Assembly: GCA_027492205.1 (NCBI GenBank)
Contig: JAOZFN010000008.1
Coordinates: forward strand, 1 to 64,000
Length of the DNA: 64,000 nt
Direction of reading: 5' to 3'
DNA from: Thermoproteota archaeon
GTDB taxonomy: Archaea; Korarchaeota; Korarchaeia; Korarchaeales; Korarchaeaceae
The notes under the pieces are model-generated. The model ran no database searches. It had not been told where the DNA came from and was given only the letters and a program-made list of their open reading frames with translations. Positions 1 to 64,000 of this stretch are shown one piece after another. The translations under genes and the position numbers were made by a program. Each line of letters opens with the position of its first letter. Position 1 is the first letter of the stretch.

Positions 1-30
1 CGGCTCCAGGCTTGGCTTATTGGTTTTCCT

Positions 31-528
31 CTACTGGGCGACCAGCCTCTCCACCCGCCTACACTTAGAGAGCACCAGCAGCTTGGACACCCCCTCGGGG
101 GGCCTGACCTCGTCGCAGTTCCGGATCAGCGCGACGTACCTGTCGAAGGTCTCGGCGTCCACGTCGTCCGCGAACACCAGGCGGTCTATGTTCTGGAAGA
201 CCACCCTCCTGCCGAACTGCTCCAGGTCAGCCTTGGTGACCTCTATCTCCTCCAGGTCGGAGATCACCGTGGGAACCGCCGAGGTTATCCCCTCGCCGAT
301 CTTCCTGCCCGCCTCCCTGGCGCTGTCCACCAGCGGCTGGATGCCGGACCTTATCCCCTCGGTGAGGTCGATGAAGAGGCCGAGCGCCTCGTTGATGACC
401 TCTCCGATGGTCTTACCCGTCCTGCGGGCTATCTCAGCCGCCCTGTCGTATAGGTCGGAGTCGACGCCCCTGATCGTGACGTCCTTCCTCCTCTCCTCCC
501 TGAACTCACCCTCCCTCTCCTCGGCCAT
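31..528 (-). CDS. Ribbon-helix-helix (CopG/Arc-like) domain protein with uncharacterised C-terminal domain
   Basis: N-terminal VTIRGVDSDLYDRAAEIARRTGKTIGEVINEAL fits the RHH pattern; ATG at 528 lies below an AT-rich promoter region. Confidence 0.7.
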   Translation of the reverse strand: MAEEREGEFREERRKDVTIRGVDSDLYDRAAEIARRTGKTIGEVINEALGLFIDLTEGIRSGIQPLVDSAREAGRKIGEGITSAVPTVISDLEEIEVTKADLEQFGRRVVFQNIDRLVFADDVDAETFDRYVALIRNCDEVRPPEGVSKLLVLSKCRRVERLVAQ

Positions 529-540
529 CACAATCACCGT

Positions 541-572
541 TGTGTTACATGTCATACATAGCATATATGCGT
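541..572. promoter_or_regulatory. Divergent AT-rich promoter region with palindrome GCATATATGC (561-570) and ATGTA/TACAT repeats
   Basis: Only AT-rich stretch between two divergent genes; perfect 10-bp palindrome. Confidence 0.45.
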
Positions 573-599
573 TGCGCCCTTGGATTAGCTGAGTGATCA

Positions 600-1787
600 A
601 TGGTTATATGCGCCAACGAGCTCCCACTTCCGATGCTCAAGAGAGCCGTCGCCGCTTCGGCGCTGGTCTCGTTGATTCTGGGGCTCTCCGCGGTTTCAGC
701 TCAGGGCAGTGTGAGCTTCTGCATCTACGGGTCCGGCTCCTGCCCGGCGTGCGTTCAGTTGAAGAAGTTCCTCATGGAGGAGTTTGGCCCGGAGGCCCTC
801 AAGTTCAACGAGGTCTATGGAAACGAGACCAACGCCGAGAAGCTCGCTCTAATATACGACCTCGCCTTCCCGAACCTTCCAGCTCACGAGCGGTACATTC
901 CGGTCACGGGCGTGTTCTGCAGCGGGCGGCTTGTGGCGGTCGTCTTGGGGGTGCCTGAGCTCGATGAGTCCTTCTGGAGGTTGCTTGCTTCACAGAGGGA
1001 TGGGATCCTGCTGGTCCTGCACAACGGCACGACCATCCGGAGCGAGGATCAACGGCTCATAAGCTCCCTGGAGGAGATATTCGGCGGCGCCCCCTCCCCA
1101 ACGATCCCCACCACGCGAACGGCCTCTGAGGTCCTCATCCCCGTGACCACGGCGGCCCTGGCGGACAGCGTGAACCCCTGCACCTTCAGCGTCTTCACGG
1201 CGCTCCTGCTCCTATCCATGTCCGTCGGCGGGAAGAGGAGGTCGCTGAGCGTGGGAGGGGCCTTCATCGCGGCCGTCTTCATGGCGTACTACGCCCTCGG
1301 ACTCGGCCTGATCAGGGTATTCTCGTCCCTCCCGTGGCTCAAGTATGCGGTCGCAGTGCTCGGCCTGGCGGTCGGGTCCTACGAGGTGGTCACTTCCCTG
1401 GGCGGGAGGTTCAAGTCCCCCCTGCCCGACCCGCTGTACAGGACCACCTCTCGCCTGGTGGAGTGGACCTCGCACGCCGCGAGCGTCCCGCTGGCCTTCT
1501 GCGCCGGTCTCCTTATCAGCGTGACGCTCCTCCCGTGCTCCTCCGGTCCATACCTGGTGGCCACCTCCCTCCTCGCCGGGCTGCCGAGGTACAAGAGGCT
1601 GGCCCTCCTCGGCATGTACAACACGATCTTCGTGGCACCGCTGGTCCTTATCCTGCTCGTGGTGGGTCTGCTGGAGCGCAGGGTGAGGGACGTCAAGGTC
1701 TGGAGGTCGAAGAGGCTCCACGTGATGAACCTGGTGGCTGGCTCTCTCCTGATAGCCATATGCCTGTGGGCTCTCCTGGTCTCGTGA
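600..1787 (+). CDS. Thioredoxin-like CxxC domain fused to CcdA/DsbD-type transmembrane domain (cytochrome c biogenesis/disulfide transport); start may be ATG 632
   Basis: Signal peptide, CPAC motif, then ADSVNPC and LLPCSSGPYL Pro-Cys motifs in six hydrophobic helices. Confidence 0.8.
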   Translation: MVICANELPLPMLKRAVAASALVSLILGLSAVSAQGSVSFCIYGSGSCPACVQLKKFLMEEFGPEALKFNEVYGNETNAEKLALIYDLAFPNLPAHERYIPVTGVFCSGRLVAVVLGVPELDESFWRLLASQRDGILLVLHNGTTIRSEDQRLISSLEEIFGGAPSPTIPTTRTASEVLIPVTTAALADSVNPCTFSVFTALLLLSMSVGGKRRSLSVGGAFIAAVFMAYYALGLGLIRVFSSLPWLKYAVAVLGLAVGSYEVVTSLGGRFKSPLPDPLYRTTSRLVEWTSHAASVPLAFCAGLLISVTLLPCSSGPYLVATSLLAGLPRYKRLALLGMYNTIFVAPLVLILLVVGLLERRVRDVKVWRSKRLHVMNLVAGSLLIAICLWALLVS

Positions 1788-1803
1788 TCCACACCCGGTG
1801 AGG

Positions 1804-2661
1804 CTACGGGCGGAAGCCCTGTGGGAACCGGACGAACTCGGATCTGGGGACGGCGCAGCAGGCCGCCACCGTCTCGAGACCACCCTGCTCGACCAGCTCA
1901 GGCCTTGGAACGGCGATCCTGTCCACCAGACCCTCCTCAACCGCCGCAGGATCTAGGGACCTCTTCAGAACCTTCGGCCGCATGCACCCGAGCGACAGCT
2001 CCCCGCCGAAGATCCTCCTGGCCTCCCTCACGACGGGCAGGACCCTCGCCATCGAGGGCGGGCTCAGTCCCTCGAATGGCGTGCCCTGAGTGGGGATGAA
2101 GACCAGCAGGACCAGCTCGTCGTATCCTCGAGATGCCACCTCCTCTATGGCGGAGAGTTCGTCCTCCGGCCTCACCCCCGGGAGTCCCAGGGTGACGTGC
2201 GGGACCACCCTCCCAGGCCCGGCCTCGGTCACGGCCTCCAGCGACCTCAGGAAGTCGGAGTAGGGGAAGCCCCTTATCCTGGCAGCCCTCTCGCCCGGGG
2301 GCAGGTCGTAGTCCACGGAGTCTAATCCAGCAAGCTTGAGGGCCTCCGCCTCCTCCCTGCTCACGAGGCCGGGGTGAACGCTCAGATATAGGCCGAGCTG
2401 ACTCTTGATGGCTGAGACCTGATCCAGGAGCCCGAAAACCGGGAGCCTCCCCCTCAGGTCGGAGCCCCCGCTTATCAGCAGGCCCCTCGCCCCGCCCGCC
2501 GTGAGTCTCCTTGCCAGATCCAGCAGGGTCTCCCCTGGCAGCGGGGTCGCCATCCCCCTGAGGTACCTACCCCTGCAGAGGTCGCAGTTCAGCGGGCACG
2601 ACGGCCCGGTGACGCTGACGGAGGGATAAGCCCTGCCCGGGTAGAAGGCTACCGCGGTCAA
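1804..2661 (-). CDS. lipS1: Radical SAM lipoyl synthase subunit LipS1
   Basis: CxxxCxxC (CPLNCDLC), C-terminal GCMRP and CC motifs typical of LipS1; adjacent to lipS2 and lipoate ligase. Confidence 0.8.
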   Translation of the reverse strand: MTAVAFYPGRAYPSVSVTGPSCPLNCDLCRGRYLRGMATPLPGETLLDLARRLTAGGARGLLISGGSDLRGRLPVFGLLDQVSAIKSQLGLYLSVHPGLVSREEAEALKLAGLDSVDYDLPPGERAARIRGFPYSDFLRSLEAVTEAGPGRVVPHVTLGLPGVRPEDELSAIEEVASRGYDELVLLVFIPTQGTPFEGLSPPSMARVLPVVREARRIFGGELSLGCMRPKVLKRSLDPAAVEEGLVDRIAVPRPELVEQGGLETVAACCAVPRSEFVRFPQGFRP

Positions 2662-3569
2662 GTCCCCTTACCCCCTAAGGAGAGGGCCATCTCCAGACTG
2701 GGGAAGTTGTAGATGGGCCCCGAGGGCCTCTCGTTGTAGAACGGCCTGTTGCACCAGGGACAGCCCGACGTGACGGTCGCCTCGGGGGGCGGTCTCAGCT
2801 TACCATTCCTGAGCCTCTCAAGCACCTCATCTAGGCTCGCGCCTCTCGATAGGAGGTGCCTGGCCGCCTGCATCCGTCTGTACGCCCCCAGATCTGGCGG
2901 GGGGTTCGAGGCCATCGGCGTCCCTGGGACGGGGGTGAAGGCGAACAGGGCCACGTCCGCCTTCACGCGGTAGGCCCGGGCCATGGCCCTGATGAACTCC
3001 TCCTCCGCCTCCCCCAGCCCGAATATTAGGTGGACTAGCGCTCTCCTGGGCCCAAAGACCCTCACAACCAGCTCGGTGAAGTCCCAGTACTCGCCCCAGC
3101 TGAAGGGCTTGCCCACCTCCTCTACCAGCTCGGGGGTGGCGGCGTCGAGACCCACCCCGACGTGGGTCACCCCGAGCACCCTGAACAGCTCGAGGAGACT
3201 CTCTTCAACGGGGGTGATGGCCACCGAGATGGGCAGCCCGACTCCTGCCTCCCTGAGGGTTGAGAGGATCCCCAGGGCCCCCTCCTCGAAACCCTCCGAC
3301 ATGACTGTCTGCAGGCAGACCCTCCTTATCGGGCCCGGGTCGGAGGCCAGCCTCCTTGCGAGTTCCTCCAGCTCGACTTCGGGCCACTCGACCCTGGAGA
3401 GGAACATCTTCGGGGACCGCGAGACCCTCGACTGCGGGCAGAAGGTACAGGAGCCGAGGCACCCGGCTTCTTGGGCCTGCAGCAGGTATGCTGTGGTGGT
3501 CTCAGCCGCGACCCGCACCCGAGACATCCCGAGGGCTGCAAGGGTTCCGAGGGAGGCCCTGACCCGCAT
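2658..3569 (-). CDS. lipS2: Radical SAM lipoyl synthase subunit LipS2
   Basis: CLGSCTFC and C-terminal TSGCPWCNRPFYNE motif typical of LipS2; ATGA overlap with lipS1. Confidence 0.8.
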   Translation of the reverse strand: MRVRASLGTLAALGMSRVRVAAETTTAYLLQAQEAGCLGSCTFCPQSRVSRSPKMFLSRVEWPEVELEELARRLASDPGPIRRVCLQTVMSEGFEEGALGILSTLREAGVGLPISVAITPVEESLLELFRVLGVTHVGVGLDAATPELVEEVGKPFSWGEYWDFTELVVRVFGPRRALVHLIFGLGEAEEEFIRAMARAYRVKADVALFAFTPVPGTPMASNPPPDLGAYRRMQAARHLLSRGASLDEVLERLRNGKLRPPPEATVTSGCPWCNRPFYNERPSGPIYNFPSLEMALSLGGKGT

Positions 3570-3646
3570 CGCGGGCGCGGTGAGCAGGTTGATTAAGAAA
3601 ACATCCCGAGCTGGGCCGGCGGAGGGGAGAGGCCCTGAGGTGGAGA

Positions 3647-4390
3647 TTGGTCCTCCTCGACGGCGACGGGCCGTTTAACATGGGCCTGGACGAGGCGATT
3701 CTGAACTCGGTCTCTAGGGGGGAGTCCCCGCCCACCCTCAGGCTCTACGCCTTCAGACCCAGCGCCGTCACGATAGGTCGGTTCCAGAGGGTCAGGGAGT
3801 CGGTGGACCTGGATGCGGCCAGGAGGCTGGGCGTCCACGTCGTGAGGAGGATAACGGGCGGGGGCTCTGTGTACCACGACGGGCTCGGCGAGGTGACCTA
3901 TTCCGTCGCGGCGCCTGTGAGGCTGTTCCCAGGGAGCATCCTGGACAGCTACCGGGTCATATGCTCTGGACTCGTCAAGGCGCTAGATATCCTGGGCCTC
4001 AGGGCCCGGTTCGTCCCGGTGAACGACGTGGTTGTCAACGGGAAGAAGATCTCCGGGAGCGCCCAGATGAGGAGGGCGGGTGCGCTGCTCCAACACGGCA
4101 CGCTGATGTACGCCACGGACCTTGACACGCTTTCGAGCCTGCTCAGGGCCCCGAGGGAGAAGCTCGAGTCTCACGGGGTGTCGAGCATCAGGGAGAGGGT
4201 GACGACGGCCTCCATCGAGCTGGGAAGGGGGGTCTCCCGGGAGGAGGTCCAGGAGGCCATGCTCAGGGGGTTCGAGGAGGCCCTCGGCGCCGAGTTTCAG
4301 CGGGGAGAGCCCACCGACCGGGAGCTGGCTGAGGCGGTGAGGCTGGCCAGGGAGAGGTACGGGAGGGAAGCCTGGAACCTGGGGAGGTGA
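3647..4390 (+). CDS. lplA: Lipoate-protein ligase, catalytic N-terminal subunit
   Basis: NMGLDEA, VRRITGGGSVYHD, NDVVVNGKKISGSAQ and LQHGTL motifs. Confidence 0.9.
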   Translation: MVLLDGDGPFNMGLDEAILNSVSRGESPPTLRLYAFRPSAVTIGRFQRVRESVDLDAARRLGVHVVRRITGGGSVYHDGLGEVTYSVAAPVRLFPGSILDSYRVICSGLVKALDILGLRARFVPVNDVVVNGKKISGSAQMRRAGALLQHGTLMYATDLDTLSSLLRAPREKLESHGVSSIRERVTTASIELGRGVSREEVQEAMLRGFEEALGAEFQRGEPTDRELAEAVRLARERYGREAWNLGR

Positions 4391-4692
4391 GCCGCTTGGG
4401 AGCCGCAAGGGTCAGGAGGAGGTGCGTCGGGGGCAAGACCGTCGACGTGGAGGTAGAGGTGGAGGCTGGCAGGCTCAGGAGGGTCGTGATCTCAGGGGAC
4501 TTCTTCGCCTACCCCGAGGGGGCCCTGGAGGCCCTCGAGGAATCACTCTCCGGCGTCGAGCCGTCGCGCGATGAGATCCTAAAGGTCATAGGGAGGTTTG
4601 GCATAGAGTTTCTGGGGGCCAGCGCCGAGGAGATCGCCGACATGATCGCGGAGGCTGCTGAGCTGGCGGGGCGTGAGGGCGGGCCCGGTTAA
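4387..4692 (+). CDS. Lipoate-protein ligase accessory C-terminal subunit (LplB-like)
   Basis: ISGDFFAYPE motif; GTGA overlap with lplA. Confidence 0.8.
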   Translation: MSRLGAARVRRRCVGGKTVDVEVEVEAGRLRRVVISGDFFAYPEGALEALEESLSGVEPSRDEILKVIGRFGIEFLGASAEEIADMIAEAAELAGREGGPG

Positions 4693-4728
4693 TAGGTTCT
4701 CTCCCCGCCCCCATCGAGGGGGCGGCCC

Positions 4729-6408
4729 ACGAGGTTCTCCGAGCTCGTCGACGTTGCAGAGAAGATCGCCTCGACATCGTCCAGGCTGGAGAAGGTCAGG
4801 CTGATGGCCTCGCTCCTCAGGAGGCTGGAGCCTGAGGACGCCGTCCGGGCCGCCCTGATCCTCACCGGGAAGGTACTCCCGGCGTGGGACGAGAGATCCC
4901 TCGACGTCTCCTGGGCGACGATCTGGAGGGTTGTTGAGTCCCTGATCCCCGTCAAGCCGACCGAGGTCAGAAGGGTGGCGTCCGAGGGGGTCGACCTGGG
5001 AGACGCCGTCAGGAGGGTTTTCGAGGCGTTTCCTAGGCGAAGGCAGGCCACGCTGTTCGAGGAGGAGCTCACGCTGAGGGAGGTCTACGCTCAGTTGGAG
5101 GCGATTGCCTCCGCCAGGGGCCCCGGATCCAGGGCCAAGAAGGAGGCGGTCCTGAGGTCTCTCCTCTCCATGGCCAGCCCTGGGGAGGCCTGGCTCTTGG
5201 TAAACGCGATGGTTGGCGAGACGAGGCTGGGCCTGAGCGAGGGTCTCCTGATCGACGCCATCGCCGAGGCCTACGGCCTGTCAAGGCAGGAGGTCGAGAG
5301 GGCCGTCATGGTCACCGGAGATCCGGCCACCGTCATAGAGGCCGCGGCTAGGGGAGGTCCCCAGGCCGTCAGGGCCCTCAGGCCCGAGGTCTTCAGGCCC
5401 CTCAGGCCCATGCTGGCGCAGACGGCCGAGACGGTCGAGGAGGCCCTTGCAGAGCTCGGCGGGCGGGCAGCCTTCGAGTACAAGCTGGACGGAGCCAGGG
5501 TCCAGATTCACGCGAGGGGGGGCAGGGTCAGGGTGTTCAGCAGGAGGCTCTCGGACGTGACGCAGAGCATCCCGGACGTGGTCGAGGCCGTGCAGGAGGG
5601 GCTGAGGGCGGACGAGGTGATACTGGAGGGAGAGGTCATAGCGGTCGGCGAGTCGGGTCGGCCGCTCCCCTTCCAGGTCCTGATGAGGCGGTTCAGGAGG
5701 GTGAACGTGACCCCCGAGCTGATCCAGTCAATACCCCTGGAGGTCTACCTGTTCGACGCCATCATGATCGACGGGAGGCCCCTGATAGACGAGCCCTACC
5801 TCGAGAGGAGGCGCGCGCTGGAGGGCGCGATATTGGAGCCCCTGCGCATCGTCCCCACGATTGTCTCCGGGGACCCCGGCGAGGCTGGCGAGTTCTTGGA
5901 GCGGGCGCTGTCGGAGGGGCACGAGGGCCTCATGGCCAAGGGGCTCAGGTCCCCCTACATCCCGGGGGTCAGGGGGAAGCACTGGCTGAAGATCAAGCGG
6001 ACCAAGACTCTGGACCTCGTCATAGTGGCGGCGGAGAGAGGCTACGGCAGGAGGCACAGGTGGTTCAGCGACTACTACCTCGCCGCCAGGGACCCGGAGA
6101 CCGGCGAGTTCCTAGTCGTCGGAAAGACGTTCAAGGGCCTGACGGACGAGGAGTTCGAGTGGATGACGCAGAGGCTGCGCGAGATAGCCGTGGAGGACAG
6201 GGGCAGCTTCATCAGGGTGAGGCCAGAGGTGGTGGTGGAGGTCGCCTTCAACGAGGTTCAGAGGAGCCCCAAGTACCCGTCGGGCTACGCCCTCAGGTTC
6301 GCCCGCATAGTGAGGATCAGGGACGACAAGTCTCCGGAAGAGGCCGACACCATCGACAGGGTGAGGGAAATATACGAGTCCCAGTTCGGCCGCGGGGGTC
6401 GAGTTTGA
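4729..6408 (+). CDS. lig: ATP-dependent DNA ligase (first ATG at 4804; ligase-like sequence extends upstream to ACG 4729)
   Basis: EYKLDG adenylation motif, EGE, FD, EGLMAK, WLKIK and LRFAR motifs. Confidence 0.92.
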   Translation, partial: TRFSELVDVAEKIASTSSRLEKVRLMASLLRRLEPEDAVRAALILTGKVLPAWDERSLDVSWATIWRVVESLIPVKPTEVRRVASEGVDLGDAVRRVFEAFPRRRQATLFEEELTLREVYAQLEAIASARGPGSRAKKEAVLRSLLSMASPGEAWLLVNAMVGETRLGLSEGLLIDAIAEAYGLSRQEVERAVMVTGDPATVIEAAARGGPQAVRALRPEVFRPLRPMLAQTAETVEEALAELGGRAAFEYKLDGARVQIHARGGRVRVFSRRLSDVTQSIPDVVEAVQEGLRADEVILEGEVIAVGESGRPLPFQVLMRRFRRVNVTPELIQSIPLEVYLFDAIMIDGRPLIDEPYLERRRALEGAILEPLRIVPTIVSGDPGEAGEFLERALSEGHEGLMAKGLRSPYIPGVRGKHWLKIKRTKTLDLVIVAAERGYGRRHRWFSDYYLAARDPETGEFLVVGKTFKGLTDEEFEWMTQRLREIAVEDRGSFIRVRPEVVVEVAFNEVQRSPKYPSGYALRFARIVRIRDDKSPEEADTIDRVREIYESQFGRGGRV

Positions 6409-7052
6409 GCCGACGTCTCAGATCAATCACCCTGACGGTCGCCATTCTATTGGTCGCAGGGGCGTCGTCCGCAATCGCACAGCCCAGGGTGGGCAACCGG
6501 GCCCCGGACTTCACGCTGACATCGCCGTATGGATACAACCTGACGCTCTCCTCGCTCCTCTCAGAGGGAAAGCCCGTTGTCCTGGTGTTCTTCGCCCACT
6601 ACTGCCCCCACTGCCAGAAAGAGATAACGCAGCTCTCCGGGGAGTGGGCCTACTGCCCCAACTCTGACAAGGCCAAAGTGCTCCTCGTCGGCGTCAGCGG
6701 CGACGAGGAGGTAGACAGGGCTCTTTTCGAGAAGAACAGGGTCGACGGCTGGGAGTTCGCGGAGGCGACCCAGCAGGTCGCGCTGGACTACAGGCTCCTG
6801 TACGTCCCGACCATAGTTGTCGTCGGGCCCGACGGGCAGGTGAAGTTCGCCAAGGTCGGCGAGACCCAGCCAAACCAGCTGTGCGAGTTGGTCGGGAGGT
6901 ACTACGTCGAGCCGTCCTCCGGAGGCGGCTTCCCAGCTTGGGCTCTGGCCCTGGCCGCGCCGGCCGCCGTTGGCGGGGCGCTGGCCGTCCTCAAGCTGAG
7001 GTCGATAAGTTCGAAGAAGGGCAGGAAGGCCAAAAGGTCCAAACAGAAATAA
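6405..7052 (+). CDS. Membrane-anchored TlpA/redoxin-family thiol-disulfide protein
   Basis: TTG overlapping the lig stop; signal peptide, APDFTL, FFAHYCPHC, VPT, C-terminal TM helix plus basic tail. Confidence 0.8.
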   Translation: MSRRLRSITLTVAILLVAGASSAIAQPRVGNRAPDFTLTSPYGYNLTLSSLLSEGKPVVLVFFAHYCPHCQKEITQLSGEWAYCPNSDKAKVLLVGVSGDEEVDRALFEKNRVDGWEFAEATQQVALDYRLLYVPTIVVVGPDGQVKFAKVGETQPNQLCELVGRYYVEPSSGGGFPAWALALAAPAAVGGALAVLKLRSISSKKGRKAKRSKQK

Positions 7053-7085
7053 GGAACCCCTCGCCGGCTCGGCCGGTGTCTTCTG

Positions 7086-8465
7086 ATGGCCGGGCTGGCC
7101 GTCTTCGGGGATTACGTAGTTACCGTCGACCCGGAGAGGAGGATCTACCGGAACGGGGCGGTCGTCGTTGAGGGAGACAGGATCGCCTTTGTGGGCAGGG
7201 CCGAGGAGGCGAGGAAAAAGTTCGGCCCCTTCGAGAGGGAGCTGGGCGGGCCCGGCAGGCTGGTGTTTCCCGGTCTGGTGAATGGACACGACCACATGTT
7301 CCAGGTTCTGATAAGGACGCTGGCCGTCGACAGGCCACTCTTGGAGTGGCTCAGGAGTTCTGTCTGGCCCATGCTCGCTGAGATGACGGCCGACGACGTG
7401 AGGGTATCGTCGAAGCTGGGGATAATCGAGAACCTGAAGTCCGGCGTCACTACAATCGTAGACAACCACTACGGCGGGAGGTTCTACGACGAGGTCTTGG
7501 ACACAATGATCGAGTCCGGGATCAGGGGCTGCGTGCCCAGGGGCGGGTACGAGATCAACGCCCACGAGCCCCTGCTTGAGGACGTGGACACGATCATCTC
7601 AGACGCTGAGAGGCTGATCAAGAAATACCACGGGGCCGAGAACGGCCGCATAATGGTGGGGGTGGCGCCGATGCACCCCTGCTTCGCCTCCGACGAGTTC
7701 CTGCTAAGGGCGAAGGACCTGTCGGACAGGTACGGCGTGCCCCTCCACGTGCACACGGGGGAGTCGATGGGAGACCAGGAGCTCCAGAAGAAGGTGCATG
7801 GAAAGACCGACGTGACCTACCTGAAGGATCTGGGCGTTCTCGGTCCCAGGTACCACGCGGTCCACTCGGTTTGGGTGTCAGACGAGGAGATCAAGATGCT
7901 GGCCGAGGCGGGGGCCCACGTGATACACAACCCGGTGAGCAACATGTACATAGCCTCGGGCATAGCCAAGATCCCCGAGATGATGTGGGCGGGCGTGAAC
8001 GTGGCCCTGGGAACGGATGGGCCGGCCAGCAACGACAACCACGACCTGATCACGTCGATGAAGTTCGCGGCCCTCCTCCACAAGGTGGCGAAGCTGGACG
8101 CGTCCGTGATAACCGCCTGGGACGTCCTGGAGATGGCCACGATAAACGGGGCCAGGGCCCTTGGGCTGGAGCGGGAGATAGGCTCGCTCGAGGTTGGCAA
8201 GAGGGCCGACATAATGGTGCTCAACGCCAAGAGACCCTGGATATGGCCCGTGCACGACCCCGTCGGGTCGCTCGTGTACTCAGCCACCATAGGGGACGTG
8301 GAGGACGTGGTGGTCGACGGGAGGGTGCTGATGGAGGACGGGAAGGTGCTGGCATACGACGAGGGGCGCGTCATGGAGGAGGCAGTCAAGGTCGCCGACA
8401 GGCTCAGGGAGACCTTCAAGAGCAAGTACGGGGCCAAGTTCGAGTACGAGGATCTCCTAGCGTGA
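7086..8465 (+). CDS. Amidohydrolase (MtaD/AtzA/nucleoside deaminase family)
   Basis: PGLVNGHDH, HVHTGE, VHSV, LGTDG and GSLEVGKRAD motifs. Confidence 0.88.
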   Translation: MAGLAVFGDYVVTVDPERRIYRNGAVVVEGDRIAFVGRAEEARKKFGPFERELGGPGRLVFPGLVNGHDHMFQVLIRTLAVDRPLLEWLRSSVWPMLAEMTADDVRVSSKLGIIENLKSGVTTIVDNHYGGRFYDEVLDTMIESGIRGCVPRGGYEINAHEPLLEDVDTIISDAERLIKKYHGAENGRIMVGVAPMHPCFASDEFLLRAKDLSDRYGVPLHVHTGESMGDQELQKKVHGKTDVTYLKDLGVLGPRYHAVHSVWVSDEEIKMLAEAGAHVIHNPVSNMYIASGIAKIPEMMWAGVNVALGTDGPASNDNHDLITSMKFAALLHKVAKLDASVITAWDVLEMATINGARALGLEREIGSLEVGKRADIMVLNAKRPWIWPVHDPVGSLVYSATIGDVEDVVVDGRVLMEDGKVLAYDEGRVMEEAVKVADRLRETFKSKYGAKFEYEDLLA

Positions 8466-8472
8466 GCGGAGG

Positions 8473-10011
8473 TCAGACGGGGTCTCTCAGCCACCTCGTC
8501 CGTCTCCATCCCAAGTAGAGCGTGAAGATTGACTCGACGAGCGCCGCTGCCGTCGAGAGCAAGTCGCTCCCGGCTCCCCCGAACAGCACCGCTGGAACGG
8601 CGGCCGCCGCGGCGGCCGCTCCGAAGACGACGAACTCCGCCAGCATGAGGAGGCCCAGAGTCCCCTTCGAGAACGTCTCTTGAGTCCACGCCGACGGCTC
8701 CCTCGGGAGCCTCTTGGCCAGGATCGCCGAGTTGAGCATGGCCGACCCAATCAGCGTGAGCCCGTAGGTGAGCACGGCCGCCAGCCCCGTTGGCACTCCC
8801 CCGGAGAGCGCCCCCACGACGCCCACGAGGAGCACCATCGGCGACACGGTCACGGTGAGCGTCAGGGCCTTCTGCCTGGCCACCCCTCCCCTAGTGAGCG
8901 GGAGGTGATACAGGAGCCTGGCCCCCTCCGCGTCGAGGGCGTAGAGGTAGTAGACGCCCGCCCCACCCACCCCGCCGAAGAACAGGCCGATCGCAGGTAG
9001 AAAGCGGCCGATTCCGGAGTTCCCCGTCACGGCGTCCGCGAGCATCGGCGCGACGACCAAGGCCGGCCCGATCACCGCGTAGTACGCAGTGGAGGCGAGC
9101 ATTCTCGGGTTCATAGCGAGCAGCCTCAGGTCCTTCTTGAGGGGCTGGAGCCTCCCGACGGTCAGGCTCCACCTTCCGGCTGGCGGGGAGGGGGGGAGCG
9201 CGAACCGCCTGGACGAGGCCGCGGTCCACAGCCTCCCGGCGCCCGCCCTGAGCACCGCGACGCTGAGGACCGAGAGGGCCAGCGACACGAGCGCGGACTC
9301 TCGAACCCCCATGGCGGCCGCGGGGAAAGAGAACGGGGGGATTGCGAGCAGCCACCTCGGCACTCCAACCTCTCCGACGAAGCCCGCCGCCCGGGGAGGC
9401 AGGAGCTGAAACAGCAGACCGAACCCGAAGAAGAGGAGCCAGGCGACGGTCTGCAGTGCCCTGGATATCCGGCTTCTCGTGTACTTCGGGCTCAGGGCGC
9501 CCAGGAGGTACCCCACCCCGAAGGCCAGGAGCAGGAGGGTCACGGCCTCCAGAGTTCCCCAGAGGGCGACCGCCCACGAGCCCCTCTTGGTGGCGACGAG
9601 GAGGGCGCCTGGAATCACCGTGAACACCATAGAGAGGCCGCCCCAATACACTCCCACGCTCAGGAGGGCCAGCCTGACGTCGGACTCGGTCACCGGGAGA
9701 GTCGATAGGGGTTCCAGCAGACCCTCGGTCAGTATCACGTGCACCGTGCTCGCGGTCGCGAAGGCCCCGACTAGGAGCTCCACCAGGCCGAGTACGCCCA
9801 ACATGGGGACCACGAACCTCTGGTCGACGACCGCGACGGCGCAGAAGAACAGGGACATGCCTGTGAAAAGCAGGGCGCCGAGAAGGTTGGATTTTACGAG
9901 GCCCCCTCCGACGAGCCCGGCCAGGCGGGACCTCCCGACGCCCGTCCCCCTCCTGGCCCTGTATGTGGCTTCCTTGGCTAGGATGCCCGCGATCTCAGAC
10001 CAGCGAGCCAT
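8473..10011 (-). CDS. ABC-2 type exporter permease
   Basis: About 12 TM helices with duplicated halves; directly downstream of an ABC ATPase. Confidence 0.75.
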   Translation of the reverse strand: MARWSEIAGILAKEATYRARRGTGVGRSRLAGLVGGGLVKSNLLGALLFTGMSLFFCAVAVVDQRFVVPMLGVLGLVELLVGAFATASTVHVILTEGLLEPLSTLPVTESDVRLALLSVGVYWGGLSMVFTVIPGALLVATKRGSWAVALWGTLEAVTLLLLAFGVGYLLGALSPKYTRSRISRALQTVAWLLFFGFGLLFQLLPPRAAGFVGEVGVPRWLLAIPPFSFPAAAMGVRESALVSLALSVLSVAVLRAGAGRLWTAASSRRFALPPSPPAGRWSLTVGRLQPLKKDLRLLAMNPRMLASTAYYAVIGPALVVAPMLADAVTGNSGIGRFLPAIGLFFGGVGGAGVYYLYALDAEGARLLYHLPLTRGGVARQKALTLTVTVSPMVLLVGVVGALSGGVPTGLAAVLTYGLTLIGSAMLNSAILAKRLPREPSAWTQETFSKGTLGLLMLAEFVVFGAAAAAAAVPAVLFGGAGSDLLSTAAALVESIFTLYLGWRRTRWLRDPV

Positions 10012-10012
10012 T

Positions 10013-10771
10013 TTAAGATCCCCAGAGGGTTTCGAGAAGCCCGCGAACCTCCTCTGAAAGTCCTGTGGCCTTCAGGAAGGCGGTCTCCAAGTCGGCCGCG
10101 GCCAGCCTCTCCTTCAGGTCGCTCGGGGTGCCGAACCCCACCACCCTTCCCCGGTGGAGAATGGTGACCCTGTCCGCCACGGCCTCTGCCAGCTCAAGCA
10201 CGTGGGTGGAAAAGAGGACTGTTCTACCCTCGCTGGCGTACTTTCTCAGGAGTTCCTTCAGTATCTTGCCGGCCTGGGGATCTAGGCCCGAGAAGGGCTC
10301 GTCCAAGATGATCACCTCCGGGTCGTGCAGGAGGGCGAGCGCTATCGAGACCTTCCTCCTGTTCCCGTGGCTCAGCTCTCCGATCAGCTTTCCCATGCAC
10401 TCCTCTAGGCGGAAGAGGCGAATGAGTACGTTTGTCCTCTCCCCGAAGGCATCACCTCGGACGCCGTAGATCGATCCGACGAAGGAGAAAAGCTCTGCGG
10501 GCGTGAGGCTCTCGTAGAGAACGATCTCCTCCGGGGAATAGCCGACGATCCTCCTGGCCGCCAGAGGGTCCCTCGCCGGGTCGACTCCGTTGACCCTTAC
10601 CTGACCCGAGTCGGGCCTCACGAGTCCAACGGCCATCTTCATCATGGTGCTCTTTCCCGAGCCGTTGGGGCCCAGCAGGGCGTTGACGACGCCTGGGCGA
10701 AACTCGACCGTCACGCCGTCTAGGGCTTTAACCTCACCGTAGAGCTTGGTCACGTCGAGGTAGGAGAGCAT
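10013..10771 (-). CDS. ABC transporter ATP-binding protein
   Basis: GPNGSGKS Walker A, LSHG signature, ILDEP Walker B, STH. Confidence 0.92.
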   Translation of the reverse strand: MLSYLDVTKLYGEVKALDGVTVEFRPGVVNALLGPNGSGKSTMMKMAVGLVRPDSGQVRVNGVDPARDPLAARRIVGYSPEEIVLYESLTPAELFSFVGSIYGVRGDAFGERTNVLIRLFRLEECMGKLIGELSHGNRRKVSIALALLHDPEVIILDEPFSGLDPQAGKILKELLRKYASEGRTVLFSTHVLELAEAVADRVTILHRGRVVGFGTPSDLKERLAAADLETAFLKATGLSEEVRGLLETLWGS

Positions 10772-10896
10772 TCTCCCAAGGACCGATTCTCCACCGGTGT
10801 AAAAAGATTTGGCAGAACTAGGTGTCGATGTGCCCCCTCGCAGGTCTCTCCGGGTGCCAACACTATAATTACCGCAACGCCGAGCGCGGCCTGGAG

Positions 10897-11898
10897 ATGG
10901 TCAGCCCGAAGGGCCGAGGCAGGAAGGCGGAGTGGCTCATGGAAGACCTGGTTCCTGAGGTGAGGGAGGGAAAGCCCCGGGAGGCTGGGCTGACGATAGT
11001 GCTCGACAAGCTGTCCCAGAGGCCTACGGAGGAGTGGCTCGAGATGGCCTCCAGGTACGTGGACTACGCTAAGATCGGGTGGGGCCTTCCCCTCCTAGTC
11101 GACCTTCGAGACCTGACCGACCGGGTCCGCACCTACCAAGAGTGGGACATATCCGTGGGCGTCGGGGGAACCCTCTTGGAGCTTGCAGAGGTCAAGGGGG
11201 TTAGCTCTCATCTCCTGGATCGGCTCTGGGAGCTGGGGTTTGACGCGGTGGAGGTTAGTTCGGGCAGCGTGGACATACCCTTGGAGAGGCGCCTGAGGCT
11301 CATAGAGGAGGCCAGCGACAGGGGCTTCAGGGTGTTCGCCGAGGTGGGGAAGAAGGATCCGGAGAGACAAATGCCCCTGTCTGCCGTGATAGGCGAGATC
11401 TCGGGCATCCTGAAGCACGGAGTGGCGTGGAAGGTGATAATCGAGGGCAGAGAATCTGGCAAATCGGCCTGCCTCTTCGACTCACACGGCAACATCAGGT
11501 GGAGCTGGCTAACTTCCCTCGCGTCGACCTTCGGCCCGGACAGCCTCGTATTCGAGGCCCCCTTCACGCACCAGCAGGCGGCCCTGATCAAGTACCTGGG
11601 ACCGAACGTCAACTTGGCGAACATATCGCCGTCGGAGGTACTCTCGCTCGAGAGCCTCAGGCTGGGCCTCAGGGGGGACACCTTCATGATGCCCAGCAGC
11701 CTGGACGTCCCGGGCGGCCCCTCCAGCAAGTTCGTCTACTACCTGCTCAAGCACGAGGGGCCCCTTCCCACCCGGGAGATAGTCAGGATGACCGGGCTCC
11801 CGAGGAGGACCGTGAACAATGCCCTGAGGATTCTCCGCGAGGCCGGATTCGTGACGGCCGTCGGGGAGGGCAGGACCGCCGTCTGGGTCGCCCTGTGA
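10897..11898 (+). CDS. comA: Phosphosulfolactate synthase (ComA) family protein with C-terminal winged HTH
   Basis: GLTIVLDK, KIGWG, GGTLLE, EVGKK, EGRESG, FEAP and GLRGDT motifs; C-terminal EIVRMTGLPRRTVNNALRILREAGFV HTH. Confidence 0.82.
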   Translation: MVSPKGRGRKAEWLMEDLVPEVREGKPREAGLTIVLDKLSQRPTEEWLEMASRYVDYAKIGWGLPLLVDLRDLTDRVRTYQEWDISVGVGGTLLELAEVKGVSSHLLDRLWELGFDAVEVSSGSVDIPLERRLRLIEEASDRGFRVFAEVGKKDPERQMPLSAVIGEISGILKHGVAWKVIIEGRESGKSACLFDSHGNIRWSWLTSLASTFGPDSLVFEAPFTHQQAALIKYLGPNVNLANISPSEVLSLESLRLGLRGDTFMMPSSLDVPGGPSSKFVYYLLKHEGPLPTREIVRMTGLPRRTVNNALRILREAGFVTAVGEGRTAVWVAL

Positions 11899-12039
11899 CC
11901 CCATCCTTCTGACCACAAAAAGCGATAGTTATGGGCACTATGTGCCAGCAACGGCGCAGATTTGGGCAATAACTGCGTTATAACACTTATAGGAGCGCGC
12001 TCGACGCGCGCCCGCAGCAAGCCTCCGGGAGGTAGACTC

Positions 12040-13638
12040 ATGTCGAAGACCGGTTGGCTCGGGAAGCAGTGGCCCTGGTGGACCGCGGGCGTCATGACCG
12101 GCCTCGCCGAGGCCATCAACTACTGGTTCATCCCCTACGGCCACCCAAAGCACAAGTTCATCGGCGTCACCTCGGGCATGGCCAGGATGCTCGCGGGCCT
12201 TGAGGCCAGGCTCTTCGGCCGGAGCCTCATAGCCACCAAGCCCGACTACCAGCCGTCGATCCAGTGGATAATCATTGGCGCCCTGCTGGTTGGGCTGGTC
12301 CTGGTCTGGCTCGAGGGAGAGACGAGGACCTGGGTCAGGTACCCCAAGACCTTCTACGTCTTCACGGCGCTCGGGGCCTTCATGTTCGCGTGGGGCACCA
12401 GGGTGGCAGGAGGCTGCACGCTCCACCACCTCCTCGGCGGATGGGCGGCGCTGAACGTGAAGAGCTTCGTGGTGATGATCACGGCCACGATAGCCGCGGC
12501 GATCGGAATAGCGATAATGAGCAAGTTCGGCCTGGTGCAGTACTTCAAGTCCCAGGAGACCAAGTGGTACGTGGAGGAGGCCAAGAAGAGGGGCTGGGCA
12601 GACGGCCTCACCCTCGACGACTCCTACAACCCAAACAGAGACTGGCTCAGGCTGGCCCTCTACGCGTTCTGGGCTATCTTCGCGATAGTGATCGTCATCA
12701 ACGCGATATTCGGCGTGGACTACGCCATCAAGATGGGCTGGGCCGACAGCCTCGCCAAGACGAAAATGGCGGGCGTGATGATCAACGCCAAGAACCTGCC
12801 AAACATAGTCCTGTGGCTCATCGTCGGCGGGCTGCTCGGCGCGTCCGTTGCCAAGACGGGGATAGGCACGGAGTGCGCCGTGCTCAACGCCGAGATGGGT
12901 CCGATGATAGCCGGGGACGAGCTGGGGTTCGCCAAGAAGTGGAAGATGCCCTACTCGCTGAGGACGATATTCATGGCCATGCAGCCGTTCACGGCACTGG
13001 CCGTCCACATCATCATAGCTAGCACGGCCTTCTTCATTGGGTTCGCCGTCTTCGGCATAATGGAGGGTCACCACTGGGCAACAGAGAGCTTTGCCGAGGC
13101 CTACGCCGCAGCCACGGGTCTTGAGTTCCACCACACCGGCGTTGCGATAAGAGAGATGACCAGCCTGCCCATGGACCTCTTCGGCGGATTCCTCTTGGGG
13201 ATGGGGACCGTCTTCATGCTCGGCTGCGAGTTCAGGAACTACGGGAGGACCGGAATGCTTTACATAACTGGGCTGCTGATCTGGCCGTTCTTCTACCTCG
13301 GATACCTGCCGTACACACTTGCGAGGGACTTCTGGGATGGCCTCATGGGCGGCTACCCGTACACCGACACCACCTTCCTGCCAGCCATGATCGCCAAGAG
13401 CTACACGGGGCAGATCGTCATCTGGCTCCTGTGGATCCTGCTCTGGGTCGGCCTACTTGTCTTCGCCCTTAGGACCGGCTCCAAGGCCATCGGCGTCTCA
13501 ATCAAGGATCTGCTCACCAAGAACTCCGAGGAACTCTACATGCTCCGACTGGAGAGGCTCGAGAGGGAGAACCCAGAGCTGGCCAAGAGGATCGACGAGG
13601 TCGAGAGGAAGCTGGCTTCCCAGGCGGCCCCGCTCTGA
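12040..13638 (+). CDS. YeeE/YedE family sulfur-compound (thiosulfate) transporter
   Basis: Multi-TM protein with G-rich helices; AGGCT, GTEC and LGCE cysteine motifs. Confidence 0.75.
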   Translation: MSKTGWLGKQWPWWTAGVMTGLAEAINYWFIPYGHPKHKFIGVTSGMARMLAGLEARLFGRSLIATKPDYQPSIQWIIIGALLVGLVLVWLEGETRTWVRYPKTFYVFTALGAFMFAWGTRVAGGCTLHHLLGGWAALNVKSFVVMITATIAAAIGIAIMSKFGLVQYFKSQETKWYVEEAKKRGWADGLTLDDSYNPNRDWLRLALYAFWAIFAIVIVINAIFGVDYAIKMGWADSLAKTKMAGVMINAKNLPNIVLWLIVGGLLGASVAKTGIGTECAVLNAEMGPMIAGDELGFAKKWKMPYSLRTIFMAMQPFTALAVHIIIASTAFFIGFAVFGIMEGHHWATESFAEAYAAATGLEFHHTGVAIREMTSLPMDLFGGFLLGMGTVFMLGCEFRNYGRTGMLYITGLLIWPFFYLGYLPYTLARDFWDGLMGGYPYTDTTFLPAMIAKSYTGQIVIWLLWILLWVGLLVFALRTGSKAIGVSIKDLLTKNSEELYMLRLERLERENPELAKRIDEVERKLASQAAPL

Positions 13639-13681
13639 GCCGCCCCTCCCACTTTTTCCTTTCAGCCTCACGGTGATCTCG

Positions 13682-14218
13682 ATGGACAACGAGCGATCCA
13701 GTCCCCCGGATCCAAGGAGGCTGGCTAAGCTCGGGGATCTGGTGGGGCTGACCGCCTTCTACCCGCTGTTCTCCGTAGTCGGATACCTGGCCGGGTCCCT
13801 CGTCCTCCTGCTGTCCTCCAGGGTCTATCTGATCGTTCTCCTCGCGGCCATGGCCCACGTCGCGTGGGCCCTCTCCTGGCCTCGACCGGGCAGGGCGAGG
13901 GCGGCTGGGGTCCTTTTTGGGGCCTCCGCCGCGGCCCTCGCGGCGGAACTCCTGGGGCCTCAGGGGAACCTGGCGTCCGCGCTCGGCTCTGTGGGCGAGG
14001 TTCTGCCCATGGCCGTCATCGGCCTGCTGGCCCACGACGTGGCGAAGGCAACCCCGCTCGGGTCCAAGCTCGACAGGCTCGGGGGACTCACGGTCCTGGG
14101 GTCCTTCCTGGTAGTCATCAGAGAGCCGGTCACCGTCCTGCTGGGCCTGGTCCTCATGACCCTCGGGCTCGGCGGGATAAGCCAGCACCTCAGGAACATG
14201 GCCTCCAGGTTTCGCTGA
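13682..14218 (+). CDS. Hypothetical membrane protein
   Basis: ATG after a GGTGA-type SD; about 6 hydrophobic segments. Confidence 0.6.
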   Translation: MDNERSSPPDPRRLAKLGDLVGLTAFYPLFSVVGYLAGSLVLLLSSRVYLIVLLAAMAHVAWALSWPRPGRARAAGVLFGASAAALAAELLGPQGNLASALGSVGEVLPMAVIGLLAHDVAKATPLGSKLDRLGGLTVLGSFLVVIREPVTVLLGLVLMTLGLGGISQHLRNMASRFR

Positions 14219-15706
14219 GCACCTCCCTCACAACGGCCAGCGGGAGGACGGCAAGGATCCAGCAGGCAGCCCACCCAGGCCAGGCTGCCCCGAACTCCAG
14301 GGCTGCCCTCACGGCCAAGTCGGCCACCCAGGCCAGCCCGGCGTATAGGGCCGACGTCCCGAGCATCAGGAGGGCCTCCGCGCCGCCGACCGAGTGCAGG
14401 GACCAGAGACCCCTCTCACCTACCCGGAATACGGATGTAATCAGCTTCGAGGAGATGAGCGCCGACGAGGACGCGACCGCGGCCAGATACGCCGCCCCCG
14501 AAGCGGCTCCAGCCTGCGAGGAGCCGAGCCTGACCCCGAGCGCGGCGACCCCTGCCGCCGAGGGGACGCAGATCAGGGTGGACAGGGCAGACTTGAACAG
14601 GACGACCTCCCGCACTCCGACGGGGAGGGTGGCGAGGAACTCAACCCCCCTACCCTCCAGGGCGAGCAGGTACACGGCCACCCATCCGGCCAGGCCGCCG
14701 AGGAGCAGGGAGGCCGGGGGGAGCTTCACCGCTATCAGGGGGTCGCGAGACAGGAGGGCGGCCGCCACGAGGAGTGCCGGCCCCACGGCCGCGTAGTACG
14801 CCACGGAGGCCAAGAGCTTCGGGTCCCTAAGGAGGAGCTTCACGTCCTTGACTATGGGGTAGGGCAGAGGGGCGGATCGCGAACTCCTCCTCCCCCGCAG
14901 GAGTTCCGGGACGGGCGCCCACTCCCCCGACAGCGCCGACCACAGCCGGCCGGCCCCGTACCAGGCGACTAAGACCGACAGCGCCGACGACACCAGGGAA
15001 CTCACCTCGGCCCGCCACAGGCCCGTCGAGGCGGTCGGATAGCTGAAGGGAGGGAGGAGCAGCAGTTGTGGAGGGCACCTGGCGCCCTCTCCCAGCCACC
15101 CCCGCGCGAGGGCTAGGTTGAACGTGGCCCCCAGCCCAAAGAGGGCGGTCCACGCGATTAGGGACGCCCACCTGCTTCCCCTGGACTCCTTCGCCCTCGG
15201 GTAGAGGGCCGCGGCCGCGAATCCACCCCCTACAGAGAGCAGCGCGACAGAGATGGACTCCAGAACCCCCACGCGATGACGCCCGGTCTCCCGACCCTCA
15301 CGCCGAGGACGATCGCGGCAGGCAGAACGGCCAGGGGCAGGACTGCCCCTCCCCAGTAGACCGCCGCCCCCATGACGGCCAGCCTGACGGTGCGCCCGTC
15401 GACCGGCAGCCGGGCCAGCGGATCCAGCAGGCTGAGCTCGACGATGGAGCGGACCGTGCTGGCGGTGAAGAACGCGCCGACGAACATCTCTAGGAGTCCC
15501 AAGAGCCCGAGGGACAGCGAGGTCGAGCAGGGGGACGCGGCGGACGAAGCTCCGACGAGTGTTGAGTAGGAGGCGAGAAGGATGGCCCAGACTGAGTTGA
15601 ACCGGGCGAGCGAGGATCTTCCCGCCCTCTTCCCTGCGCCCGCCCTGTAGGCCGCCTCCCTAGCCAGGAGCGAGGCGAGCCTCCTCACGCCATACTCCTG
15701 GCCCAT
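14190..15706 (-). pseudogene. ABC-2 permease paralog split by a frameshift in a G5 run (15266-15270)
   Basis: ORFs 15230-15706 and 14190-15272 align in order to the N- and C-terminal parts of 8473-10011; one extra G restores W-G-V-L-E. Confidence 0.75.
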
Positions 15707-15712
15707 CCCGGA

Positions 15713-16471
15713 TCAGCCCCCAGCCTCCAGGACCCCCAGCAGGGAGCGGATCCTCTCGTCGATCCCCGTCGTCCTAAGGAAGACCTCCTCCAGGCTCGAG
15801 GCGGAGACGGCCTCTCTTAGCTCGTCCGGCCTTCCCCTGGCCACGACCCTGCCCATGTGCAGGATGGTGACCACGTCCGCAAGAGCTTCGGCTACGGGCA
15901 TCACGTGGGTGGTGAACACCACGGTCTTCCCCCTCGCGGCCTCCTCCCTCATCACCTCCCTCAGGATGGCGGCCCCCTCCGGATCCAGCCCCGAGAAGGG
16001 CTCGTCAAGTACGAGAACGGGAGGATCGTGGGCCAGGGCGCACACCAAGAGGAGCCGCCTCTTGGCTCCCAGGCTGAGTTCCCCAACGAGCCTGTCTCCC
16101 TCCTCGTCTAGCCCGAACAGCCCAAAGAGTCTCTCCAACCTGTCCGCGCGCCTCTCGTCCAGGCCGTGGGCCCAGCTCACCAGCCCTAGGGTCTCCCTGG
16201 GGGTCAGGCTGTCGTACAGGGTTACCTCTTCGGGCGCGTAGCCCGCCACCCTCTTGGCCTCCTCCGGACTCTCGGCCGGGTTGACCCCGGCCACGGTGAC
16301 CCTCCCGGAGTCGGGCCTCGTGAGCCCGACCGCCATCCGGATGAGGGTGCTCTTCCCGGATCCGTTGGGCCCCAGAAGCGCGTGGACGACCCCTGGCTCG
16401 AAGTCGACCGTGACCCCGTTTATCACGGAGATGTAGCCGTAGGTCTTGTAGACGCGCCTGTAGCCGAGCAC
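15713..16471 (-). CDS. ABC transporter ATP-binding protein (paralog of 10013-10771)
   Basis: GPNGSGKS, LSLG and LDEP motifs; GTG start at 16471 gives 252 aa, the same length as the paralog. Confidence 0.88.
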   Translation of the reverse strand: MLGYRRVYKTYGYISVINGVTVDFEPGVVHALLGPNGSGKSTLIRMAVGLTRPDSGRVTVAGVNPAESPEEAKRVAGYAPEEVTLYDSLTPRETLGLVSWAHGLDERRADRLERLFGLFGLDEEGDRLVGELSLGAKRRLLLVCALAHDPPVLVLDEPFSGLDPEGAAILREVMREEAARGKTVVFTTHVMPVAEALADVVTILHMGRVVARGRPDELREAVSASSLEEVFLRTTGIDERIRSLLGVLEAGG

Positions 16472-16559
16472 CCTCCAGAGTTCGACCCGGTCCCCCTTAT
16501 GAGGGCTTCGCCCCTGCGGAGCAGTTAAAATTTGGGACCCGCTGAGACATGAGGTCCAG

Positions 16560-17816
16560 ATGTACGTGACCAAGCTCGTCTGCGCCCGCTGCGGCGAGGA
16601 GCACAGCCCGGAAGAGAGGGTCTACTTCTGCAGCAACATGGACGGCCGGCTGGACATCTACTATGACTACGATGCCATAGCGGATGTCCTGACGAGGGAG
16701 GAGCTAGAACTCAGGCCCGGGGGTACCTGGAGGTACCGCGAGCTCCTCCCTATCGAGGAGGATACCCCCGTCGTATACCTGGGAGAGGGGAACACTCCGC
16801 TGATCAGGGCGACCAGGCTGGCGGACAGGCTTGGGTTCAGGAACCTGTACCTGAAGGACGAGACCAGGAACCCAACCTGGTCTTTCAAGGACAGGCCTAT
16901 GGCCGTCGGCGTGGCTAAGGCTATCGAGTTCGGCGTGAAGACCGCCGTTACCGCGTCTAGCGGGAACGCCGCCGCCGCGCTCGCGGCCTTCGGAGCAAAG
17001 GCAGGGATCGACGTGATCACCTTCGTCCCACACTTCGCCGGTCTTGGGAAGGTGGCCCAGCTCCAGCTCTACGGGGCCAAGGTGGTCCGGCTGAAGTGGG
17101 AGACCGAGGAGGACCCCACGGTCAAGATGATGGTCGAGATGGTGAGGAGGCGCGGATGGTACCCCTCCCCCAGCTTCGGCCCCTTCAACCCCTACCAGTT
17201 CGAGGGGAACAAGACCATGGCGTACGAGATCCTCGAGCAGCTGGGGTGGAGGGCGCCGGACTGGGTCGTGATCCCCGTCGGCGGAGGGGGGCTCCTGGCG
17301 GGCAACTGGAAGGGCTTCAAGGAGTTCAAGGAGCTCGACTTCGTCGGCGACCTCCCGAGGATAGCAGCGGTGCAGTCGACTGGGTGCGCGCCCCTGGTCA
17401 GAGCCTACCAGCAGGGCAGGGGACCCTTCGAGATCGAGCCGTGGGGGAGGCCCGACACCGTGGCCACCGGACTGGAGGATCCGTTCCCGTGGGACGGAGA
17501 TGCGGCCCTCACGGCTATAAGGGAGTCAAACGGGACGGCCGTGGCTGTGACGAACGAGGAGATCCTCGAGGCCCAGCGCCTCCTCGCGAGGTACGAGGGG
17601 ATATTCGCCGAGCCCTCCGGGGTCGCGTCGCTGGCGGGCCTGATCAGGCTGAAGGACGAGGGGGTCGTGGATCCCACCGACCTCATAGTGGTGGAGGTCA
17701 CCGGCTCCGGCCTGAAGGACCCGGACGTGGTGGTGGAGGCCGTTGGGACGCCGCCGGTCGTGGAGCCGACGGTGGATCACGTAGAGACCTACCTGTCCTC
17801 CATAGGGACGCTCTGA
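16560..17816 (+). CDS. thrC: Threonine synthase
   Basis: N-terminal CxxC, LGEGNTPL, NPTWSFKDR PLP lysine, SSGNA, PVGGG and AEPS motifs. Confidence 0.9.
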   Translation: MYVTKLVCARCGEEHSPEERVYFCSNMDGRLDIYYDYDAIADVLTREELELRPGGTWRYRELLPIEEDTPVVYLGEGNTPLIRATRLADRLGFRNLYLKDETRNPTWSFKDRPMAVGVAKAIEFGVKTAVTASSGNAAAALAAFGAKAGIDVITFVPHFAGLGKVAQLQLYGAKVVRLKWETEEDPTVKMMVEMVRRRGWYPSPSFGPFNPYQFEGNKTMAYEILEQLGWRAPDWVVIPVGGGGLLAGNWKGFKEFKELDFVGDLPRIAAVQSTGCAPLVRAYQQGRGPFEIEPWGRPDTVATGLEDPFPWDGDAALTAIRESNGTAVAVTNEEILEAQRLLARYEGIFAEPSGVASLAGLIRLKDEGVVDPTDLIVVEVTGSGLKDPDVVVEAVGTPPVVEPTVDHVETYLSSIGTL

Positions 17817-17919
17817 GCGGTCAGCCGCTGCGGAGGCTCGGATCCGAAGAGACGCTCAGCTGAGAGTTGGGCCCCAACTCCAGCCCAAGACCGAGCGAGA
17901 GAGGTCGACCGGGGGAAGG

Positions 17920-18119
17920 GCCAGCGGGGTGGAGCTATACTTACTGGGGACAGGGACCTGATTGACGACCTCATCTACGCTTCCTCGCGGGAGTTCGGGG
18001 TCAACCTCCTCACGATCGACGCGGCCTTTCTGGAGTTCCTGAAGGATCACGGCCTGCCAACCGACTCGGTGATGACCCCCGAAGCCTTCAAGAGAGTTGT
18101 CGGGTCTCCCGTCCGCTGA
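17920..18119 (+). pseudogene. PIN/VapC C-terminal remnant
   Basis: Translates to ILTGDRDLIDDLIYASSREFGVNLLTIDAAFLEFLKDHG; no start codon or N-terminal half. Confidence 0.5.
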
Positions 18120-18139
18120 AGGCGCGGGGCGCCGAATCT

Positions 18140-18270
18140 GAGAACGCGCGCGTTAGCAAGCGACCACGAGGGCCCGTGAAGGCCCTTAGCCTGGACGTCA
18201 GCTTCAGGGAGTTCTCAAAGCCAGGGGATTCGACCACGAGAGGCTCATCTATCACATGGAGCCGGCGAGT
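18140..18270 (+). pseudogene. Second PIN-like C-terminal remnant
   Basis: VKALSLDVSFREF, a frameshift, then KARGFDHERLI; resembles the preceding remnant. Confidence 0.35.
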
Positions 18271-18280
18271 CAGGCGGAGA

Positions 18281-19006
18281 CTATCCGGGCCCGGCGCGAC
18301 GGTCAAAAGCGGAACCCCCGGTGATGAAAGGGACTCCATGCCCCGGTATCACCACCTCGGCCAGCCTCGCCAGGAGCGAGGCGCTTCTCCTAGCCTCCTC
18401 GGCCGAGTAGAAGTCCCGGTTAAGCGAGTAGACTTTGCCCGACCTGAACCAAGACTCCGAGATCACCGCGTCCCCTGCGACCGCCACCTTGGCCCTGGTG
18501 AGGGTGTTCACCCCCCAGGGTCTCCCCCTGAGGACCGCGTCCACCAGCAGTGACGCGTGCGATGCGACGTGCCCCGGGGTGTAGATCACCTTGACGCCCG
18601 GGCAGATCTCCTCCCCGTCCCGCACCCCCATCAGGCCCCTTATCCGTCCCTCCAGCGGCCTCGACCCCAGCCATCGGGCCGACGTGAACATGTGGAGGTT
18701 CCCGGCGTGGTCTAGGTGGTGGTGCGTGAGGAAGACGATGTCCACATCGTTTGGCCTCAACCCCTCACCCTCGAGCGCGGTTCTGAGGCATCTTGCGTTC
18801 CTCTTCACGTTCTCCTCGGAGAGGTCCCACTCCCTGTCGAATCCCGTGTCCACCAGGGTGAGCCTGCCGTCTACGCACTCGATCAGGGTGACCGTCGAGC
18901 CGCCCCCAACCCCCAAGAGAGCTCTAAGCGTCACATAGCGTTCATCTGACCCGGGTTCGGCCAGGAGAGTTCCCAGCTTGAGAATCTTGACCCTCGGGAG
19001 GTTCAC
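18281..19006 (-). CDS. MBL-fold metallo-hydrolase
   Basis: LVDTG, THHHLDHAGN, TPGH, AGDA and IPGH motifs. Confidence 0.88.
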   Translation of the reverse strand: MNLPRVKILKLGTLLAEPGSDERYVTLRALLGVGGGSTVTLIECVDGRLTLVDTGFDREWDLSEENVKRNARCLRTALEGEGLRPNDVDIVFLTHHHLDHAGNLHMFTSARWLGSRPLEGRIRGLMGVRDGEEICPGVKVIYTPGHVASHASLLVDAVLRGRPWGVNTLTRAKVAVAGDAVISESWFRSGKVYSLNRDFYSAEEARRSASLLARLAEVVIPGHGVPFITGGSAFDRRAGPG

Positions 19007-19444
19007 ACTATTCTGGCCTCGGCTCTGAATATATCATCCTAACAGAACCTTTAGCATGGACCTCTCGGCTCAACCTATCGGAGTGAGCGTCGTCAAGGTT
19101 TGCAGGAGGGGGTGTTCGCCGGACCCTCCACCTCGCAGTGTATGTCCAGGGGAACGCCCTCGAGGGGAGCTTCCTGGAGCGCGCCGCCTCGTCGCGCTGC
19201 TGACCCACCTGCCGATCGTGGTCAGCCGCAGGAGGACCAAGGGTGAGCCTTCTCAGCCTCCGACCCACGCGGACGTGGGAGGGTCGTCTCGCGTGGTCGG
19301 GCCTGATCTCCGCCCACTCCTCCACCTTTTTCGGTGCTGAGCGGGCGCCGCCCACTGAATTGAATTAGGGTTACCCTGGGAATGTGCGCATCCGCGACCT
19401 GGCCGTCGATGGTCGGCCCCGCCCTACCCGGCCGGGCCCGGGGG

Positions 19445-19918
19445 TCACCACACGACCTCCACGCCGAGGCTCTTGGCCACGTAGGATAGGTCGGCGTCTC
19501 CAGTCAGGATGGGCGCACCCTCCGCCTGGGCGGCGCGTATGACCGTGGCGTCCGTCAGGCTCAGCCTCCTGGCCGCCAGCTCCCGGTCGCCGGAGGAGGC
19601 CAAGATCCCGTCGCCCCTCTCCTTTATCTCCGCGGCCGCCAGGTAGTCCTCGAGCGTCACCTCCAGCACCCTGAAGTAGGCTGAGAAGAAGGCCCGTACC
19701 TCTCCCATGCTGCCGAGCCCGGGCACCCTGCCCCTGAGCCAGTGGACGGCGAACTCGTAGGGCACTGTCGGTGGGACGAGCCCCTCGAACTCGCCCTCCC
19801 TGATCCCGCGGAGCACACGCTCCGCCCTCGGGGGCAGCTCCCCGAAGACCATGGCCATGAGGGCGTAGGTGTCCACGACAACCCTGTCTCTGCCCGCCCT
19901 ACTCCCTCTTCCACTCAC
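19445..19918 (-). CDS. vapC: VapC/PIN toxin
   Basis: VVDTYA, E, LSLTDA and LTGDADL acidic PIN motifs. Confidence 0.85.
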   Translation of the reverse strand: MSGRGSRAGRDRVVVDTYALMAMVFGELPPRAERVLRGIREGEFEGLVPPTVPYEFAVHWLRGRVPGLGSMGEVRAFFSAYFRVLEVTLEDYLAAAEIKERGDGILASSGDRELAARRLSLTDATVIRAAQAEGAPILTGDADLSYVAKSLGVEVVW

Positions 19919-20156
19919 GGGCCCTCACCCGAGCTCTCTCGGCCTCCTCCTCGTCGAGTTCCCTCTCGGCCCCCTCAGCCGTTCCCAACCCGGCGCCGGA
20001 GCCCCAGACCTTCTCCCATAGGTCGAGGGGGGACATCACGATCTTCCCCTCCTTCACCTCGACCAGCAGGAGCATACCCTCCCTGATCCCGGCGCTCTCC
20101 CTGACTGCCTTCGGGAGGGCCACTATGCCCTTCCGGTACACCCTGACCACGCTCAT
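19899..20156 (-). CDS. vapB: AbrB/MazE-type antitoxin
   Basis: VRVYRKGIVALPKAVRESAGIREG; overlaps the PIN gene. Confidence 0.85.
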   Translation of the reverse strand: MSVVRVYRKGIVALPKAVRESAGIREGMLLLVEVKEGKIVMSPLDLWEKVWGSGAGLGTAEGAERELDEEEAERARVRAREWKRE

Positions 20157-20160
20157 CTCG

Positions 20161-20180
20161 GTTAAACCATATTGTTTAAC
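20161..20180. promoter_or_regulatory. Putative vapBC operator GTTAAAC-N6-GTTTAAC
   Basis: Perfect 7-bp inverted repeat immediately upstream of the antitoxin ATG. Confidence 0.6.
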
Positions 20181-20265
20181 TAATATAGCTAACCAAGGAG
20201 GCGGGGCCTGGCGTCGCGAAACGGAACTTTCACGAAGCGCCGACAGCCCCCCTGGGAACAAAGCA

Positions 20266-20287
20266 CTATATACGTATCACTGATACG
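20266..20287 (+). promoter_or_regulatory. TATA box plus putative PadR operator CGTATCA-C-TGATACG
   Basis: Perfect inverted repeat at 20273-20287 between TATATA and ATG 20300. Confidence 0.6.
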
Positions 20288-20299
20288 CCTACCGCTGAT

Positions 20300-20677
20300 A
20301 TGAACGGGTGCCGAGGCCACTGCCGGTCAGGCCCTCCGGGCCTGATACCGCTCCTGATACTCAGGCTGGCGTATGAGGGGCCGGTTCACGGCTACCAGAT
20401 TATCGAGAGGGTGAGAGAGATGACGTCTGGCGACTACGCCCCGGAGACCGGCGTCGTCTACACCGCGCTGAGGAGGATGGAGAGGAGGGGCCTCCTGACC
20501 TCTCGGTGGGTGGAGGGGGCGGCGGGAGGCGACAAGCGAGTCTACGAGATAACGGAAGAGGGAGTCGAGACGCTCAAGGGGGGTTTAGAGGCCCTCTCGG
20601 CGAGGAGGAGACTCTTCGAGGAGCTGTTCGAGTTCTACGAGAAGACGTGGGGTGGTGGGAGTGGAGAAGGCAATTGA
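20300..20677 (+). CDS. PadR family transcriptional regulator
   Basis: HGYQII, GVVYTALRRMERRGLL and KRVYEITEEG motifs. Confidence 0.9.
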   Translation: MNGCRGHCRSGPPGLIPLLILRLAYEGPVHGYQIIERVREMTSGDYAPETGVVYTALRRMERRGLLTSRWVEGAAGGDKRVYEITEEGVETLKGGLEALSARRRLFEELFEFYEKTWGGGSGEGN

Positions 20678-21587
20678 GGCGGAGGGGCTGACCAAGTACT
20701 ACGGCCCCCTGCTGGCGGTGGATCACGTGTCCTTCTCCGTGGAGAGGGGAGAGATCTTCGGCTTCCTCGGGCCAAACGGGGCCGGAAAGACCACGACCGT
20801 GAGGATGCTGACGGGCCTCACCGACCCGACCTCCGGGACCGCCAGGGTGGCCGGGCACGACGTGGTCAGGGAGCACAGGGCTGCGAAGATGGTCATCGGG
20901 CTGGTGCCCGAGGGCTCCAACGTCTATGCGGAGCTGTCCGTGTGGGACAACGTGATGTTCTCCGGAGAGATCCACGGCGTTCCCAGGGAGGAGAGGAAAA
21001 GGAGAGCGAAGGAGATCTTGGAGATGTTTGAACTCTACGGCAGGAGGAAGCAAAAGGCCGGAAAGCTATCGAAGGGATTGAAGAGGAGGCTGTCAATAGC
21101 GATGGCTCTGGTGCACGACCCGGAGGTGCTCTTCCTGGACGAGCCGACCTCAGGGCTCGACGTCCAGGCGGCCAGGCTTGTGAAGCGGATCGTGAGGGAG
21201 CTGAACGACAACGGCACAACGATCTTCCTCACCACGCACAACATGGACGAGGCCAACACGCTCTGCCACAGGGTCGCCGTGATAAACCGGGGCAGGATAG
21301 CAGCCATAGATACGCCGGAGAGGCTGAAGATGATAGTCGAGAAGACCCACTCGGTCGTGGTGTCCTTCTCTTCTCGCCCGTCCTGGTTGAGGCGGAGGCT
21401 CGAAGGGCTGCCGTCCGTTGAGGGGGTGCTTGAGGAGGGAGACAAGTTCAGGCTCTACACAGGAGACCCTCCCACCGTCCTGGAGGCGGTGTTCGAGCTG
21501 GCCAGGGCAGAGGGACTGAGGATCCTGAGTCTGAACACCTCGGGCCCGACCCTGGAGGACGTGTTCGTCAGGCTCACGGGGGGATGA
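20652..21587 (+). CDS. Multidrug-type ABC ATP-binding protein (DrrA-like)
   Basis: GPNGAGKT, LSKG, LDEPTSGLD and C-terminal PTLEDVF. Confidence 0.92.
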   Translation: MVGVEKAIEAEGLTKYYGPLLAVDHVSFSVERGEIFGFLGPNGAGKTTTVRMLTGLTDPTSGTARVAGHDVVREHRAAKMVIGLVPEGSNVYAELSVWDNVMFSGEIHGVPREERKRRAKEILEMFELYGRRKQKAGKLSKGLKRRLSIAMALVHDPEVLFLDEPTSGLDVQAARLVKRIVRELNDNGTTIFLTTHNMDEANTLCHRVAVINRGRIAAIDTPERLKMIVEKTHSVVVSFSSRPSWLRRRLEGLPSVEGVLEEGDKFRLYTGDPPTVLEAVFELARAEGLRILSLNTSGPTLEDVFVRLTGG

Positions 21588-22483
21588 ACATGCCTGTGGG
21601 TGGGAGCCACGTTCGCCTGGACTTCATGGCCGCCTGGGCCATAGCCAAGAAGGACCTCAAGAGCTACTACGCCAGGCCGGGGGCGGTGATGTTCGGGATC
21701 ATGTTCCCGCTCTTCATGTTCCTCTCCTTCATCGTGGGGAGGAACATCCCGGTGGAGCAGGCCCTGCCCGGCCTGACGTCAATGGTGGTGATGTTCAGCG
21801 CCTCCTCTATAGGGCCCTTCTCCATACCGCTGGAGAGGAGGCTCAAGACGTTCGACAGGCTCCTCTCGGCCCCCATATCCTTTCACGCCATACTGGCCGG
21901 GAAGGTGTTCGCTGGCGCGCTCTACGGGCTGGCGGTCGGGGCCGTCCCGGTGGCGGTCGGGACGCTGGCGCTCGGCGCCGAGGTCCCGAGCCCTGGCCTC
22001 CTCATCCTCGACCTGGCGGTGTCCTCGGCGTGCTTTGCCGCCATGGGGGTCATGTTCGCGTCCTTTCCGACGGAGAACCCGGGGAACGTAACCATCGCCA
22101 TGAACTTTGTCAGGCTCCCGATGCTCTTCGTGAGCGGGGTCTTCGTTCCGCTCAGCGGGGCGTCCCTGGCCGTGCGGCTTGCCTCGCTGGTCTCACCCCT
22201 GACTTACTCAAACGACCTGGCCAGGGTCTCGTACGGCGTTGGAGGGATGATGAGCGCGGTCCTCGACGTCGCGGGTCTTCTGGCGTTCGCGGCCGTCTTC
22301 GTGGCCTTGGGGGCCGTCCTGCACCGCAGGCTGAGGGAGTGGGCCGAGGCTTCCGGGGCGTTGCGGCCGGTAGGTCCTCTCTCGCCTCCCTCACGTCCCC
22401 CGGGCCTGAAACCAGACGCTAACCTGCAGCGTCGACCTCGCCGGTCAGGTGCCGGGCAGTACGGCTCGCGCGGCGCTCCGTGA
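21584..22483 (+). CDS. ABC-2 permease
   Basis: Six TMs; ERRLKTFDRLLSAP, SGVFVP and SPLTY motifs. Confidence 0.85.
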   Translation: MNMPVGGSHVRLDFMAAWAIAKKDLKSYYARPGAVMFGIMFPLFMFLSFIVGRNIPVEQALPGLTSMVVMFSASSIGPFSIPLERRLKTFDRLLSAPISFHAILAGKVFAGALYGLAVGAVPVAVGTLALGAEVPSPGLLILDLAVSSACFAAMGVMFASFPTENPGNVTIAMNFVRLPMLFVSGVFVPLSGASLAVRLASLVSPLTYSNDLARVSYGVGGMMSAVLDVAGLLAFAAVFVALGAVLHRRLREWAEASGALRPVGPLSPPSRPPGLKPDANLQRRPRRSGAGQYGSRGAP

Positions 22484-22729
22484 CGCCGATCCCGCCGCGC
22501 CCTTGCCTCCACCGGCGCCTCCGGGGGGATCGAGAGAGCGCGGACTCCGGGAGGGGGGGATCGGAGAGCCTGAGGCGCGGCGCCGCTGGCCCCGAGCTGG
22601 GATAATCGGCCAGCCTGGACGATCCGGCCATTTCACCCACGTTCCAGCGTGATCCGTTAAACGAGGCCTGCCTCGGCTGAGCAGGTGCCCTCCGGATGAG
22701 CCGAAAGGGGATCATCGCCGCGCGAGGGA

Positions 22730-22750
22730 CTCATCGGCGGCGCCGATGAG
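22730..22750. repeat. Perfect palindrome CTCATCGGCG-G-CGCCGATGAG
   Basis: 10-bp arms in the gap between convergent genes. Confidence 0.6.
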
Positions 22751-22988
22751 GACGAGCCAACCCACGCGCTCGACCTGGCGATCGACTCGGGAGGAAAGAC
22801 TCTGTATGAGGCGCAGCTCGCCGACATATGCCTATACTCGAGCCTGGTTATGCTAGTGAATGCTATTTGTCGCGACGTGGGTGATCTGCAGGAGAGGATG
22901 CTGAAGCGGAGTTTTACGAGCAGTACGCTCCCCAGAACAGACCCTTAGGGACCCGGTTCCACCCGGCCAGGAGGACCCGTGCTCAACC

Positions 22989-23801
22989 TCAGGATATTGC
23001 GCCCTTCGCCGTTGTGCGGAGCATGTCTCTTGGAAGCCTCCCTGCGGCGACCAGCACGAGGATGGCGATGGGCGAGTCCGCCAGGGCGTGGCCGATCCAG
23101 GGGGCCACGATGCTGTTCCCGGTCAGGTAGAACGCCGAGCCCAGTATCACGCCACCTGAGAACCCCAGGAGGAAGTAGCCGAGGGCCGGCGCTCTGTCAC
23201 ACGACAGCGCGGCCGGCACCCCGTGGGCCAGGCCGAAGACCGCCGACTGGATCAGAATCGCCGCCAGGGGGCCAACCGCCCCCTGGAGCCGCCCCTGGAG
23301 GAGGCCCCTGAAGACCACCTCCTCGGCAGGAGCCAGCAGCGTTAGGGAGTAGGCCGCCTGCGCGACCCAGTTCCACGGAGGTCGGAGGCCCCTGAGCAGC
23401 GTCCAGCTCACAGACCCAGGTCTCTCCACAGCCCTGGCCAGCAGGCCGGAGAACGCCGCGTCTATCAGTAGGAATGCGACAATCGTCGGCGCGAAGGTCA
23501 GCGCCCCCACGCAGGCGTCCCTAAGGAGGTGGTCTGCTGTGAATCCGAGGGGGCGCAGGCCCCCCTCTCGAACCCCGTAGTAGAGGATCGCGCCTGCCAT
23601 TACGGGCAGCGCGACGGGGACGGAGATCTCCTCGTCCCCAGCGAGTCTTTTCAGGATGAGTGAGAAGGCGACGCCCGCAACCATCAGGAGGACAGACGCG
23701 AGGGCGTAGCGCCAAGCCGGAGGTGGCATGAAGGACCCTCCTGGGCCAGACCCCTCCAGCTCGGCTGGATCGCTAAAAATGAGGGGGTCGATGGGGCCCA
23801 A
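22989..23801 (-). CDS. CPBP (CAAX/Abi) intramembrane glutamic endopeptidase
   Basis: EEVVFRG, FGLAH and late H motif. Confidence 0.85.
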   Translation of the reverse strand: MGPIDPLIFSDPAELEGSGPGGSFMPPPAWRYALASVLLMVAGVAFSLILKRLAGDEEISVPVALPVMAGAILYYGVREGGLRPLGFTADHLLRDACVGALTFAPTIVAFLLIDAAFSGLLARAVERPGSVSWTLLRGLRPPWNWVAQAAYSLTLLAPAEEVVFRGLLQGRLQGAVGPLAAILIQSAVFGLAHGVPAALSCDRAPALGYFLLGFSGGVILGSAFYLTGNSIVAPWIGHALADSPIAILVLVAAGRLPRDMLRTTAKGAIS

Positions 23802-23852
23802 CGCACGATGGAAAATTGTGTCCGCCGAGGGAGGGAGGCTGGCGGTCGCCCC

Positions 23853-24179
23853 TCAGGCCCTCCCCCTCGTCGAGTAGATTAGGACGGCCACGGCCGCGAC
23901 GGCAGCCAGGACTCCAGAGAGAGCCGCAGCGAGAGGGAATTCCAGCTCTGGGCTGGCCGAGGCCGGTGAGATCGACGCGAGAGAGACGCCCACCAGAAGG
24001 GTGAAGAGAACAACGACTCTCCTAAAGAAGGAAAGCAAAGGACCTCCTAGAGGCTGTTCGTTTTTCCCTTCACGATTCTCGCTAAGCGTTGCCGCAACCC
24101 ACGTTCCAGATCTACGACTTCCACCGCGAGGGCGACCCCCCCAACTGATCTTCTCCATCATTGAGGGAGATTCACGCAA
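23853..24179 (-). CDS. Possible small membrane protein or remnant; start uncertain
   Basis: C-terminal 60 aa look like a signal peptide plus TM helix. Confidence 0.3.
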   Translation of the reverse strand: MRESPSMMEKISWGGRPRGGSRRSGTWVAATLSENREGKNEQPLGGPLLSFFRRVVVLFTLLVGVSLASISPASASPELEFPLAAALSGVLAAVAAVAVLIYSTRGRA

Positions 24180-24263
24180 GAGCTTGGCCCCCTATCCCTA
24201 AGTCCATCGGCAATGGGGCTCCTGATCCAGAGAGGGAAGAGGCGGCCCCCGCGCTCTCCCCAC

Positions 24264-26642
24264 CTATGGTCGATACCTGGCGAGGGTGAGGGACCACCCG
24301 GTCACGGAGATGGAGCTCATGGCCATCGCAAGGCCCGCGTAGACGGGATATAGGATGCCCGAGGCCGCAAGGGGTATCAGCACGACGTTGTACGCGAACG
24401 CCCACGCCAGGTTCTGCCTTATCTGCCTGACGACCCTCCGCCCGATCTTAAGCGCCGCGGCCACATCCCTCGGGTCGTCCCTGATGAGGATCACGTCCCC
24501 GGCCTCGACCGCCACGTCGGTCCCGCCGCCTATGGCCACCCCCAGGTCGGCCCTGGAGAGCGCCGGGGCGTCGTTGAACCCGTCCCCCACCATCGCGACC
24601 GCGCATCCCTCCTCCTGCAGCTCGGCGATCGCTTCCACCTTTCCCTCGGGAGTCACCTCCGCCCTGAACTCGTCGATCCCCAGCTCTTCGGCGATCGCCC
24701 TCGCCGTGGCCTCCGAGTCGCCCGTCAGCATGATCACCCTCAGGCCCATGGCCTTCAGCTCCTCGACGGACTCCCTCGCGCCCCGCTTGGGCTCGTCCCT
24801 GAGGCCAAGGATTCCAGCCAGCTCCCCGTCCACCCCCACGGCGACCACGGTCTCCCCCCGCGAACGCATTGCTTCCACCGCGGCCTCGGTCGAATCGTCG
24901 AGTTCAACCTCCCGGCCGACCATGCTCACGCTCCCCACCACCACCCTTCGCCCGCGTACGGTGGCCCTCACCCCGGCCCCGGGCACCACGGTCAAATCCT
25001 CCGGCTCCCCCACCTCCAGCCCCAGGTCGACCGCCCTCCTGACTATGGCCTCCGCGAGGGGGTGAGGGCTCAGGTATTCCGCGGCCGCGGCCAGGGTCAG
25101 CACCTCCCCCTCGGACCACCCCGGCGCCGTCCACGCCTCCACGACCCTGGGCCTGCCCTCGGTGAGGGTGCCCGTCTTGTCGAGGACGACGCAGCTCACC
25201 CTGCTGGCCACCTCCACAGCCTCGGCCCGCCTGAACAGGACGCCGAGGCTGGCGGCCCTCCCGATGCCGACCGCTGTGGCGGTCGGCGTGGCCAGGCCCA
25301 GGGCGCAGGGGCAGGCCACAACGAGGACGGAGACCGCGTTGATCACCGCGCGCCCGAGGTCGGCCCCGACGGCCAGCCACCCCGCCAGCGTGACCCCGGC
25401 CACCCCCATCACCGCGTAGGCGAAGAGGCCCGCTATCCTGTCCACGGTCCTCTGGATTGCTGGCTTTCTTTCAAGGGCCTCCTCGACCAGCGCGGCCACT
25501 CGGCCCACAAACGCCTCCTCCCCCACCCTAGTGGCCCTGACCCTCAGGGGGGACTCCAGGACTATGGAGCCCCCCACGACCTCGTCGCCCGGTCCCTTGG
25601 ACACCGGAGTAGACTCGCCGGTCAGCAGGGATTCGTCCACCCAGGACGAGCCCCCGACCACCACGCCGTCTACGGGGACCCTCTCTCCGGGGGCAACGAG
25701 GACGATGTCCCCAGCCCTCACCGCCGCGGTCGGGATCTTGATTACCTCCCCGCCCCTTATCACCCTGGCGGTCTTCGGCTGGGCCTCCAGGATCTTCCTA
25801 ATGGCGGCCGAGGTCCTACCCCGCATCCTCTCCTCCAAGTACTTCCCCACGAGCACGAAGGCTATCACGGCTGCTGACGAGTCGTAGTAGATGTACCTCC
25901 AGTCAGGGACTGGGAACGTGTGCCAGACGCTCAGCAGGTAAGCCGACGTTGTTCCTAGGGAGACGAGCGTGTCCATGTTAGCCGTACCGGCCCTGGCAGC
26001 CCTGATCGCCCCCTGATAGAATCTCCTCCCGATGCCCAGCTGAACAGCCGTCGCGAGCGCGAAGAGCAGGTAGGCGGAGTCCGGGGTCCCGCCTAGCGGC
26101 ATCATCCCGGAGATGATGTGGTTGTTGCACAGCATGATGGGTATGGCGAGCGCGAGACCCAACAGGGCCATCGCCCTCAGACCACTCTCGGGGCCCTCAG
26201 AGGGCTCCGTCACTTCCTCCGTCACCCTCAGGCCCAGATCGGTTATCACGCGGATGACGTCCCGCTCGGAGGAGAACCCCGGCAGGTACTCCACGGTCAC
26301 CAAGCCCGTAGCGGCGTCCACCGACGCCCGCCTCACTCCCTCGAGCTTGGACAACTCTACCTCTAGCTTTGCTGCCAGGGTTGGATCCACGGCCTCTCGA
26401 AGCCTCAACCTTACCTTCTCACGCTCCACTCCGTAACCCAGGCGGCGGATGGCCCTCTCCAGCTCGTCCGCCGAGAGGCGTCTGGGCTCTGCTATCACGA
26501 GCGCCTTGCCGGACGCGAAGCTCACGTTTGCCTCCATCACTCCGTCAAGGGACCTTAACTCTCGCTCGATTGCCAGGGCGCAGTTCTGACAGTGCATGCC
26601 CGATATTTTGATCGAGATAGCCCGGGGCCTCCCTTCCGTCAA
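24264..26642 (-). CDS. copA: Copper-translocating P1B-type ATPase
   Basis: GMHCQNC HMA domain, TGE, CPC, DKTGT, HP, GDGFND and YN...MxxSS motifs. Confidence 0.93.
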   Translation of the reverse strand: MTEGRPRAISIKISGMHCQNCALAIERELRSLDGVMEANVSFASGKALVIAEPRRLSADELERAIRRLGYGVEREKVRLRLREAVDPTLAAKLEVELSKLEGVRRASVDAATGLVTVEYLPGFSSERDVIRVITDLGLRVTEEVTEPSEGPESGLRAMALLGLALAIPIMLCNNHIISGMMPLGGTPDSAYLLFALATAVQLGIGRRFYQGAIRAARAGTANMDTLVSLGTTSAYLLSVWHTFPVPDWRYIYYDSSAAVIAFVLVGKYLEERMRGRTSAAIRKILEAQPKTARVIRGGEVIKIPTAAVRAGDIVLVAPGERVPVDGVVVGGSSWVDESLLTGESTPVSKGPGDEVVGGSIVLESPLRVRATRVGEEAFVGRVAALVEEALERKPAIQRTVDRIAGLFAYAVMGVAGVTLAGWLAVGADLGRAVINAVSVLVVACPCALGLATPTATAVGIGRAASLGVLFRRAEAVEVASRVSCVVLDKTGTLTEGRPRVVEAWTAPGWSEGEVLTLAAAAEYLSPHPLAEAIVRRAVDLGLEVGEPEDLTVVPGAGVRATVRGRRVVVGSVSMVGREVELDDSTEAAVEAMRSRGETVVAVGVDGELAGILGLRDEPKRGARESVEELKAMGLRVIMLTGDSEATARAIAEELGIDEFRAEVTPEGKVEAIAELQEEGCAVAMVGDGFNDAPALSRADLGVAIGGGTDVAVEAGDVILIRDDPRDVAAALKIGRRVVRQIRQNLAWAFAYNVVLIPLAASGILYPVYAGLAMAMSSISVTGWSLTLARYRP

Positions 26643-26660
26643 GAGTTATCACCCGCCGAT

Positions 26661-26801
26661 TCAGCGAACATACCTGCTTGGTTCCCTCAAGAACCTGGCC
26701 AGGCAGTGCTTGCAACAGAAGTAGTAAACCCGTCCTGCATACTCAGCTCTCCACACAGTCTTTTCAGAGACCTCAGCACCGCACACGGGATCAGTCGGCA
26801 T
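26661..26801 (-). CDS. Small YHS/TRASH metallochaperone (CopM-like), 46 aa
   Basis: Manual translation: MPTDPVCGAEVSEKTVWRAEYAGRVYYFCCKHCLARFLREPSRYVR; directly upstream of copA. Confidence 0.88.
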   Translation of the reverse strand: MPTDPVCGAEVSEKTVWRAEYAGRVYYFCCKHCLARFLREPSRYVR

Positions 26802-26828
26802 GCCTCTCACCAAGTTAATCGCCTATAG

Positions 26829-26856
26829 ATCTATTATAAATATATTGAGAATAGAT
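26829..26856. promoter_or_regulatory. Inverted repeat ATCTATT-N14-AATAGAT enclosing the TATA region of the cop/moeB divergent promoter
   Basis: Perfect 7-bp arms around ATAAATATA. Confidence 0.5.
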
Positions 26857-26900
26857 TCACATCCGTTAACGCGCATTATATTGGGTCAGGGGGCTGTAGG

Positions 26901-27941
26901 GTGATCTCTGGATTGCTGTCCCATGACCGGCTGCTAGATAGGTACTCGAGACAGATTGCGCTCAAAGTAGTAGGGGTCGAGGGTCAGAGAAGGCTGGCCA
27001 GATCGTCCGTTGCGGTGATCGGGTGCGGGGCTCTTGGGACTGCCGTGGCGGAACTCCTCGCGAGGGCTGGAGTGGGAAGGCTCAAGTTGGTGGACAGAGA
27101 CATAGTGGAGATCAGCAACCTGCACAGGCAGCTGCTGTACGACGAGCGACACGCAATTCAGGGGGCCCCCAAGGCCCTGGCGTGCGCGGAGAAGATTTCC
27201 GAGATAAACTCAGAGGTCGAGGTCGAGCCTGTGGTCGCCGACGTCAGCCACAGGAACGTCTTGAACCTGATATCGGACGTCGACCTGGTGATCGACGGGA
27301 CGGACAACTTTGAGACGAGGTTCCTGCTCAACGACGCCGCCCTCAGCGTCGGAGTGCCATGGGTCTACGGGGCTGCGCTCGAGACCTATGGGGTGGTCAT
27401 GCCCATCCTCCCGGGGAGGTCCGCCTGCCTGAGGGACCTCATCCCAAATCCGCCTCGCCCCGGCGCCCTCCCAACGTGCGAGCTGGTGGGGGTGCTGAAC
27501 GCTGCGGCCGTGACCGTGGCTAGCCTCCAAGTGGCCTCCGCTATCAAGCTGCTCCTCGGAGATGAGGAGGGCGCGGGGGTGGCCACGTACGTCGATGTGT
27601 GGAGACACTCGCTCGAGAGGGTGAGGGTGGAGAGGAGTGAAGACTGCCCGGCCTGCGTCCGGGGGAGGTACGAGTTCCTAGAGGGGAAGATGTCCCGCGA
27701 TGTGGTGCTGTGCGGGAGGAACGCGGTCCAGATATCTCCAGCCCGAGACGTGGCTCTGGACCTCGAGGAGCTGGCCAACAGGCTCAGGAGGACGGCAGAG
27801 GTTAGGGAGACGCCCCACGTTCTATTTGTCAGGGCCGAGGGCCTCGAGCTTGCGATCTTCAGGGACGGGAGGGCGATCGTGAAGGGGACCTCTGACCCGG
27901 CCCGGGCCAGATCCGCGTATGCCAGATACGTGGGTCTGTGA
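26901..27941 (+). CDS. moeB: MoeB/ThiF family adenylyltransferase
   Basis: RYSRQ, GCGALG, DRD, SNLHRQ, DGTDN and CPAC motifs. Confidence 0.85.
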   Translation: MISGLLSHDRLLDRYSRQIALKVVGVEGQRRLARSSVAVIGCGALGTAVAELLARAGVGRLKLVDRDIVEISNLHRQLLYDERHAIQGAPKALACAEKISEINSEVEVEPVVADVSHRNVLNLISDVDLVIDGTDNFETRFLLNDAALSVGVPWVYGAALETYGVVMPILPGRSACLRDLIPNPPRPGALPTCELVGVLNAAAVTVASLQVASAIKLLLGDEEGAGVATYVDVWRHSLERVRVERSEDCPACVRGRYEFLEGKMSRDVVLCGRNAVQISPARDVALDLEELANRLRRTAEVRETPHVLFVRAEGLELAIFRDGRAIVKGTSDPARARSAYARYVGL

Positions 27942-28157
27942 GTCTAAGACGCCCTTCGGGACGTCGGAGCAGGAGGACATCAGAGCGAGTTGCCCACGGT
28001 TGAGTTCGATCTGGGGGGTTTTGGTGATACAGCTCTCCCGAAACGCGACGGAGCCGAGAAAGGAGGCCGCACAAGTGAGGGGACGAGAGTGGGCCCTAAA
28101 ACCTGTGGCGCGCGACTTTTAGGGGATCGCCCCTGGGGAGGTGTGGGTAGGGTCCCC

Positions 28158-28543
28158 GTGAGGCGGGAATCCGAGGCTCTGTGGGAGCAGGCTCTGGAGG
28201 ATCTGGAGACCGCCAGGGTGCTCCTGAAGGGGGCCGCTACTATGCGGCCGCGTTCTTCTCCCATCAGGCGGCGGAGAAGGCCCTGAAGGCGACGTACATC
28301 GAGGTGAAGAGGCAAATCCCCCCCAGGACGCACAATCTCGTCGAGCTTGGGAGGCTGCTTGGGCTGGATGACGTGATGGAAGATCTCATGGAGCTGAACC
28401 CCGAGTACACCATCTCCAGGTATCCGGACGCGGCTAACGGGGTCCCTGCGAGGATGTACAGCGAGTCGATCGCGGGGGGGCACCTGAGGCGCGCCGAGCG
28501 GGTGGTGAAGAGGTGCGGAGAGCTGCTGGGGGTGACCTCCTGA
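28158..28543 (+). pseudogene. HEPN domain protein with frameshift in a G5 run (28229-28233)
   Basis: WEQALEDLETA in one frame; YYAAAFFSHQAAEKALKA, THNL and SRYPD in the next. Confidence 0.75.
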
Positions 28544-28845
28544 GGAGGGCCTTGGAGGCCATACGCTCTTGGGACCCGGAGGCCAGGGTCATACTCTTTG
28601 GCAGCAGGGCGAGGGGAGATCACCTCCTTGACTCGGACTACGACCTGATAGTGGTATCCCCCAGATTTCAGGGAATGCCCTTCTCGAGGAGGGCCGCGGT
28701 GATCCTGAAGGAGCTGTACAGGAGGGGTGTGTACGGGGACTTCGAGCTGCTGTGCTACACGCCAGAGGAGCTGAGGAGAAAGGCCCGCGAGATCGGGGTG
28801 GTAGCCGTCGCGCTCGAGGAGGGGGTCGAGATAGGCGAGGGCTGA
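28513..28845 (+). CDS. Minimal nucleotidyltransferase (MNT) antitoxin
   Basis: LFGSRARG and DSDYDL motifs; paired with HEPN. Confidence 0.88.
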   Translation: MRRAAGGDLLRRALEAIRSWDPEARVILFGSRARGDHLLDSDYDLIVVSPRFQGMPFSRRAAVILKELYRRGVYGDFELLCYTPEELRRKAREIGVVAVALEEGVEIGEG

Positions 28846-29191
28846 GAGCAATGGGCCAGAGATGGGATCGGCCGGGGTTCGGTGGTGACGCGACTGAGTA
28901 CGCTTCAACTAGGATGCCACGCCCCACCCCCGCGGCGGGAGCTGGCGCGCCTGCACACTCCGCCCTAGCAAGCGGAACTCAGGGCGACGCGAGGTGGTCC
29001 TCTCTGCCGCTGACGTCGTCGCAGCAGGTTCAAGGGGGCCTTGGGACTTAGGAAGGAGCCCTGAGGAGCTGGGTGATGGGAGGCCCGAATCGACCCGGAT
29101 GGCCTCAGCGTCGGGGACGAAGGCGGCGCCCCAACCACCTCTGACTCGAGGTCTTTAACAGGTGCCACCCCCAAGGGGCGCGGTGCCCGTC

Positions 29192-30193
29192 ATGATCGAC
29201 GCAGCCTTGGTTGGAGTCGGGGCCATAGGCTCCATGGTCGTCAGGGCCATACTGGAGGACTACCCGTGGATCGACCTGGTCGCGGCCGTGGACGTGGCCC
29301 CAGACAAGGTGGGCAAGGACCTGGGAGAGGTGGTAGGCCTCGAGGAGGAGCTGGGGCTGGAGGTCGAGGACGACCTGGAGGTGGCCCTCGTCGAGTCCGT
29401 TCCCGACGTCGTGATCGTGACGACCTCCTCCAGGCTGGGGGATGTCTTTGACACGCTGCTCACCTCGGTCGGCTTCGGGTCCGACGTCATCTCGACTTGC
29501 GAGGAGCTGGCCTACCCCTGGATAGTCGACCCGGCGGCCGCGCGCCTGCTCGACGACGCCGCAAGGTGGGCCGGCGTGTCCGTCTTGGGGGCTGGCGTCA
29601 ACCCCGGCTTCATGATGGACCTCCTCCCGGCGATCCTCACCATCCCGTGCACCAGGGTCGAGGGGGTGGAGGTCAGGAGGGTGGTGGACGCCTCCAAGAG
29701 GAGGGAGCCATTCCAGAGGAAGATAGGGGCCGGCATGACCACGGGGGAGTTCAGGAATGCCGTGAACACGGGGAAGATCACGGCCCACGTGGGCCTCGAG
29801 CAGTCGGCGTACCTGCTGGCAGAGGCCCTCGGCTGGAGGCCGCTGGGCATGGAGGCGTCTCCGGTGGAGCCCGTCACAGCCGAGAGGGAGGTCACGACCG
29901 ACTACGTCAAGGTCGAGCCCGGCACGGTGGCGGGGGTCAGGCAGACCCTCAGGCTGGAGTCCGACGGCGGCAGGAGGATAGAGCTCATCCTGGAGGCCTA
30001 CGTGGGGGCCGAGGACGAGCGCGACGAGTTCACGGTCAGGGGCAGGCCCCCGGTCCACGCGACCATAAGGCCGGGTGTGCAGGGAGACTGGGGCACCGTG
30101 GGATCCATACTCAACATGATACCCACGCTGCTGGGCGCAGACCCCGGGCTCCTCACGGTCGTTGACCTGATCCCCCGGAGGCCGCTGTCCTGA
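29192..30193 (+). CDS. NAD(P)-dependent dehydrogenase, 2,4-diaminopentanoate dehydrogenase/DapB-like family
   Basis: GVGAIG Rossmann motif; STCEELAYP and GVNPGFMMD motifs. Confidence 0.75.
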   Translation: MIDAALVGVGAIGSMVVRAILEDYPWIDLVAAVDVAPDKVGKDLGEVVGLEEELGLEVEDDLEVALVESVPDVVIVTTSSRLGDVFDTLLTSVGFGSDVISTCEELAYPWIVDPAAARLLDDAARWAGVSVLGAGVNPGFMMDLLPAILTIPCTRVEGVEVRRVVDASKRREPFQRKIGAGMTTGEFRNAVNTGKITAHVGLEQSAYLLAEALGWRPLGMEASPVEPVTAEREVTTDYVKVEPGTVAGVRQTLRLESDGGRRIELILEAYVGAEDERDEFTVRGRPPVHATIRPGVQGDWGTVGSILNMIPTLLGADPGLLTVVDLIPRRPLS

Positions 30194-30273
30194 TCTTCTC
30201 CTCCATCCTCCCCCCTCCTCTCTCCGCAACTTGACGGGGGTGAGACATTGATATCCCCCCGTCGGCGTGATCC

Positions 30274-31536
30274 GTGAGACGCGAGGGATGTAGGGCCTTG
30301 CCCAAGCGGATCTCTCGAGACCTCTGCGTGAAGTGTAAGGGGACCAAGAGGCTCTGCGGCCTCGAGCAGTGCCCCATACTGGAGAGGCTCCGCGCGCAGA
30401 GGACCCTGCCGCCTCCCAGGATGGTGGACGCCCGGACGCTCGAGGGCGGCACCCCGCCGTCCGTGCTTGTTGGGGAGTGGGCCTACCCCCGAGTCAGGGT
30501 GGCCCCGATGATGGCCCACGACCTCGAGACCGCCTCCCTGGCGGACGCCCCGAGGGAGTGGATCGGGTGGGGGCTCGACGACGTGATAAGGGTCAGGGCG
30601 GGCCTGCTAGCGGCCTCGCTCAGGGTCAACGCGAGGAGGCTAGACGAGAGGGCGCTCGAGCCGATTCAGCTGGCCGCGATGTCCTCTCGACCCCTGCCCG
30701 TGGAGGCCAGGCTCCTCAAGCCGCCCAGGCCCAGGCTGAACTTCGACGGCATACTGGCACCCATCGGCCCGGTGGCCGAGGCCGAGAGGGTTGAGCTGGA
30801 GGCCGAGCCCCGCGTCCCCACGCCGGTGGAGAGGGCCGTCTCCGACAGGGACGCCCTGGCCTCAGAACTCCTGGTGGAGCTCTACGACTCGGGCGTGGAC
30901 GTCTACCACTCCACCAGGCTCCTGAGCCTCGCGTTGCTGGGGGCGGAGGGGAGGAGGCGCCTTGTCCCGACCAGGTGGGCCATCACCGCCGTCGACTCTA
31001 CGGTGGGGCTCGAGCTCAAGAGGAGGGCCCTCAAGCTCCCCGAGTACTCTGGCAGGGCCAGGCTCCACAGGTCCAGCTTCTCCGACAACTGCTACTGGGT
31101 TCTGATACTTCCGGGCCCGTACAGGCTCGAGGTGGTCGAGGCCTGGCTCCCCGGGAGCATCTGGACGGGCGACAGGGCGAGGGTCGTCACGAACTACGAG
31201 GGGACCCTGGACAGGGGGTTCCCGGTGATGGACGGCGGGCACTACGCCATGAGGCTCCCGATACTGGAGCACCTCGTCCACGAACTCAGGCGCCAGGCCT
31301 CCGTTCTTGCCATCAGGGAGGTAGGGCCTGGCTACTTCGCGCCGGTCGGGAGCTGGCAGATCAGGGAGTCGGTGAGGGCGGCGCTCAGGTCCAGGCCAGA
31401 GGAGTTCGACGGGCTCGAGGGGGCCCTCTCGAGGCTGGCCTCCGAGGTCAGGTTCGACCCGCGCGGTCTCCTGTCCAAGAGCAGGATGCTGAGGGAGTTC
31501 AGGGGCCAGACCAGGCTCACCGACCTCCTGGAGTGA
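30274..31536 (+). CDS. nreA: Nre family DNA repair protein
   Basis: CVKCKG..LCG...CP, PPSVLVG...YP, LVPTRWAITAVD, PVGSWQIRE and C-terminal PIP box QTRLTDLL. Confidence 0.88.
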   Translation: MRREGCRALPKRISRDLCVKCKGTKRLCGLEQCPILERLRAQRTLPPPRMVDARTLEGGTPPSVLVGEWAYPRVRVAPMMAHDLETASLADAPREWIGWGLDDVIRVRAGLLAASLRVNARRLDERALEPIQLAAMSSRPLPVEARLLKPPRPRLNFDGILAPIGPVAEAERVELEAEPRVPTPVERAVSDRDALASELLVELYDSGVDVYHSTRLLSLALLGAEGRRRLVPTRWAITAVDSTVGLELKRRALKLPEYSGRARLHRSSFSDNCYWVLILPGPYRLEVVEAWLPGSIWTGDRARVVTNYEGTLDRGFPVMDGGHYAMRLPILEHLVHELRRQASVLAIREVGPGYFAPVGSWQIRESVRAALRSRPEEFDGLEGALSRLASEVRFDPRGLLSKSRMLREFRGQTRLTDLLE

Positions 31537-31554
31537 GCCTCACCGGCTTGAGGC

Positions 31555-32232
31555 CTACACCCTGACCCCGAGCTCCCTGGCGGCCTCCCTGAGGGCGGCC
31601 TCCACCTCCCCCTCGGACCTGCCGACCGGCACGGCCGGGGAGCCGGGCTCGCCCTCTCCCTCGGCCTCGATCAGCATCCCCTGGCTGATCTCACCCCCTA
31701 TCCTCCTGGGAGGGAGCGCGGCGAAGGCCCTCACGTCGCCGCTGGAGACGCCGGGGAGGTTAGTGACCACGGTGAACTTCCCCAGCCTGCCCGCGTCGAT
31801 CTTGAGCTTCCAGAGCTTCTCCGCTATGGGCTCGACGTGGGCGACGCTCCCCCAGGCCGCCTCGATCGAGTGTGCGAACCTGGGCTCCCCCTCGAGGAGC
31901 CTCCTCCTCAGCCCAGCCAGCGTGATGCCGGCGAACCTGACCCAGCTGGCCGCCATCCTCTCAGACGGCCTCTGCAGCTTCGAGAGCTCGTCCCAACTCC
32001 TCAGCAGGCTGGCGCCGGCCGACTCGATGGGGTCCAGGAGGCCCTGCTCGGCCGCCTGCCCCGGGGGAAGGAAGGAGTATCGCAGGGTCGCGACGTGCTG
32101 GCGCAGGGGGCCGACTACGGGCTGGAGTTCCCTCTGGCGTTGCCTGGGCAGCCCGGGGAGGTGCCTGGCCAGACCGGCCACGGCTATCTCGGCGACCACA
32201 ACCCTCGGGTCGGAGCTGGTGTCGTGGCTCAT
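31555..32232 (-). CDS. Archaeal RNA-binding protein with C-terminal EMAP/Trbp OB-fold
   Basis: DTSSDPR N-terminus; TVVTN and LPPR..GG.ISQGM motifs. Confidence 0.7.
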   Translation of the reverse strand: MSHDTSSDPRVVVAEIAVAGLARHLPGLPRQRQRELQPVVGPLRQHVATLRYSFLPPGQAAEQGLLDPIESAGASLLRSWDELSKLQRPSERMAASWVRFAGITLAGLRRRLLEGEPRFAHSIEAAWGSVAHVEPIAEKLWKLKIDAGRLGKFTVVTNLPGVSSGDVRAFAALPPRRIGGEISQGMLIEAEGEGEPGSPAVPVGRSEGEVEAALREAARELGVRV

Positions 32233-32356
32233 CGAGGGCGAGCGCGGCCCGGGAAACTAAAATCATCCCGTCGGAGTTGGCCCGCCGCGGGCCGGCGGCC
32301 GCCGGCGGTCCAGCTCCTGGTCTACACTTTAATTACTACCGGTAATGTAGTCCAAG

Positions 32357-32602
32357 ATGATGGCTACCCACGTGACGGTCTCCGCGAAGATCAGGCGGGA
32401 CCTCTGGGAAAAGATGAAGAGGTACGGGATAAACGCGAGTGAGGTCATAAGGGAGGCCATTGAGAGGAGGGTGAGGGAGGAGGAGATCCGGTGGGCCCTC
32501 GGAGTGATGAGGGACATCTCGTCGAGGGCCAAGCTACCGAGGCCCGGCAGTCTGGTGATAAGGGAGCAAAGGAACGGCCGATCGGGAGCGAGGGCGCCGT
32601 GA
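32357..32602 (+). CDS. vapB: RHH/CcdA-type antitoxin
   Basis: TVSAKIRRDLWEKMKRYGINASEVIREAIE; overlapping inverted repeats upstream (32332-32351). Confidence 0.82.
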   Translation: MMATHVTVSAKIRRDLWEKMKRYGINASEVIREAIERRVREEEIRWALGVMRDISSRAKLPRPGSLVIREQRNGRSGARAP

Positions 32603-33021
32603 GGGTGGTCTTGGACGCCAGCGCCGCCCTGAAGTGGTTCGTAAGGGAGGAGGAGTCCGGGGAGATGGGAGAGCTGCTCAACCAGCACCTCTCGGGAAGA
32701 CTCGAACTCCACTCCCCCGAGTTCCTGCTCGTGGAGCTGGCGAACGCCCTGAGGTACGCGAGCGGTATAGGCCCGACGGATGTCCTCGAGGCGGTGGAGG
32801 CCGTCAGGTCCCTCCGCCTGAAGTTGGCGGGCGACCTCGAGATCCTCGGCGACGCCGTGGGGCTGGCCTTTGAGGAGGGAGTAACCCTGTACGACGCCCT
32901 GTACGTATCCCTGGCCAGGACCCTGGGTGGGAGGCTCGTCACGTACGACGGCGAGCTGCTGAGGAAGTTCCCCGGGCTCGCCGTCAGGGCGAGCGACCTA
33001 CTGAGAACGCTCTCCGACTGA
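32599..33021 (+). CDS. vapC: VapC/PIN toxin
   Basis: VLDASAALKW, ELANAL, TLYDALY and LVTYD motifs; GTGA overlap. Confidence 0.9.
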   Translation: MRVVLDASAALKWFVREEESGEMGELLNQHLSGRLELHSPEFLLVELANALRYASGIGPTDVLEAVEAVRSLRLKLAGDLEILGDAVGLAFEEGVTLYDALYVSLARTLGGRLVTYDGELLRKFPGLAVRASDLLRTLSD

Positions 33022-33049
33022 ACTCCACCCTCATCCCCGCGGTCGGGGG

Positions 33050-34486
33050 TCACCCCCCGGACAGCCTGGCCGCGATCTCCTCGTACCTCCTCTGAGCGGC
33101 CTCCCTCCATATCGACGTCATCTTGGACGCGAAGGTGGGGTCGTCCCTCATCCTCTGGTTTACGGAGGCGGCGTACTCCTCGGTGAACGTGAGGACGGTT
33201 CCGTTCTCCTCCCAGCTGATCGGCCTGCCCAGCTCCCACCACAGCTCCTCGAACCCCTCCCGGCCTATCCTCCCGGACTCCAAGGCCCTCACCATCGCCG
33301 ACCACGCCGAGACGAGGGCGTCGTGCGGGTCGCAGAGGACGGCGTCGAAGTAGTAGGCGGTAGCGAAGTATGTGGCCCTCGCCCTGGTCTCGTTGAACCT
33401 TATCCCCACGTTTCCGAGGATCATCTCCTGCGCAGCCTTGAGGTCGGGCCTCTCGCGACCCTCGGGCGTGTCGAAGACCTCCGCCCTCACGGGCAGCCTG
33501 TTGACCCTGCGGTCGAGCCAGATCTTCTGGCCGTCCACCGAGAGGATCCAGCGGATGAACGCCAGCGCGGCCTCCCTGTTCCGGCAGGTCCTCAGCAGGG
33601 ACACGGGGTCCCCGCCTACGATGGACTCGTTGTAGGGCACCACATACCTAACGCCAGGCCTCTCGATCTGTGCGGTGTATCCGTAGAAGTCTATCCCGAT
33701 GGCTATCGGCACCTCGCCCGCCTCTAGCGCCGAGAGGGCCTCCACAGACCCGCCGTAGGGCCTGCCGTTCGCGGCCACGCCCGCCAGCAAGACCCAGCCC
33801 CGATCCCAGCCGAACCTCTGAAGGATTATCTGGTAGATCCTCGTGTGAGAGCCCGACTGGGTGGACCTGGAGAAGGCCACGGCGGGCTTCGGGAGCAGCC
33901 TCGCAAGCTCTGGACTGGCCAGGTCCTCCCAGAGTCTGGGAGAGGGCAGGCCGTACTCCTCCAGCATGGGCTCGTTCACGATGATGCCGAAGGAGGACAT
34001 GGAAGTCGCGACCCAGAGGAGACGGCCTTGGGAGTCGAACCTCATGAGGGGCATCCCCCCGACGCTGTCGGGGATTGACGAGGCCTCATTGAGCACGACC
34101 TCGTCCCCTATGGGGAGCAGGTAGCCCTCGTCGGCCAGGGTGTTGTGGGCCGTCGGCCCGCCGCCCCAGGCCACGTCGAGGTAGCCGAGGCGGTCTATGG
34201 TGTCCCTCCAGAGAGCCGGGTTAGGCTTGATGAACACCACGTCCGTCACGCCGGCCTCCCTCGCGAAGGTGGAGTTGAGGAAGGCCTCCCTGGCAATCAT
34301 CAGCGTGGTGGCGTCGTGTCTCGTCAGGACGTTGAGGACCAGGCCGCCTCGCTCGCCGACGCCACGCGGCGTCTCGTGAATCCAAATGAGCGCCGCCGCG
34401 ATCAGGGCGATCAGGGCGATCAGGGCGATCAGGGCGATCAGGGCGAGGGCCGCGGCCTTCGTGCCCACGGGGTGATGATACCTCAT
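33050..34486 (-). CDS. ABC transporter substrate-binding protein (Fe3+/thiamine/phosphonate class), no transporter partners nearby
   Basis: N-terminal TM anchor; LTRHD, DVAWGGG and IDFYG motifs. Confidence 0.8.
   Translation of the reverse strand: MRYHHPVGTKAAALALIALIALIALIALIAAALIWIHETPRGVGERGGLVLNVLTRHDATTLMIAREAFLNSTFAREAGVTDVVFIKPNPALWRDTIDRLGYLDVAWGGGPTAHNTLADEGYLLPIGDEVVLNEASSIPDSVGGMPLMRFDSQGRLLWVATSMSSFGIIVNEPMLEEYGLPSPRLWEDLASPELARLLPKPAVAFSRSTQSGSHTRIYQIILQRFGWDRGWVLLAGVAANGRPYGGSVEALSALEAGEVPIAIGIDFYGYTAQIERPGVRYVVPYNESIVGGDPVSLLRTCRNREAALAFIRWILSVDGQKIWLDRRVNRLPVRAEVFDTPEGRERPDLKAAQEMILGNVGIRFNETRARATYFATAYYFDAVLCDPHDALVSAWSAMVRALESGRIGREGFEELWWELGRPISWEENGTVLTFTEEYAASVNQRMRDDPTFASKMTSIWREAAQRRYEEIAARLSGG
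34398..34445. repeat. 9-bp tandem repeat (ATCAGGGCG)x5 encoding (ALI)5 in the membrane anchor
   Basis: Five perfect copies at 34401-34445. Confidence 0.95.
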
Positions 34487-34561
34487 CTACGTTTTAGTGT
34501 TACCCAAGCCGCCTGGCGCCCCCGCGGCTCGCGGCGGGCGGAGCCTCACTCCCGCCGCCCC

Positions 34562-35296
34562 TCAGATCCTGGCCACGGGCTGGAAAAGCCAGCCGGCCCT
34601 CTCGACGGTCTCTATCAGGGGGCCGCGAACGGCGTTGACGTCGAAGTCGAACTCGTAGACCTCTCCCCAGTCCGGAGGCCACAGGGACTTGAAGGCGTAG
34701 GCCACCGCCTTCCTCTTGGAGAAGAGGATCCTCCCCCTGAACCTGCTGTACCTGAACCTGAAGGGCTCCCCCGAGAGGCCCGCCTCCCACTCCAGCTCCC
34801 CCATCTCCTCGCTGTAGAGGACGGTCTTGCTCTCGTCCAGCAGCCTCATCCTGCCCAGGTAGTAGACCCTCAGCCCCGCCCTGCTGAGGATCTCCCACCA
34901 CCTCGCGTCCGCGAGCTTCCACCTGGCGACGAGGTCCACCCCCTCCTCCTCACCCTCCGCCACCTCCCAGGGCAGGTTGGGGTCGTTGAGGGAGAGGAGC
35001 CTGGAGACCAGCTCCGATCTGGACACGGGCGGGACCCCGGGGTAGAGCCTGGTCGCCGGCGACTCGACTAGGCCAGTGGCGTAGAGGACGGCCTCCAGCG
35101 ACCCGGCGGCGACCGCCCCAAACAGGGCCGAGAACCCAAGGACCTCGGGCAGGGTGTCAAGGACGATGACGCCCTCCCCAGAGTCCGTAGAGTAGGAGAA
35201 GGATGCTCCGCTCAGGAGTGAGGCCAGCGCAACCAGGCTCGGGACGAACAGGATCAGGAAGAGGGGGGCCGGCCTCACGAAGAGCCTGTGTCCCAT
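34562..35296 (-). CDS. Hypothetical membrane protein
   Basis: Two N-terminal TMs and a soluble domain; host-like codon usage. Confidence 0.65.
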   Translation of the reverse strand: MGHRLFVRPAPLFLILFVPSLVALASLLSGASFSYSTDSGEGVIVLDTLPEVLGFSALFGAVAAGSLEAVLYATGLVESPATRLYPGVPPVSRSELVSRLLSLNDPNLPWEVAEGEEEGVDLVARWKLADARWWEILSRAGLRVYYLGRMRLLDESKTVLYSEEMGELEWEAGLSGEPFRFRYSRFRGRILFSKRKAVAYAFKSLWPPDWGEVYEFDFDVNAVRGPLIETVERAGWLFQPVARI

Positions 35297-35571
35297 GATT
35301 TGCCGGAGGGTCCGGGTTTTTTTAACCCTCGCGGTTGGGAGGGCGCAGCGACAGCCAGGCGGACGAGTCCACACGGGACTTGGACGCGGGAAGGCCGTCC
35401 CACGCCAGGACCTCAGACCGCCGCCCCAGCCGAACCGCCCACCCGGGTCTGGATGGCGACCTTTGAGTTCCCTGGTCGCGCGCAGCCGAATCCGGTGAAG
35501 GGCGGTCCCGAGTCCGCTTTTTGACCCTCGCCTCGCCCAACTTAAATGGAATCGTCCAACTCCCCCTCCAC

Positions 35572-36414
35572 ATGGTCTTCAGGGATGAGGAGGGGAGACT
35601 CTACCACATAGGGGCGGTCGAGGGGGAGGTCGCCAGCAGGGTGCTCTTGCCCGGCTCAAGGGTCCGGGTCAAGAGGATCGCCGGGCTGCTGAGCGGGGCG
35701 AGGGTCGTTCACGACGGTAGGTTCCTCCTCATCGCGGGGGAGTACCGGGGGGTTCCCGTGACGGCCGTGGACACCGGGATAGGGCCATCCTCGGCCGCGA
35801 TAGTGGTGAGGGAGGTCCTCGAGGCCCTGGACTTATCCGCGGGAGACGCCGTGCTCATCCGGCCGGGGACCTGCGGATCGCTCCAGCCCTGGGTGCACGT
35901 CGGGGACCTGGTGGTGTCCACCGGGGTCGTGGCCCAGGACGGCGTCACGCCGAAGGTCGCCGGGGAGAGGTTCCCGCTCTTCACCGACCCGGGGGTGACC
36001 GAGGCCCTGGTGGAGGCGGCCGTCGAGCTGGGGTACGTCCCGGGCGAGAACCTCCACGTGGGCGTGACGCACGCGAAGGACGCCCTGTACGAGGTCGAGG
36101 AGGCTCCGGCAGCTGCAAAGCCCTGGGAGGCGGAGAGGTACCTGGAGTACCTCAGGAGGATGGGGGTCCTGATCACGGAGATGGAGCTGGGCACCCTCAT
36201 AGCGGTGGCAGCGCAGTACAACGCCAGGCTGGCCGAGGCAGGCATCCCGCACAGGGTGAGGGTCGGCGGCGTGTTCCTGTCGGTCTCGCCCGTCAAGGGC
36301 GCCGAGGAGGAGACCCAGTTCGAGAATCCCCCGCAGGAGGACCTGATCAGGGTGGCGCTGGAGGCGGCCGTCCGGGCTGACGAGAAGAGGCCAGAGTGGA
36401 TAGGCTACAGGTGA
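35572..36414 (+). CDS. Uridine/purine nucleoside phosphorylase family
   Basis: YHIG, LPG...RV, TGIGPSS, IRPGTCGSL and EME motifs. Confidence 0.85.
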   Translation: MVFRDEEGRLYHIGAVEGEVASRVLLPGSRVRVKRIAGLLSGARVVHDGRFLLIAGEYRGVPVTAVDTGIGPSSAAIVVREVLEALDLSAGDAVLIRPGTCGSLQPWVHVGDLVVSTGVVAQDGVTPKVAGERFPLFTDPGVTEALVEAAVELGYVPGENLHVGVTHAKDALYEVEEAPAAAKPWEAERYLEYLRRMGVLITEMELGTLIAVAAQYNARLAEAGIPHRVRVGGVFLSVSPVKGAEEETQFENPPQEDLIRVALEAAVRADEKRPEWIGYR

Positions 36415-36424
36415 GCCGCCTGGG

Positions 36425-37282
36425 TCAGAGGACCGACGCCGCCAGGGCCGCCAGGAGGACGATGCCCAGGTAGGAGTTGGCCACCTTGAAGGCCCTCAGG
36501 GCCGACTCGGGCGAGGATTTCATGGCGAAGGACCCGGTCGCCCAGAGCAGGATCGCTGACGCGATCGCCACCACGAGCTCGTAGGCCCAGCCCAGCCCGG
36601 CAACGAGTCCCAGGTAGAGCGCCAGCGCCGAGGTGCCGACGGCGCAGGCGAACGTGGCTGAGGCAGACCTCCTCGGCCCCCAGACAACCGGCAGCATGGG
36701 CACGCCGGCCCTGGCGTAGTCGTCCGCGTAGTAGGTGGCGAGGGTCCAGATGTGCTCCGGGATCCACAGCATGACCAGTGCCGCGAACAGCAGGCCGCCC
36801 AGGCCCAGCGAGCCAGTGGCGGCAGCCCAGCCGGCCAGCGCCGGGGCCGCGCCGGCGACGCCGCCGAAGATGACGGACCAGGGGGTCCTCCTCTTCGTGG
36901 CCAGGGTGTAGACGAAGATGTCGAACGCGAAGCCCAGCGCCACCACGCCCGCCACGAGGGCGTTGAGCTGGAGCGAGACCAGGATCCCCATCGCGAAGAG
37001 GGATATCCCGAGGACCACCGCCTTGTGGGGCGGGTCTATCTCGCCCTTAGGTAGCGGCCTGTTTGAGGTCCTCCTCATGGCGGCGTCTATGTCCCTGTCG
37101 AAGTACATGTTGACGGCCGTCGTGCCGGCCACCGCCGCGCCCACGCCCAGGACGTAGAGGATCGCCTCGCGCAGACCAACTGCCCCTGATCCGGCGACGA
37201 CCATGGGCACGAGCCCTGAAAACACCAGCAGGGACGTCTGCTTGAGCTTCAGCAGCCTGGTGTAGCTGGAGGTGGCCCCCAT
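36425..37282 (-). CDS. cyoE: Protoheme IX farnesyltransferase (heme O synthase)
   Basis: NMYFDRDIDAAMRRT..RPLP, YT...KRRT and DDY..AG.PMLP motifs. Confidence 0.92.
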   Translation of the reverse strand: MGATSSYTRLLKLKQTSLLVFSGLVPMVVAGSGAVGLREAILYVLGVGAAVAGTTAVNMYFDRDIDAAMRRTSNRPLPKGEIDPPHKAVVLGISLFAMGILVSLQLNALVAGVVALGFAFDIFVYTLATKRRTPWSVIFGGVAGAAPALAGWAAATGSLGLGGLLFAALVMLWIPEHIWTLATYYADDYARAGVPMLPVVWGPRRSASATFACAVGTSALALYLGLVAGLGWAYELVVAIASAILLWATGSFAMKSSPESALRAFKVANSYLGIVLLAALAASVL

Positions 37283-37391
37283 TCGGATCGGGGGGGCGCT
37301 CCGAGCGGTGGTAAAATAGTTCTACCCCGCGGGGGGAATCGACCTTTCCCGCGGCCTACCCGGGAGGGGCTGGGCGCCCGGGGGTTACGCC

Positions 37392-37901
37392 TCACCCTGA
37401 CCCCCCCTGCTTGGACTTCAGCTCAGCAATCCGCCCCTTAACCTCGCTCAGCATCTCGAGGTACTCCTTCTTCAGGATCTCCCGGACCTCTTCGTCCTCG
37501 AGGGTTCCCGGAACGCTTATCTCCCTGAGCCTCTCCAGGATGCGCTCCCTCTCCCTCTCGAGCTCGACGAGGTCGAAGTGGTTCAGGTAAAACCTCATGG
37601 CCTCATTCATCACCTGCCCGACCGTCCTGCCCTCCTCTGCGGCCAAATCCCTTATCCTCTCGTACAGCCTCCTGTCGAGCCCCCTGATGGGGATGGGCCT
37701 CCTGACCACCCCCTCAGGACCCGCCCTCATCCCCACGGTGGCCCCAGGAGTGGTTATGGACATCCTGGCGGTCTTCCTCACGGCCCTAGAGAGACTCTTG
37801 GCCAAGCTCTCCTCGATGACCTCTGAGAGCCGCTCGAGCTTGCGGCTGAGTTCCTCCATGCGCCTCTCGAACTCCTCCCAGTCCCGGTCCTCCTCCACCA
37901 T
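37392..37901 (-). CDS. Coiled-coil protein with central RHH domain
   Basis: IRGLDRRLYERIRDLAAEEGRTVGQVMNEAM resembles the RHH segment of 31-528. Confidence 0.65.
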   Translation of the reverse strand: MVEEDRDWEEFERRMEELSRKLERLSEVIEESLAKSLSRAVRKTARMSITTPGATVGMRAGPEGVVRRPIPIRGLDRRLYERIRDLAAEEGRTVGQVMNEAMRFYLNHFDLVELERERERILERLREISVPGTLEDEEVREILKKEYLEMLSEVKGRIAELKSKQGGSG

Positions 37902-37902
37902 C

Positions 37903-37933
37903 GTATAGCGTATAACGGTATAACAAATATAAG
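37903..37933 (-). promoter_or_regulatory. TATA box plus three GTATA(A/G)C direct repeats before a leaderless start
   Basis: Repeats at 37903, 37910 and 37918 (+ strand text); TTATATTT about 28 bp above the ATG. Confidence 0.55.
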
Positions 37934-37939
37934 CCTTCC

Positions 37940-39148
37940 TCACGCCGGCGGCAGGAGGGTTAGGGCCAGCAGCAGGGACGCGGTCGTGACCGCGTCGGCG
38001 AGCGAGCTCTCTATGGGGTTAACGAAGTTGTCGGGATCCAGGCCCAGCCTGAAGGTCAGGATTGCCACGATGAGCGCTATTGCGGTCACGGCGAGGGTGG
38101 ACAGGATCCCGCTTACCCCCAGGACTGCTGCAAGCCAGAAGAAACGGCCTCCTCCGCCGGACGCGGCTGCGACCAGGCCGAAGGCCTGGGAGGCCACGAA
38201 CCATGCCGTCCAGGCCCCGGTCGCCTCAGGAGACACGTCGAGGAGAATACTCGCCCCGGCCCTGGCGGTGCCCAGGGCCAGCCGCGTGGTGGCCACCGAA
38301 CCCACTATCGAACCGAAATCCCCGACCATCGTGAGCAGGGCGGGGTAGACCAGGTAGATGGACCTGATCTCGCCAATCCTCTGCTCAACCCGAAGCAGGA
38401 GGTTCCCGGTCAGGGTAACTATGAGGGACACCCCCAGGATGGACATCGACGCCTCCCTGAGGACGCTCCGGAAACCCTCACTCCTCCCCTGTGTAAAGGT
38501 GAGGGCGACCGTCGAGGCGACGAACCCGAGGGCGAGCGCCAGCACGACCATCCTCCCGAGCTGGCCCGCGCGAAAGACCCTCAGCAACCCGACGTACACC
38601 GCGCTCACCGTGAAGTCCGCCACGGTGCTCATGCTGGGGTAGGTGACGTAGTCTGGGTCGAGCCCGAGCTTGAAGAATGCGAAGGAGGCCAGCGAGGTCG
38701 TGGGGGCCATTATTAGCTGGGATACTCCCATGGACGCCGTTATCACGATCAGCAGGTCCGCTAGGATGCGGGAGTCGTACCAGCCCGTCAGCATTAGTGA
38801 AGAGCCTAAAGTCAGGGTGAGCGAGCTTGAGGCCAGGAGGGTGAGGGCGAACGCGGCCGAGATCGTCGCCCAGAATTCCTCCGTGTTCCTTCGAAGTGAT
38901 GGACTTATCGAGCCGAGGTTGAGGCCGGTGCTCAGCCTACCAGACAGGACCCCGTTGACGGCCCCCCTGGCGCTCAGCATCCCGGGGTAGACCGTGACCG
39001 CCCAGGGGATGGATCTGACGACCTCGAGGTTGGCCGCCAGGACGCCTCCGGCCAGGAGGTCGCCCAGACCGAAGCTCATGGCTACGGCCGCCCTGGCGAG
39101 CGACTTGACGTAGCGTCGCAGGTTCTCTTGAAGTCGCCTGAACGTCAA
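37940..39148 (-). CDS. MgtE-like divalent cation transporter (duplicated membrane domain)
   Basis: Two GLDPD motifs; RLSTGLNLG and TTRLALG. Confidence 0.8.
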   Translation of the reverse strand: MTFRRLQENLRRYVKSLARAAVAMSFGLGDLLAGGVLAANLEVVRSIPWAVTVYPGMLSARGAVNGVLSGRLSTGLNLGSISPSLRRNTEEFWATISAAFALTLLASSSLTLTLGSSLMLTGWYDSRILADLLIVITASMGVSQLIMAPTTSLASFAFFKLGLDPDYVTYPSMSTVADFTVSAVYVGLLRVFRAGQLGRMVVLALALGFVASTVALTFTQGRSEGFRSVLREASMSILGVSLIVTLTGNLLLRVEQRIGEIRSIYLVYPALLTMVGDFGSIVGSVATTRLALGTARAGASILLDVSPEATGAWTAWFVASQAFGLVAAASGGGGRFFWLAAVLGVSGILSTLAVTAIALIVAILTFRLGLDPDNFVNPIESSLADAVTTASLLLALTLLPPA

Positions 39149-39372
39149 CTCCCCATCTTAAAGCACCCCTGGGCATCTCTGTCGCTCAACGAGACCAGGG
39201 AAATAAAAATATCGATCTCGGGCCCGTCTCCCCGGGCGTCGCCGAGTCGACCCGGCGACCGCACGCCGGCGGCGCGATCTCTTTAATCGGGACGCAGGGG
39301 GCCTCGGGAGGTCCCCGCGCTAAGGCCCCTCGCGGGTCGTCGGCCCCTCGAGCGGGCGAAGGGCAACTTCGG

Positions 39373-40773
39373 GTGGTGATGGTCGCCTTGGAGCTGACAG
39401 AACAGATCCCGGCGCAGATCAGGCACCTGGCCAGGGGGGTGAGGGGGCAGGGAGGGCTAATCCTCGTGGCGCTGGGCAACTCTTCGGCAGTCCTGCTGGG
39501 GGCGCTGACGTGGCTCCTGCTCGCGAGGCTCCTGACGGTCGCCGACTATGGGAGAGTCAACTACCTGGCCTCTATCGCCATTTTGGCCTCTGGAGTCGCT
39601 TCCCTGGGAATGCCGGCCACCCTGCAGGCATACCTGCCAAGGGGGGACGAGCACATCTCTTCGGGAGCTGCGCTAACCGCCCTGTCCCTTGGGCTGGCCC
39701 TGGGGATCCCCCTTGCGGCCCTTCACCCCACCCTGCCGCTGATCACGGTGGGTTACGCCCTCTACACGGTAGCCACGAGCGAGAGGCTCGGGAGGAGGGA
39801 CTACGGTGGGTACGCCCTCCTGCAGGTCCTGAGCAGGCTCGGGCTCCTGGCCTGGGTCCTCGCGGCCGTCCCGTCGCTCGGCGCGGATGGGGCGCTCCTG
39901 GGCTTCGCCCTAGTCAACCTCGCCTCCGCCTCCTGGATCCTCAGGGGGGTCGCCAGGCCCCGGGAGGGGCTCGCCTCGGTGAGGTCCCACATAAGGTTCT
40001 CGCTCGCGGCCCTGGCCATGGCCATGACGTCCTCGGCCGCCCTGAGGCTGGACAAGGTGCTGATCGGTTCCCTCTACGGGGAGGAGACCCTTGGGTACTA
40101 CCAGCTCGCCTTCCAGTTCTACGCCGCTATTGCCGTCATTCCGGCCAGTCTGAGGAGCTACCTCCTCCCAGAGAGGTCTTCAGGCCGGGGAACCCGGAGG
40201 GCGGAGCTGATCGGGATTGCCCTCTCGGCGCTCGCGGCCTGCCTCGGGGCTCTCCTCTCGCCGCTGGTGATAAGGTCTCTCTTCCCCGACTTCTATCCCG
40301 AGAGCGCCGCGGCCGCCAGGATCGCCTCCCTCGCGGCCGTTCCGGGGGCCGCCTTCAGCGTCTGGTCGGCCGGGAAGCTGAGTCAGGAGAGGCCCACCCT
40401 GGTCCTGGCGGCCAACCTCCTCTCAATTTCCACCCTCGCGGCCTCCATAGCGGTCCTGGGAAGGTTGGCCGGGATCCCCGGTCTCGCCGCCTCCCTCCTG
40501 GTCTACAGATCCTCCGCCGCGGCCGCCGCGGGCGCGCTCGACAGGCTCGAGTCGCGCGGGGCCCTGCTCCCGCGTGGCCAGCGCGGGAGGGGGATGTCTG
40601 ACCGGGCCGCCTCAGCGGCCGGGGGGAAGTTGGCGGAGGCCGATGCTGGCCGGCAGAAACCGTCGCGCCGTCCGGGGGGGCCAACCCGGTCCCCCTCGGC
40701 GGTCCAGGTATGGGTTGCCGGGGGTGGCCCCCCACCCGGCACTCCCCACAAGGGGCCCACCTCGGTCTCCTAG
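39373..40773 (+). CDS. Wzx-type oligosaccharide flippase; the last ~70 aa are low-complexity
   Basis: LARLL...DYG, LDKVLIG and LGYYQLA motifs; about 12 TMs. Confidence 0.75.
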   Translation: MVMVALELTEQIPAQIRHLARGVRGQGGLILVALGNSSAVLLGALTWLLLARLLTVADYGRVNYLASIAILASGVASLGMPATLQAYLPRGDEHISSGAALTALSLGLALGIPLAALHPTLPLITVGYALYTVATSERLGRRDYGGYALLQVLSRLGLLAWVLAAVPSLGADGALLGFALVNLASASWILRGVARPREGLASVRSHIRFSLAALAMAMTSSAALRLDKVLIGSLYGEETLGYYQLAFQFYAAIAVIPASLRSYLLPERSSGRGTRRAELIGIALSALAACLGALLSPLVIRSLFPDFYPESAAAARIASLAAVPGAAFSVWSAGKLSQERPTLVLAANLLSISTLAASIAVLGRLAGIPGLAASLLVYRSSAAAAAGALDRLESRGALLPRGQRGRGMSDRAASAAGGKLAEADAGRQKPSRRPGGPTRSPSAVQVWVAGGGPPPGTPHKGPTSVS

Positions 40774-40785
40774 AGGGCCGGAGAA

Positions 40786-40832
40786 CGTTTCAAAATGTTT
40801 CTGAAACGGTACTCCACAAAAGACTTTTAATC
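40786..40832 (+). promoter_or_regulatory. Inverted repeat CGTTTCA-N9-TGAAACG upstream of BRE/TATA of the S-layer-like gene
   Basis: Perfect 7-bp arms at 40786-40808, then CAAAAG and TTTTAA. Confidence 0.55.
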
Positions 40833-40856
40833 AGCCCGCCTCGGTGGGTCCCACAG

Positions 40857-40898
40857 CTGGCTACCGCCGCCCGACGGGGCGGCGTAGCCAGGAGGTGA
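40857..40898 (+). promoter_or_regulatory. 15-bp 5'-UTR hairpin abutting the SD sequence GGAGGTGA
   Basis: CTGGCTA-c-CGCCGCCC-GACG-GGGCGGCG-TAGCCAG. Confidence 0.65.
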
Positions 40899-40903
40899 AA
40901 GAG

Positions 40904-43438
40904 ATGAAGAGATACGCGATATTTGCTGGGGTGCTGCTGGCCGTCCTGGCCCTCACCATGGTGCCGGGCGGCGTCTACGCGGTTCCCCCCGCGCCCGCAG
41001 AGCCCTCCACCGTCTGGAGCGATCCAGCAGATTGGTACATGACCGTCCAGGGCCTGCTCGACAGCGACTTCTACGCCCTTTACCCCTTCGAGCACGACAA
41101 GAGCCTGAAAATCGGGTTCAGCAAGTACGGCGAGATGATAAACGGCGTTGAGAACGTTGGCCTCGAGTACTGGACCGTCGACCCCTTCGCCCCGCCGGCG
41201 GGCAGCGACCTCGGCAGCGTCCCCAAGAACCTCTGGCTCCAGGGCTGGCTCATCAACATAACCTACACCCACGTGACGTTCGGAAGCAGGAACGTCTGGG
41301 CCATGGCCCAGTTCTCCGACGCCGACTCCTGGGGAGGCCCCTGGATCAGGGTCGACTTCCCCGGCGACAACGACTCGACCTACGGCCCTGAGGACCCGAG
41401 GGATCCCGGCTACATCCAGGACGAGACCCCGTACATGGCCTCCGGCCTGGTCCACGGCGGCAGGAAGACCAACGGCACCGCCATAACCTACCCGATCAAG
41501 GTGCTCTACGCCGGCCCCAGGAAGTTCATAGCGGTCCTGACCACCGACCTCTACGACCACATCGGCTACCAGACCGGCGACACCTCCAGCGACGTGCCCC
41601 TCGTGAGGATAGTCTTCACCATAATCTTCAACAAGGTCAAGAAGCAGGTCATAATACTGAAGGACATAAAGAGCATCATACCCGACAAGACGATGATCGG
41701 CCAGATGTTCGTCCAGTTCAGCAACAGGGGAGAGGTCGACCTGGGCAACGAGGACGTCGGCTACAAGGCCTACGCCCACTTCTACACGGCTGGAACCTGC
41801 GGAGCTGAGGACGCCTCGAGTGAAGGTCAGACCACGGTTTACGGGACCTCCTGGGAGCTCGGGCAGACGGCCTCCCCCAGCTCGGCCACGTGCTACGGGC
41901 CCGAGCCCAACAGCGAGCCGGACACCTTCGACGTGGCCCAGGTGATCAACCCGAACGTCCAGCCATCCGGAGTGGTTTGGTACGCCGCCTTCTGGCCCAG
42001 CCTCTCGGACTGGACCATCGACGGCTGGCCGATGTACTGGCGCTCCATCGACGCAGGCGACAAGCACTACATCGACCTGGCGACCGCCACGCCGCCCGAG
42101 CCGGAGATACCCTACTACATAGGCGAGTGGGACTTCTACCTCGACGACGTCACGGGCAACAAGGTCCAGTTCAGGGGAGTCACGGTCTACGGGGTCGTGG
42201 ACAAGCACGACGCCGACGACGCCAACATGGGGGCCGGCCACTTGAACGTCATAGACAGGGAGGCCATCAAGTACCTCCTCCAGGAGGTCTTCAACCCGTG
42301 GGACCTCAGGAAGGCCCTGAAGAACCCGAGCGACGACGACTCGACCAAGCTCAGCAGGTGGGTCGAGTTCTTCACCATCGACGACGTGAAGAACGGTGAG
42401 AACATAACGCTGTCCGGGGCGCCGGAGTATGGAGACTGGTACGCCTACTCGGACTTCCCGGAGAGGCTCGTGCTGATATGCGACGGCTCGGCGACCCTGC
42501 TCGAGCGCGACTCTAACTACACCGTCTATCCAGGGTACGAGAACATAACGCTACGCTCACCCGTGGTCTCGGCGATGGCCGATGGATGCATCCTCAAGGT
42601 GCTCTACTCGACCAAGGAGAACTACGACGGCGACACCTACTCCGAGGGCAGGTACGAGTGGATAGTGGTCGGCAGGGAGACCAAGGACGGCAAGCTCGTG
42701 CCCTCAGCCGCCACGCTCAGCGCCGCCATAGTGAGCGCCGCCGTGAAGAACAAGGGCTTCGAGACCTGGTACATGGGCATGGACATCCCGTTCCAGAGAC
42801 TGCCATACGTCATGTCCAACTTCGGCTCCCCGTACACGGACAAGGAGGACTTCTACTTCTACGGCGACCAGGGAGGAAGGCCCGCCCTCAAGGACCACTG
42901 GTGCAACCCGTTCGCCCACCCGATCCCCGTGGCCAGCGCCAACCTCATAGCCATAGGAGGTCCGCTCGCAAACGTCCTGACGGAGTACGTCAACGAGTTC
43001 GTGCCGGCCATCTACCTCAGCGGCCAGATAGCCAACGGGCTCAACGGCCACGTCGACCCCGACCTTGAGGGCAAGGTCCTGGCCAGCACCTGCTGGAGCA
43101 GGAACGCCTACAAGAACGAGGGCGACGTCCACTACGCCGTGATCGCCACCTACAAGGACCTCAACGGCACCGTGATCCTGGAGATCTGGGGCTTCAAGGC
43201 CGAGGACACCTACTGGGCCGCAGACTGGTTCCACGACTTCTGGCTACTCCCAGACTACAAAGAGTATAGCCTGCAGAACATCAAGAGCGGCATAACGGCC
43301 ATAATACTGGAGCTCGACTACAGCGAGTACTCGACCAACCACTACCCGGACACCAGGATAGTCGAGTGGCTCGGCACCATCAGCGAGACCACCTGGCCTG
43401 CTGCTGAGATTCAGCAGCCGCCGCACCCCGACCCGTGA
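40904..43438 (+). CDS. Probable S-layer / major cell-surface glycoprotein
   Basis: Signal peptide; acidic and aromatic composition; about 7 N-X-S/T sequons; LIAIGGPLAN motif seen in archaeal S-layer C-terminal domains; extreme C/G third-position bias; strong SD and terminator. Confidence 0.7.
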   Translation: MKRYAIFAGVLLAVLALTMVPGGVYAVPPAPAEPSTVWSDPADWYMTVQGLLDSDFYALYPFEHDKSLKIGFSKYGEMINGVENVGLEYWTVDPFAPPAGSDLGSVPKNLWLQGWLINITYTHVTFGSRNVWAMAQFSDADSWGGPWIRVDFPGDNDSTYGPEDPRDPGYIQDETPYMASGLVHGGRKTNGTAITYPIKVLYAGPRKFIAVLTTDLYDHIGYQTGDTSSDVPLVRIVFTIIFNKVKKQVIILKDIKSIIPDKTMIGQMFVQFSNRGEVDLGNEDVGYKAYAHFYTAGTCGAEDASSEGQTTVYGTSWELGQTASPSSATCYGPEPNSEPDTFDVAQVINPNVQPSGVVWYAAFWPSLSDWTIDGWPMYWRSIDAGDKHYIDLATATPPEPEIPYYIGEWDFYLDDVTGNKVQFRGVTVYGVVDKHDADDANMGAGHLNVIDREAIKYLLQEVFNPWDLRKALKNPSDDDSTKLSRWVEFFTIDDVKNGENITLSGAPEYGDWYAYSDFPERLVLICDGSATLLERDSNYTVYPGYENITLRSPVVSAMADGCILKVLYSTKENYDGDTYSEGRYEWIVVGRETKDGKLVPSAATLSAAIVSAAVKNKGFETWYMGMDIPFQRLPYVMSNFGSPYTDKEDFYFYGDQGGRPALKDHWCNPFAHPIPVASANLIAIGGPLANVLTEYVNEFVPAIYLSGQIANGLNGHVDPDLEGKVLASTCWSRNAYKNEGDVHYAVIATYKDLNGTVILEIWGFKAEDTYWAADWFHDFWLLPDYKEYSLQNIKSGITAIILELDYSEYSTNHYPDTRIVEWLGTISETTWPAAEIQQPPHPDP

Positions 43439-43454
43439 GGTATCACAGGGGAAC

Positions 43455-43500
43455 TCTCCCCTCCCTTCTTTTCCCTTTTCTCTCTCCACTCACCTTTTTT
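43455..43500 (+). terminator. Pyrimidine/oligo-T terminator
   Basis: CTTCTTTTTCCCTTTTC...TTTTTT just after the stop codon. Confidence 0.6.
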
Positions 43501-43621
43501 GACCTGGATGCCGGGCCGGCCTGGGCCAGCCGAGAGGGCCCATCCCCACGGCTCGACCCCAGCTCAATGCGCTGCGCGCCGGCGCGCTCCCACGCAGGCG
43601 CATCCGGTGGGCGGAATCCCT

Positions 43622-44803
43622 TCACAGTCCCCTCGCGCCGAGGATCGGGGCGCCCTGCGAGGACCCGACCACCTCGAGGTACACGGACAGCACCATCCCC
43701 GCGATCCTGGACCAGTCGAACTGCCAGGGCGGATCGGCGGTCACCCCACTGTCCAAGAGTCCGAGGGCCTCCCTGATGGCGGCCGATATCGAGCCGGGCT
43801 CGACCGAGTCGATCCTCGCCCAGAGGGGGTACCCCCTCAGGGCGTCTATGGCCCCGCCCACTGGCGTGGCCGCTATGGCCAGCCCGGCGGCCATGGCCTC
43901 CACCAGGGCGAGGCCGAGCCCCTCGGCCCTCGCCGGGTTCACGAAAACGTCGGCGGCCGCGAACAGCTCGTGGACCCTGTCCGCGGGGACCCAGGGGAGG
44001 ACGACGCCCGCCCCCCCGCCCTCGACTATCCTCCTGACCTCCCCCCTCAGGTACCCGTCCCCCGCGATCACGAAGAAGATATCGTCCTTCTCCCTCCTGA
44101 GCCTCGCGGCGGCCAGGGCCAGCTCGAGCGAGCCCTTGACGTCGACCAGTCTACCGGCGTAGAGGACTATCTTCGCCTCCTGCGGGAGGCCGAGCCTCTC
44201 CCTGATCTCCGCCCTCCTCCTTCGGGCCTCTTGGAACTTTGTGACGTCGACGCCGCCCGGTATGACCCTGACGCTCCCCGCGCCGTACCTCCTCACGTAG
44301 TCGGCCACGTGCCCCGATATTGCGATCACGGCGTCGACCCTCCCCAGCAGCCACCTGAGGACCGTCCTGTTGAAGGCCTCCTCCAGGAGGCTCGCCCCGC
44401 CCCCCGGGTGGAGGGCGTACGTCCCGTGGACGGTTAGTACCGTGGGGTAGTCCCCCAGGAGCAGGGCGGAGATCCAGGTGGTGGGGAAGTGGTGGCCGTG
44501 GACGTGCACCACGTCGGGGTCGAAGGACCTGACGGCGCCCACCAGCCTGTCCGGCCTGACGGGGATTCGGAGGCTCCTCAGGGTCTTTAAGACCAGTCCG
44601 GGTGGGGAGACGCAGCGGACCCCCGAGAATGGCGGGCCCTCGGATAGGAGGCCCTCGCTCCGTTGGCCACAACAGCCCACCACTAGCACGTTGCAGTTCC
44701 TCGACAGGGCGCGGGAGAGCCCCCAGACGTGTCTTGCAATCCCTCCCCAATCCGGCGGGTAGAAAGGGGTCACCTGGACGACCCTCAACTCAATCCCCCT
44801 CAC
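43622..44803 (-). CDS. GT4 family glycosyltransferase
   Basis: GGIARH, GRLVDVKG and EGLGLALVEAMAAG motifs. Confidence 0.92.
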   Translation of the reverse strand: MRGIELRVVQVTPFYPPDWGGIARHVWGLSRALSRNCNVLVVGCCGQRSEGLLSEGPPFSGVRCVSPPGLVLKTLRSLRIPVRPDRLVGAVRSFDPDVVHVHGHHFPTTWISALLLGDYPTVLTVHGTYALHPGGGASLLEEAFNRTVLRWLLGRVDAVIAISGHVADYVRRYGAGSVRVIPGGVDVTKFQEARRRRAEIRERLGLPQEAKIVLYAGRLVDVKGSLELALAAARLRREKDDIFFVIAGDGYLRGEVRRIVEGGGAGVVLPWVPADRVHELFAAADVFVNPARAEGLGLALVEAMAAGLAIAATPVGGAIDALRGYPLWARIDSVEPGSISAAIREALGLLDSGVTADPPWQFDWSRIAGMVLSVYLEVVGSSQGAPILGARGL

Positions 44804-44828
44804 CCACGACAGATGGCCGCCTAATCAA

Positions 44829-46331
44829 TTATCTCAACCCCAGCCTGGCCTTAATCAACCCCAACAGGAGGGACCTCCTCTCCAGCTTGTCCGGAAGAGA
44901 TGCCCTCCCGCTCCCCTGAGCGTATAGGTCTCTCCCCTCCATGTATGCCGGGGGGGCCAGCCCCAGCATGCCGAGCGCGGTTGGCGTTACGTCCTCGACC
45001 CGGGCGTCCCCGTCAACCTCTAGCCTTTCGGAAGCTATCAAGACACCATAGAGCTCATGACTCCCCCCACAGACCAGGGGACTGGTCAACTTTCCATCGA
45101 GAGTCAGTCCCGGTCGAATCACGAAGTCCGGCTCGATCTCGATGACGAGGTCAGGTCCCAGCCCGACGCGAGGACCTGAGTATAGGTCTCTCGGATCGTG
45201 GATGTCCCTAACTATCTTAAGGCCCTCCCTCTCCCCCTCGGCCTCAAGGGCCCTGGCGATCTTGAGGGCCTCGCCGCTCATGGGGCTCCAGGGACCCCTC
45301 CCCGAGATCGCCACAAACCTGCCGCCTATCCCCATCGTCACTCCATCTCTCCCCTGAGAGCCGAATTCCTCCCTGAAGTGCATCGAGACCCCGAGCCGGG
45401 AGGCGGCCCTGAGCAGCTTGGGCAGGGCGGCCCTCGCCAGGCTGCTCGAATCGAACAGGTATCTGCCCAGCCCCGCCAGCCAGGATCCCAGGCCCCCCCT
45501 GATTCCAGAGTACAGGCCCGAGTGAATCATCCAGTTGAGCAGGAGAAGGGACCGCCGCGAGCCGTAGAACCCGTGATCTGACACCACCAGGAGGTGCTCG
45601 TACTCTACCCACTCCAGGGCCTCCTCGATCATGGACTCCACGGCCTCGTAAGTCATCATCACGTGTGGGCCAGGTTCTCCTGCCATCCAGAAAAGATGGG
45701 ACGCCCTGTCCGACACGGTGAATACCAGCGCGGCCAAGTCCCAGCTCCTTCCATCCAGCGCCCTCCTGAAGACCTCAAGCTTCTGCTTCTCAAGGTTTAC
45801 GGCCTCCTCGATTGCCCTCTCTGGTCTATCTCCGTGAAGCACGAAGGGATCGCCCGGGAGGTCGGGTACGTAGCCCCTTGGGATGATCTTATCCTCCCCC
45901 GGTGGGAAGACTATCCCACTCGAGGTCGGCGCTGGGAGGCCTGACACCAACCTCCCTAGCAGCGGCGTCGGCGGCCACGTCATGGGGACGTTCACTACTA
46001 CGCTCTTCATGCCCAAGTACGAGAGGATCTCCCAGAGCGTGGGGACCCTGAGGCTCAGGCTCGAGACCAGCCCCCCCTTGCGGTCGGAGAACTGATACAC
46101 CCCGTGTCTCCCGGGCCCGGTCCCCGTGAAGATGCTGGACCATGCCGACGCGCTGTTTGGGGGTATCGTGGATCTGAGCCTAGCCAGGGTGCCAGACCTG
46201 GACGCCTCACCCAGCGGCCCATCCGACCTGGAAAGGTAACGCCTAGCGGCCTCGTATTCCATTCCATCTATCCCGACGACTAGGAGCCTAACGTTGGACT
46301 TCCCCATAGCGAGGAGCTCCCACCCACTCAC
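44829..46331 (-). CDS. Alkaline phosphatase superfamily (type I phosphodiesterase/NPP-like) protein; start may be ATG 46307
   Basis: GIDG, RSTIPPNSASAW, PGRHGV, DRASH, SDHGF, GSH and DVTPT motifs. Confidence 0.85.
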   Translation of the reverse strand: MSGWELLAMGKSNVRLLVVGIDGMEYEAARRYLSRSDGPLGEASRSGTLARLRSTIPPNSASAWSSIFTGTGPGRHGVYQFSDRKGGLVSSLSLRVPTLWEILSYLGMKSVVVNVPMTWPPTPLLGRLVSGLPAPTSSGIVFPPGEDKIIPRGYVPDLPGDPFVLHGDRPERAIEEAVNLEKQKLEVFRRALDGRSWDLAALVFTVSDRASHLFWMAGEPGPHVMMTYEAVESMIEEALEWVEYEHLLVVSDHGFYGSRRSLLLLNWMIHSGLYSGIRGGLGSWLAGLGRYLFDSSSLARAALPKLLRAASRLGVSMHFREEFGSQGRDGVTMGIGGRFVAISGRGPWSPMSGEALKIARALEAEGEREGLKIVRDIHDPRDLYSGPRVGLGPDLVIEIEPDFVIRPGLTLDGKLTSPLVCGGSHELYGVLIASERLEVDGDARVEDVTPTALGMLGLAPPAYMEGRDLYAQGSGRASLPDKLERRSLLLGLIKARLGLR

Positions 46332-46442
46332 AATTTAAGCTGCCTCGCCCCTCTGCGCCTCGAGCACGCTCAGCGGGACGGTCAGACGTGCAACGGACGG
46401 GAAAGTTTATCTGGCCTCCGTCAGAAGGCCCACCGAGGAGTC

Positions 46443-47981
46443 TTGAAGGGAATGAAGGCTCTACTGATCGTGCTGGACGGCCTATCCGTTGAGGTCGTGG
46501 AGAGGGGCCTGCGGGAGGGGAGGCTCCCAACCCTCGAGAGACTGGGGGGGGTTGGGGCGACGGGCATACTTCGCTCCGCCGTGCCCCCGGATACCGCTGC
46601 CGCCATGGCCTCCCTGCTAACCGGGTCCGGCCCCGGGAGGCACGGGGTCTTTTCTCTCCTCATACCAGAGGCCAGGAACGGGCTGCTCAGGGTGAGGCCG
46701 GCCCAATACGCTGACATAAGGGTACCCACCCTGTTTGACTACTCCGCCCGCACTCGAACCTCCATGGCGGCCTTCGGGATTCCCCTCCTCAGCCCGGTCC
46801 CAGAGCCCCCGGGGGGGTTCGCGGTGCCGGGCTTTGCTTCGGCCCCCGGGTCGAAGGCCCGGCCGGCCTGGGTCGACGAGTGGCTTGAGGATGCTGGCTT
46901 TGAGGACGACGTCCCAAGAAGCTTCTACGGCCTTGATCCACACGATCAGGCTCGGATCTTGAGGGAGAGGATGAGGTTGACCGTTGACTTGTTCCTCCAG
47001 CTGGTCGAGGGGCTCAAGTCCCCCCCAAGGATCTCCATCCTCTGGCTTCCGGAGACGGACCGGGCAGGCCACACAATCTGGGATCACCGGGAACTCATGC
47101 TGAAAGTGTACGAAGAAGCGGACAGGGTGGTCTCCAGGCTGGTCGATCACTATGGTCTAGATGAGACCGTCATTGTCGTCACGGGCGATCATGGGTTCAC
47201 CTCCAGACTCTCAGAGTTCTTCCCGAACTATCTCCTCCTAAGACACGGCCTCCTCAAGCTCAGGGGAAAGATCCTCCCTGCCCTGAAGAGGATCACATCT
47301 CTGCTAGCCGAGTGGCTCGTTGAGACCTCAAGGGCGGTTTGGAACCTGGCAATCGGCAAGGGGTTCATATCCGAGAGGGAGAGGGAGAGACTGGCCATAA
47401 GGCTGGCTAGCCGGCTGGTGTTGGACTACCCAGACATCGACCTCTCCAAATCTCTGGCGTTTTCCATCTCAGACCTGGCCCCCTACGGAATGATCTACAC
47501 CCCCCGGGACATCCTAAACCCACCCGTGGGGGAGGATCGTCTGAGGGAGGAGCAGGACCTCCTCTCTAGACTTAAGGAGATAGAGGGGCTCGAGCGCTTC
47601 GTGGACGAGCTGATACCAGGGAGTCGGGTATATGGGACGTCCTGTCCCGGGGCACCGGCTATACTCTTCAAGACCGCCAGGGGTTACAGCCCGGTCGGTA
47701 GGCTGTCTGCCAGCGTGCGAGGCCCCTCGAGGGCGTCATCAGGCGGAATGCACGACATTATCTCCCCCATATTCATTGCGGGGCCGGGAGTCCCTGCCGG
47801 GAGGCTCGACCGCGTCGTGGGGATAGAGGATGTCTTTCCGACCCTGCTATCGCTCGCGGGTCTCCCGCTCTGGAGGGGGCTGCAGGGCAGGCCCGTGCTG
47901 GGTCAGGCCGAGGGGGAGGTAGACCTCGCCCGGGTGGCGGCGAGCAGGGCGATTAGGAGGAGGCTCAGGCCCAGGAGGTGA
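46443..47981 (+). CDS. Alkaline phosphatase superfamily (NPP-like) protein
   Basis: VLDG, RSAVPPDTAAA, PGRHGV, DRAGH, GDHGF, GMH and DVFPT motifs. Confidence 0.85.
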   Translation: MKGMKALLIVLDGLSVEVVERGLREGRLPTLERLGGVGATGILRSAVPPDTAAAMASLLTGSGPGRHGVFSLLIPEARNGLLRVRPAQYADIRVPTLFDYSARTRTSMAAFGIPLLSPVPEPPGGFAVPGFASAPGSKARPAWVDEWLEDAGFEDDVPRSFYGLDPHDQARILRERMRLTVDLFLQLVEGLKSPPRISILWLPETDRAGHTIWDHRELMLKVYEEADRVVSRLVDHYGLDETVIVVTGDHGFTSRLSEFFPNYLLLRHGLLKLRGKILPALKRITSLLAEWLVETSRAVWNLAIGKGFISERERERLAIRLASRLVLDYPDIDLSKSLAFSISDLAPYGMIYTPRDILNPPVGEDRLREEQDLLSRLKEIEGLERFVDELIPGSRVYGTSCPGAPAILFKTARGYSPVGRLSASVRGPSRASSGGMHDIISPIFIAGPGVPAGRLDRVVGIEDVFPTLLSLAGLPLWRGLQGRPVLGQAEGEVDLARVAASRAIRRRLRPRR

Positions 47982-50900
47982 CCAGTGTGACGCAAGGCGC
48001 CTAAAAATGGCGAGGTGCACGAGGAAGGCCAGCAGCCCACCAGCAACCTCCGGGGCCCCAGGCTTCGGCTCCTCCCGGCTGGTCAATGGCGGGTCTAACC
48101 GGATGAGGCTGCCCGGAGTGGGCCTCACCTTCCTTAGAATCAGGTACCTGTCGACGACCTCAGGGACTATCTCTACCCCGCCCTCCACGATGACCCTCCT
48201 CTTCACGAGGAGGGAGGCTGTGTACGAGAGGAACTCCAGCCTCCTGGGTTCCTCAAAGACTGTTCTACCCTCCGTCATAACCTCCGGAGTTCTGACGGCC
48301 ATTAGACCCTCCCCCTCGATGCGTATCACAGTATCTCCCAAAGAGAACTCGAGCGTCCTCCCCTCAGGGCTCACCACCCAGATTCGAAGGTTCTTGGCGC
48401 TCGCCGAGAGTTCACTGGCCTGAATACAGACGTAGAGCCCAGATCCACACGATCGACCGGTCTCCCCGCCCAGGCTCAGGTTCAACACGCTGAGGGTCAG
48501 TCTGTCGGCCGCGAGCCCCGCGGCGGAACCCGGCGCCACGGTGAGCCGAATGTCCGCCGCCCTGAGGAAGACCTTCCCGACCGGGAGTAGGACTGCCGAA
48601 CTCGCCGTCAGAGTGGCCGAGTCTGCTCTCAACTCTCCTAAGTAGCTCAGGGTTCGGACGTTTCGCTCGACCTCTCTCTGCGAAGGCTCTGTTGGCGAAA
48701 TCGAGAGAAGCAACCCAAGTATTCCCTCGTCCCAGGACCCCTTGGAGTCCGCTGCGGGGGAGAGCAGCGGCTCCACATTCATCAGGTAAATCCTCCCTCC
48801 CCCCACGTCCATGGCCACCACCAGGGGGACCTCCCCCCCGGTGCCGACGTAGGTCGCCAGTAGCTCCACCCCCTCCCCGGGCCGAGAGCGTGGGACCTCA
48901 ACGGGCGCAGGCAGGGGGACCTCCTCACCGTCAACGCAGACGCTCGTCGCCCTGATCGTGCCTTGAATGGGTTCCAGCATCCGTTCTGAGAAGAACCCTC
49001 GTCCGCCCGATCTATAGACCACCACCCTCCCCCCCGACCTTGCGAAGCTCATCGCCAGGGAAGGGATGGCCCTTTCCCACCCTCCCTCCCCCTCCCCGGT
49101 CGCTGGATCAAACGTCAGAATGAGGGTGTGTGACCTCAGAATGACACCTAGATCGGGAAACAGGGCGGTCGTCAGCCCCCTCGTGAATCTGGCCAGCAGT
49201 CCGAGGAGCCTCAGGGACTCCGGTGAGAGCCCGTCCAAAGGGACCAACGCAACGACCTCCCCGTCTCCCGACACGGGCGAGTACCTGCTCAGGTTGTAGA
49301 GCAGGGCGTTCTCGCTCTCGTAGGCCGGCCTCATGTTCCTCAGCATGCCCTCCACGTAGGTCCCGCCCATCGGCCCAAGGTCCCTCCTCTTGTCGACGTA
49401 CAGGTAGGGGTGGGTGTAGGGCGGGGGCCAGTACATCGCGGCCAGGGTCGCCTCCGGGGTGTAGGCCCTCAGGGTGTCCAGGCTGAAGGATAAGGGCAAC
49501 ACGGACGCGGGGGGGTCGGCGAGCATCAAATCTCTCAGCGATCTGTATGTTACCGTGAGGGGATAGGAGAGGGGGTCCCGGTCGAAGATCAGCCTGAGGT
49601 CCCTGAGGACCTCTATCTCGGCCTCGCTCGGGGCGCTCGATTTGGCCAGCTTCCTCAGACCCGCGGTTCCGGCAAAGGCGGGGACAGCCTCCAGCACAAG
49701 CGTTGAGACCATAAGGGCGGCCAGGACAGCCCTCAACCTACCTCGACGGCCCCCTTCACCCCCCCCGGGGGGTCCGGTCAGGAGCAGCTCTAGTCCGCCT
49801 GCCCACGCAAGTACCGCCAGCAGCTTGATGAGGGGGATCAGCCTCCACTCCCAGAACCTCGTGAAGAAGAACATTACATTTACAAGAGATACGAGTCTGC
49901 CCAGGAGAATGACCCCGACGAGCAGGCCAAGTATCAGCTTGGAGCGGTCATCCCCCCACTCCAGGTGGGCGCTGACGGCCAAGGGGAGGGCCGCGCCAAC
50001 CAAACCCAGCAAGACGGGGTACTGATACCAGGGAACCACTCCAAGCTTGTTTGCCCATCCAGCCCCCTCCCCCGCGGTTGCCCAGAGTATCAGCCCGGAG
50101 ACCTCGAGACCGAACAGGGCGGAGAGCAGCAGGACTGCCCTCTTGCCGCTGGTCACCCCCCTGATGATCGGGGCCCCTAGACCGGGTAGCGCGTAAGAAA
50201 GGGACAGTATACCCAGCATGGCTCCCAAAACGATTATTTCCTGCCAGCTTACCGTGTAGAACGGGAGAGCGGTATCCAACAGGATCTGCGCGACCGCCGA
50301 CATCACTAGACCTGCGGTTATACCGAGCAGGGTTGGCCTGAGGTCTCTCCCCTTCTGGGAGAGGAGGGAATAGGCGGCCAAGGGTCCCGCGACCGCCACA
50401 GCCTCCCCCACGTGGGTGAGGTAGAGACCCGCGACCGCGGCCGCAATCATGGGGGTGAGGGCGCGCCTCAACCTTCTTCCGGAGAGGAGAAGCCAGATGA
50501 GAAAACAGAACAGCATTAGCCCCATGTACCTAGAGTCGTAGACCACCCCAAGCTGGTATACGTTGAAAGGAGTGGCCCTAAACACTGACACGAAGAAATC
50601 CTCTCCCCTGAACGCCACCCTCACCCACTCAAGACCGTCGGTGAGGAGCGAGACGTCTAGGAGGGCCGCGGTGAGCAGCGCCACCCTCTCCGACCGGAGC
50701 AGGGATCTTGCGGTGGAGTACAATGTAATGGGGGCTAGCGCGCTGACCGCAGAGAGGGAGAGCTTGACAATCTCGTCTCTTCCACCCGAGAACGCAATGA
50801 GGGCTCCCAGGTGGGCCCTGAGGAACGGGGGATACGTGGTCAGGAAGGGGAGTGGATTCCCGTAGATCTGGGGAGACCGCCAAAGAATCACGGAAGCCAC

Positions 50901-51389
50901 GTAGTGCCTTGTCATATCGAGGGAGGGGAGATAGGCAAGTTTCGGGTAGAGCCAGAGCGTCAAAGCGATGTGATAGGCGGAGAGGGCCACCAGTCCCGCG
51001 ACCTCCTCAGGGCCCAGGTTGGAGTTGGGCTGGGGCCGCGATCTCGCTCGGCGGGAGGCGAACTTCACAATTCCAACGATACCCAGAGCCAGTTCACCCA
51101 CCAGTAGGGTAACCCTTCTCGACCCCGGACTCAGCGGGAGGGTCGTGAGGGTGGCCCAGCCCATAATCAGGTAGCTAACCACGTACGATGCGGAGACGAT
51201 CTCTGGGGGAGTCAACGAAGTTGTAAGGCCGATCAGGTCCAGCAAAACGAGTCCCGGCAGCAGCCAGAGTAGCGGCGCCGAGACCAGAACCCCCACGTCT
51301 CCTAGGCCGTCGGCCCCCGCCAGCAAGAGCGACGTGGCGGCGACCAAGGCGAGGCTTCCCACCGCCCCCGCTCGTCTCAAGACAGTCAC
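47847..51389 (-). CDS. Large multi-pass membrane protein, GT-C-like N-terminal half plus extracellular domain and C-terminal TM
   Basis: 1180 aa; many TMs; LDMTRHY and YPPFLRAH in the first large loop; paralog of 51398-55609. Confidence 0.7.
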   Translation of the reverse strand: MTVLRRAGAVGSLALVAATSLLLAGADGLGDVGVLVSAPLLWLLPGLVLLDLIGLTTSLTPPEIVSASYVVSYLIMGWATLTTLPLSPGSRRVTLLVGELALGIVGIVKFASRRARSRPQPNSNLGPEEVAGLVALSAYHIALTLWLYPKLAYLPSLDMTRHYVASVILWRSPQIYGNPLPFLTTYPPFLRAHLGALIAFSGGRDEIVKLSLSAVSALAPITLYSTARSLLRSERVALLTAALLDVSLLTDGLEWVRVAFRGEDFFVSVFRATPFNVYQLGVVYDSRYMGLMLFCFLIWLLLSGRRLRRALTPMIAAAVAGLYLTHVGEAVAVAGPLAAYSLLSQKGRDLRPTLLGITAGLVMSAVAQILLDTALPFYTVSWQEIIVLGAMLGILSLSYALPGLGAPIIRGVTSGKRAVLLLSALFGLEVSGLILWATAGEGAGWANKLGVVPWYQYPVLLGLVGAALPLAVSAHLEWGDDRSKLILGLLVGVILLGRLVSLVNVMFFFTRFWEWRLIPLIKLLAVLAWAGGLELLLTGPPGGGEGGRRGRLRAVLAALMVSTLVLEAVPAFAGTAGLRKLAKSSAPSEAEIEVLRDLRLIFDRDPLSYPLTVTYRSLRDLMLADPPASVLPLSFSLDTLRAYTPEATLAAMYWPPPYTHPYLYVDKRRDLGPMGGTYVEGMLRNMRPAYESENALLYNLSRYSPVSGDGEVVALVPLDGLSPESLRLLGLLARFTRGLTTALFPDLGVILRSHTLILTFDPATGEGEGGWERAIPSLAMSFARSGGRVVVYRSGGRGFFSERMLEPIQGTIRATSVCVDGEEVPLPAPVEVPRSRPGEGVELLATYVGTGGEVPLVVAMDVGGGRIYLMNVEPLLSPAADSKGSWDEGILGLLLSISPTEPSQREVERNVRTLSYLGELRADSATLTASSAVLLPVGKVFLRAADIRLTVAPGSAAGLAADRLTLSVLNLSLGGETGRSCGSGLYVCIQASELSASAKNLRIWVVSPEGRTLEFSLGDTVIRIEGEGLMAVRTPEVMTEGRTVFEEPRRLEFLSYTASLLVKRRVIVEGGVEIVPEVVDRYLILRKVRPTPGSLIRLDPPLTSREEPKPGAPEVAGGLLAFLVHLAIFRRLASHWSPPGPEPPPNRPARRHPGEVYLPLGLTQHGPALQPPPERETRER
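49253..49484. repeat. 232-bp exact direct repeat, copy 1
   Basis: Identical by eye to 53407-53638. Confidence 0.92.
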
Positions 51390-51397
51390 CTCACGTT

Positions 51398-54300
51398 CTA
51401 TAGCGTCGTTTGGTCTTCGTTCAGCTCAGACCGATGACTTCCCCCGCCGTTCAGAACCCTCAGTGCGAGCACCGCGATCAGAATTGGTGGGGTAATGGTC
51501 AGGGCCGCCAGAAGCGTGGAGGTCCGGATTAGGCCGGTGGGCCCCTCCAGGGGGGGGTCTAAAAACCATTCACCGGAGAAGCTCACCTCCGAGATTAAGA
51601 GATAGTTTCTGTCCACCAGCCCTATCGCCAGGCTGGCCTCCCCCTCCAGGATCACCCGCCTGTCCTTTAGGGTCGATGCATGGTAGGGGACGAATTCCAG
51701 CCGCTGCGGTCCATAAATGGTAAGAGTCCCGTTTAGCTCAAGGGTGGGCCGCCTGAACAGGGCTGCAACGCTCCCGTTGATCGGTGTCACTTCAACCGCG
51801 TAGCTCCCGGGGGGGAGGGTGAGCAGTCTGCTCTCAGCGGCGCTGCCGTTTCTCGCGACGAGGACGTTGAGGGGGCCCCTGGACCACGCGCCCAGGACCA
51901 GGGGCGAGCTTAGGGTCACCGGATAGTACAGGCCGGATAGCACCAGCCCTGAAGGAGCTGACCATCCCTCCCAGAGGGGCCCCCTCCCGACCTCGACGGA
52001 ACCCGTCCTGAGGAGGCCTTCGTCGGCGGAGAGCCCAACCTGAGAGCAGTTATCTACTGACAGGACCTCCTCGCCGTCTGCCCTGAGGTCCACGACTCTC
52101 ACAGAAAGAAGGCCGGAAGATCCGCTGGAGAGGTTCTCAGGCAACCCGAAGAGGACGGCAGATTTGGCCTCGACCCTCATGTCCGCCCCGGAGAGTCCCT
52201 TGACGTAGTATCCCTCCTCCACGTTCTTGTCAACCTTCTGGACACCGAGTTCCTCCCCTATCAGCTCCATTGGAGCTAGGATTGAGTAGAGCCTGTCGAG
52301 AACATCCCTATTGACTCCTCCAATCTCTCGAACGTGCCTGAAAATTGGGAAGGCGTTTACCAGGTAGACCTCCCCCCCCTTCACGCTCAACCTGAGTATG
52401 TAAGGGGATATTGATCCCTCGGGAGTCGTGTAATTCGCCAGAACGCTGACCTCTCCGGTGGCCCTTGCCTCGCTCACCTCCACGGGGGTGGGAGGGAGGG
52501 TGCCTGAGACGAGGCCCGAGACGGACGTTGAGTTTAATAATTTCGCCGAAATTCTCATCAAAAGTTCAGAGAAGTAATTATATCCATTCAAATTGTAGAC
52601 AACTACGGACCTCCCAGACTCGGCTATGGAGAGCAGGTTCTCCCCAGTGAGATAGGGCCCCCAATCCCCCCACGCAATCCGCTGGTAGTACTCGGCCTCG
52701 AAGGTCTTGAGGACCGGGGAGTGGGCCCTCCCTCTGGCGACGCCCACCCTCCCCGGTGGGACGGGCACCTCCCCTTGGAAGACCTCCTCTCCGTTGATCG
52801 AAAGTGAGACCACGTCGGGCCTGACCCTGACTTGCATTGTGAGTTGGCCTCCTGGCTCCCAGTCCCCGAGTTTTCGATATCTCCTCGGTATCGTGACGGC
52901 TTCGGTCCAGCTCTCACCGTTGACAATCCTCAGGGCCCCGTAGATCTCTCCGGCGGGGGTGAAGAAGAGTTCGAGGAGGCTGAAGTTCCCCCTGGACTCA
53001 TAGGAGAAGATCACTCCGATGTAGCCTACGCTGTTCAGGGGTATTCCCCTGGGGAGGGAGAGATCCAGGGTCAAGTTGATGTTGTCCGTCTGCACCATGG
53101 GGGCCAGCCTGAAGGAGAGATATGCCTCCTCGGCCTCCGTTCCGGGCAGGTCTAGACCCTCCAGAGGCACCCTCTCCACCCAGGAGGGGGTCCAGTCCGA
53201 GACATCATCTCGGGGTGCGTGCAGGGTCAAGAACGTGCCGTTGTCGAACGGGGGGTCGTAGGGGACGACGATGACATCCTTCTGCAGGGCAGCCGGGTCC
53301 ATGTCCAGGAATGTCGTTACTGAGTAGCCCAGGCGGGCGAAGGCAAGGAGGCAAAGAGAAGACGCGTCGTTTGGGGAGATCACCCGGTTCGACGCCACGA
53401 GAAACGCGACCTCCCCGTCTCCCGACACGGGCGAGTACCTGCTCAGGTTGTAGAGCAGGGCGTTCTCGCTCTCGTAGGCCGGCCTCATGTTCCTCAGCAT
53501 GCCCTCCACGTAGGTCCCGCCCATCGGCCCAAGGTCCCTCCTCTTGTCGACGTACAGGTAGGGGTGGGTGTAGGGCGGGGGCCAGTACATCGCGGCCAGG
53601 GTCGCCTCCGGGGTGTAGGCCCTCAGGGTGTCCAGGCTCAAGGCCAGAGGCACTATCTCTAGTGGGGGAGCAGCCAGCGTCAGGCGCGTCAGCGTGTCGG
53701 TCGTGATCGCCAGGGGATATGCCTCCGGGTCCCCCTCGAACACCTCTCTGGCGGCCGAGAGATCCGCCAGCTGAGACGCGTCTGGCGCCCTTATGTGTGC
53801 CAGCCTGACCAGGCCCGAGCTCCCTACAAGCGTGGGTCCCCCTTCATACAGCACGATGGAAGCGATCGCGATGACCGTCAATGACCTCCTGAGGATTGCG
53901 CGTCTCTGGGAGGGCCCCCCAGCCGCCACAGCCTCCCCTACACGCGTCAGCGTCAGGCCGGCAAGTAATGAGAGGGGGAGCTTTGCCAACCTAACTAGCC
54001 TCCACTCCCAGTACCTGATTAGCCCGTACCTGGCAGAGATCTCGGATATCGAGCTACCGGCGATCAAGCAGAGGCCAGCGAAGGTTACCAGGGTCAGCAG
54101 ACCTCTCATCTCGTCGTCATCCGTGGAGCCCAGCAGCTTGAGGGAGAAGATGCTCAGTATGCCGGAGAGCCCGAACGTGGCAGCGTAGCCGTACCATGGA
54201 ACCGACCCCTTCGCAATCCTTATGCCGCCCCACCATCCGGAGACGTCAATCCATACGACGAGCCCGAGAAAGTAGACGTACAGCGCCGCCGCCAGCGCGG

Positions 54301-55609
54301 CGCGGGCGGGCCAGTCCCCCCCGATGATTGTGCGTCTCAGCCTACCTGCCCAGCCGGGTCTCCCCAGTCCAACCCCAGTTCTCAACATGAACTCCGACGA
54401 AACCAGGAAGAGCGCGGGCAGGAGGCACGCCGCCATCTCCTGAGCACCGATCGAGTACACTGGCAGAATCCTGTCCAGCGCAATGAAGGCAGCTCCCGCC
54501 GACGCCAGGGCGGCCGCAGACCCAAGGGTCACGGGTCGCCCGTGCCATCTCCTCCCCGATAGGTTTAACGCTGCCACCGCAACCGACAGGAGAGCGCCCT
54601 CCACCACGTGAGTGAGCTGGTTGGCGAGGACGAGGAGGAATATGATCAGCGCACCCCGACCCGCGGAAAGGTCACGTCTCCTGGGGAGGCTGAAGATGAC
54701 CCAGAGAGCGGCGAGGGTTAGGAGAATGGCGGCGAACTTAGCGTCGTAGACAAGGCCGGGCAGGTAGGCACCCCCCGATAGCAGCTCGAACGGAAGCTTC
54801 GAGAGCCCACCGGCCACCAGCCTCCTAAGCCAGGGGAACCCTGTTGAGTAGATGGACAGATCTCCAAGGGCGGCGGCAGCTGCGGGGAACCTCCGCCATC
54901 TCCGGCCAGCAAGAGCCCCTGCCGTTGCGTAGAAGGCCAGGGGGAGCACCCAGCTCACCGAGGAAGTGGCTGACATAACGACGGCGTCAGGCGTCCGCGA
55001 AAGGTATATGAACGCTCCCAAGTGCGCCCTGAGGAACGGGGGGTAAGAAAAGAATATCTCCACTGGCTTCCCGTAAAGGAGAGGGGTTCTCCAGAGTATG
55101 ATGGCCCCCGCGTAGTGCCTCACCATGTCGGTGTCCGGGAGGTACGCTATCTCTGGATACCCCACAACCGTGAAGGCCGCGCGTGTTCCGATCAGCGCCA
55201 GCAAGACGATCCAGTCGTTCGGGTGATAGAGGCCCAACCCTGGAGAGACCGCTTCGACCCTCCTTGAGATCGCCAGGCCAGCTACCCCCTCGGCCGCTGT
55301 GGACAACGTCAGGGCGACCGCCTTGGATCGAACGTCGAGCGTCAGCGTGGCGAGGGAGAGCAACCCCACGAGAGAGTAGCTGAGGGGAACTGAGATCGCA
55401 AGCTGCTCCAGAAGGCTCATTCCCTTCGACGCTCCAATGATCCTCAAAAGCACGAGCCCTGGGAGCAGCCAGCAGAGAAGGTAGGAGAGTCCGAGCCGGG
55501 CGAGTCCCAGGGGAATTCCGGCAGCTTCATCGATAAACAGGAGGAGCGATACGAGAACTAGGGCGAGTTCTGGAGACTTTTTCCCCAGGTCCGAGGGAGG
55601 ATCCCCCAT
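51398..55609 (-). CDS. Large multi-pass membrane protein, GT-C-like, with an extra beta-rich extracellular insert
   Basis: 1403 aa; TDMVRHY, YPPFLRAHLGA, LTHV.E and WEWRL shared with the paralog. Confidence 0.7.
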   Translation of the reverse strand: MGDPPSDLGKKSPELALVLVSLLLFIDEAAGIPLGLARLGLSYLLCWLLPGLVLLRIIGASKGMSLLEQLAISVPLSYSLVGLLSLATLTLDVRSKAVALTLSTAAEGVAGLAISRRVEAVSPGLGLYHPNDWIVLLALIGTRAAFTVVGYPEIAYLPDTDMVRHYAGAIILWRTPLLYGKPVEIFFSYPPFLRAHLGAFIYLSRTPDAVVMSATSSVSWVLPLAFYATAGALAGRRWRRFPAAAAALGDLSIYSTGFPWLRRLVAGGLSKLPFELLSGGAYLPGLVYDAKFAAILLTLAALWVIFSLPRRRDLSAGRGALIIFLLVLANQLTHVVEGALLSVAVAALNLSGRRWHGRPVTLGSAAALASAGAAFIALDRILPVYSIGAQEMAACLLPALFLVSSEFMLRTGVGLGRPGWAGRLRRTIIGGDWPARAALAAALYVYFLGLVVWIDVSGWWGGIRIAKGSVPWYGYAATFGLSGILSIFSLKLLGSTDDDEMRGLLTLVTFAGLCLIAGSSISEISARYGLIRYWEWRLVRLAKLPLSLLAGLTLTRVGEAVAAGGPSQRRAILRRSLTVIAIASIVLYEGGPTLVGSSGLVRLAHIRAPDASQLADLSAAREVFEGDPEAYPLAITTDTLTRLTLAAPPLEIVPLALSLDTLRAYTPEATLAAMYWPPPYTHPYLYVDKRRDLGPMGGTYVEGMLRNMRPAYESENALLYNLSRYSPVSGDGEVAFLVASNRVISPNDASSLCLLAFARLGYSVTTFLDMDPAALQKDVIVVPYDPPFDNGTFLTLHAPRDDVSDWTPSWVERVPLEGLDLPGTEAEEAYLSFRLAPMVQTDNINLTLDLSLPRGIPLNSVGYIGVIFSYESRGNFSLLELFFTPAGEIYGALRIVNGESWTEAVTIPRRYRKLGDWEPGGQLTMQVRVRPDVVSLSINGEEVFQGEVPVPPGRVGVARGRAHSPVLKTFEAEYYQRIAWGDWGPYLTGENLLSIAESGRSVVVYNLNGYNYFSELLMRISAKLLNSTSVSGLVSGTLPPTPVEVSEARATGEVSVLANYTTPEGSISPYILRLSVKGGEVYLVNAFPIFRHVREIGGVNRDVLDRLYSILAPMELIGEELGVQKVDKNVEEGYYVKGLSGADMRVEAKSAVLFGLPENLSSGSSGLLSVRVVDLRADGEEVLSVDNCSQVGLSADEGLLRTGSVEVGRGPLWEGWSAPSGLVLSGLYYPVTLSSPLVLGAWSRGPLNVLVARNGSAAESRLLTLPPGSYAVEVTPINGSVAALFRRPTLELNGTLTIYGPQRLEFVPYHASTLKDRRVILEGEASLAIGLVDRNYLLISEVSFSGEWFLDPPLEGPTGLIRTSTLLAALTITPPILIAVLALRVLNGGGSHRSELNEDQTTL
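53407..53638. repeat. 232-bp exact direct repeat, copy 2
   Basis: Identical by eye to 49253-49484. Confidence 0.92.
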
Positions 55610-55694
55610 CTACGCTCGGCGATCGGGTCACTGAGAATGTAATAAATAGAGTGCGCCGAATCCCAGAGATCACCCGAATCGGAGGTGTAAATGG

Positions 55695-56639
55695 ATGTCG
55701 GAAGGGAAGGGGTCGTCGCGGGAGGGGGCTAAGATCGTAGCGTGTATTCCGGCCTATAACGAGGAGGAAACCATCGGAGAGGTGGTTTCATGTGCGAGAA
55801 GGTACGTGGATGTTGTGCTGGTCTGCGACGACGGCTCGACCGACAGGACCGCTGAAAGGGCCGAGATGGCCGGAGCCATCGTCCTAAGGCACCCCAGAAA
55901 CAGGGGGTACGGGGCGGCCCTCAGGACCCTCCTCACGGCAGCTCTGGAATACGACCCGGATGTCGTCGTGACGCTGGACGCGGATGGTCAACACGACCCA
56001 GCCGACATCCCCTCGATCGCGGCCCCGATAATAGAGGGGCGGGCAGACGTTGTGATAGGTTCTCGCTTTTTATCCAGCGATTCAAGAAAAGAGGTTCCAA
56101 GATATAGGGAGTTAGGCATCAGAGTCATAACTAAAGTGGCCAGCGGGATCTCCGGGCTGGACATCAGCGACTCCCAGAGCGGGTTTAGGGCCTTTAGTAA
56201 GAGGGCCGTCAGATCCATTAAAATAATGGACGATGGGATGGGGGCCACGCTTGAGGTTATCCAACAAGCTGCCGCCCTCGGCCTCCGCGTTGAGGAAGTT
56301 CCGGTGGTGATACGCTACAGGGGATTGGAGACGTCTACCTACAATCCAATCAGGCAAGGGCTCGGCCTACTGCTAAAGCTCGCGGATTTGATTGGATGGA
56401 GGAGGCCGCTTGTCTCCTTTGGAGTGCCGGCGGCGGCCTCTCTGATAGTCTCTATGGTATTCACCGTTAAGCTGCTTAGAATATTCAACTTGACCAGGTA
56501 CTTCAGCGTTCCGCTGGCATTACTCTCCACTGCCTTCGGGATAGTAAGTGCGATTCTGTTCTCCACCGGGGTCACTATATATGCCGTTAAGAAGGCCGTC
56601 AGGGAGGAGATGAAGATGAGGTTAGCATCCCATCGCTAG
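55695..56639 (+). CDS. GT2 glycosyltransferase, DPM-synthase-like with two C-terminal TMs
   Basis: IPAYNEE, DDGSTD, NRGYG, DADGQH, GSRF and DSQSGFRA motifs. Confidence 0.92.
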   Translation: MSEGKGSSREGAKIVACIPAYNEEETIGEVVSCARRYVDVVLVCDDGSTDRTAERAEMAGAIVLRHPRNRGYGAALRTLLTAALEYDPDVVVTLDADGQHDPADIPSIAAPIIEGRADVVIGSRFLSSDSRKEVPRYRELGIRVITKVASGISGLDISDSQSGFRAFSKRAVRSIKIMDDGMGATLEVIQQAAALGLRVEEVPVVIRYRGLETSTYNPIRQGLGLLLKLADLIGWRRPLVSFGVPAAASLIVSMVFTVKLLRIFNLTRYFSVPLALLSTAFGIVSAILFSTGVTIYAVKKAVREEMKMRLASHR

Positions 56640-56885
56640 TGGCCCTACCCCCGCTCTAGAGGTACCCGCGGCTCCCCTGGCATCTCCTTTATATCCCCAC
56701 TCCTCCAAAGGATACACTTCTCCCCCCTGATCCCCTGGAAAGATCTCCTTCACCGCGTTCACCACGTCCCCTCCCAGTCGTGACGGGAGGGGCCGAGGAT
56801 CGTCGACCCTCCGGCAGGGGCTCCGGCGAAGGCCCTTCCCATAAGTAGTCCGACGGGCCCTGCTCGCTCCCCCTCAGCCCGGTCA

Positions 56886-57098
56886 TCAGAGGTAACCCAG
56901 GCTCCTGAGTCGCTCCTTTATCTCCTCCTCCTCCTCCGGAGAGTAAACCTGTTCACTAGCCTCCTCCGAGAGGACCTCCTGAAGAAGGAACTCAACGAGA
57001 GCCTCCACCGAAGAGAAGTCGGGGGTGTTCTCTACCCACTTCCTCGCCTTCTCATAGAGTTCCCGTGGGATCTCCACGCTGACTTTCTCGCCTTCCAC
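56886..57098 (-). CDS. Small CopG/RHH protein with C-terminal EEEEIKERLRSLGYL tail
   Basis: VSVEIPRELYEK...FSSVEALVEFLL; upstream TATA. Confidence 0.8.
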   Translation of the reverse strand: MEGEKVSVEIPRELYEKARKWVENTPDFSSVEALVEFLLQEVLSEEASEQVYSPEEEEEIKERLRSLGYL

Positions 57099-57716
57099 GC
57101 CTACCCCACCTCCTCGGGAGGCGTCGGCGGCTCCTATTTAAGAAAGTTTGCACGGCAGAAAGCGACCTTCCCCCCGCCGAGGCGCCTCGCGGTGGCGCCC
57201 CGCCGTGAGCGCCCTCCTGAGGAGGTCCTTAGGATTCCTGCCCGGGGCGATCCTTGAGGAGCACCTGGCGCAGACTCGACAGACTTTAGCTCATCCTCAC
57301 GGGCCTCCCTGACCCCCGTATGAGGACGCAGGGGACGCGGCTTTGCTTCTCGCCAGAAGCCTGGAGACGGGAAACGGTGAGCGGACGCTACATCGGAAGA
57401 AGATGGTGGTGGGAGGAATCGCTAAAGCCTGTGGTGAGAGAGAAGGGCCCCTTTGAGGGGATCTGAGGGAGTACTCCCTTTTGGGCGGGGGTGGGAGGGG
57501 CCTAGTGGTAGTGAAGGACGGCGGCTTTACGCGTGGAGGTGAGATAAGGTCCGTCATGAGGGGCCTGGCCGATCTCCCGGATGAGTGGAGTCGCTGAAGG
57601 GGGAGTATGCGGCGTGAGGGTCAACCTCCACGCTCTCCGGGAGATGGACAACCGTCGGTTGCCTACCCATAATCCCTTAGGGTAGAGAGGGAGAGGGAGA
57701 GACTATAGAAGTCCGG

Positions 57717-58469
57717 TCAGCGCCACAGCACTTGAGAAAGGGCCAGCGTAATCTTCAGGGCCTCTGCCTCCTGAACCCTCCTCACGGCAGCGTACACGCG
57801 CAGCCCCTTCGCTATCGCTTCAATCGCGCCGTCTACTCTGTCCCTCCTGAACGGGCGGCTGACCTTGGTCTCCACGCGCGTTATCCCGTCATAGTCCCTG
57901 ACGAGCTGGACGCCGCGGCGCTTTAGCAGCCGATTTACGGTGGCTTGGCCGTGGAACCAGGTCAGTGACAGGTAGGGCGTTGAGACCCTGCCGTCCCCAA
58001 AGAAGATGAGTTCTGGGCTGTACCACGAGGTCCCGCAGGCTTCGCTCCAAGCGTCCTCGAACTCGTCCACGCTCTCCAGCGGCTGTGAGAGGGAGTCCAC
58101 GATCTCGTCGATCAGCCCCTCGCACTTGGACAGCCAACACCTAACGTAGACGCCGCGATCGCCGACGAGCCTCAGGCGCCCCATCAATAGGATATCCTCG
58201 CTTCTGACCTCGACCCAGCCATCTCTGGCCCTCCTGAGGGTGCCCTGTTCAAACCCCTCTCTGAGCCTGTAGAGGGGGATCCACTCAACCACCACGCCGG
58301 CGGGCTCCTCCACCACGGGGCGCGGCGGGGTCGCGCGAGTTTTGAAGTTAGCGACAGGCCTACCGGCCCTCCGGCCTCTCTGACTCTCCTGATACCCCTC
58401 ACAGTTTGCCTTGATGCCTGGTCCGCCTCTCAGCCAGGCCAAATAGCCCTTCGTATCCACGTCTCTCAT
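57717..58469 (-). CDS. Hypothetical protein; true start probably near 58294
   Basis: Open frame whose C-terminal 190 aa look globular; no recognised motif. Confidence 0.5.
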   Translation of the reverse strand: MRDVDTKGYLAWLRGGPGIKANCEGYQESQRGRRAGRPVANFKTRATPPRPVVEEPAGVVVEWIPLYRLREGFEQGTLRRARDGWVEVRSEDILLMGRLRLVGDRGVYVRCWLSKCEGLIDEIVDSLSQPLESVDEFEDAWSEACGTSWYSPELIFFGDGRVSTPYLSLTWFHGQATVNRLLKRRGVQLVRDYDGITRVETKVSRPFRRDRVDGAIEAIAKGLRVYAAVRRVQEAEALKITLALSQVLWR

Positions 58470-58808
58470 TATCCAAATTGATCGGGGGAGCTGGCGGCGT
58501 ATCCCAGACAGGCGAGTGGACCAGACCGAATCCCCCCTCGCCGCAGGCTCACCTCGTCCCCGATCACGCGCACGATCTCAGCGGCACCGTCCGATCCGAC
58601 TTCCGCGGGATGATGCACAGCAGTTCTATTGGGGGCGGCTTGGGATCAGCGCGGGGAGCTCGAGCGGGGGAAGGTGATTGGGTCGCGCGGGAGGCCTGGC
58701 TCCTGACTCCCAGGCTATCGGGCGAGGGGAGCCCAATGCTGGCCCCGCGGCGGGCCCCGATATGACGGCTGCCTATTGTTCTCGCTCGCGGAACTAAAAG
58801 GTGGGCGG

Positions 58809-59363
58809 TCAGGCCTTCGTGTATATCTCTATTCCCAACCTCTCAGACGCCTTGACGGCCGACTCCTCGGCGTACGGCGTCACCAGGATGAGCCTGGAGG
58901 GCCTCCTGCCGGTGGCCCGCTGGTAGAGTTCTGCCTTCCTCCTGAATTCGTAAACGTCCGACGGCCTCGCGTGGGCCGTGATTTCGATGAGGAGGACCCT
59001 CCCGTCCTTGACCGCCACGTCCACCTCCACGGGACTCGGGTAGCCGTACACGACGCCCTCCTCGTCGAAGAACTCCCACCTCTCCACCTCCAACCCGAGT
59101 TCCCTGCCGAGAATCCCCCGCAGCCCCTGCCTGAAGGCCTCCTCAGTGAGGAGGCCCCAGCGAGCTCCAAGGGCGGATATGTGTCTCTCGACCAGCTCGA
59201 AGCCCTTCACCATGTCCTCCCTGAGCCTGGCCATCTCCGCCAGGTGCCCGTCGAGCCTCCGCAGGATCTCGCTAACTCCAATCAGCCCGGCCACCGCGTA
59301 TCTGAACTCCTCGTCTCTCTTCAGCAGATCCAGGATCTTCCTCTTGAGTTCGACCTCCTCCAT
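58809..59363 (-). CDS. Coiled-coil plus PD-(D/E)XK nuclease-like protein (DUF3782/paREP-like)
   Basis: DEEFRYAVAGLIG, LGARWG...EEAFR and VEVDV...LIEI motifs. Confidence 0.82.
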   Translation of the reverse strand: MEEVELKRKILDLLKRDEEFRYAVAGLIGVSEILRRLDGHLAEMARLREDMVKGFELVERHISALGARWGLLTEEAFRQGLRGILGRELGLEVERWEFFDEEGVVYGYPSPVEVDVAVKDGRVLLIEITAHARPSDVYEFRRKAELYQRATGRRPSRLILVTPYAEESAVKASERLGIEIYTKA

Positions 59364-59616
59364 GGGGCTAACGCTCCCACGCTCGTTGATGAAGACCCAG
59401 GGCGGCAAAAAATTTTGGCATCTGGCTCCGGTTTGCCTGGGCCAGGCGGTCCCTCTGCAGGTAGCCCGGGTTCCCTAGCATGCCCCACTTCTGGCCCTAA
59501 CTGGGGATCTCAAGCCTACATTCCTCGCCGCGCACGCGCATTCGCCACAAGAGACCGCCGCTTCCAACCGGATCAAGAAGGCTCCACGAGATTCATTGAA
59601 TCGCCTCCCGAGGAGT

Positions 59617-60258
59617 TTACGCAAACGAGAGCACCCTGACCACAGCCAAAGCCCAAGAGGAAGTGTGAGCAGCCCTATAATCGCTCAAGAGCCTCCCTGC
59701 GAAACCTTCCCACTGAGAACGCGGACAGTGGTGTTGGGGCCACCGCTCCAACGGCCAGGGCTCCCCAGATCCCCGCATAAAACACCCTCGTTCCCATGGT
59801 CCCGTATGGGAGGAGGATTTTGCGCCAGGAGAAACTCCCCGCCCCTCCGTAGCCAGAGAGGATCAGGAGACCATGCCCGTCACGAGCAGACCTATGTACA
59901 GCTTGATCACCCTCATTGTAAGTTTGAGGGAGATTACCACGGCTGAAGCAGACCCGCGAATGCTGCAGGCGGCCAAGACGAGGGCTACCCCTCAGATCCC
60001 TTGACCTCGGGTTGAGATCCACGTTTCCGAGTTCGTGGTGAAGGAAGCCGGCGGCCACTTCGGCCAGGAACTCTGAGGAGAGTATCCCCGAGGCGGGCAC
60101 CCACGGATCCAGGCCCATGACCAAGAGGGAGGGAGAGCGTGCGTGGTGCCGTAGCCCATCCCCAGCGTCGATCCATGTACTCACAGATGAATGCTAGCGC
60201 GGCCAGAGTCAAGATAAGGCACGTGGGTGTCGCCACCGCCACTCGGGAGGGGTCGCAT
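59617..60258 (-). pseudogene. Decayed TauE/SafE (TSUP) transporter
   Basis: Fragments LAFICEYMD, GMGYGT, FLHHELGNVD, VALVLAACS and IKLYIGLLV lie in different frames; apparent internal deletion. Confidence 0.7.
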
Positions 60259-60265
60259 CTCCCGC

Positions 60266-60826
60266 TCAGGCGATTAGACCCATACCCCGCAGGGCCCCCA
60301 GGACGACCTCCGCCTCCTGCTCGGGAGTCATCGTCTCCGAGTCCACCACAACCTCCGGGCTCTCGGGCTCTTCATACGCGTCCTGCACCCCGGTCATGTT
60401 CCCCAGCTCTCCCCTGATGGCCCTCCTATACAGACCCTTCGGGTCCCTCCTCATGGCCGTCTCAAGCGAGCACCTCACGTAGACCTCGACGAACCTCAGC
60501 CCCTCCACCTCGACTATCTCCCTGACCTCCCTCCTGACACTCCTGTACGGCGAGACGAACGAGGCCACTACCGCCACTCCGTTTCTGGCCAGGAGCTTTG
60601 AGACGTAGGCCACCCTCCTGAGGTGTCGCTCCCTGTCCTCCCTGCTGAATCCGGCCTCCGGGCTGAGCCACCTCCTGACCTCGTCGCCGTCTAGCACCTC
60701 GACGCGCCAGCCCATCTCCCTCAGCTTCCTGGCCAGAACCCCCGCGAGCGTGGTCTTCCCTGCCGCCGGGAGACCCGTCAGCCAGACCACGAAACCCTCC
60801 CTAGGGGATCCGGGGCCCTCCGCCAC
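60266..60826 (-). CDS. cysC: Adenylyl-sulfate kinase
   Basis: WLTGLPAAGKTT, LDGD, GFSREDR, SPY, RDPKGLY and TGV...YE motifs. Confidence 0.95.
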   Translation of the reverse strand: MAEGPGSPREGFVVWLTGLPAAGKTTLAGVLARKLREMGWRVEVLDGDEVRRWLSPEAGFSREDRERHLRRVAYVSKLLARNGVAVVASFVSPYRSVRREVREIVEVEGLRFVEVYVRCSLETAMRRDPKGLYRRAIRGELGNMTGVQDAYEEPESPEVVVDSETMTPEQEAEVVLGALRGMGLIA

Positions 60827-60841
60827 CTCCAGGCACCTCCC

Positions 60842-62239
60842 TCAGCTCACGTCGACGAGGGGTTCCCCCCTCATTCCTCCGGGAATTTCCATCCCCACCA
60901 GCGACAGGATCGTGGGCGCCACGTCGTAGATCGTGGCTCCGAGCTCCCTGGGCTCCACCCTGTCCTCCGGATCGCGTATCAGATAGATCCCCTCCCAGTC
61001 GTGGACCGCGTCGTCGGGGCCGGTGTCGTTCTCCGGGAGGAACCACTCTCCGTGGCCCATCGTGCCGGCCGCGCGCCAGCTCAGGTCCCCGAAGTAGACC
61101 ATGAGGTCCGGGGCGTCCCCCCTCACCTCAGGGTAGATCTCGGCCGGCCTGTGGGCCTCCACGCCGAGGCTCCCGCCCCCGGGAACCCGGACCCTCCTCA
61201 GGTCGTCCACCAGCTGGGCCAGGGTGGACTCGAAGTCCTCCGGGCTCACCCTACCCTGGGGCTCCCTCCCCCTGAGGTTCACGAAGATCCTGGAGTAGTA
61301 GCCGCCCCACCCCCAGGCCACCGTCCTCTCCCAGTTCACCTTGACCTTCGCTAGTCCCGTCTGCTCCCTGGGCCTCTCCTCCAGGGCCAGGTAGCCGTTG
61401 TCCGCCAGCCACTCGTTGATCGCGAAGGCGCCGGTCATAGCCTTTGCCCCGTGGTCCGAGACGACGAGTATTGAGGCGTCCTTGGCGGCCCGAGCGAGCC
61501 TCCCTATTCCCTCGTCCAGGAGGCGGTAGTAGCGCTCGGCCACGTCGGCGAACTCGCTGTCCGGGACGTGCCTCGGGTGATCTGGGTCGAAGAACTTCCA
61601 GAAGGCGTGGTGGAGCCTGTCCAGTCCGATCTCGACGTACCACATCAGGTCCCACCTCTTCGCCCTCGCCAGGTGCTCGGCGACCCGGAGGTGCTGCCTG
61701 GTCATCTCGAAGAGCCTCTCCACCAGGGGGCCCCTGTCCTCGACCCTGAACTCCACGTCGTGTGTGAAGGTTCCCCCCGCGACCCTCTCGACCTCCAGCC
61801 TGAGCCACGGCGGGTGGGTGTAGTTCTTGGCCGTCGAGGGTGTGTGGAAGTCGCTGATCACCCACCCCTGAACCTTGAGGGGAGGGTAGGAGGGAGGGAA
61901 GGCTATCAGCAGGGCCTTCTTCCCCTCCCCGGCGGTGCGATCCCACACCGCCGGCCTCGTCAGGTTCCTGGAGGTCACTAGGTAGTACTCCCTGTACTCG
62001 CCGGGCCTCCTGTGCCTGAAGCCGTACATCCCCAGCTCCCCCGGAGTGAGGCCCGTGGCCATCACGGCCCAGGCGGGTACGGTTATGGGCGGGTGGCAGC
62101 TCCTCAGGGGGCCGTACCTGGCCCCGTCCATCAGCTCTGAGAGGTTCGGCATTTCGGGCAGGAACCTCTCGAACGCCAGCGACGGCGGCGCCGAGTCCAG
62201 CCCTATGACCATGACCCTCTCTCCAGCCACCTCAATCAC
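60842..62239 (-). CDS. Alkaline phosphatase superfamily (NPP-like) protein within the sat-cysC operon
   Basis: GLDS, PPITVPAW, DRLHH, SDHG, GPDDAVH and DVAPT motifs. Confidence 0.88.
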   Translation of the reverse strand: MIEVAGERVMVIGLDSAPPSLAFERFLPEMPNLSELMDGARYGPLRSCHPPITVPAWAVMATGLTPGELGMYGFRHRRPGEYREYYLVTSRNLTRPAVWDRTAGEGKKALLIAFPPSYPPLKVQGWVISDFHTPSTAKNYTHPPWLRLEVERVAGGTFTHDVEFRVEDRGPLVERLFEMTRQHLRVAEHLARAKRWDLMWYVEIGLDRLHHAFWKFFDPDHPRHVPDSEFADVAERYYRLLDEGIGRLARAAKDASILVVSDHGAKAMTGAFAINEWLADNGYLALEERPREQTGLAKVKVNWERTVAWGWGGYYSRIFVNLRGREPQGRVSPEDFESTLAQLVDDLRRVRVPGGGSLGVEAHRPAEIYPEVRGDAPDLMVYFGDLSWRAAGTMGHGEWFLPENDTGPDDAVHDWEGIYLIRDPEDRVEPRELGATIYDVAPTILSLVGMEIPGGMRGEPLVDVS

Positions 62240-63266
62240 TCCCCCCTCCTTCGAGGACGGCGGACCTCAGCCAGTCGAGGGCGCGGCGGGCGAACTCTCT
62301 CGCCTCCGGCTCGGGCAGGATGACGCCGACGGACTCCCGCTTCCCGCCCGCATTGTACCCGCTAGACCTCGCCATCTCGGCCAGGGACGTGAGGTCCAGG
62401 TCGAGCCCGTGGACCCTGGAGTATACCTGGGCGTACCCCCTCCTCCAGCGAGAGTTGATCGCGAGCACCGCGACCCGATCCCTGGACCAGGCGAACCTCC
62501 GCCCCACGGTGGAGATGAGGAGGTGGGGGGACTCGAACTCCACGTAGACGACGCTGCCGAAGTCTTCCACCCTGGCCTCTCTCAAGACCCTCTCGACCTC
62601 GGCCTCGGCGGACCTGTGCTTTATTATCCACTCCCCCATGCTCAGGAGCGATCTCGGATCCCCGTACCCCCTGCCGAGCGCGAAGACCGCGTCCCTGACG
62701 CCCTCCCTGTCCCCGACCCTGTAGTTCGCGTCGACGAGCTCGGCCAGCCTCTCGAGCTCCTCAACCCCCATTCCCAGCGAATCCAGCACTCTCAGCACCT
62801 CCCCGTAGACGGGGTGAGATCGGAGCGTGGGGCCCAGGTCGCCCGCGATGCCCAGGATCGATCGAAGGTCGGGCCGAGCTCCCATCAGGCGCGTGAGGTG
62901 CCAGCTCGCGGAGGGCTGACCCACGTCGACCAGCGAGATCCAGGAGGCCGGGAGGCGCCCCCTCGGCCTGACGTGGTGATCCACCAGCACCACCCTGCCG
63001 GCCCCGACCGCGGAGGCGGCCCTCTCCACGGACTCGACGGGCAGCGCCACGTCGAGCACCATCAGCGTGTCGAACGTCCCCAGGTCTCGCATCTCGTCGG
63101 CCGCCCGAGAGTCTAGCCAGTAGAACCCCAGCGGCGGCACGTAGAGCTCGGCGTGGTCTCCGAGCCAGTCGAGGATCAGGCTCGCGCTGGCGACGCCGTC
63201 GGCGTCCCAGTGGTGGAGGACGAGGGTGGCTCCGAGTTCTTCCGGATTCGGCAGCCTCGACTCCAT
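62232..63266 (-). CDS. DHH family phosphoesterase
   Basis: HHWDADG, LD, DHH and C-terminal GGK motifs. Confidence 0.8.
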   Translation of the reverse strand: MESRLPNPEELGATLVLHHWDADGVASASLILDWLGDHAELYVPPLGFYWLDSRAADEMRDLGTFDTLMVLDVALPVESVERAASAVGAGRVVLVDHHVRPRGRLPASWISLVDVGQPSASWHLTRLMGARPDLRSILGIAGDLGPTLRSHPVYGEVLRVLDSLGMGVEELERLAELVDANYRVGDREGVRDAVFALGRGYGDPRSLLSMGEWIIKHRSAEAEVERVLREARVEDFGSVVYVEFESPHLLISTVGRRFAWSRDRVAVLAINSRWRRGYAQVYSRVHGLDLDLTSLAEMARSSGYNAGGKRESVGVILPEPEAREFARRALDWLRSAVLEGGGSD

Positions 63267-63275
63267 CCCCTCCCC

Positions 63276-64000
63276 TCACCTGACGAAGGGGTCGTCGAAG
63301 CTCAGGATCGCCTCCGCCACCTCGGGCCTCATCACCTCCGGCGGCGGGACCTCCCCCCTCCCTATGAGCTCGCGTATCTTCGTCCCGCTGAACCTGATCC
63401 TATCGCTCTCGGGGTGGGGGCAGGTCCTCTCGTTGGCCAGCCCGCCGCACCTCCTGCAGTAGAAGAACTCCCTGAAGAACAGGGGTGTGATCCCGAGGTC
63501 CGGGAACTCCCTGAATATCTCCTGCGCGGCGTAGGGGGGGTAGAAGTTGCCGACGCCCGCGTGGTCCCTGCCGACGATGAAGTGGGTGCACCCGAAGTTC
63601 TTCCTCATGATGGCGTGGTGCACGGCCTCCCTCGGGCCGGCGTACCTCATCTCGTACCTTAGGATCGCGAGCACGGCGGTGTCCCTCGGGTAGTAGTGCT
63701 CTATCAGGGTCCTGTAGGCCTCGAGGATCACGTCGTCCCTGAAGTCTCCGGGCTTCTTCCTCCCGACGACGGGGTTGATGAACACGCCGTCGACGAATGC
63801 CAGGGCCGTCTTCTGCAGCTCCTCGTGTCCCCTGTGAGGGGCGTTCCTGGTCTGAAAGCCGACGACGGTCTTCCAGCCCTTCTCCTTGAAGAGGACGCGG
63901 GTCTCGACGGGCCAGAGGGTGTACCTCTCGTAGGGGTTAGGCACGGAGCCCACCAGCGTTACCCTCCCGCCCAGCAGGAGGTCTCCCATCTCGAGCGCGC
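63276..64000 (-). CDS. sat: Sulfate adenylyltransferase; 5' end lies outside the window
   Basis: FQTRN..HRGH, MRYAGPREA, RKNFGCTHFIVGRDHAG and CxxC...C.H zinc site. Confidence 0.95.
   Translation of the reverse strand, partial: ALEMGDLLLGGRVTLVGSVPNPYERYTLWPVETRVLFKEKGWKTVVGFQTRNAPHRGHEELQKTALAFVDGVFINPVVGRKKPGDFRDDVILEAYRTLIEHYYPRDTAVLAILRYEMRYAGPREAVHHAIMRKNFGCTHFIVGRDHAGVGNFYPPYAAQEIFREFPDLGITPLFFREFFYCRRCGGLANERTCPHPESDRIRFSGTKIRELIGRGEVPPPEVMRPEVAEAILSFDDPFVR

Follow-up and report, generated by a model that had tools for sequence, protein, structure and literature searches.

A cluster of copG, sat, pApase, type I phosphodiesterase, cysC and tauE genes, in that order, has been described in Pyrococcus yayanosii (pych_17520-17570; PMC8268124), with an equivalent in Thermococcus onnurineus (TON_1704-1707; PMC4463584). 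The products PYCH_17540 and TON_1706 hydrolyze pAp (PMC8268124), and TON_1705 is tabulated as a pyrophosphatase with a kcat of 2.1 s-1 and a Km of 18.8 uM (PMC9653972, Table 1). In the parts of these reports that deal with the cluster it is framed as serving assimilatory reduction or signaling, and AlkP paralogs are not proposed as users of PAPS (PMC8268124, PMC4463584); the account of P. yayanosii notes that no sulfotransferase was identified there, and leaves unanswered which enzyme consumes PAPS in archaea that produce it yet have no sulfotransferase or reductase (PMC8268124).

A second precedent comes from haloarchaea, where the AlkP-core proteins Agl30 (VNG1056C) and Agl31 (VNG1057C) of Halobacterium salinarum are required for N-glycan sulfation and, on heterologous expression, are sufficient for it (PMC11980604). 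Like Agl7 of Haloferax volcanii (PMC3892788), they are encoded in a glycosylation cluster and sulfate lipid-linked sugars without the P-loop sulfotransferase fold. The canonical PAPS-dependent P-loop sulfotransferases (PF00685, PF13469, PF03567) have a fold unrelated to AlkP.

Here we analyzed a 64,000-nucleotide stretch of DNA from a korarchaeon of a hot environment (the window), together with the sequence past position 64000 on the same contig (contig C7, numbered identically). An earlier note, made from the sequence of the window, had listed a sulfate-activation operon beside surface glycosylation genes, and its inventory was confirmed: ORF listing and profile searches of 39373..64000 recovered every gene it named where it had placed them: sat, DHH, AlkP_A, cysC, RHH, GT2, two multi-TM proteins, AlkP_C and AlkP_B, GT4, a secreted protein and a flippase. 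Beyond 64000 a second RHH-LGY gene and a fourth AlkP gene (AlkP_D) extend the system past the window edge. While the core operon is already known, we propose from sequence comparisons that AlkP_B, C and D are candidate glycan sulfotransferases that use PAPS, through a Thr-sulfate intermediate, to sulfate lipid-linked surface glycans, and we put the probability of this reading at roughly 60%. We also think it rather probable that the locus combines a sulfate-donor supply module with interchangeable users.

The sulfate-activation operon

The operon is headed, just outside the window, by an RHH-LGY class I gene (RHH-I; C7:64445-64654, minus strand) lying immediately upstream of sat, which encodes an ATP sulfurylase of 389 aa (PF01747, E 6e-94; NF003166), starts at C7:64445 and occupies 63276..64000 of the window. 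On the same minus strand follow genes for a DHH/DHHA1-type phosphoesterase (62232..63266; PF01368, 27.1 bits vs a cut-off of 28.1), for AlkP_A, an NPP-fold operon enzyme (60842..62239; PF01663, E 1e-40), and for the APS kinase CysC (60266..60826; TIGR00455, 205 bits, above cut-off). From sat to cysC the genes abut or overlap, with intergenic gaps of -8 to +15 nt. The frameshifted tauE pseudogene that comes next (59621..60245, minus strand) is real, an intact TauE from the same genus aligning across three frames at 60245-59621, and no second tauE copy was found anywhere in the genome.

The gene set and order are those of the P. yayanosii and T. onnurineus cluster, AlkP_A and DHH being 42% and 33% identical to their syntenic Thermococcales counterparts (32.7% for the operon DHH); unlike that cluster, the korarchaeal locus has a tauE pseudogene and adds three further AlkP paralogs among glycosylation genes. 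The earlier note knew of no functional description of such a sat/cysC/AlkP neighborhood, a statement that does not survive: the core operon has been published (PMC8268124, PMC4463584), its AlkP is reported to be a pyrophosphatase (PMC9653972), and a pAp phosphatase activity is reported for the DHH protein.

The motifs HWDxDG, DHH, GD and GGK are kept in 34 aligned homologs of the DHH protein. With these family motifs and a place in a sulfate-activation cluster it has the features of archaeal DHH pAp phosphatases, and it is syntenic with PYCH_17540 and TON_1706; the operon DHH is thus probably a pAp phosphatase, and its retention implies a consumer that releases pAp. RHH-I is a probable autorepressor of the operon. 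A search of the regions upstream of AlkP_B and AlkP_C did not find the RHH-I operator, and these two genes thus show no sign of being co-regulated.

Search for canonical PAPS consumers

In this 96.4% complete genome PF13469, PF00685, PF03567, PF14269, PF01507 and PF01077 had 0 matches each, and PF00884 had 0 at 1e-5. Searches with phmmer using 10 P-loop sulfotransferases as queries likewise gave 0 matches, and the 5'-PSB motif of these enzymes was not found anywhere in the genome. Neither a P-loop sulfotransferase nor an ASST, CysH or sulfite reductase was therefore found in a genome that is 96% complete, and the earlier statement that no canonical PAPS consumer is visible in the window holds genome-wide, the HMM search for sulfotransferases and CysH that had been suggested alongside it having returned 0 matches.

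The operon enzyme AlkP_A

The three AlkP proteins of the window had been treated as one group, which the tree and the alignment overturn. AlkP_A falls with the syntenic Thermococcales genes in a single clade (clade A, support 1.0) that has a different active site, with R75, R77, R165, R317, R389, D409 and D410 invariant. Its predicted structure (pLDDT 95.6) has the NPP fold; phmmer against PDB sequences gave 0 matches, and its profile gave only weak NPP/PhnA matches in the PDB. As a PF01663 gene lying between DHH/sat and cysC in a copG-sat-DHH-AlkP-cysC-tauE cluster, AlkP_A would by synteny and clade be an ortholog of the pyrophosphatase TON_1705/PYCH_17550, of which the primary description for TON_1705 is reportedly that of Lee et al. 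2009. A family I PPase motif match on contig C9 was rejected, as it does not lie inside a PPase-like ORF.

It was nevertheless reasonable to consider that AlkP_A itself uses PAPS, as a sulfotransferase or sulfuryl loader, and hydrolyzes pyrophosphate only as a side reaction. The presence of AlkP_A follows CysC more closely than it follows Sat: CysC is present in 17/17 A-bearing relatives, AlkP_A adjoins cysC in 55 of 56 Thermococcales, and several Archaeoglobi loci read RHH-(DHH)-A-cysC with no sat between. Moreover, the kcat of TON_1705 is only 2.1 s-1 vs ~1e3-3e4 for family I enzymes (PMC9653972), and eight CysC-positive Thermococcales have no candidate consumer other than AlkP_A. On the other hand, the product of the syntenic gene has been measured to act as a PPase, and its Km of 18.8 uM is low (PMC9653972), the invariant Arg-rich site of AlkP_A suits one small polyanion, and the enzyme has no membrane-type insertion. 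It also persists beside canonical sulfotransferases, in 3/5 genomes of one set and in 13 Thermococcales, and a crude motif scan found no standard PPase motif elsewhere in the genome. Given the TON_1705 literature, the separate clade and the different active site, we dropped AlkP_A as transferase from the main reading; it is probably not the transferase, and we regard a PAPS-using AlkP_A as unlikely.

AlkP_B, AlkP_C and AlkP_D

The remaining paralogs are the divergent pair AlkP_C (46443..47981, plus strand) and AlkP_B (44829..46331, minus strand), both COG3379-type PF01663 proteins, and, outside the window, AlkP_D (C7:64678-66336, plus strand, divergent; PF01663, E 8e-42). All three fall outside clade A in the tree and lack its invariant second-shell Arg/Asp set. 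The claim that the AlkPs lack the formylglycine sulfatase motif C/S-x-P-x-R (CxPxR) and carry Thr/Ser nucleophile motifs (PITVPAW, PNSASAW, PDTAAAM) with conserved metal ligands was borne out by alignment: the NPP-type two-metal ligands D, D, H, D, H, H are present with a Thr nucleophile, or Ser in AlkP_B. Among 31 B-type proteins the metal ligands and the nucleophile (29 T, 2 S) are retained, while the invariant residues of A are not kept, and B-type proteins have a helical, mostly basic amphipathic insertion that is absent from A. Homologs adjoin GTs, flippases and aglB. In the scored set, 7911 of 8000 candidates match AlkP_A at 1e-10.

The solved folds closest to the AlkPs are NPP hydrolases, and no LtaS/EptA/PIG-type transferase is among the best 50 listed fold matches. 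Identity to NPPs (Xac NPP, ENPP1-7) is 12-19%, and unlike these the AlkPs have no signal peptide, carry an extra insertion, are cytoplasmic and operonic with sulfate activation, and have Ala or Gly in place of the T-F-P-N Asn found three residues past the nucleophile in Xac NPP.

Like Agl30 and Agl31, AlkP_B, C and D have an AlkP core with an intact metal site and a hydroxyl nucleophile and are located in a glycosylation gene cluster. They differ in belonging to PF01663 and not to the sulfatase-like, PF00884-type subfamily (only AlkP_C matches PF00884, at 22.5 bits, below the cut-off of 25), and in having LGY-tail scores at background level in place of the C-terminal tail of the haloarchaeal proteins. 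No COG3379 paralog described as a sulfotransferase was found in the open-access literature.

The earlier note had proposed that all of these AlkPs transfer sulfate from PAPS or APS. The lack of a canonical consumer, the tracking of CysC discussed below and the Agl30/31 precedent (PMC11980604) speak for this, but AlkP_A has to be set apart, and for AlkP_B, C and D we infer the sulfuryl transfer. Against it, an NPP hydrolase given PAPS would by default attack and cleave at phosphorus.

Glycosylation neighbors

Around the AlkP_C/AlkP_B pair, a GT2 with two C-terminal TM helices (55695..56639, plus strand; PF00535) resembles polyprenyl-phosphate sugar synthases, its best NCBIfam matches being PpgS and AglJ, both under cut-off. 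The multi-TM protein big2 (51398..55609, minus strand; 1403 aa, 12 sequons) and its paralog big1 (47847..51389, minus strand; 1180 aa, ~40% identical over 730 aa) match no Pfam family, and hhalign against one AglB gave no match. They have 7-10 TM segments, with D, H, H, E and E invariant in seven homologs, and the Atlas neighbors of big2 are DUF6077/DUF6541/RgtA-like/DUF2206 proteins at 0.93-0.95; both appear similar to membrane proteins of the GT-C type, whose catalytic loops face outward, and big2 is a candidate GT-C-type glycosyltransferase. Further along lie a GT4 glycosyltransferase (43622..44803, minus strand; PF13439, PF00534), a secreted glycoprotein of 864 aa (40844..43438, plus strand) and a Wzx/MOP-type flippase (39373..40773, plus strand; PF01943, 31.1 bits, above cut-off). 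The secreted protein, a possible glycan acceptor, had been called S-layer-like; the gene is there, and the label, which we would weaken, rests on one N-terminal hydrophobic signal-like segment, seven sequons and similarity to PF05124 that stays below the cut-off (E 0.036).

Distribution with CysC

In 81 Thermococcales genomes, 56 with CysC and 25 without, non-operon COG3379 paralogs depend on CysC, being present in 27/56 and 0/25, respectively, where B-types were recognized by how far they lie from cysC and not by individual placement in a tree, and three unassigned matches are excluded, two of which come from fragmented genomes that lack CysC (G289, G300). Sulfatase-like PF00884 proteins (39/56 vs 1/25) and canonical PF13469 enzymes (13/56 vs 0/25) are distributed similarly, so that the presumed role shared by P-loop sulfotransferases and AlkP_B, C and D goes with a shared confinement to CysC-positive Thermococcales. 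The 43/56 CysC-positive genomes without a PF13469 enzyme include many closed ones, and 35 of these 43 have an AlkP-fold candidate. Fisher P values overstate these associations, since related genomes do not count as independent observations and physical linkage to the operon is common among the paralogs; in six genomes, the non-operon paralog lies >150 kb from cysC.

The picture differs elsewhere. In a sample of 201 Halobacteriota genomes, 43 have COG3379 proteins of the non-A kind only, and CysC was not matched at 1e-25 in 36 of these (hand count); Sat was found in 0/5 haloarchaeal-type genomes, which argues that PAPS is not the universal donor of the family. Two korarchaeal relatives, G007 (91% complete) and G012 (78%), also have non-A paralogs without CysC. 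The co-occurrence analysis suggested in the earlier note came out divided, with non-operon AlkPs following CysC in Thermococcales as canonical sulfotransferases do, but with most haloarchaeal-type carriers lacking it.

These exceptions bear on an alternative in which AlkP_B, C and D act on surface glycans or lipids by transferring or removing phospho-groups (e.g. glycerophosphate, inositol phosphate or sugar-1-phosphate), unrelated to sulfate, the link to cysC reflecting shared surface-glycan islands. LtaS, EptA and PIG-type AlkP members provide the model. The NPP-type two-metal site and fold fit such a role, as do the occurrence of paralogs in G007 and most of the sampled haloarchaeal-type genomes, where CysC is missing, and the frequent physical linkage of paralogs to the operon. 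However, nearly all archaea glycosylate, yet an assigned copy occurs in 0/25 CysC-negative Thermococcales; copies lie >150 kb from cysC in six genomes, and haloarchaea may activate sulfate differently, given that at the haloarchaeal-type locus L178 a CysD-type protein with an LGY tail adjoins a tail-less paralog. We hold phospho-group transfer to be improbable. Less probable still is that AlkP_B, C and D work as hydrolases that remove sulfate or recycle nucleotide sugars, and that the true sulfotransferase is an unrecognized protein, such as a giant membrane protein or the product of an unassembled gene. In favor of this, hydrolysis is the default of the fold, the genome is 96.4% complete and neither big1 nor big2 matches a Pfam family. 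Against it, the GT-C-like big1 and big2 would have their catalytic loops outward whereas PAPS is cytoplasmic, PF13469 is missing from 43/56 CysC-positive Thermococcales, many with closed genomes, and Agl30/31 added sulfate and did not remove it (PMC11980604).

Proposed pathway

Supply would proceed as known from Thermococcales, from an operon repressed by RHH-I: Sat would form APS, AlkP_A would remove the PPi that holds Sat back, CysC would form PAPS, DHH would clear the pAp left by sulfuryl transfer, and TauE, broken in the korarchaeal locus, would move the anion. For the use of PAPS we infer the donor, the acceptor, the ping-pong chemistry and the target protein: AlkP_B, C and D, as cytoplasmic two-metal NPP-fold enzymes, would sit on the inner membrane face via the basic amphipathic insertion and pass the sulfuryl group from PAPS to their Thr/Ser nucleophile and on to a lipid-carried sugar that the neighboring GT2 and GT4 assemble. 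After export of the glycan by the flippase, either AglB or the giant GT-C-like proteins would attach it to surface glycoproteins.

The Thermococcales profile points to two AlkP-fold groups, both annotated as hydrolases, as filling the PAPS-user slot in most genomes of this kind, namely NPP-like COG3379 paralogs and Thr-nucleophile sulfatase-like proteins. Were this so, sulfotransfer by the AlkP fold, so far seen in two haloarchaeal proteins, would be a property of a large family. Many proteins now labeled "phosphodiesterases" in glycan loci would have to be renamed, and the family would offer heat-stable sulfotransferases for sugars that work by a new mechanism.

RHH-LGY tails

The RHH protein of the window is of class II (56886..57098, minus strand), with a ribbon-helix-helix, an acidic linker and a C-terminal LGY helix in the alignment, and ends in RLRSLGYL. 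An acidic linker with an LGY helix is carried by both RHH classes, Sat (L049, L055), CysC (L056, L065, P0121-3) and the CysD-type protein of L178, and RHH-LGY is fused to CysC in three database proteins. The helix is also found on haloarchaeal B-type and sulfatase-like enzymes and on Agl30/31, but was absent from every clade-A enzyme examined; in B-type enzymes of thermophiles a tail-like helix is often retained, with the Tyr lost. It is conceivable, though we think it quite doubtful, that the LGY helix is a sulfuryl relay arm, in which the tail-less A would load the invariant Tyr from PAPS or APS, the aryl sulfate would serve as donor for AlkP-fold transferases, and thermophile B-types would borrow the tail in trans from RHH-LGY; sulfate would then travel covalently bound to a carrier protein. 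A complex prediction of AlkP_A (2 Zn) with the RHH-I tail scored 0.23 (mark 0.32) and counts neither for nor against binding. In the korarchaeal genome itself, a true LGY tail is present only on the two RHH genes.

The locus

The feature described in the earlier note is real, and every gene that it named is present. The window takes up the first 64 kb of contig C7, which is 94 kb long, in a 1.94-Mb genome that is 96.4% complete. One homolog with 71% identity carries the name Ca. Korarchaeota, and the lineage is thus probably korarchaeal. Beyond 64000 the contig holds the rest of sat, a second RHH-LGY gene heading the operon (RHH-I, C7:64445-64654) and, divergent from the operon, a fourth AlkP gene, AlkP_D (C7:64678-66336). 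The supposed tauE pseudogene is indeed broken over three frames, with no second copy in the genome, and the single aglB lies away from the locus.

In a genome of the same genus (G001) the flippase directly follows cysC and the gene for the second RHH class (RHH-II, window 56886-57098 here), and among AlkP genes only orthologs of AlkP_D and of the operon gene AlkP_A were found. Given this arrangement, we take the block with AlkP_B, AlkP_C, the two giant membrane proteins and the secreted protein to be a variable insert, whose linkage to the operon would thus not be ancient synteny. AlkP_C (plus strand) and the giant protein big1 (minus strand) overlap at their 3' ends over 135 nt (window 47847-47981), and the last ~45 residues of big1 look like antisense read-through. 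The flippase (window 39373-40773) aligns over residues 2-391 with its ortholog from the same genus and carries ~75 further C-terminal residues, possibly because a stop codon was lost. Between the tauE remnant and RHH-II (window 57717-59408) lie an orphan ORF of 250 aa and a DUF3782/PD-(D/E)XK gene that has several genomic paralogs, neither of which is at the corresponding place in G001.

PAPS supply by a published operon

The supply half of the feature is an already published operon with characterized helpers. Excerpts of PMC8268124 describe the same copG-sat-pApase-type I phosphodiesterase-cysC cluster in P. yayanosii, with tauE adjoining and a DHH enzyme that hydrolyses pAp, and report no identified sulfotransferase; the Thermococcales protein TON_1705 is termed a pyrophosphatase in the part of PMC4463584 available, with a kcat of 2.1 s-1 and a Km of 18.8 μM in that of PMC9653972. 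The earlier note, which knew of no functional description, was thus mistaken on this point. Of 57 loci fetched with AlkP_A, 39 show cysC, 37 sat, 30 RHH and 24 DHH, counts affected by the many loci that end at contig edges. An AlkP_A ortholog occurs in 17 of 41 relatives, all 17 with CysC. Two CysC-positive relatives lack the ortholog: G034 carries a canonical sulfotransferase, and the G031 genome is 71% complete.

Given that its DNA-binding strand is invariant in the alignment, and that a palindrome (TTAATTA-N4-TAATTAA) lies upstream of it in 20 of 22 other loci, RHH-I appears to behave like a repressor. The copy at our locus, between RHH-I and AlkP_D, is degenerate (C7:64681-64698; L001:4681-4698). 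A palindrome-type site elsewhere in the genome, at C17:28773, scores above it.

AlkP_A had been grouped with the sulfate transferases. Instead it is 42% identical to the syntenic Thermococcales gene, with which it shares a clade (support 1.0), and its predicted structure has an NPP fold (pLDDT 95.6); together with the TON_1705 literature, this makes it best read as a PPi-removing helper of Sat. A crude motif scan of the genome for family I, family II and membrane pyrophosphatases found none. Several Archaeoglobi-type loci among L139-L159 have the order RHH-(DHH)-AlkP_A-cysC, with sat not between. That AlkP_A stays closer to cysC there than it does to sat leaves, together with the low kcat, some room for a PAPS-related role.

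Candidate PAPS consumers

Profile searches of the 96.4%-complete genome, including the sequence past 64000, with PF13469, PF00685, PF03567, PF14269, PF01507, PF01077 and PF00884 gave no matches, nor did ten P-loop sulfotransferase sequences used as queries, so that the absence of a visible canonical sulfotransferase, noted for the window, holds genome-wide. PF01507 proteins, the family searched for CysH, are also absent from G001, G004, G005 and G009 (genus g1 or g2, at least 90% complete). The organism can therefore make PAPS, and neither a reductive nor a canonical conjugative sink was found.

The AlkP proteins do not form the single functional set first proposed. AlkP_B, C and D are 23-29% identical (BLAST) to AlkP_A and to one another and fall outside its clade, in a tree whose deep branches are weakly supported. 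Seven residues (R75, R77, R165, R317, R389, D409, D410) are invariant in 17/17 clade-A proteins and freely variable in 31 non-operon COG3379 paralogs (B-type), all of which keep the metal ligands, with Thr (29) or Ser (2) as nucleophile; we infer the pattern expected of one chemistry serving many acceptors. The B-types have no transmembrane segments but carry an insertion of ~40 residues missing from AlkP_A, helical in the predicted structure of AlkP_D. In thermophile B-types the insertion carries a net charge of +4 to +13 (AlkP_C, missed by the script's motif, is outside this count) and has a hydrophobic moment of 0.41-0.80, versus 0.26-0.38 in 12 of 13 A proteins. We read it as a surface through which these proteins probably bind the inner face of the membrane. 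B-type homologs adjoin glycosyltransferases, epimerases, flippases and aglB.

To see how these paralogs co-occur with cysC, we profiled the order of G037, inferred from its neighbours in the tree to be Thermococcales (81 genomes, 56 with CysC and 25, spread over three genera, without). AlkP_A adjoins cysC in 55 of the 56. B-types, defined as lying >2.3 kb from cysC, so that a few may be A duplicates, occur in 27/56 CysC-positive versus 0/25 CysC-negative genomes, and sulfatase-like PF00884 proteins in 39/56 versus 1/25. Canonical sulfotransferases (PF13469), which served as positive control, gave 13/56 versus 0/25. Related genomes are not independent and physical linkage contributes to these counts. 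Three fragmented genomes with a match and no adjacent cysC (G246, G289, G300) were left out; scoring G289 and G300 as B-type gives 2/25. In six genomes the B-type paralog lies >150 kb from cysC. Among the 43 CysC-positive genomes without a canonical enzyme, 35 have an AlkP-fold candidate and eight have none. The sulfatase-like proteins have Thr in the nucleophile position wherever the motif region was shown (9/9 in one residue comparison).

AlkP-fold glycan sulfotransferases are already known. In excerpts of PMC11980604, the sulfatase-like AlkP-core proteins Agl30 and Agl31 are required for N-glycan sulfation in H. salinarum and bring about sulfation on expression in Hfx. volcanii, with no donor or mechanism given there; their action is placed at the cytoplasmic DolP-glycan (PMC12624080, in part), and Agl7 is assigned to DolP-sugar sulfation (PMC3892788, in part). 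The portions available of PMC11625862 and PMC11210485 add nothing on this family. AlkP_B, C and D differ in belonging to an NPP-like COG3379 subfamily, which the literature searched does not describe as glycan sulfotransferases. The absence of alternatives, the active-site divergence and the phyletic dependence on CysC together argue, with a probability of about 0.6, that they are a set of NPP-fold glycan sulfotransferases akin to Agl30/31.

Beyond Thermococcales

Several observations speak against this reading. Among the matches listed, the nearest solved structures are all hydrolases. In 201 genomes from the phylum of an Archaeoglobaceae record, clade A occurs in 21, all with CysC, and among genomes with only other COG3379 proteins 36 of 43, counted by hand, have no CysC match at 1e-25. 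Genomes G007 and G012 have non-A paralogs, and CysC was not found in either. Those of the 36 whose loci were inspected appear haloarchaeal by GC and acidity; of five haloarchaeal-type genomes checked, none has Sat and four lack CysC. At one such locus (L178:9299-11665) a tail-less COG3379 paralog of a second clade (PESSACW motif) stands beside a PF01507/CysD-type protein with a C-terminal LGY tail, which suggests a route of sulfate activation that needs neither Sat nor CysC. PAPS thus cannot be the family's only donor; in haloarchaea APS or some other route may be used.

The LGY tail

A helix ending in LGY, preceded by an acidic linker, is attached to RHH-I, RHH-II, Sat, CysC, the CysD-type protein, and haloarchaeal B-type and sulfatase-like enzymes; judged by eye from primers in the part of PMC11980604 available, Agl30/31 also end in it. 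None of the clade-A enzymes examined has the tail, several thermophile B-types have a similar terminal helix without Tyr, and AlkP_B, C and D of our locus score at background. The tail may be a docking tag; a Tyr-sulfate relay arm seems less likely. In two Micrarchaeota records (L049, L055) it ends Sat itself, and L049 has an additional tailed AlkP paralog of 670 aa. Three haloarchaeal-type glycosylation clusters (L172, L173, L174) each contain at least three closely spaced tailed AlkP genes, of both COG3379 and sulfatase-like types in L172 and L173, where aglB is present. Some canonical P-loop sulfotransferases of Thermococcales (L233, L234) have a C-terminal helix with YGYL that resembles the LGY tail.
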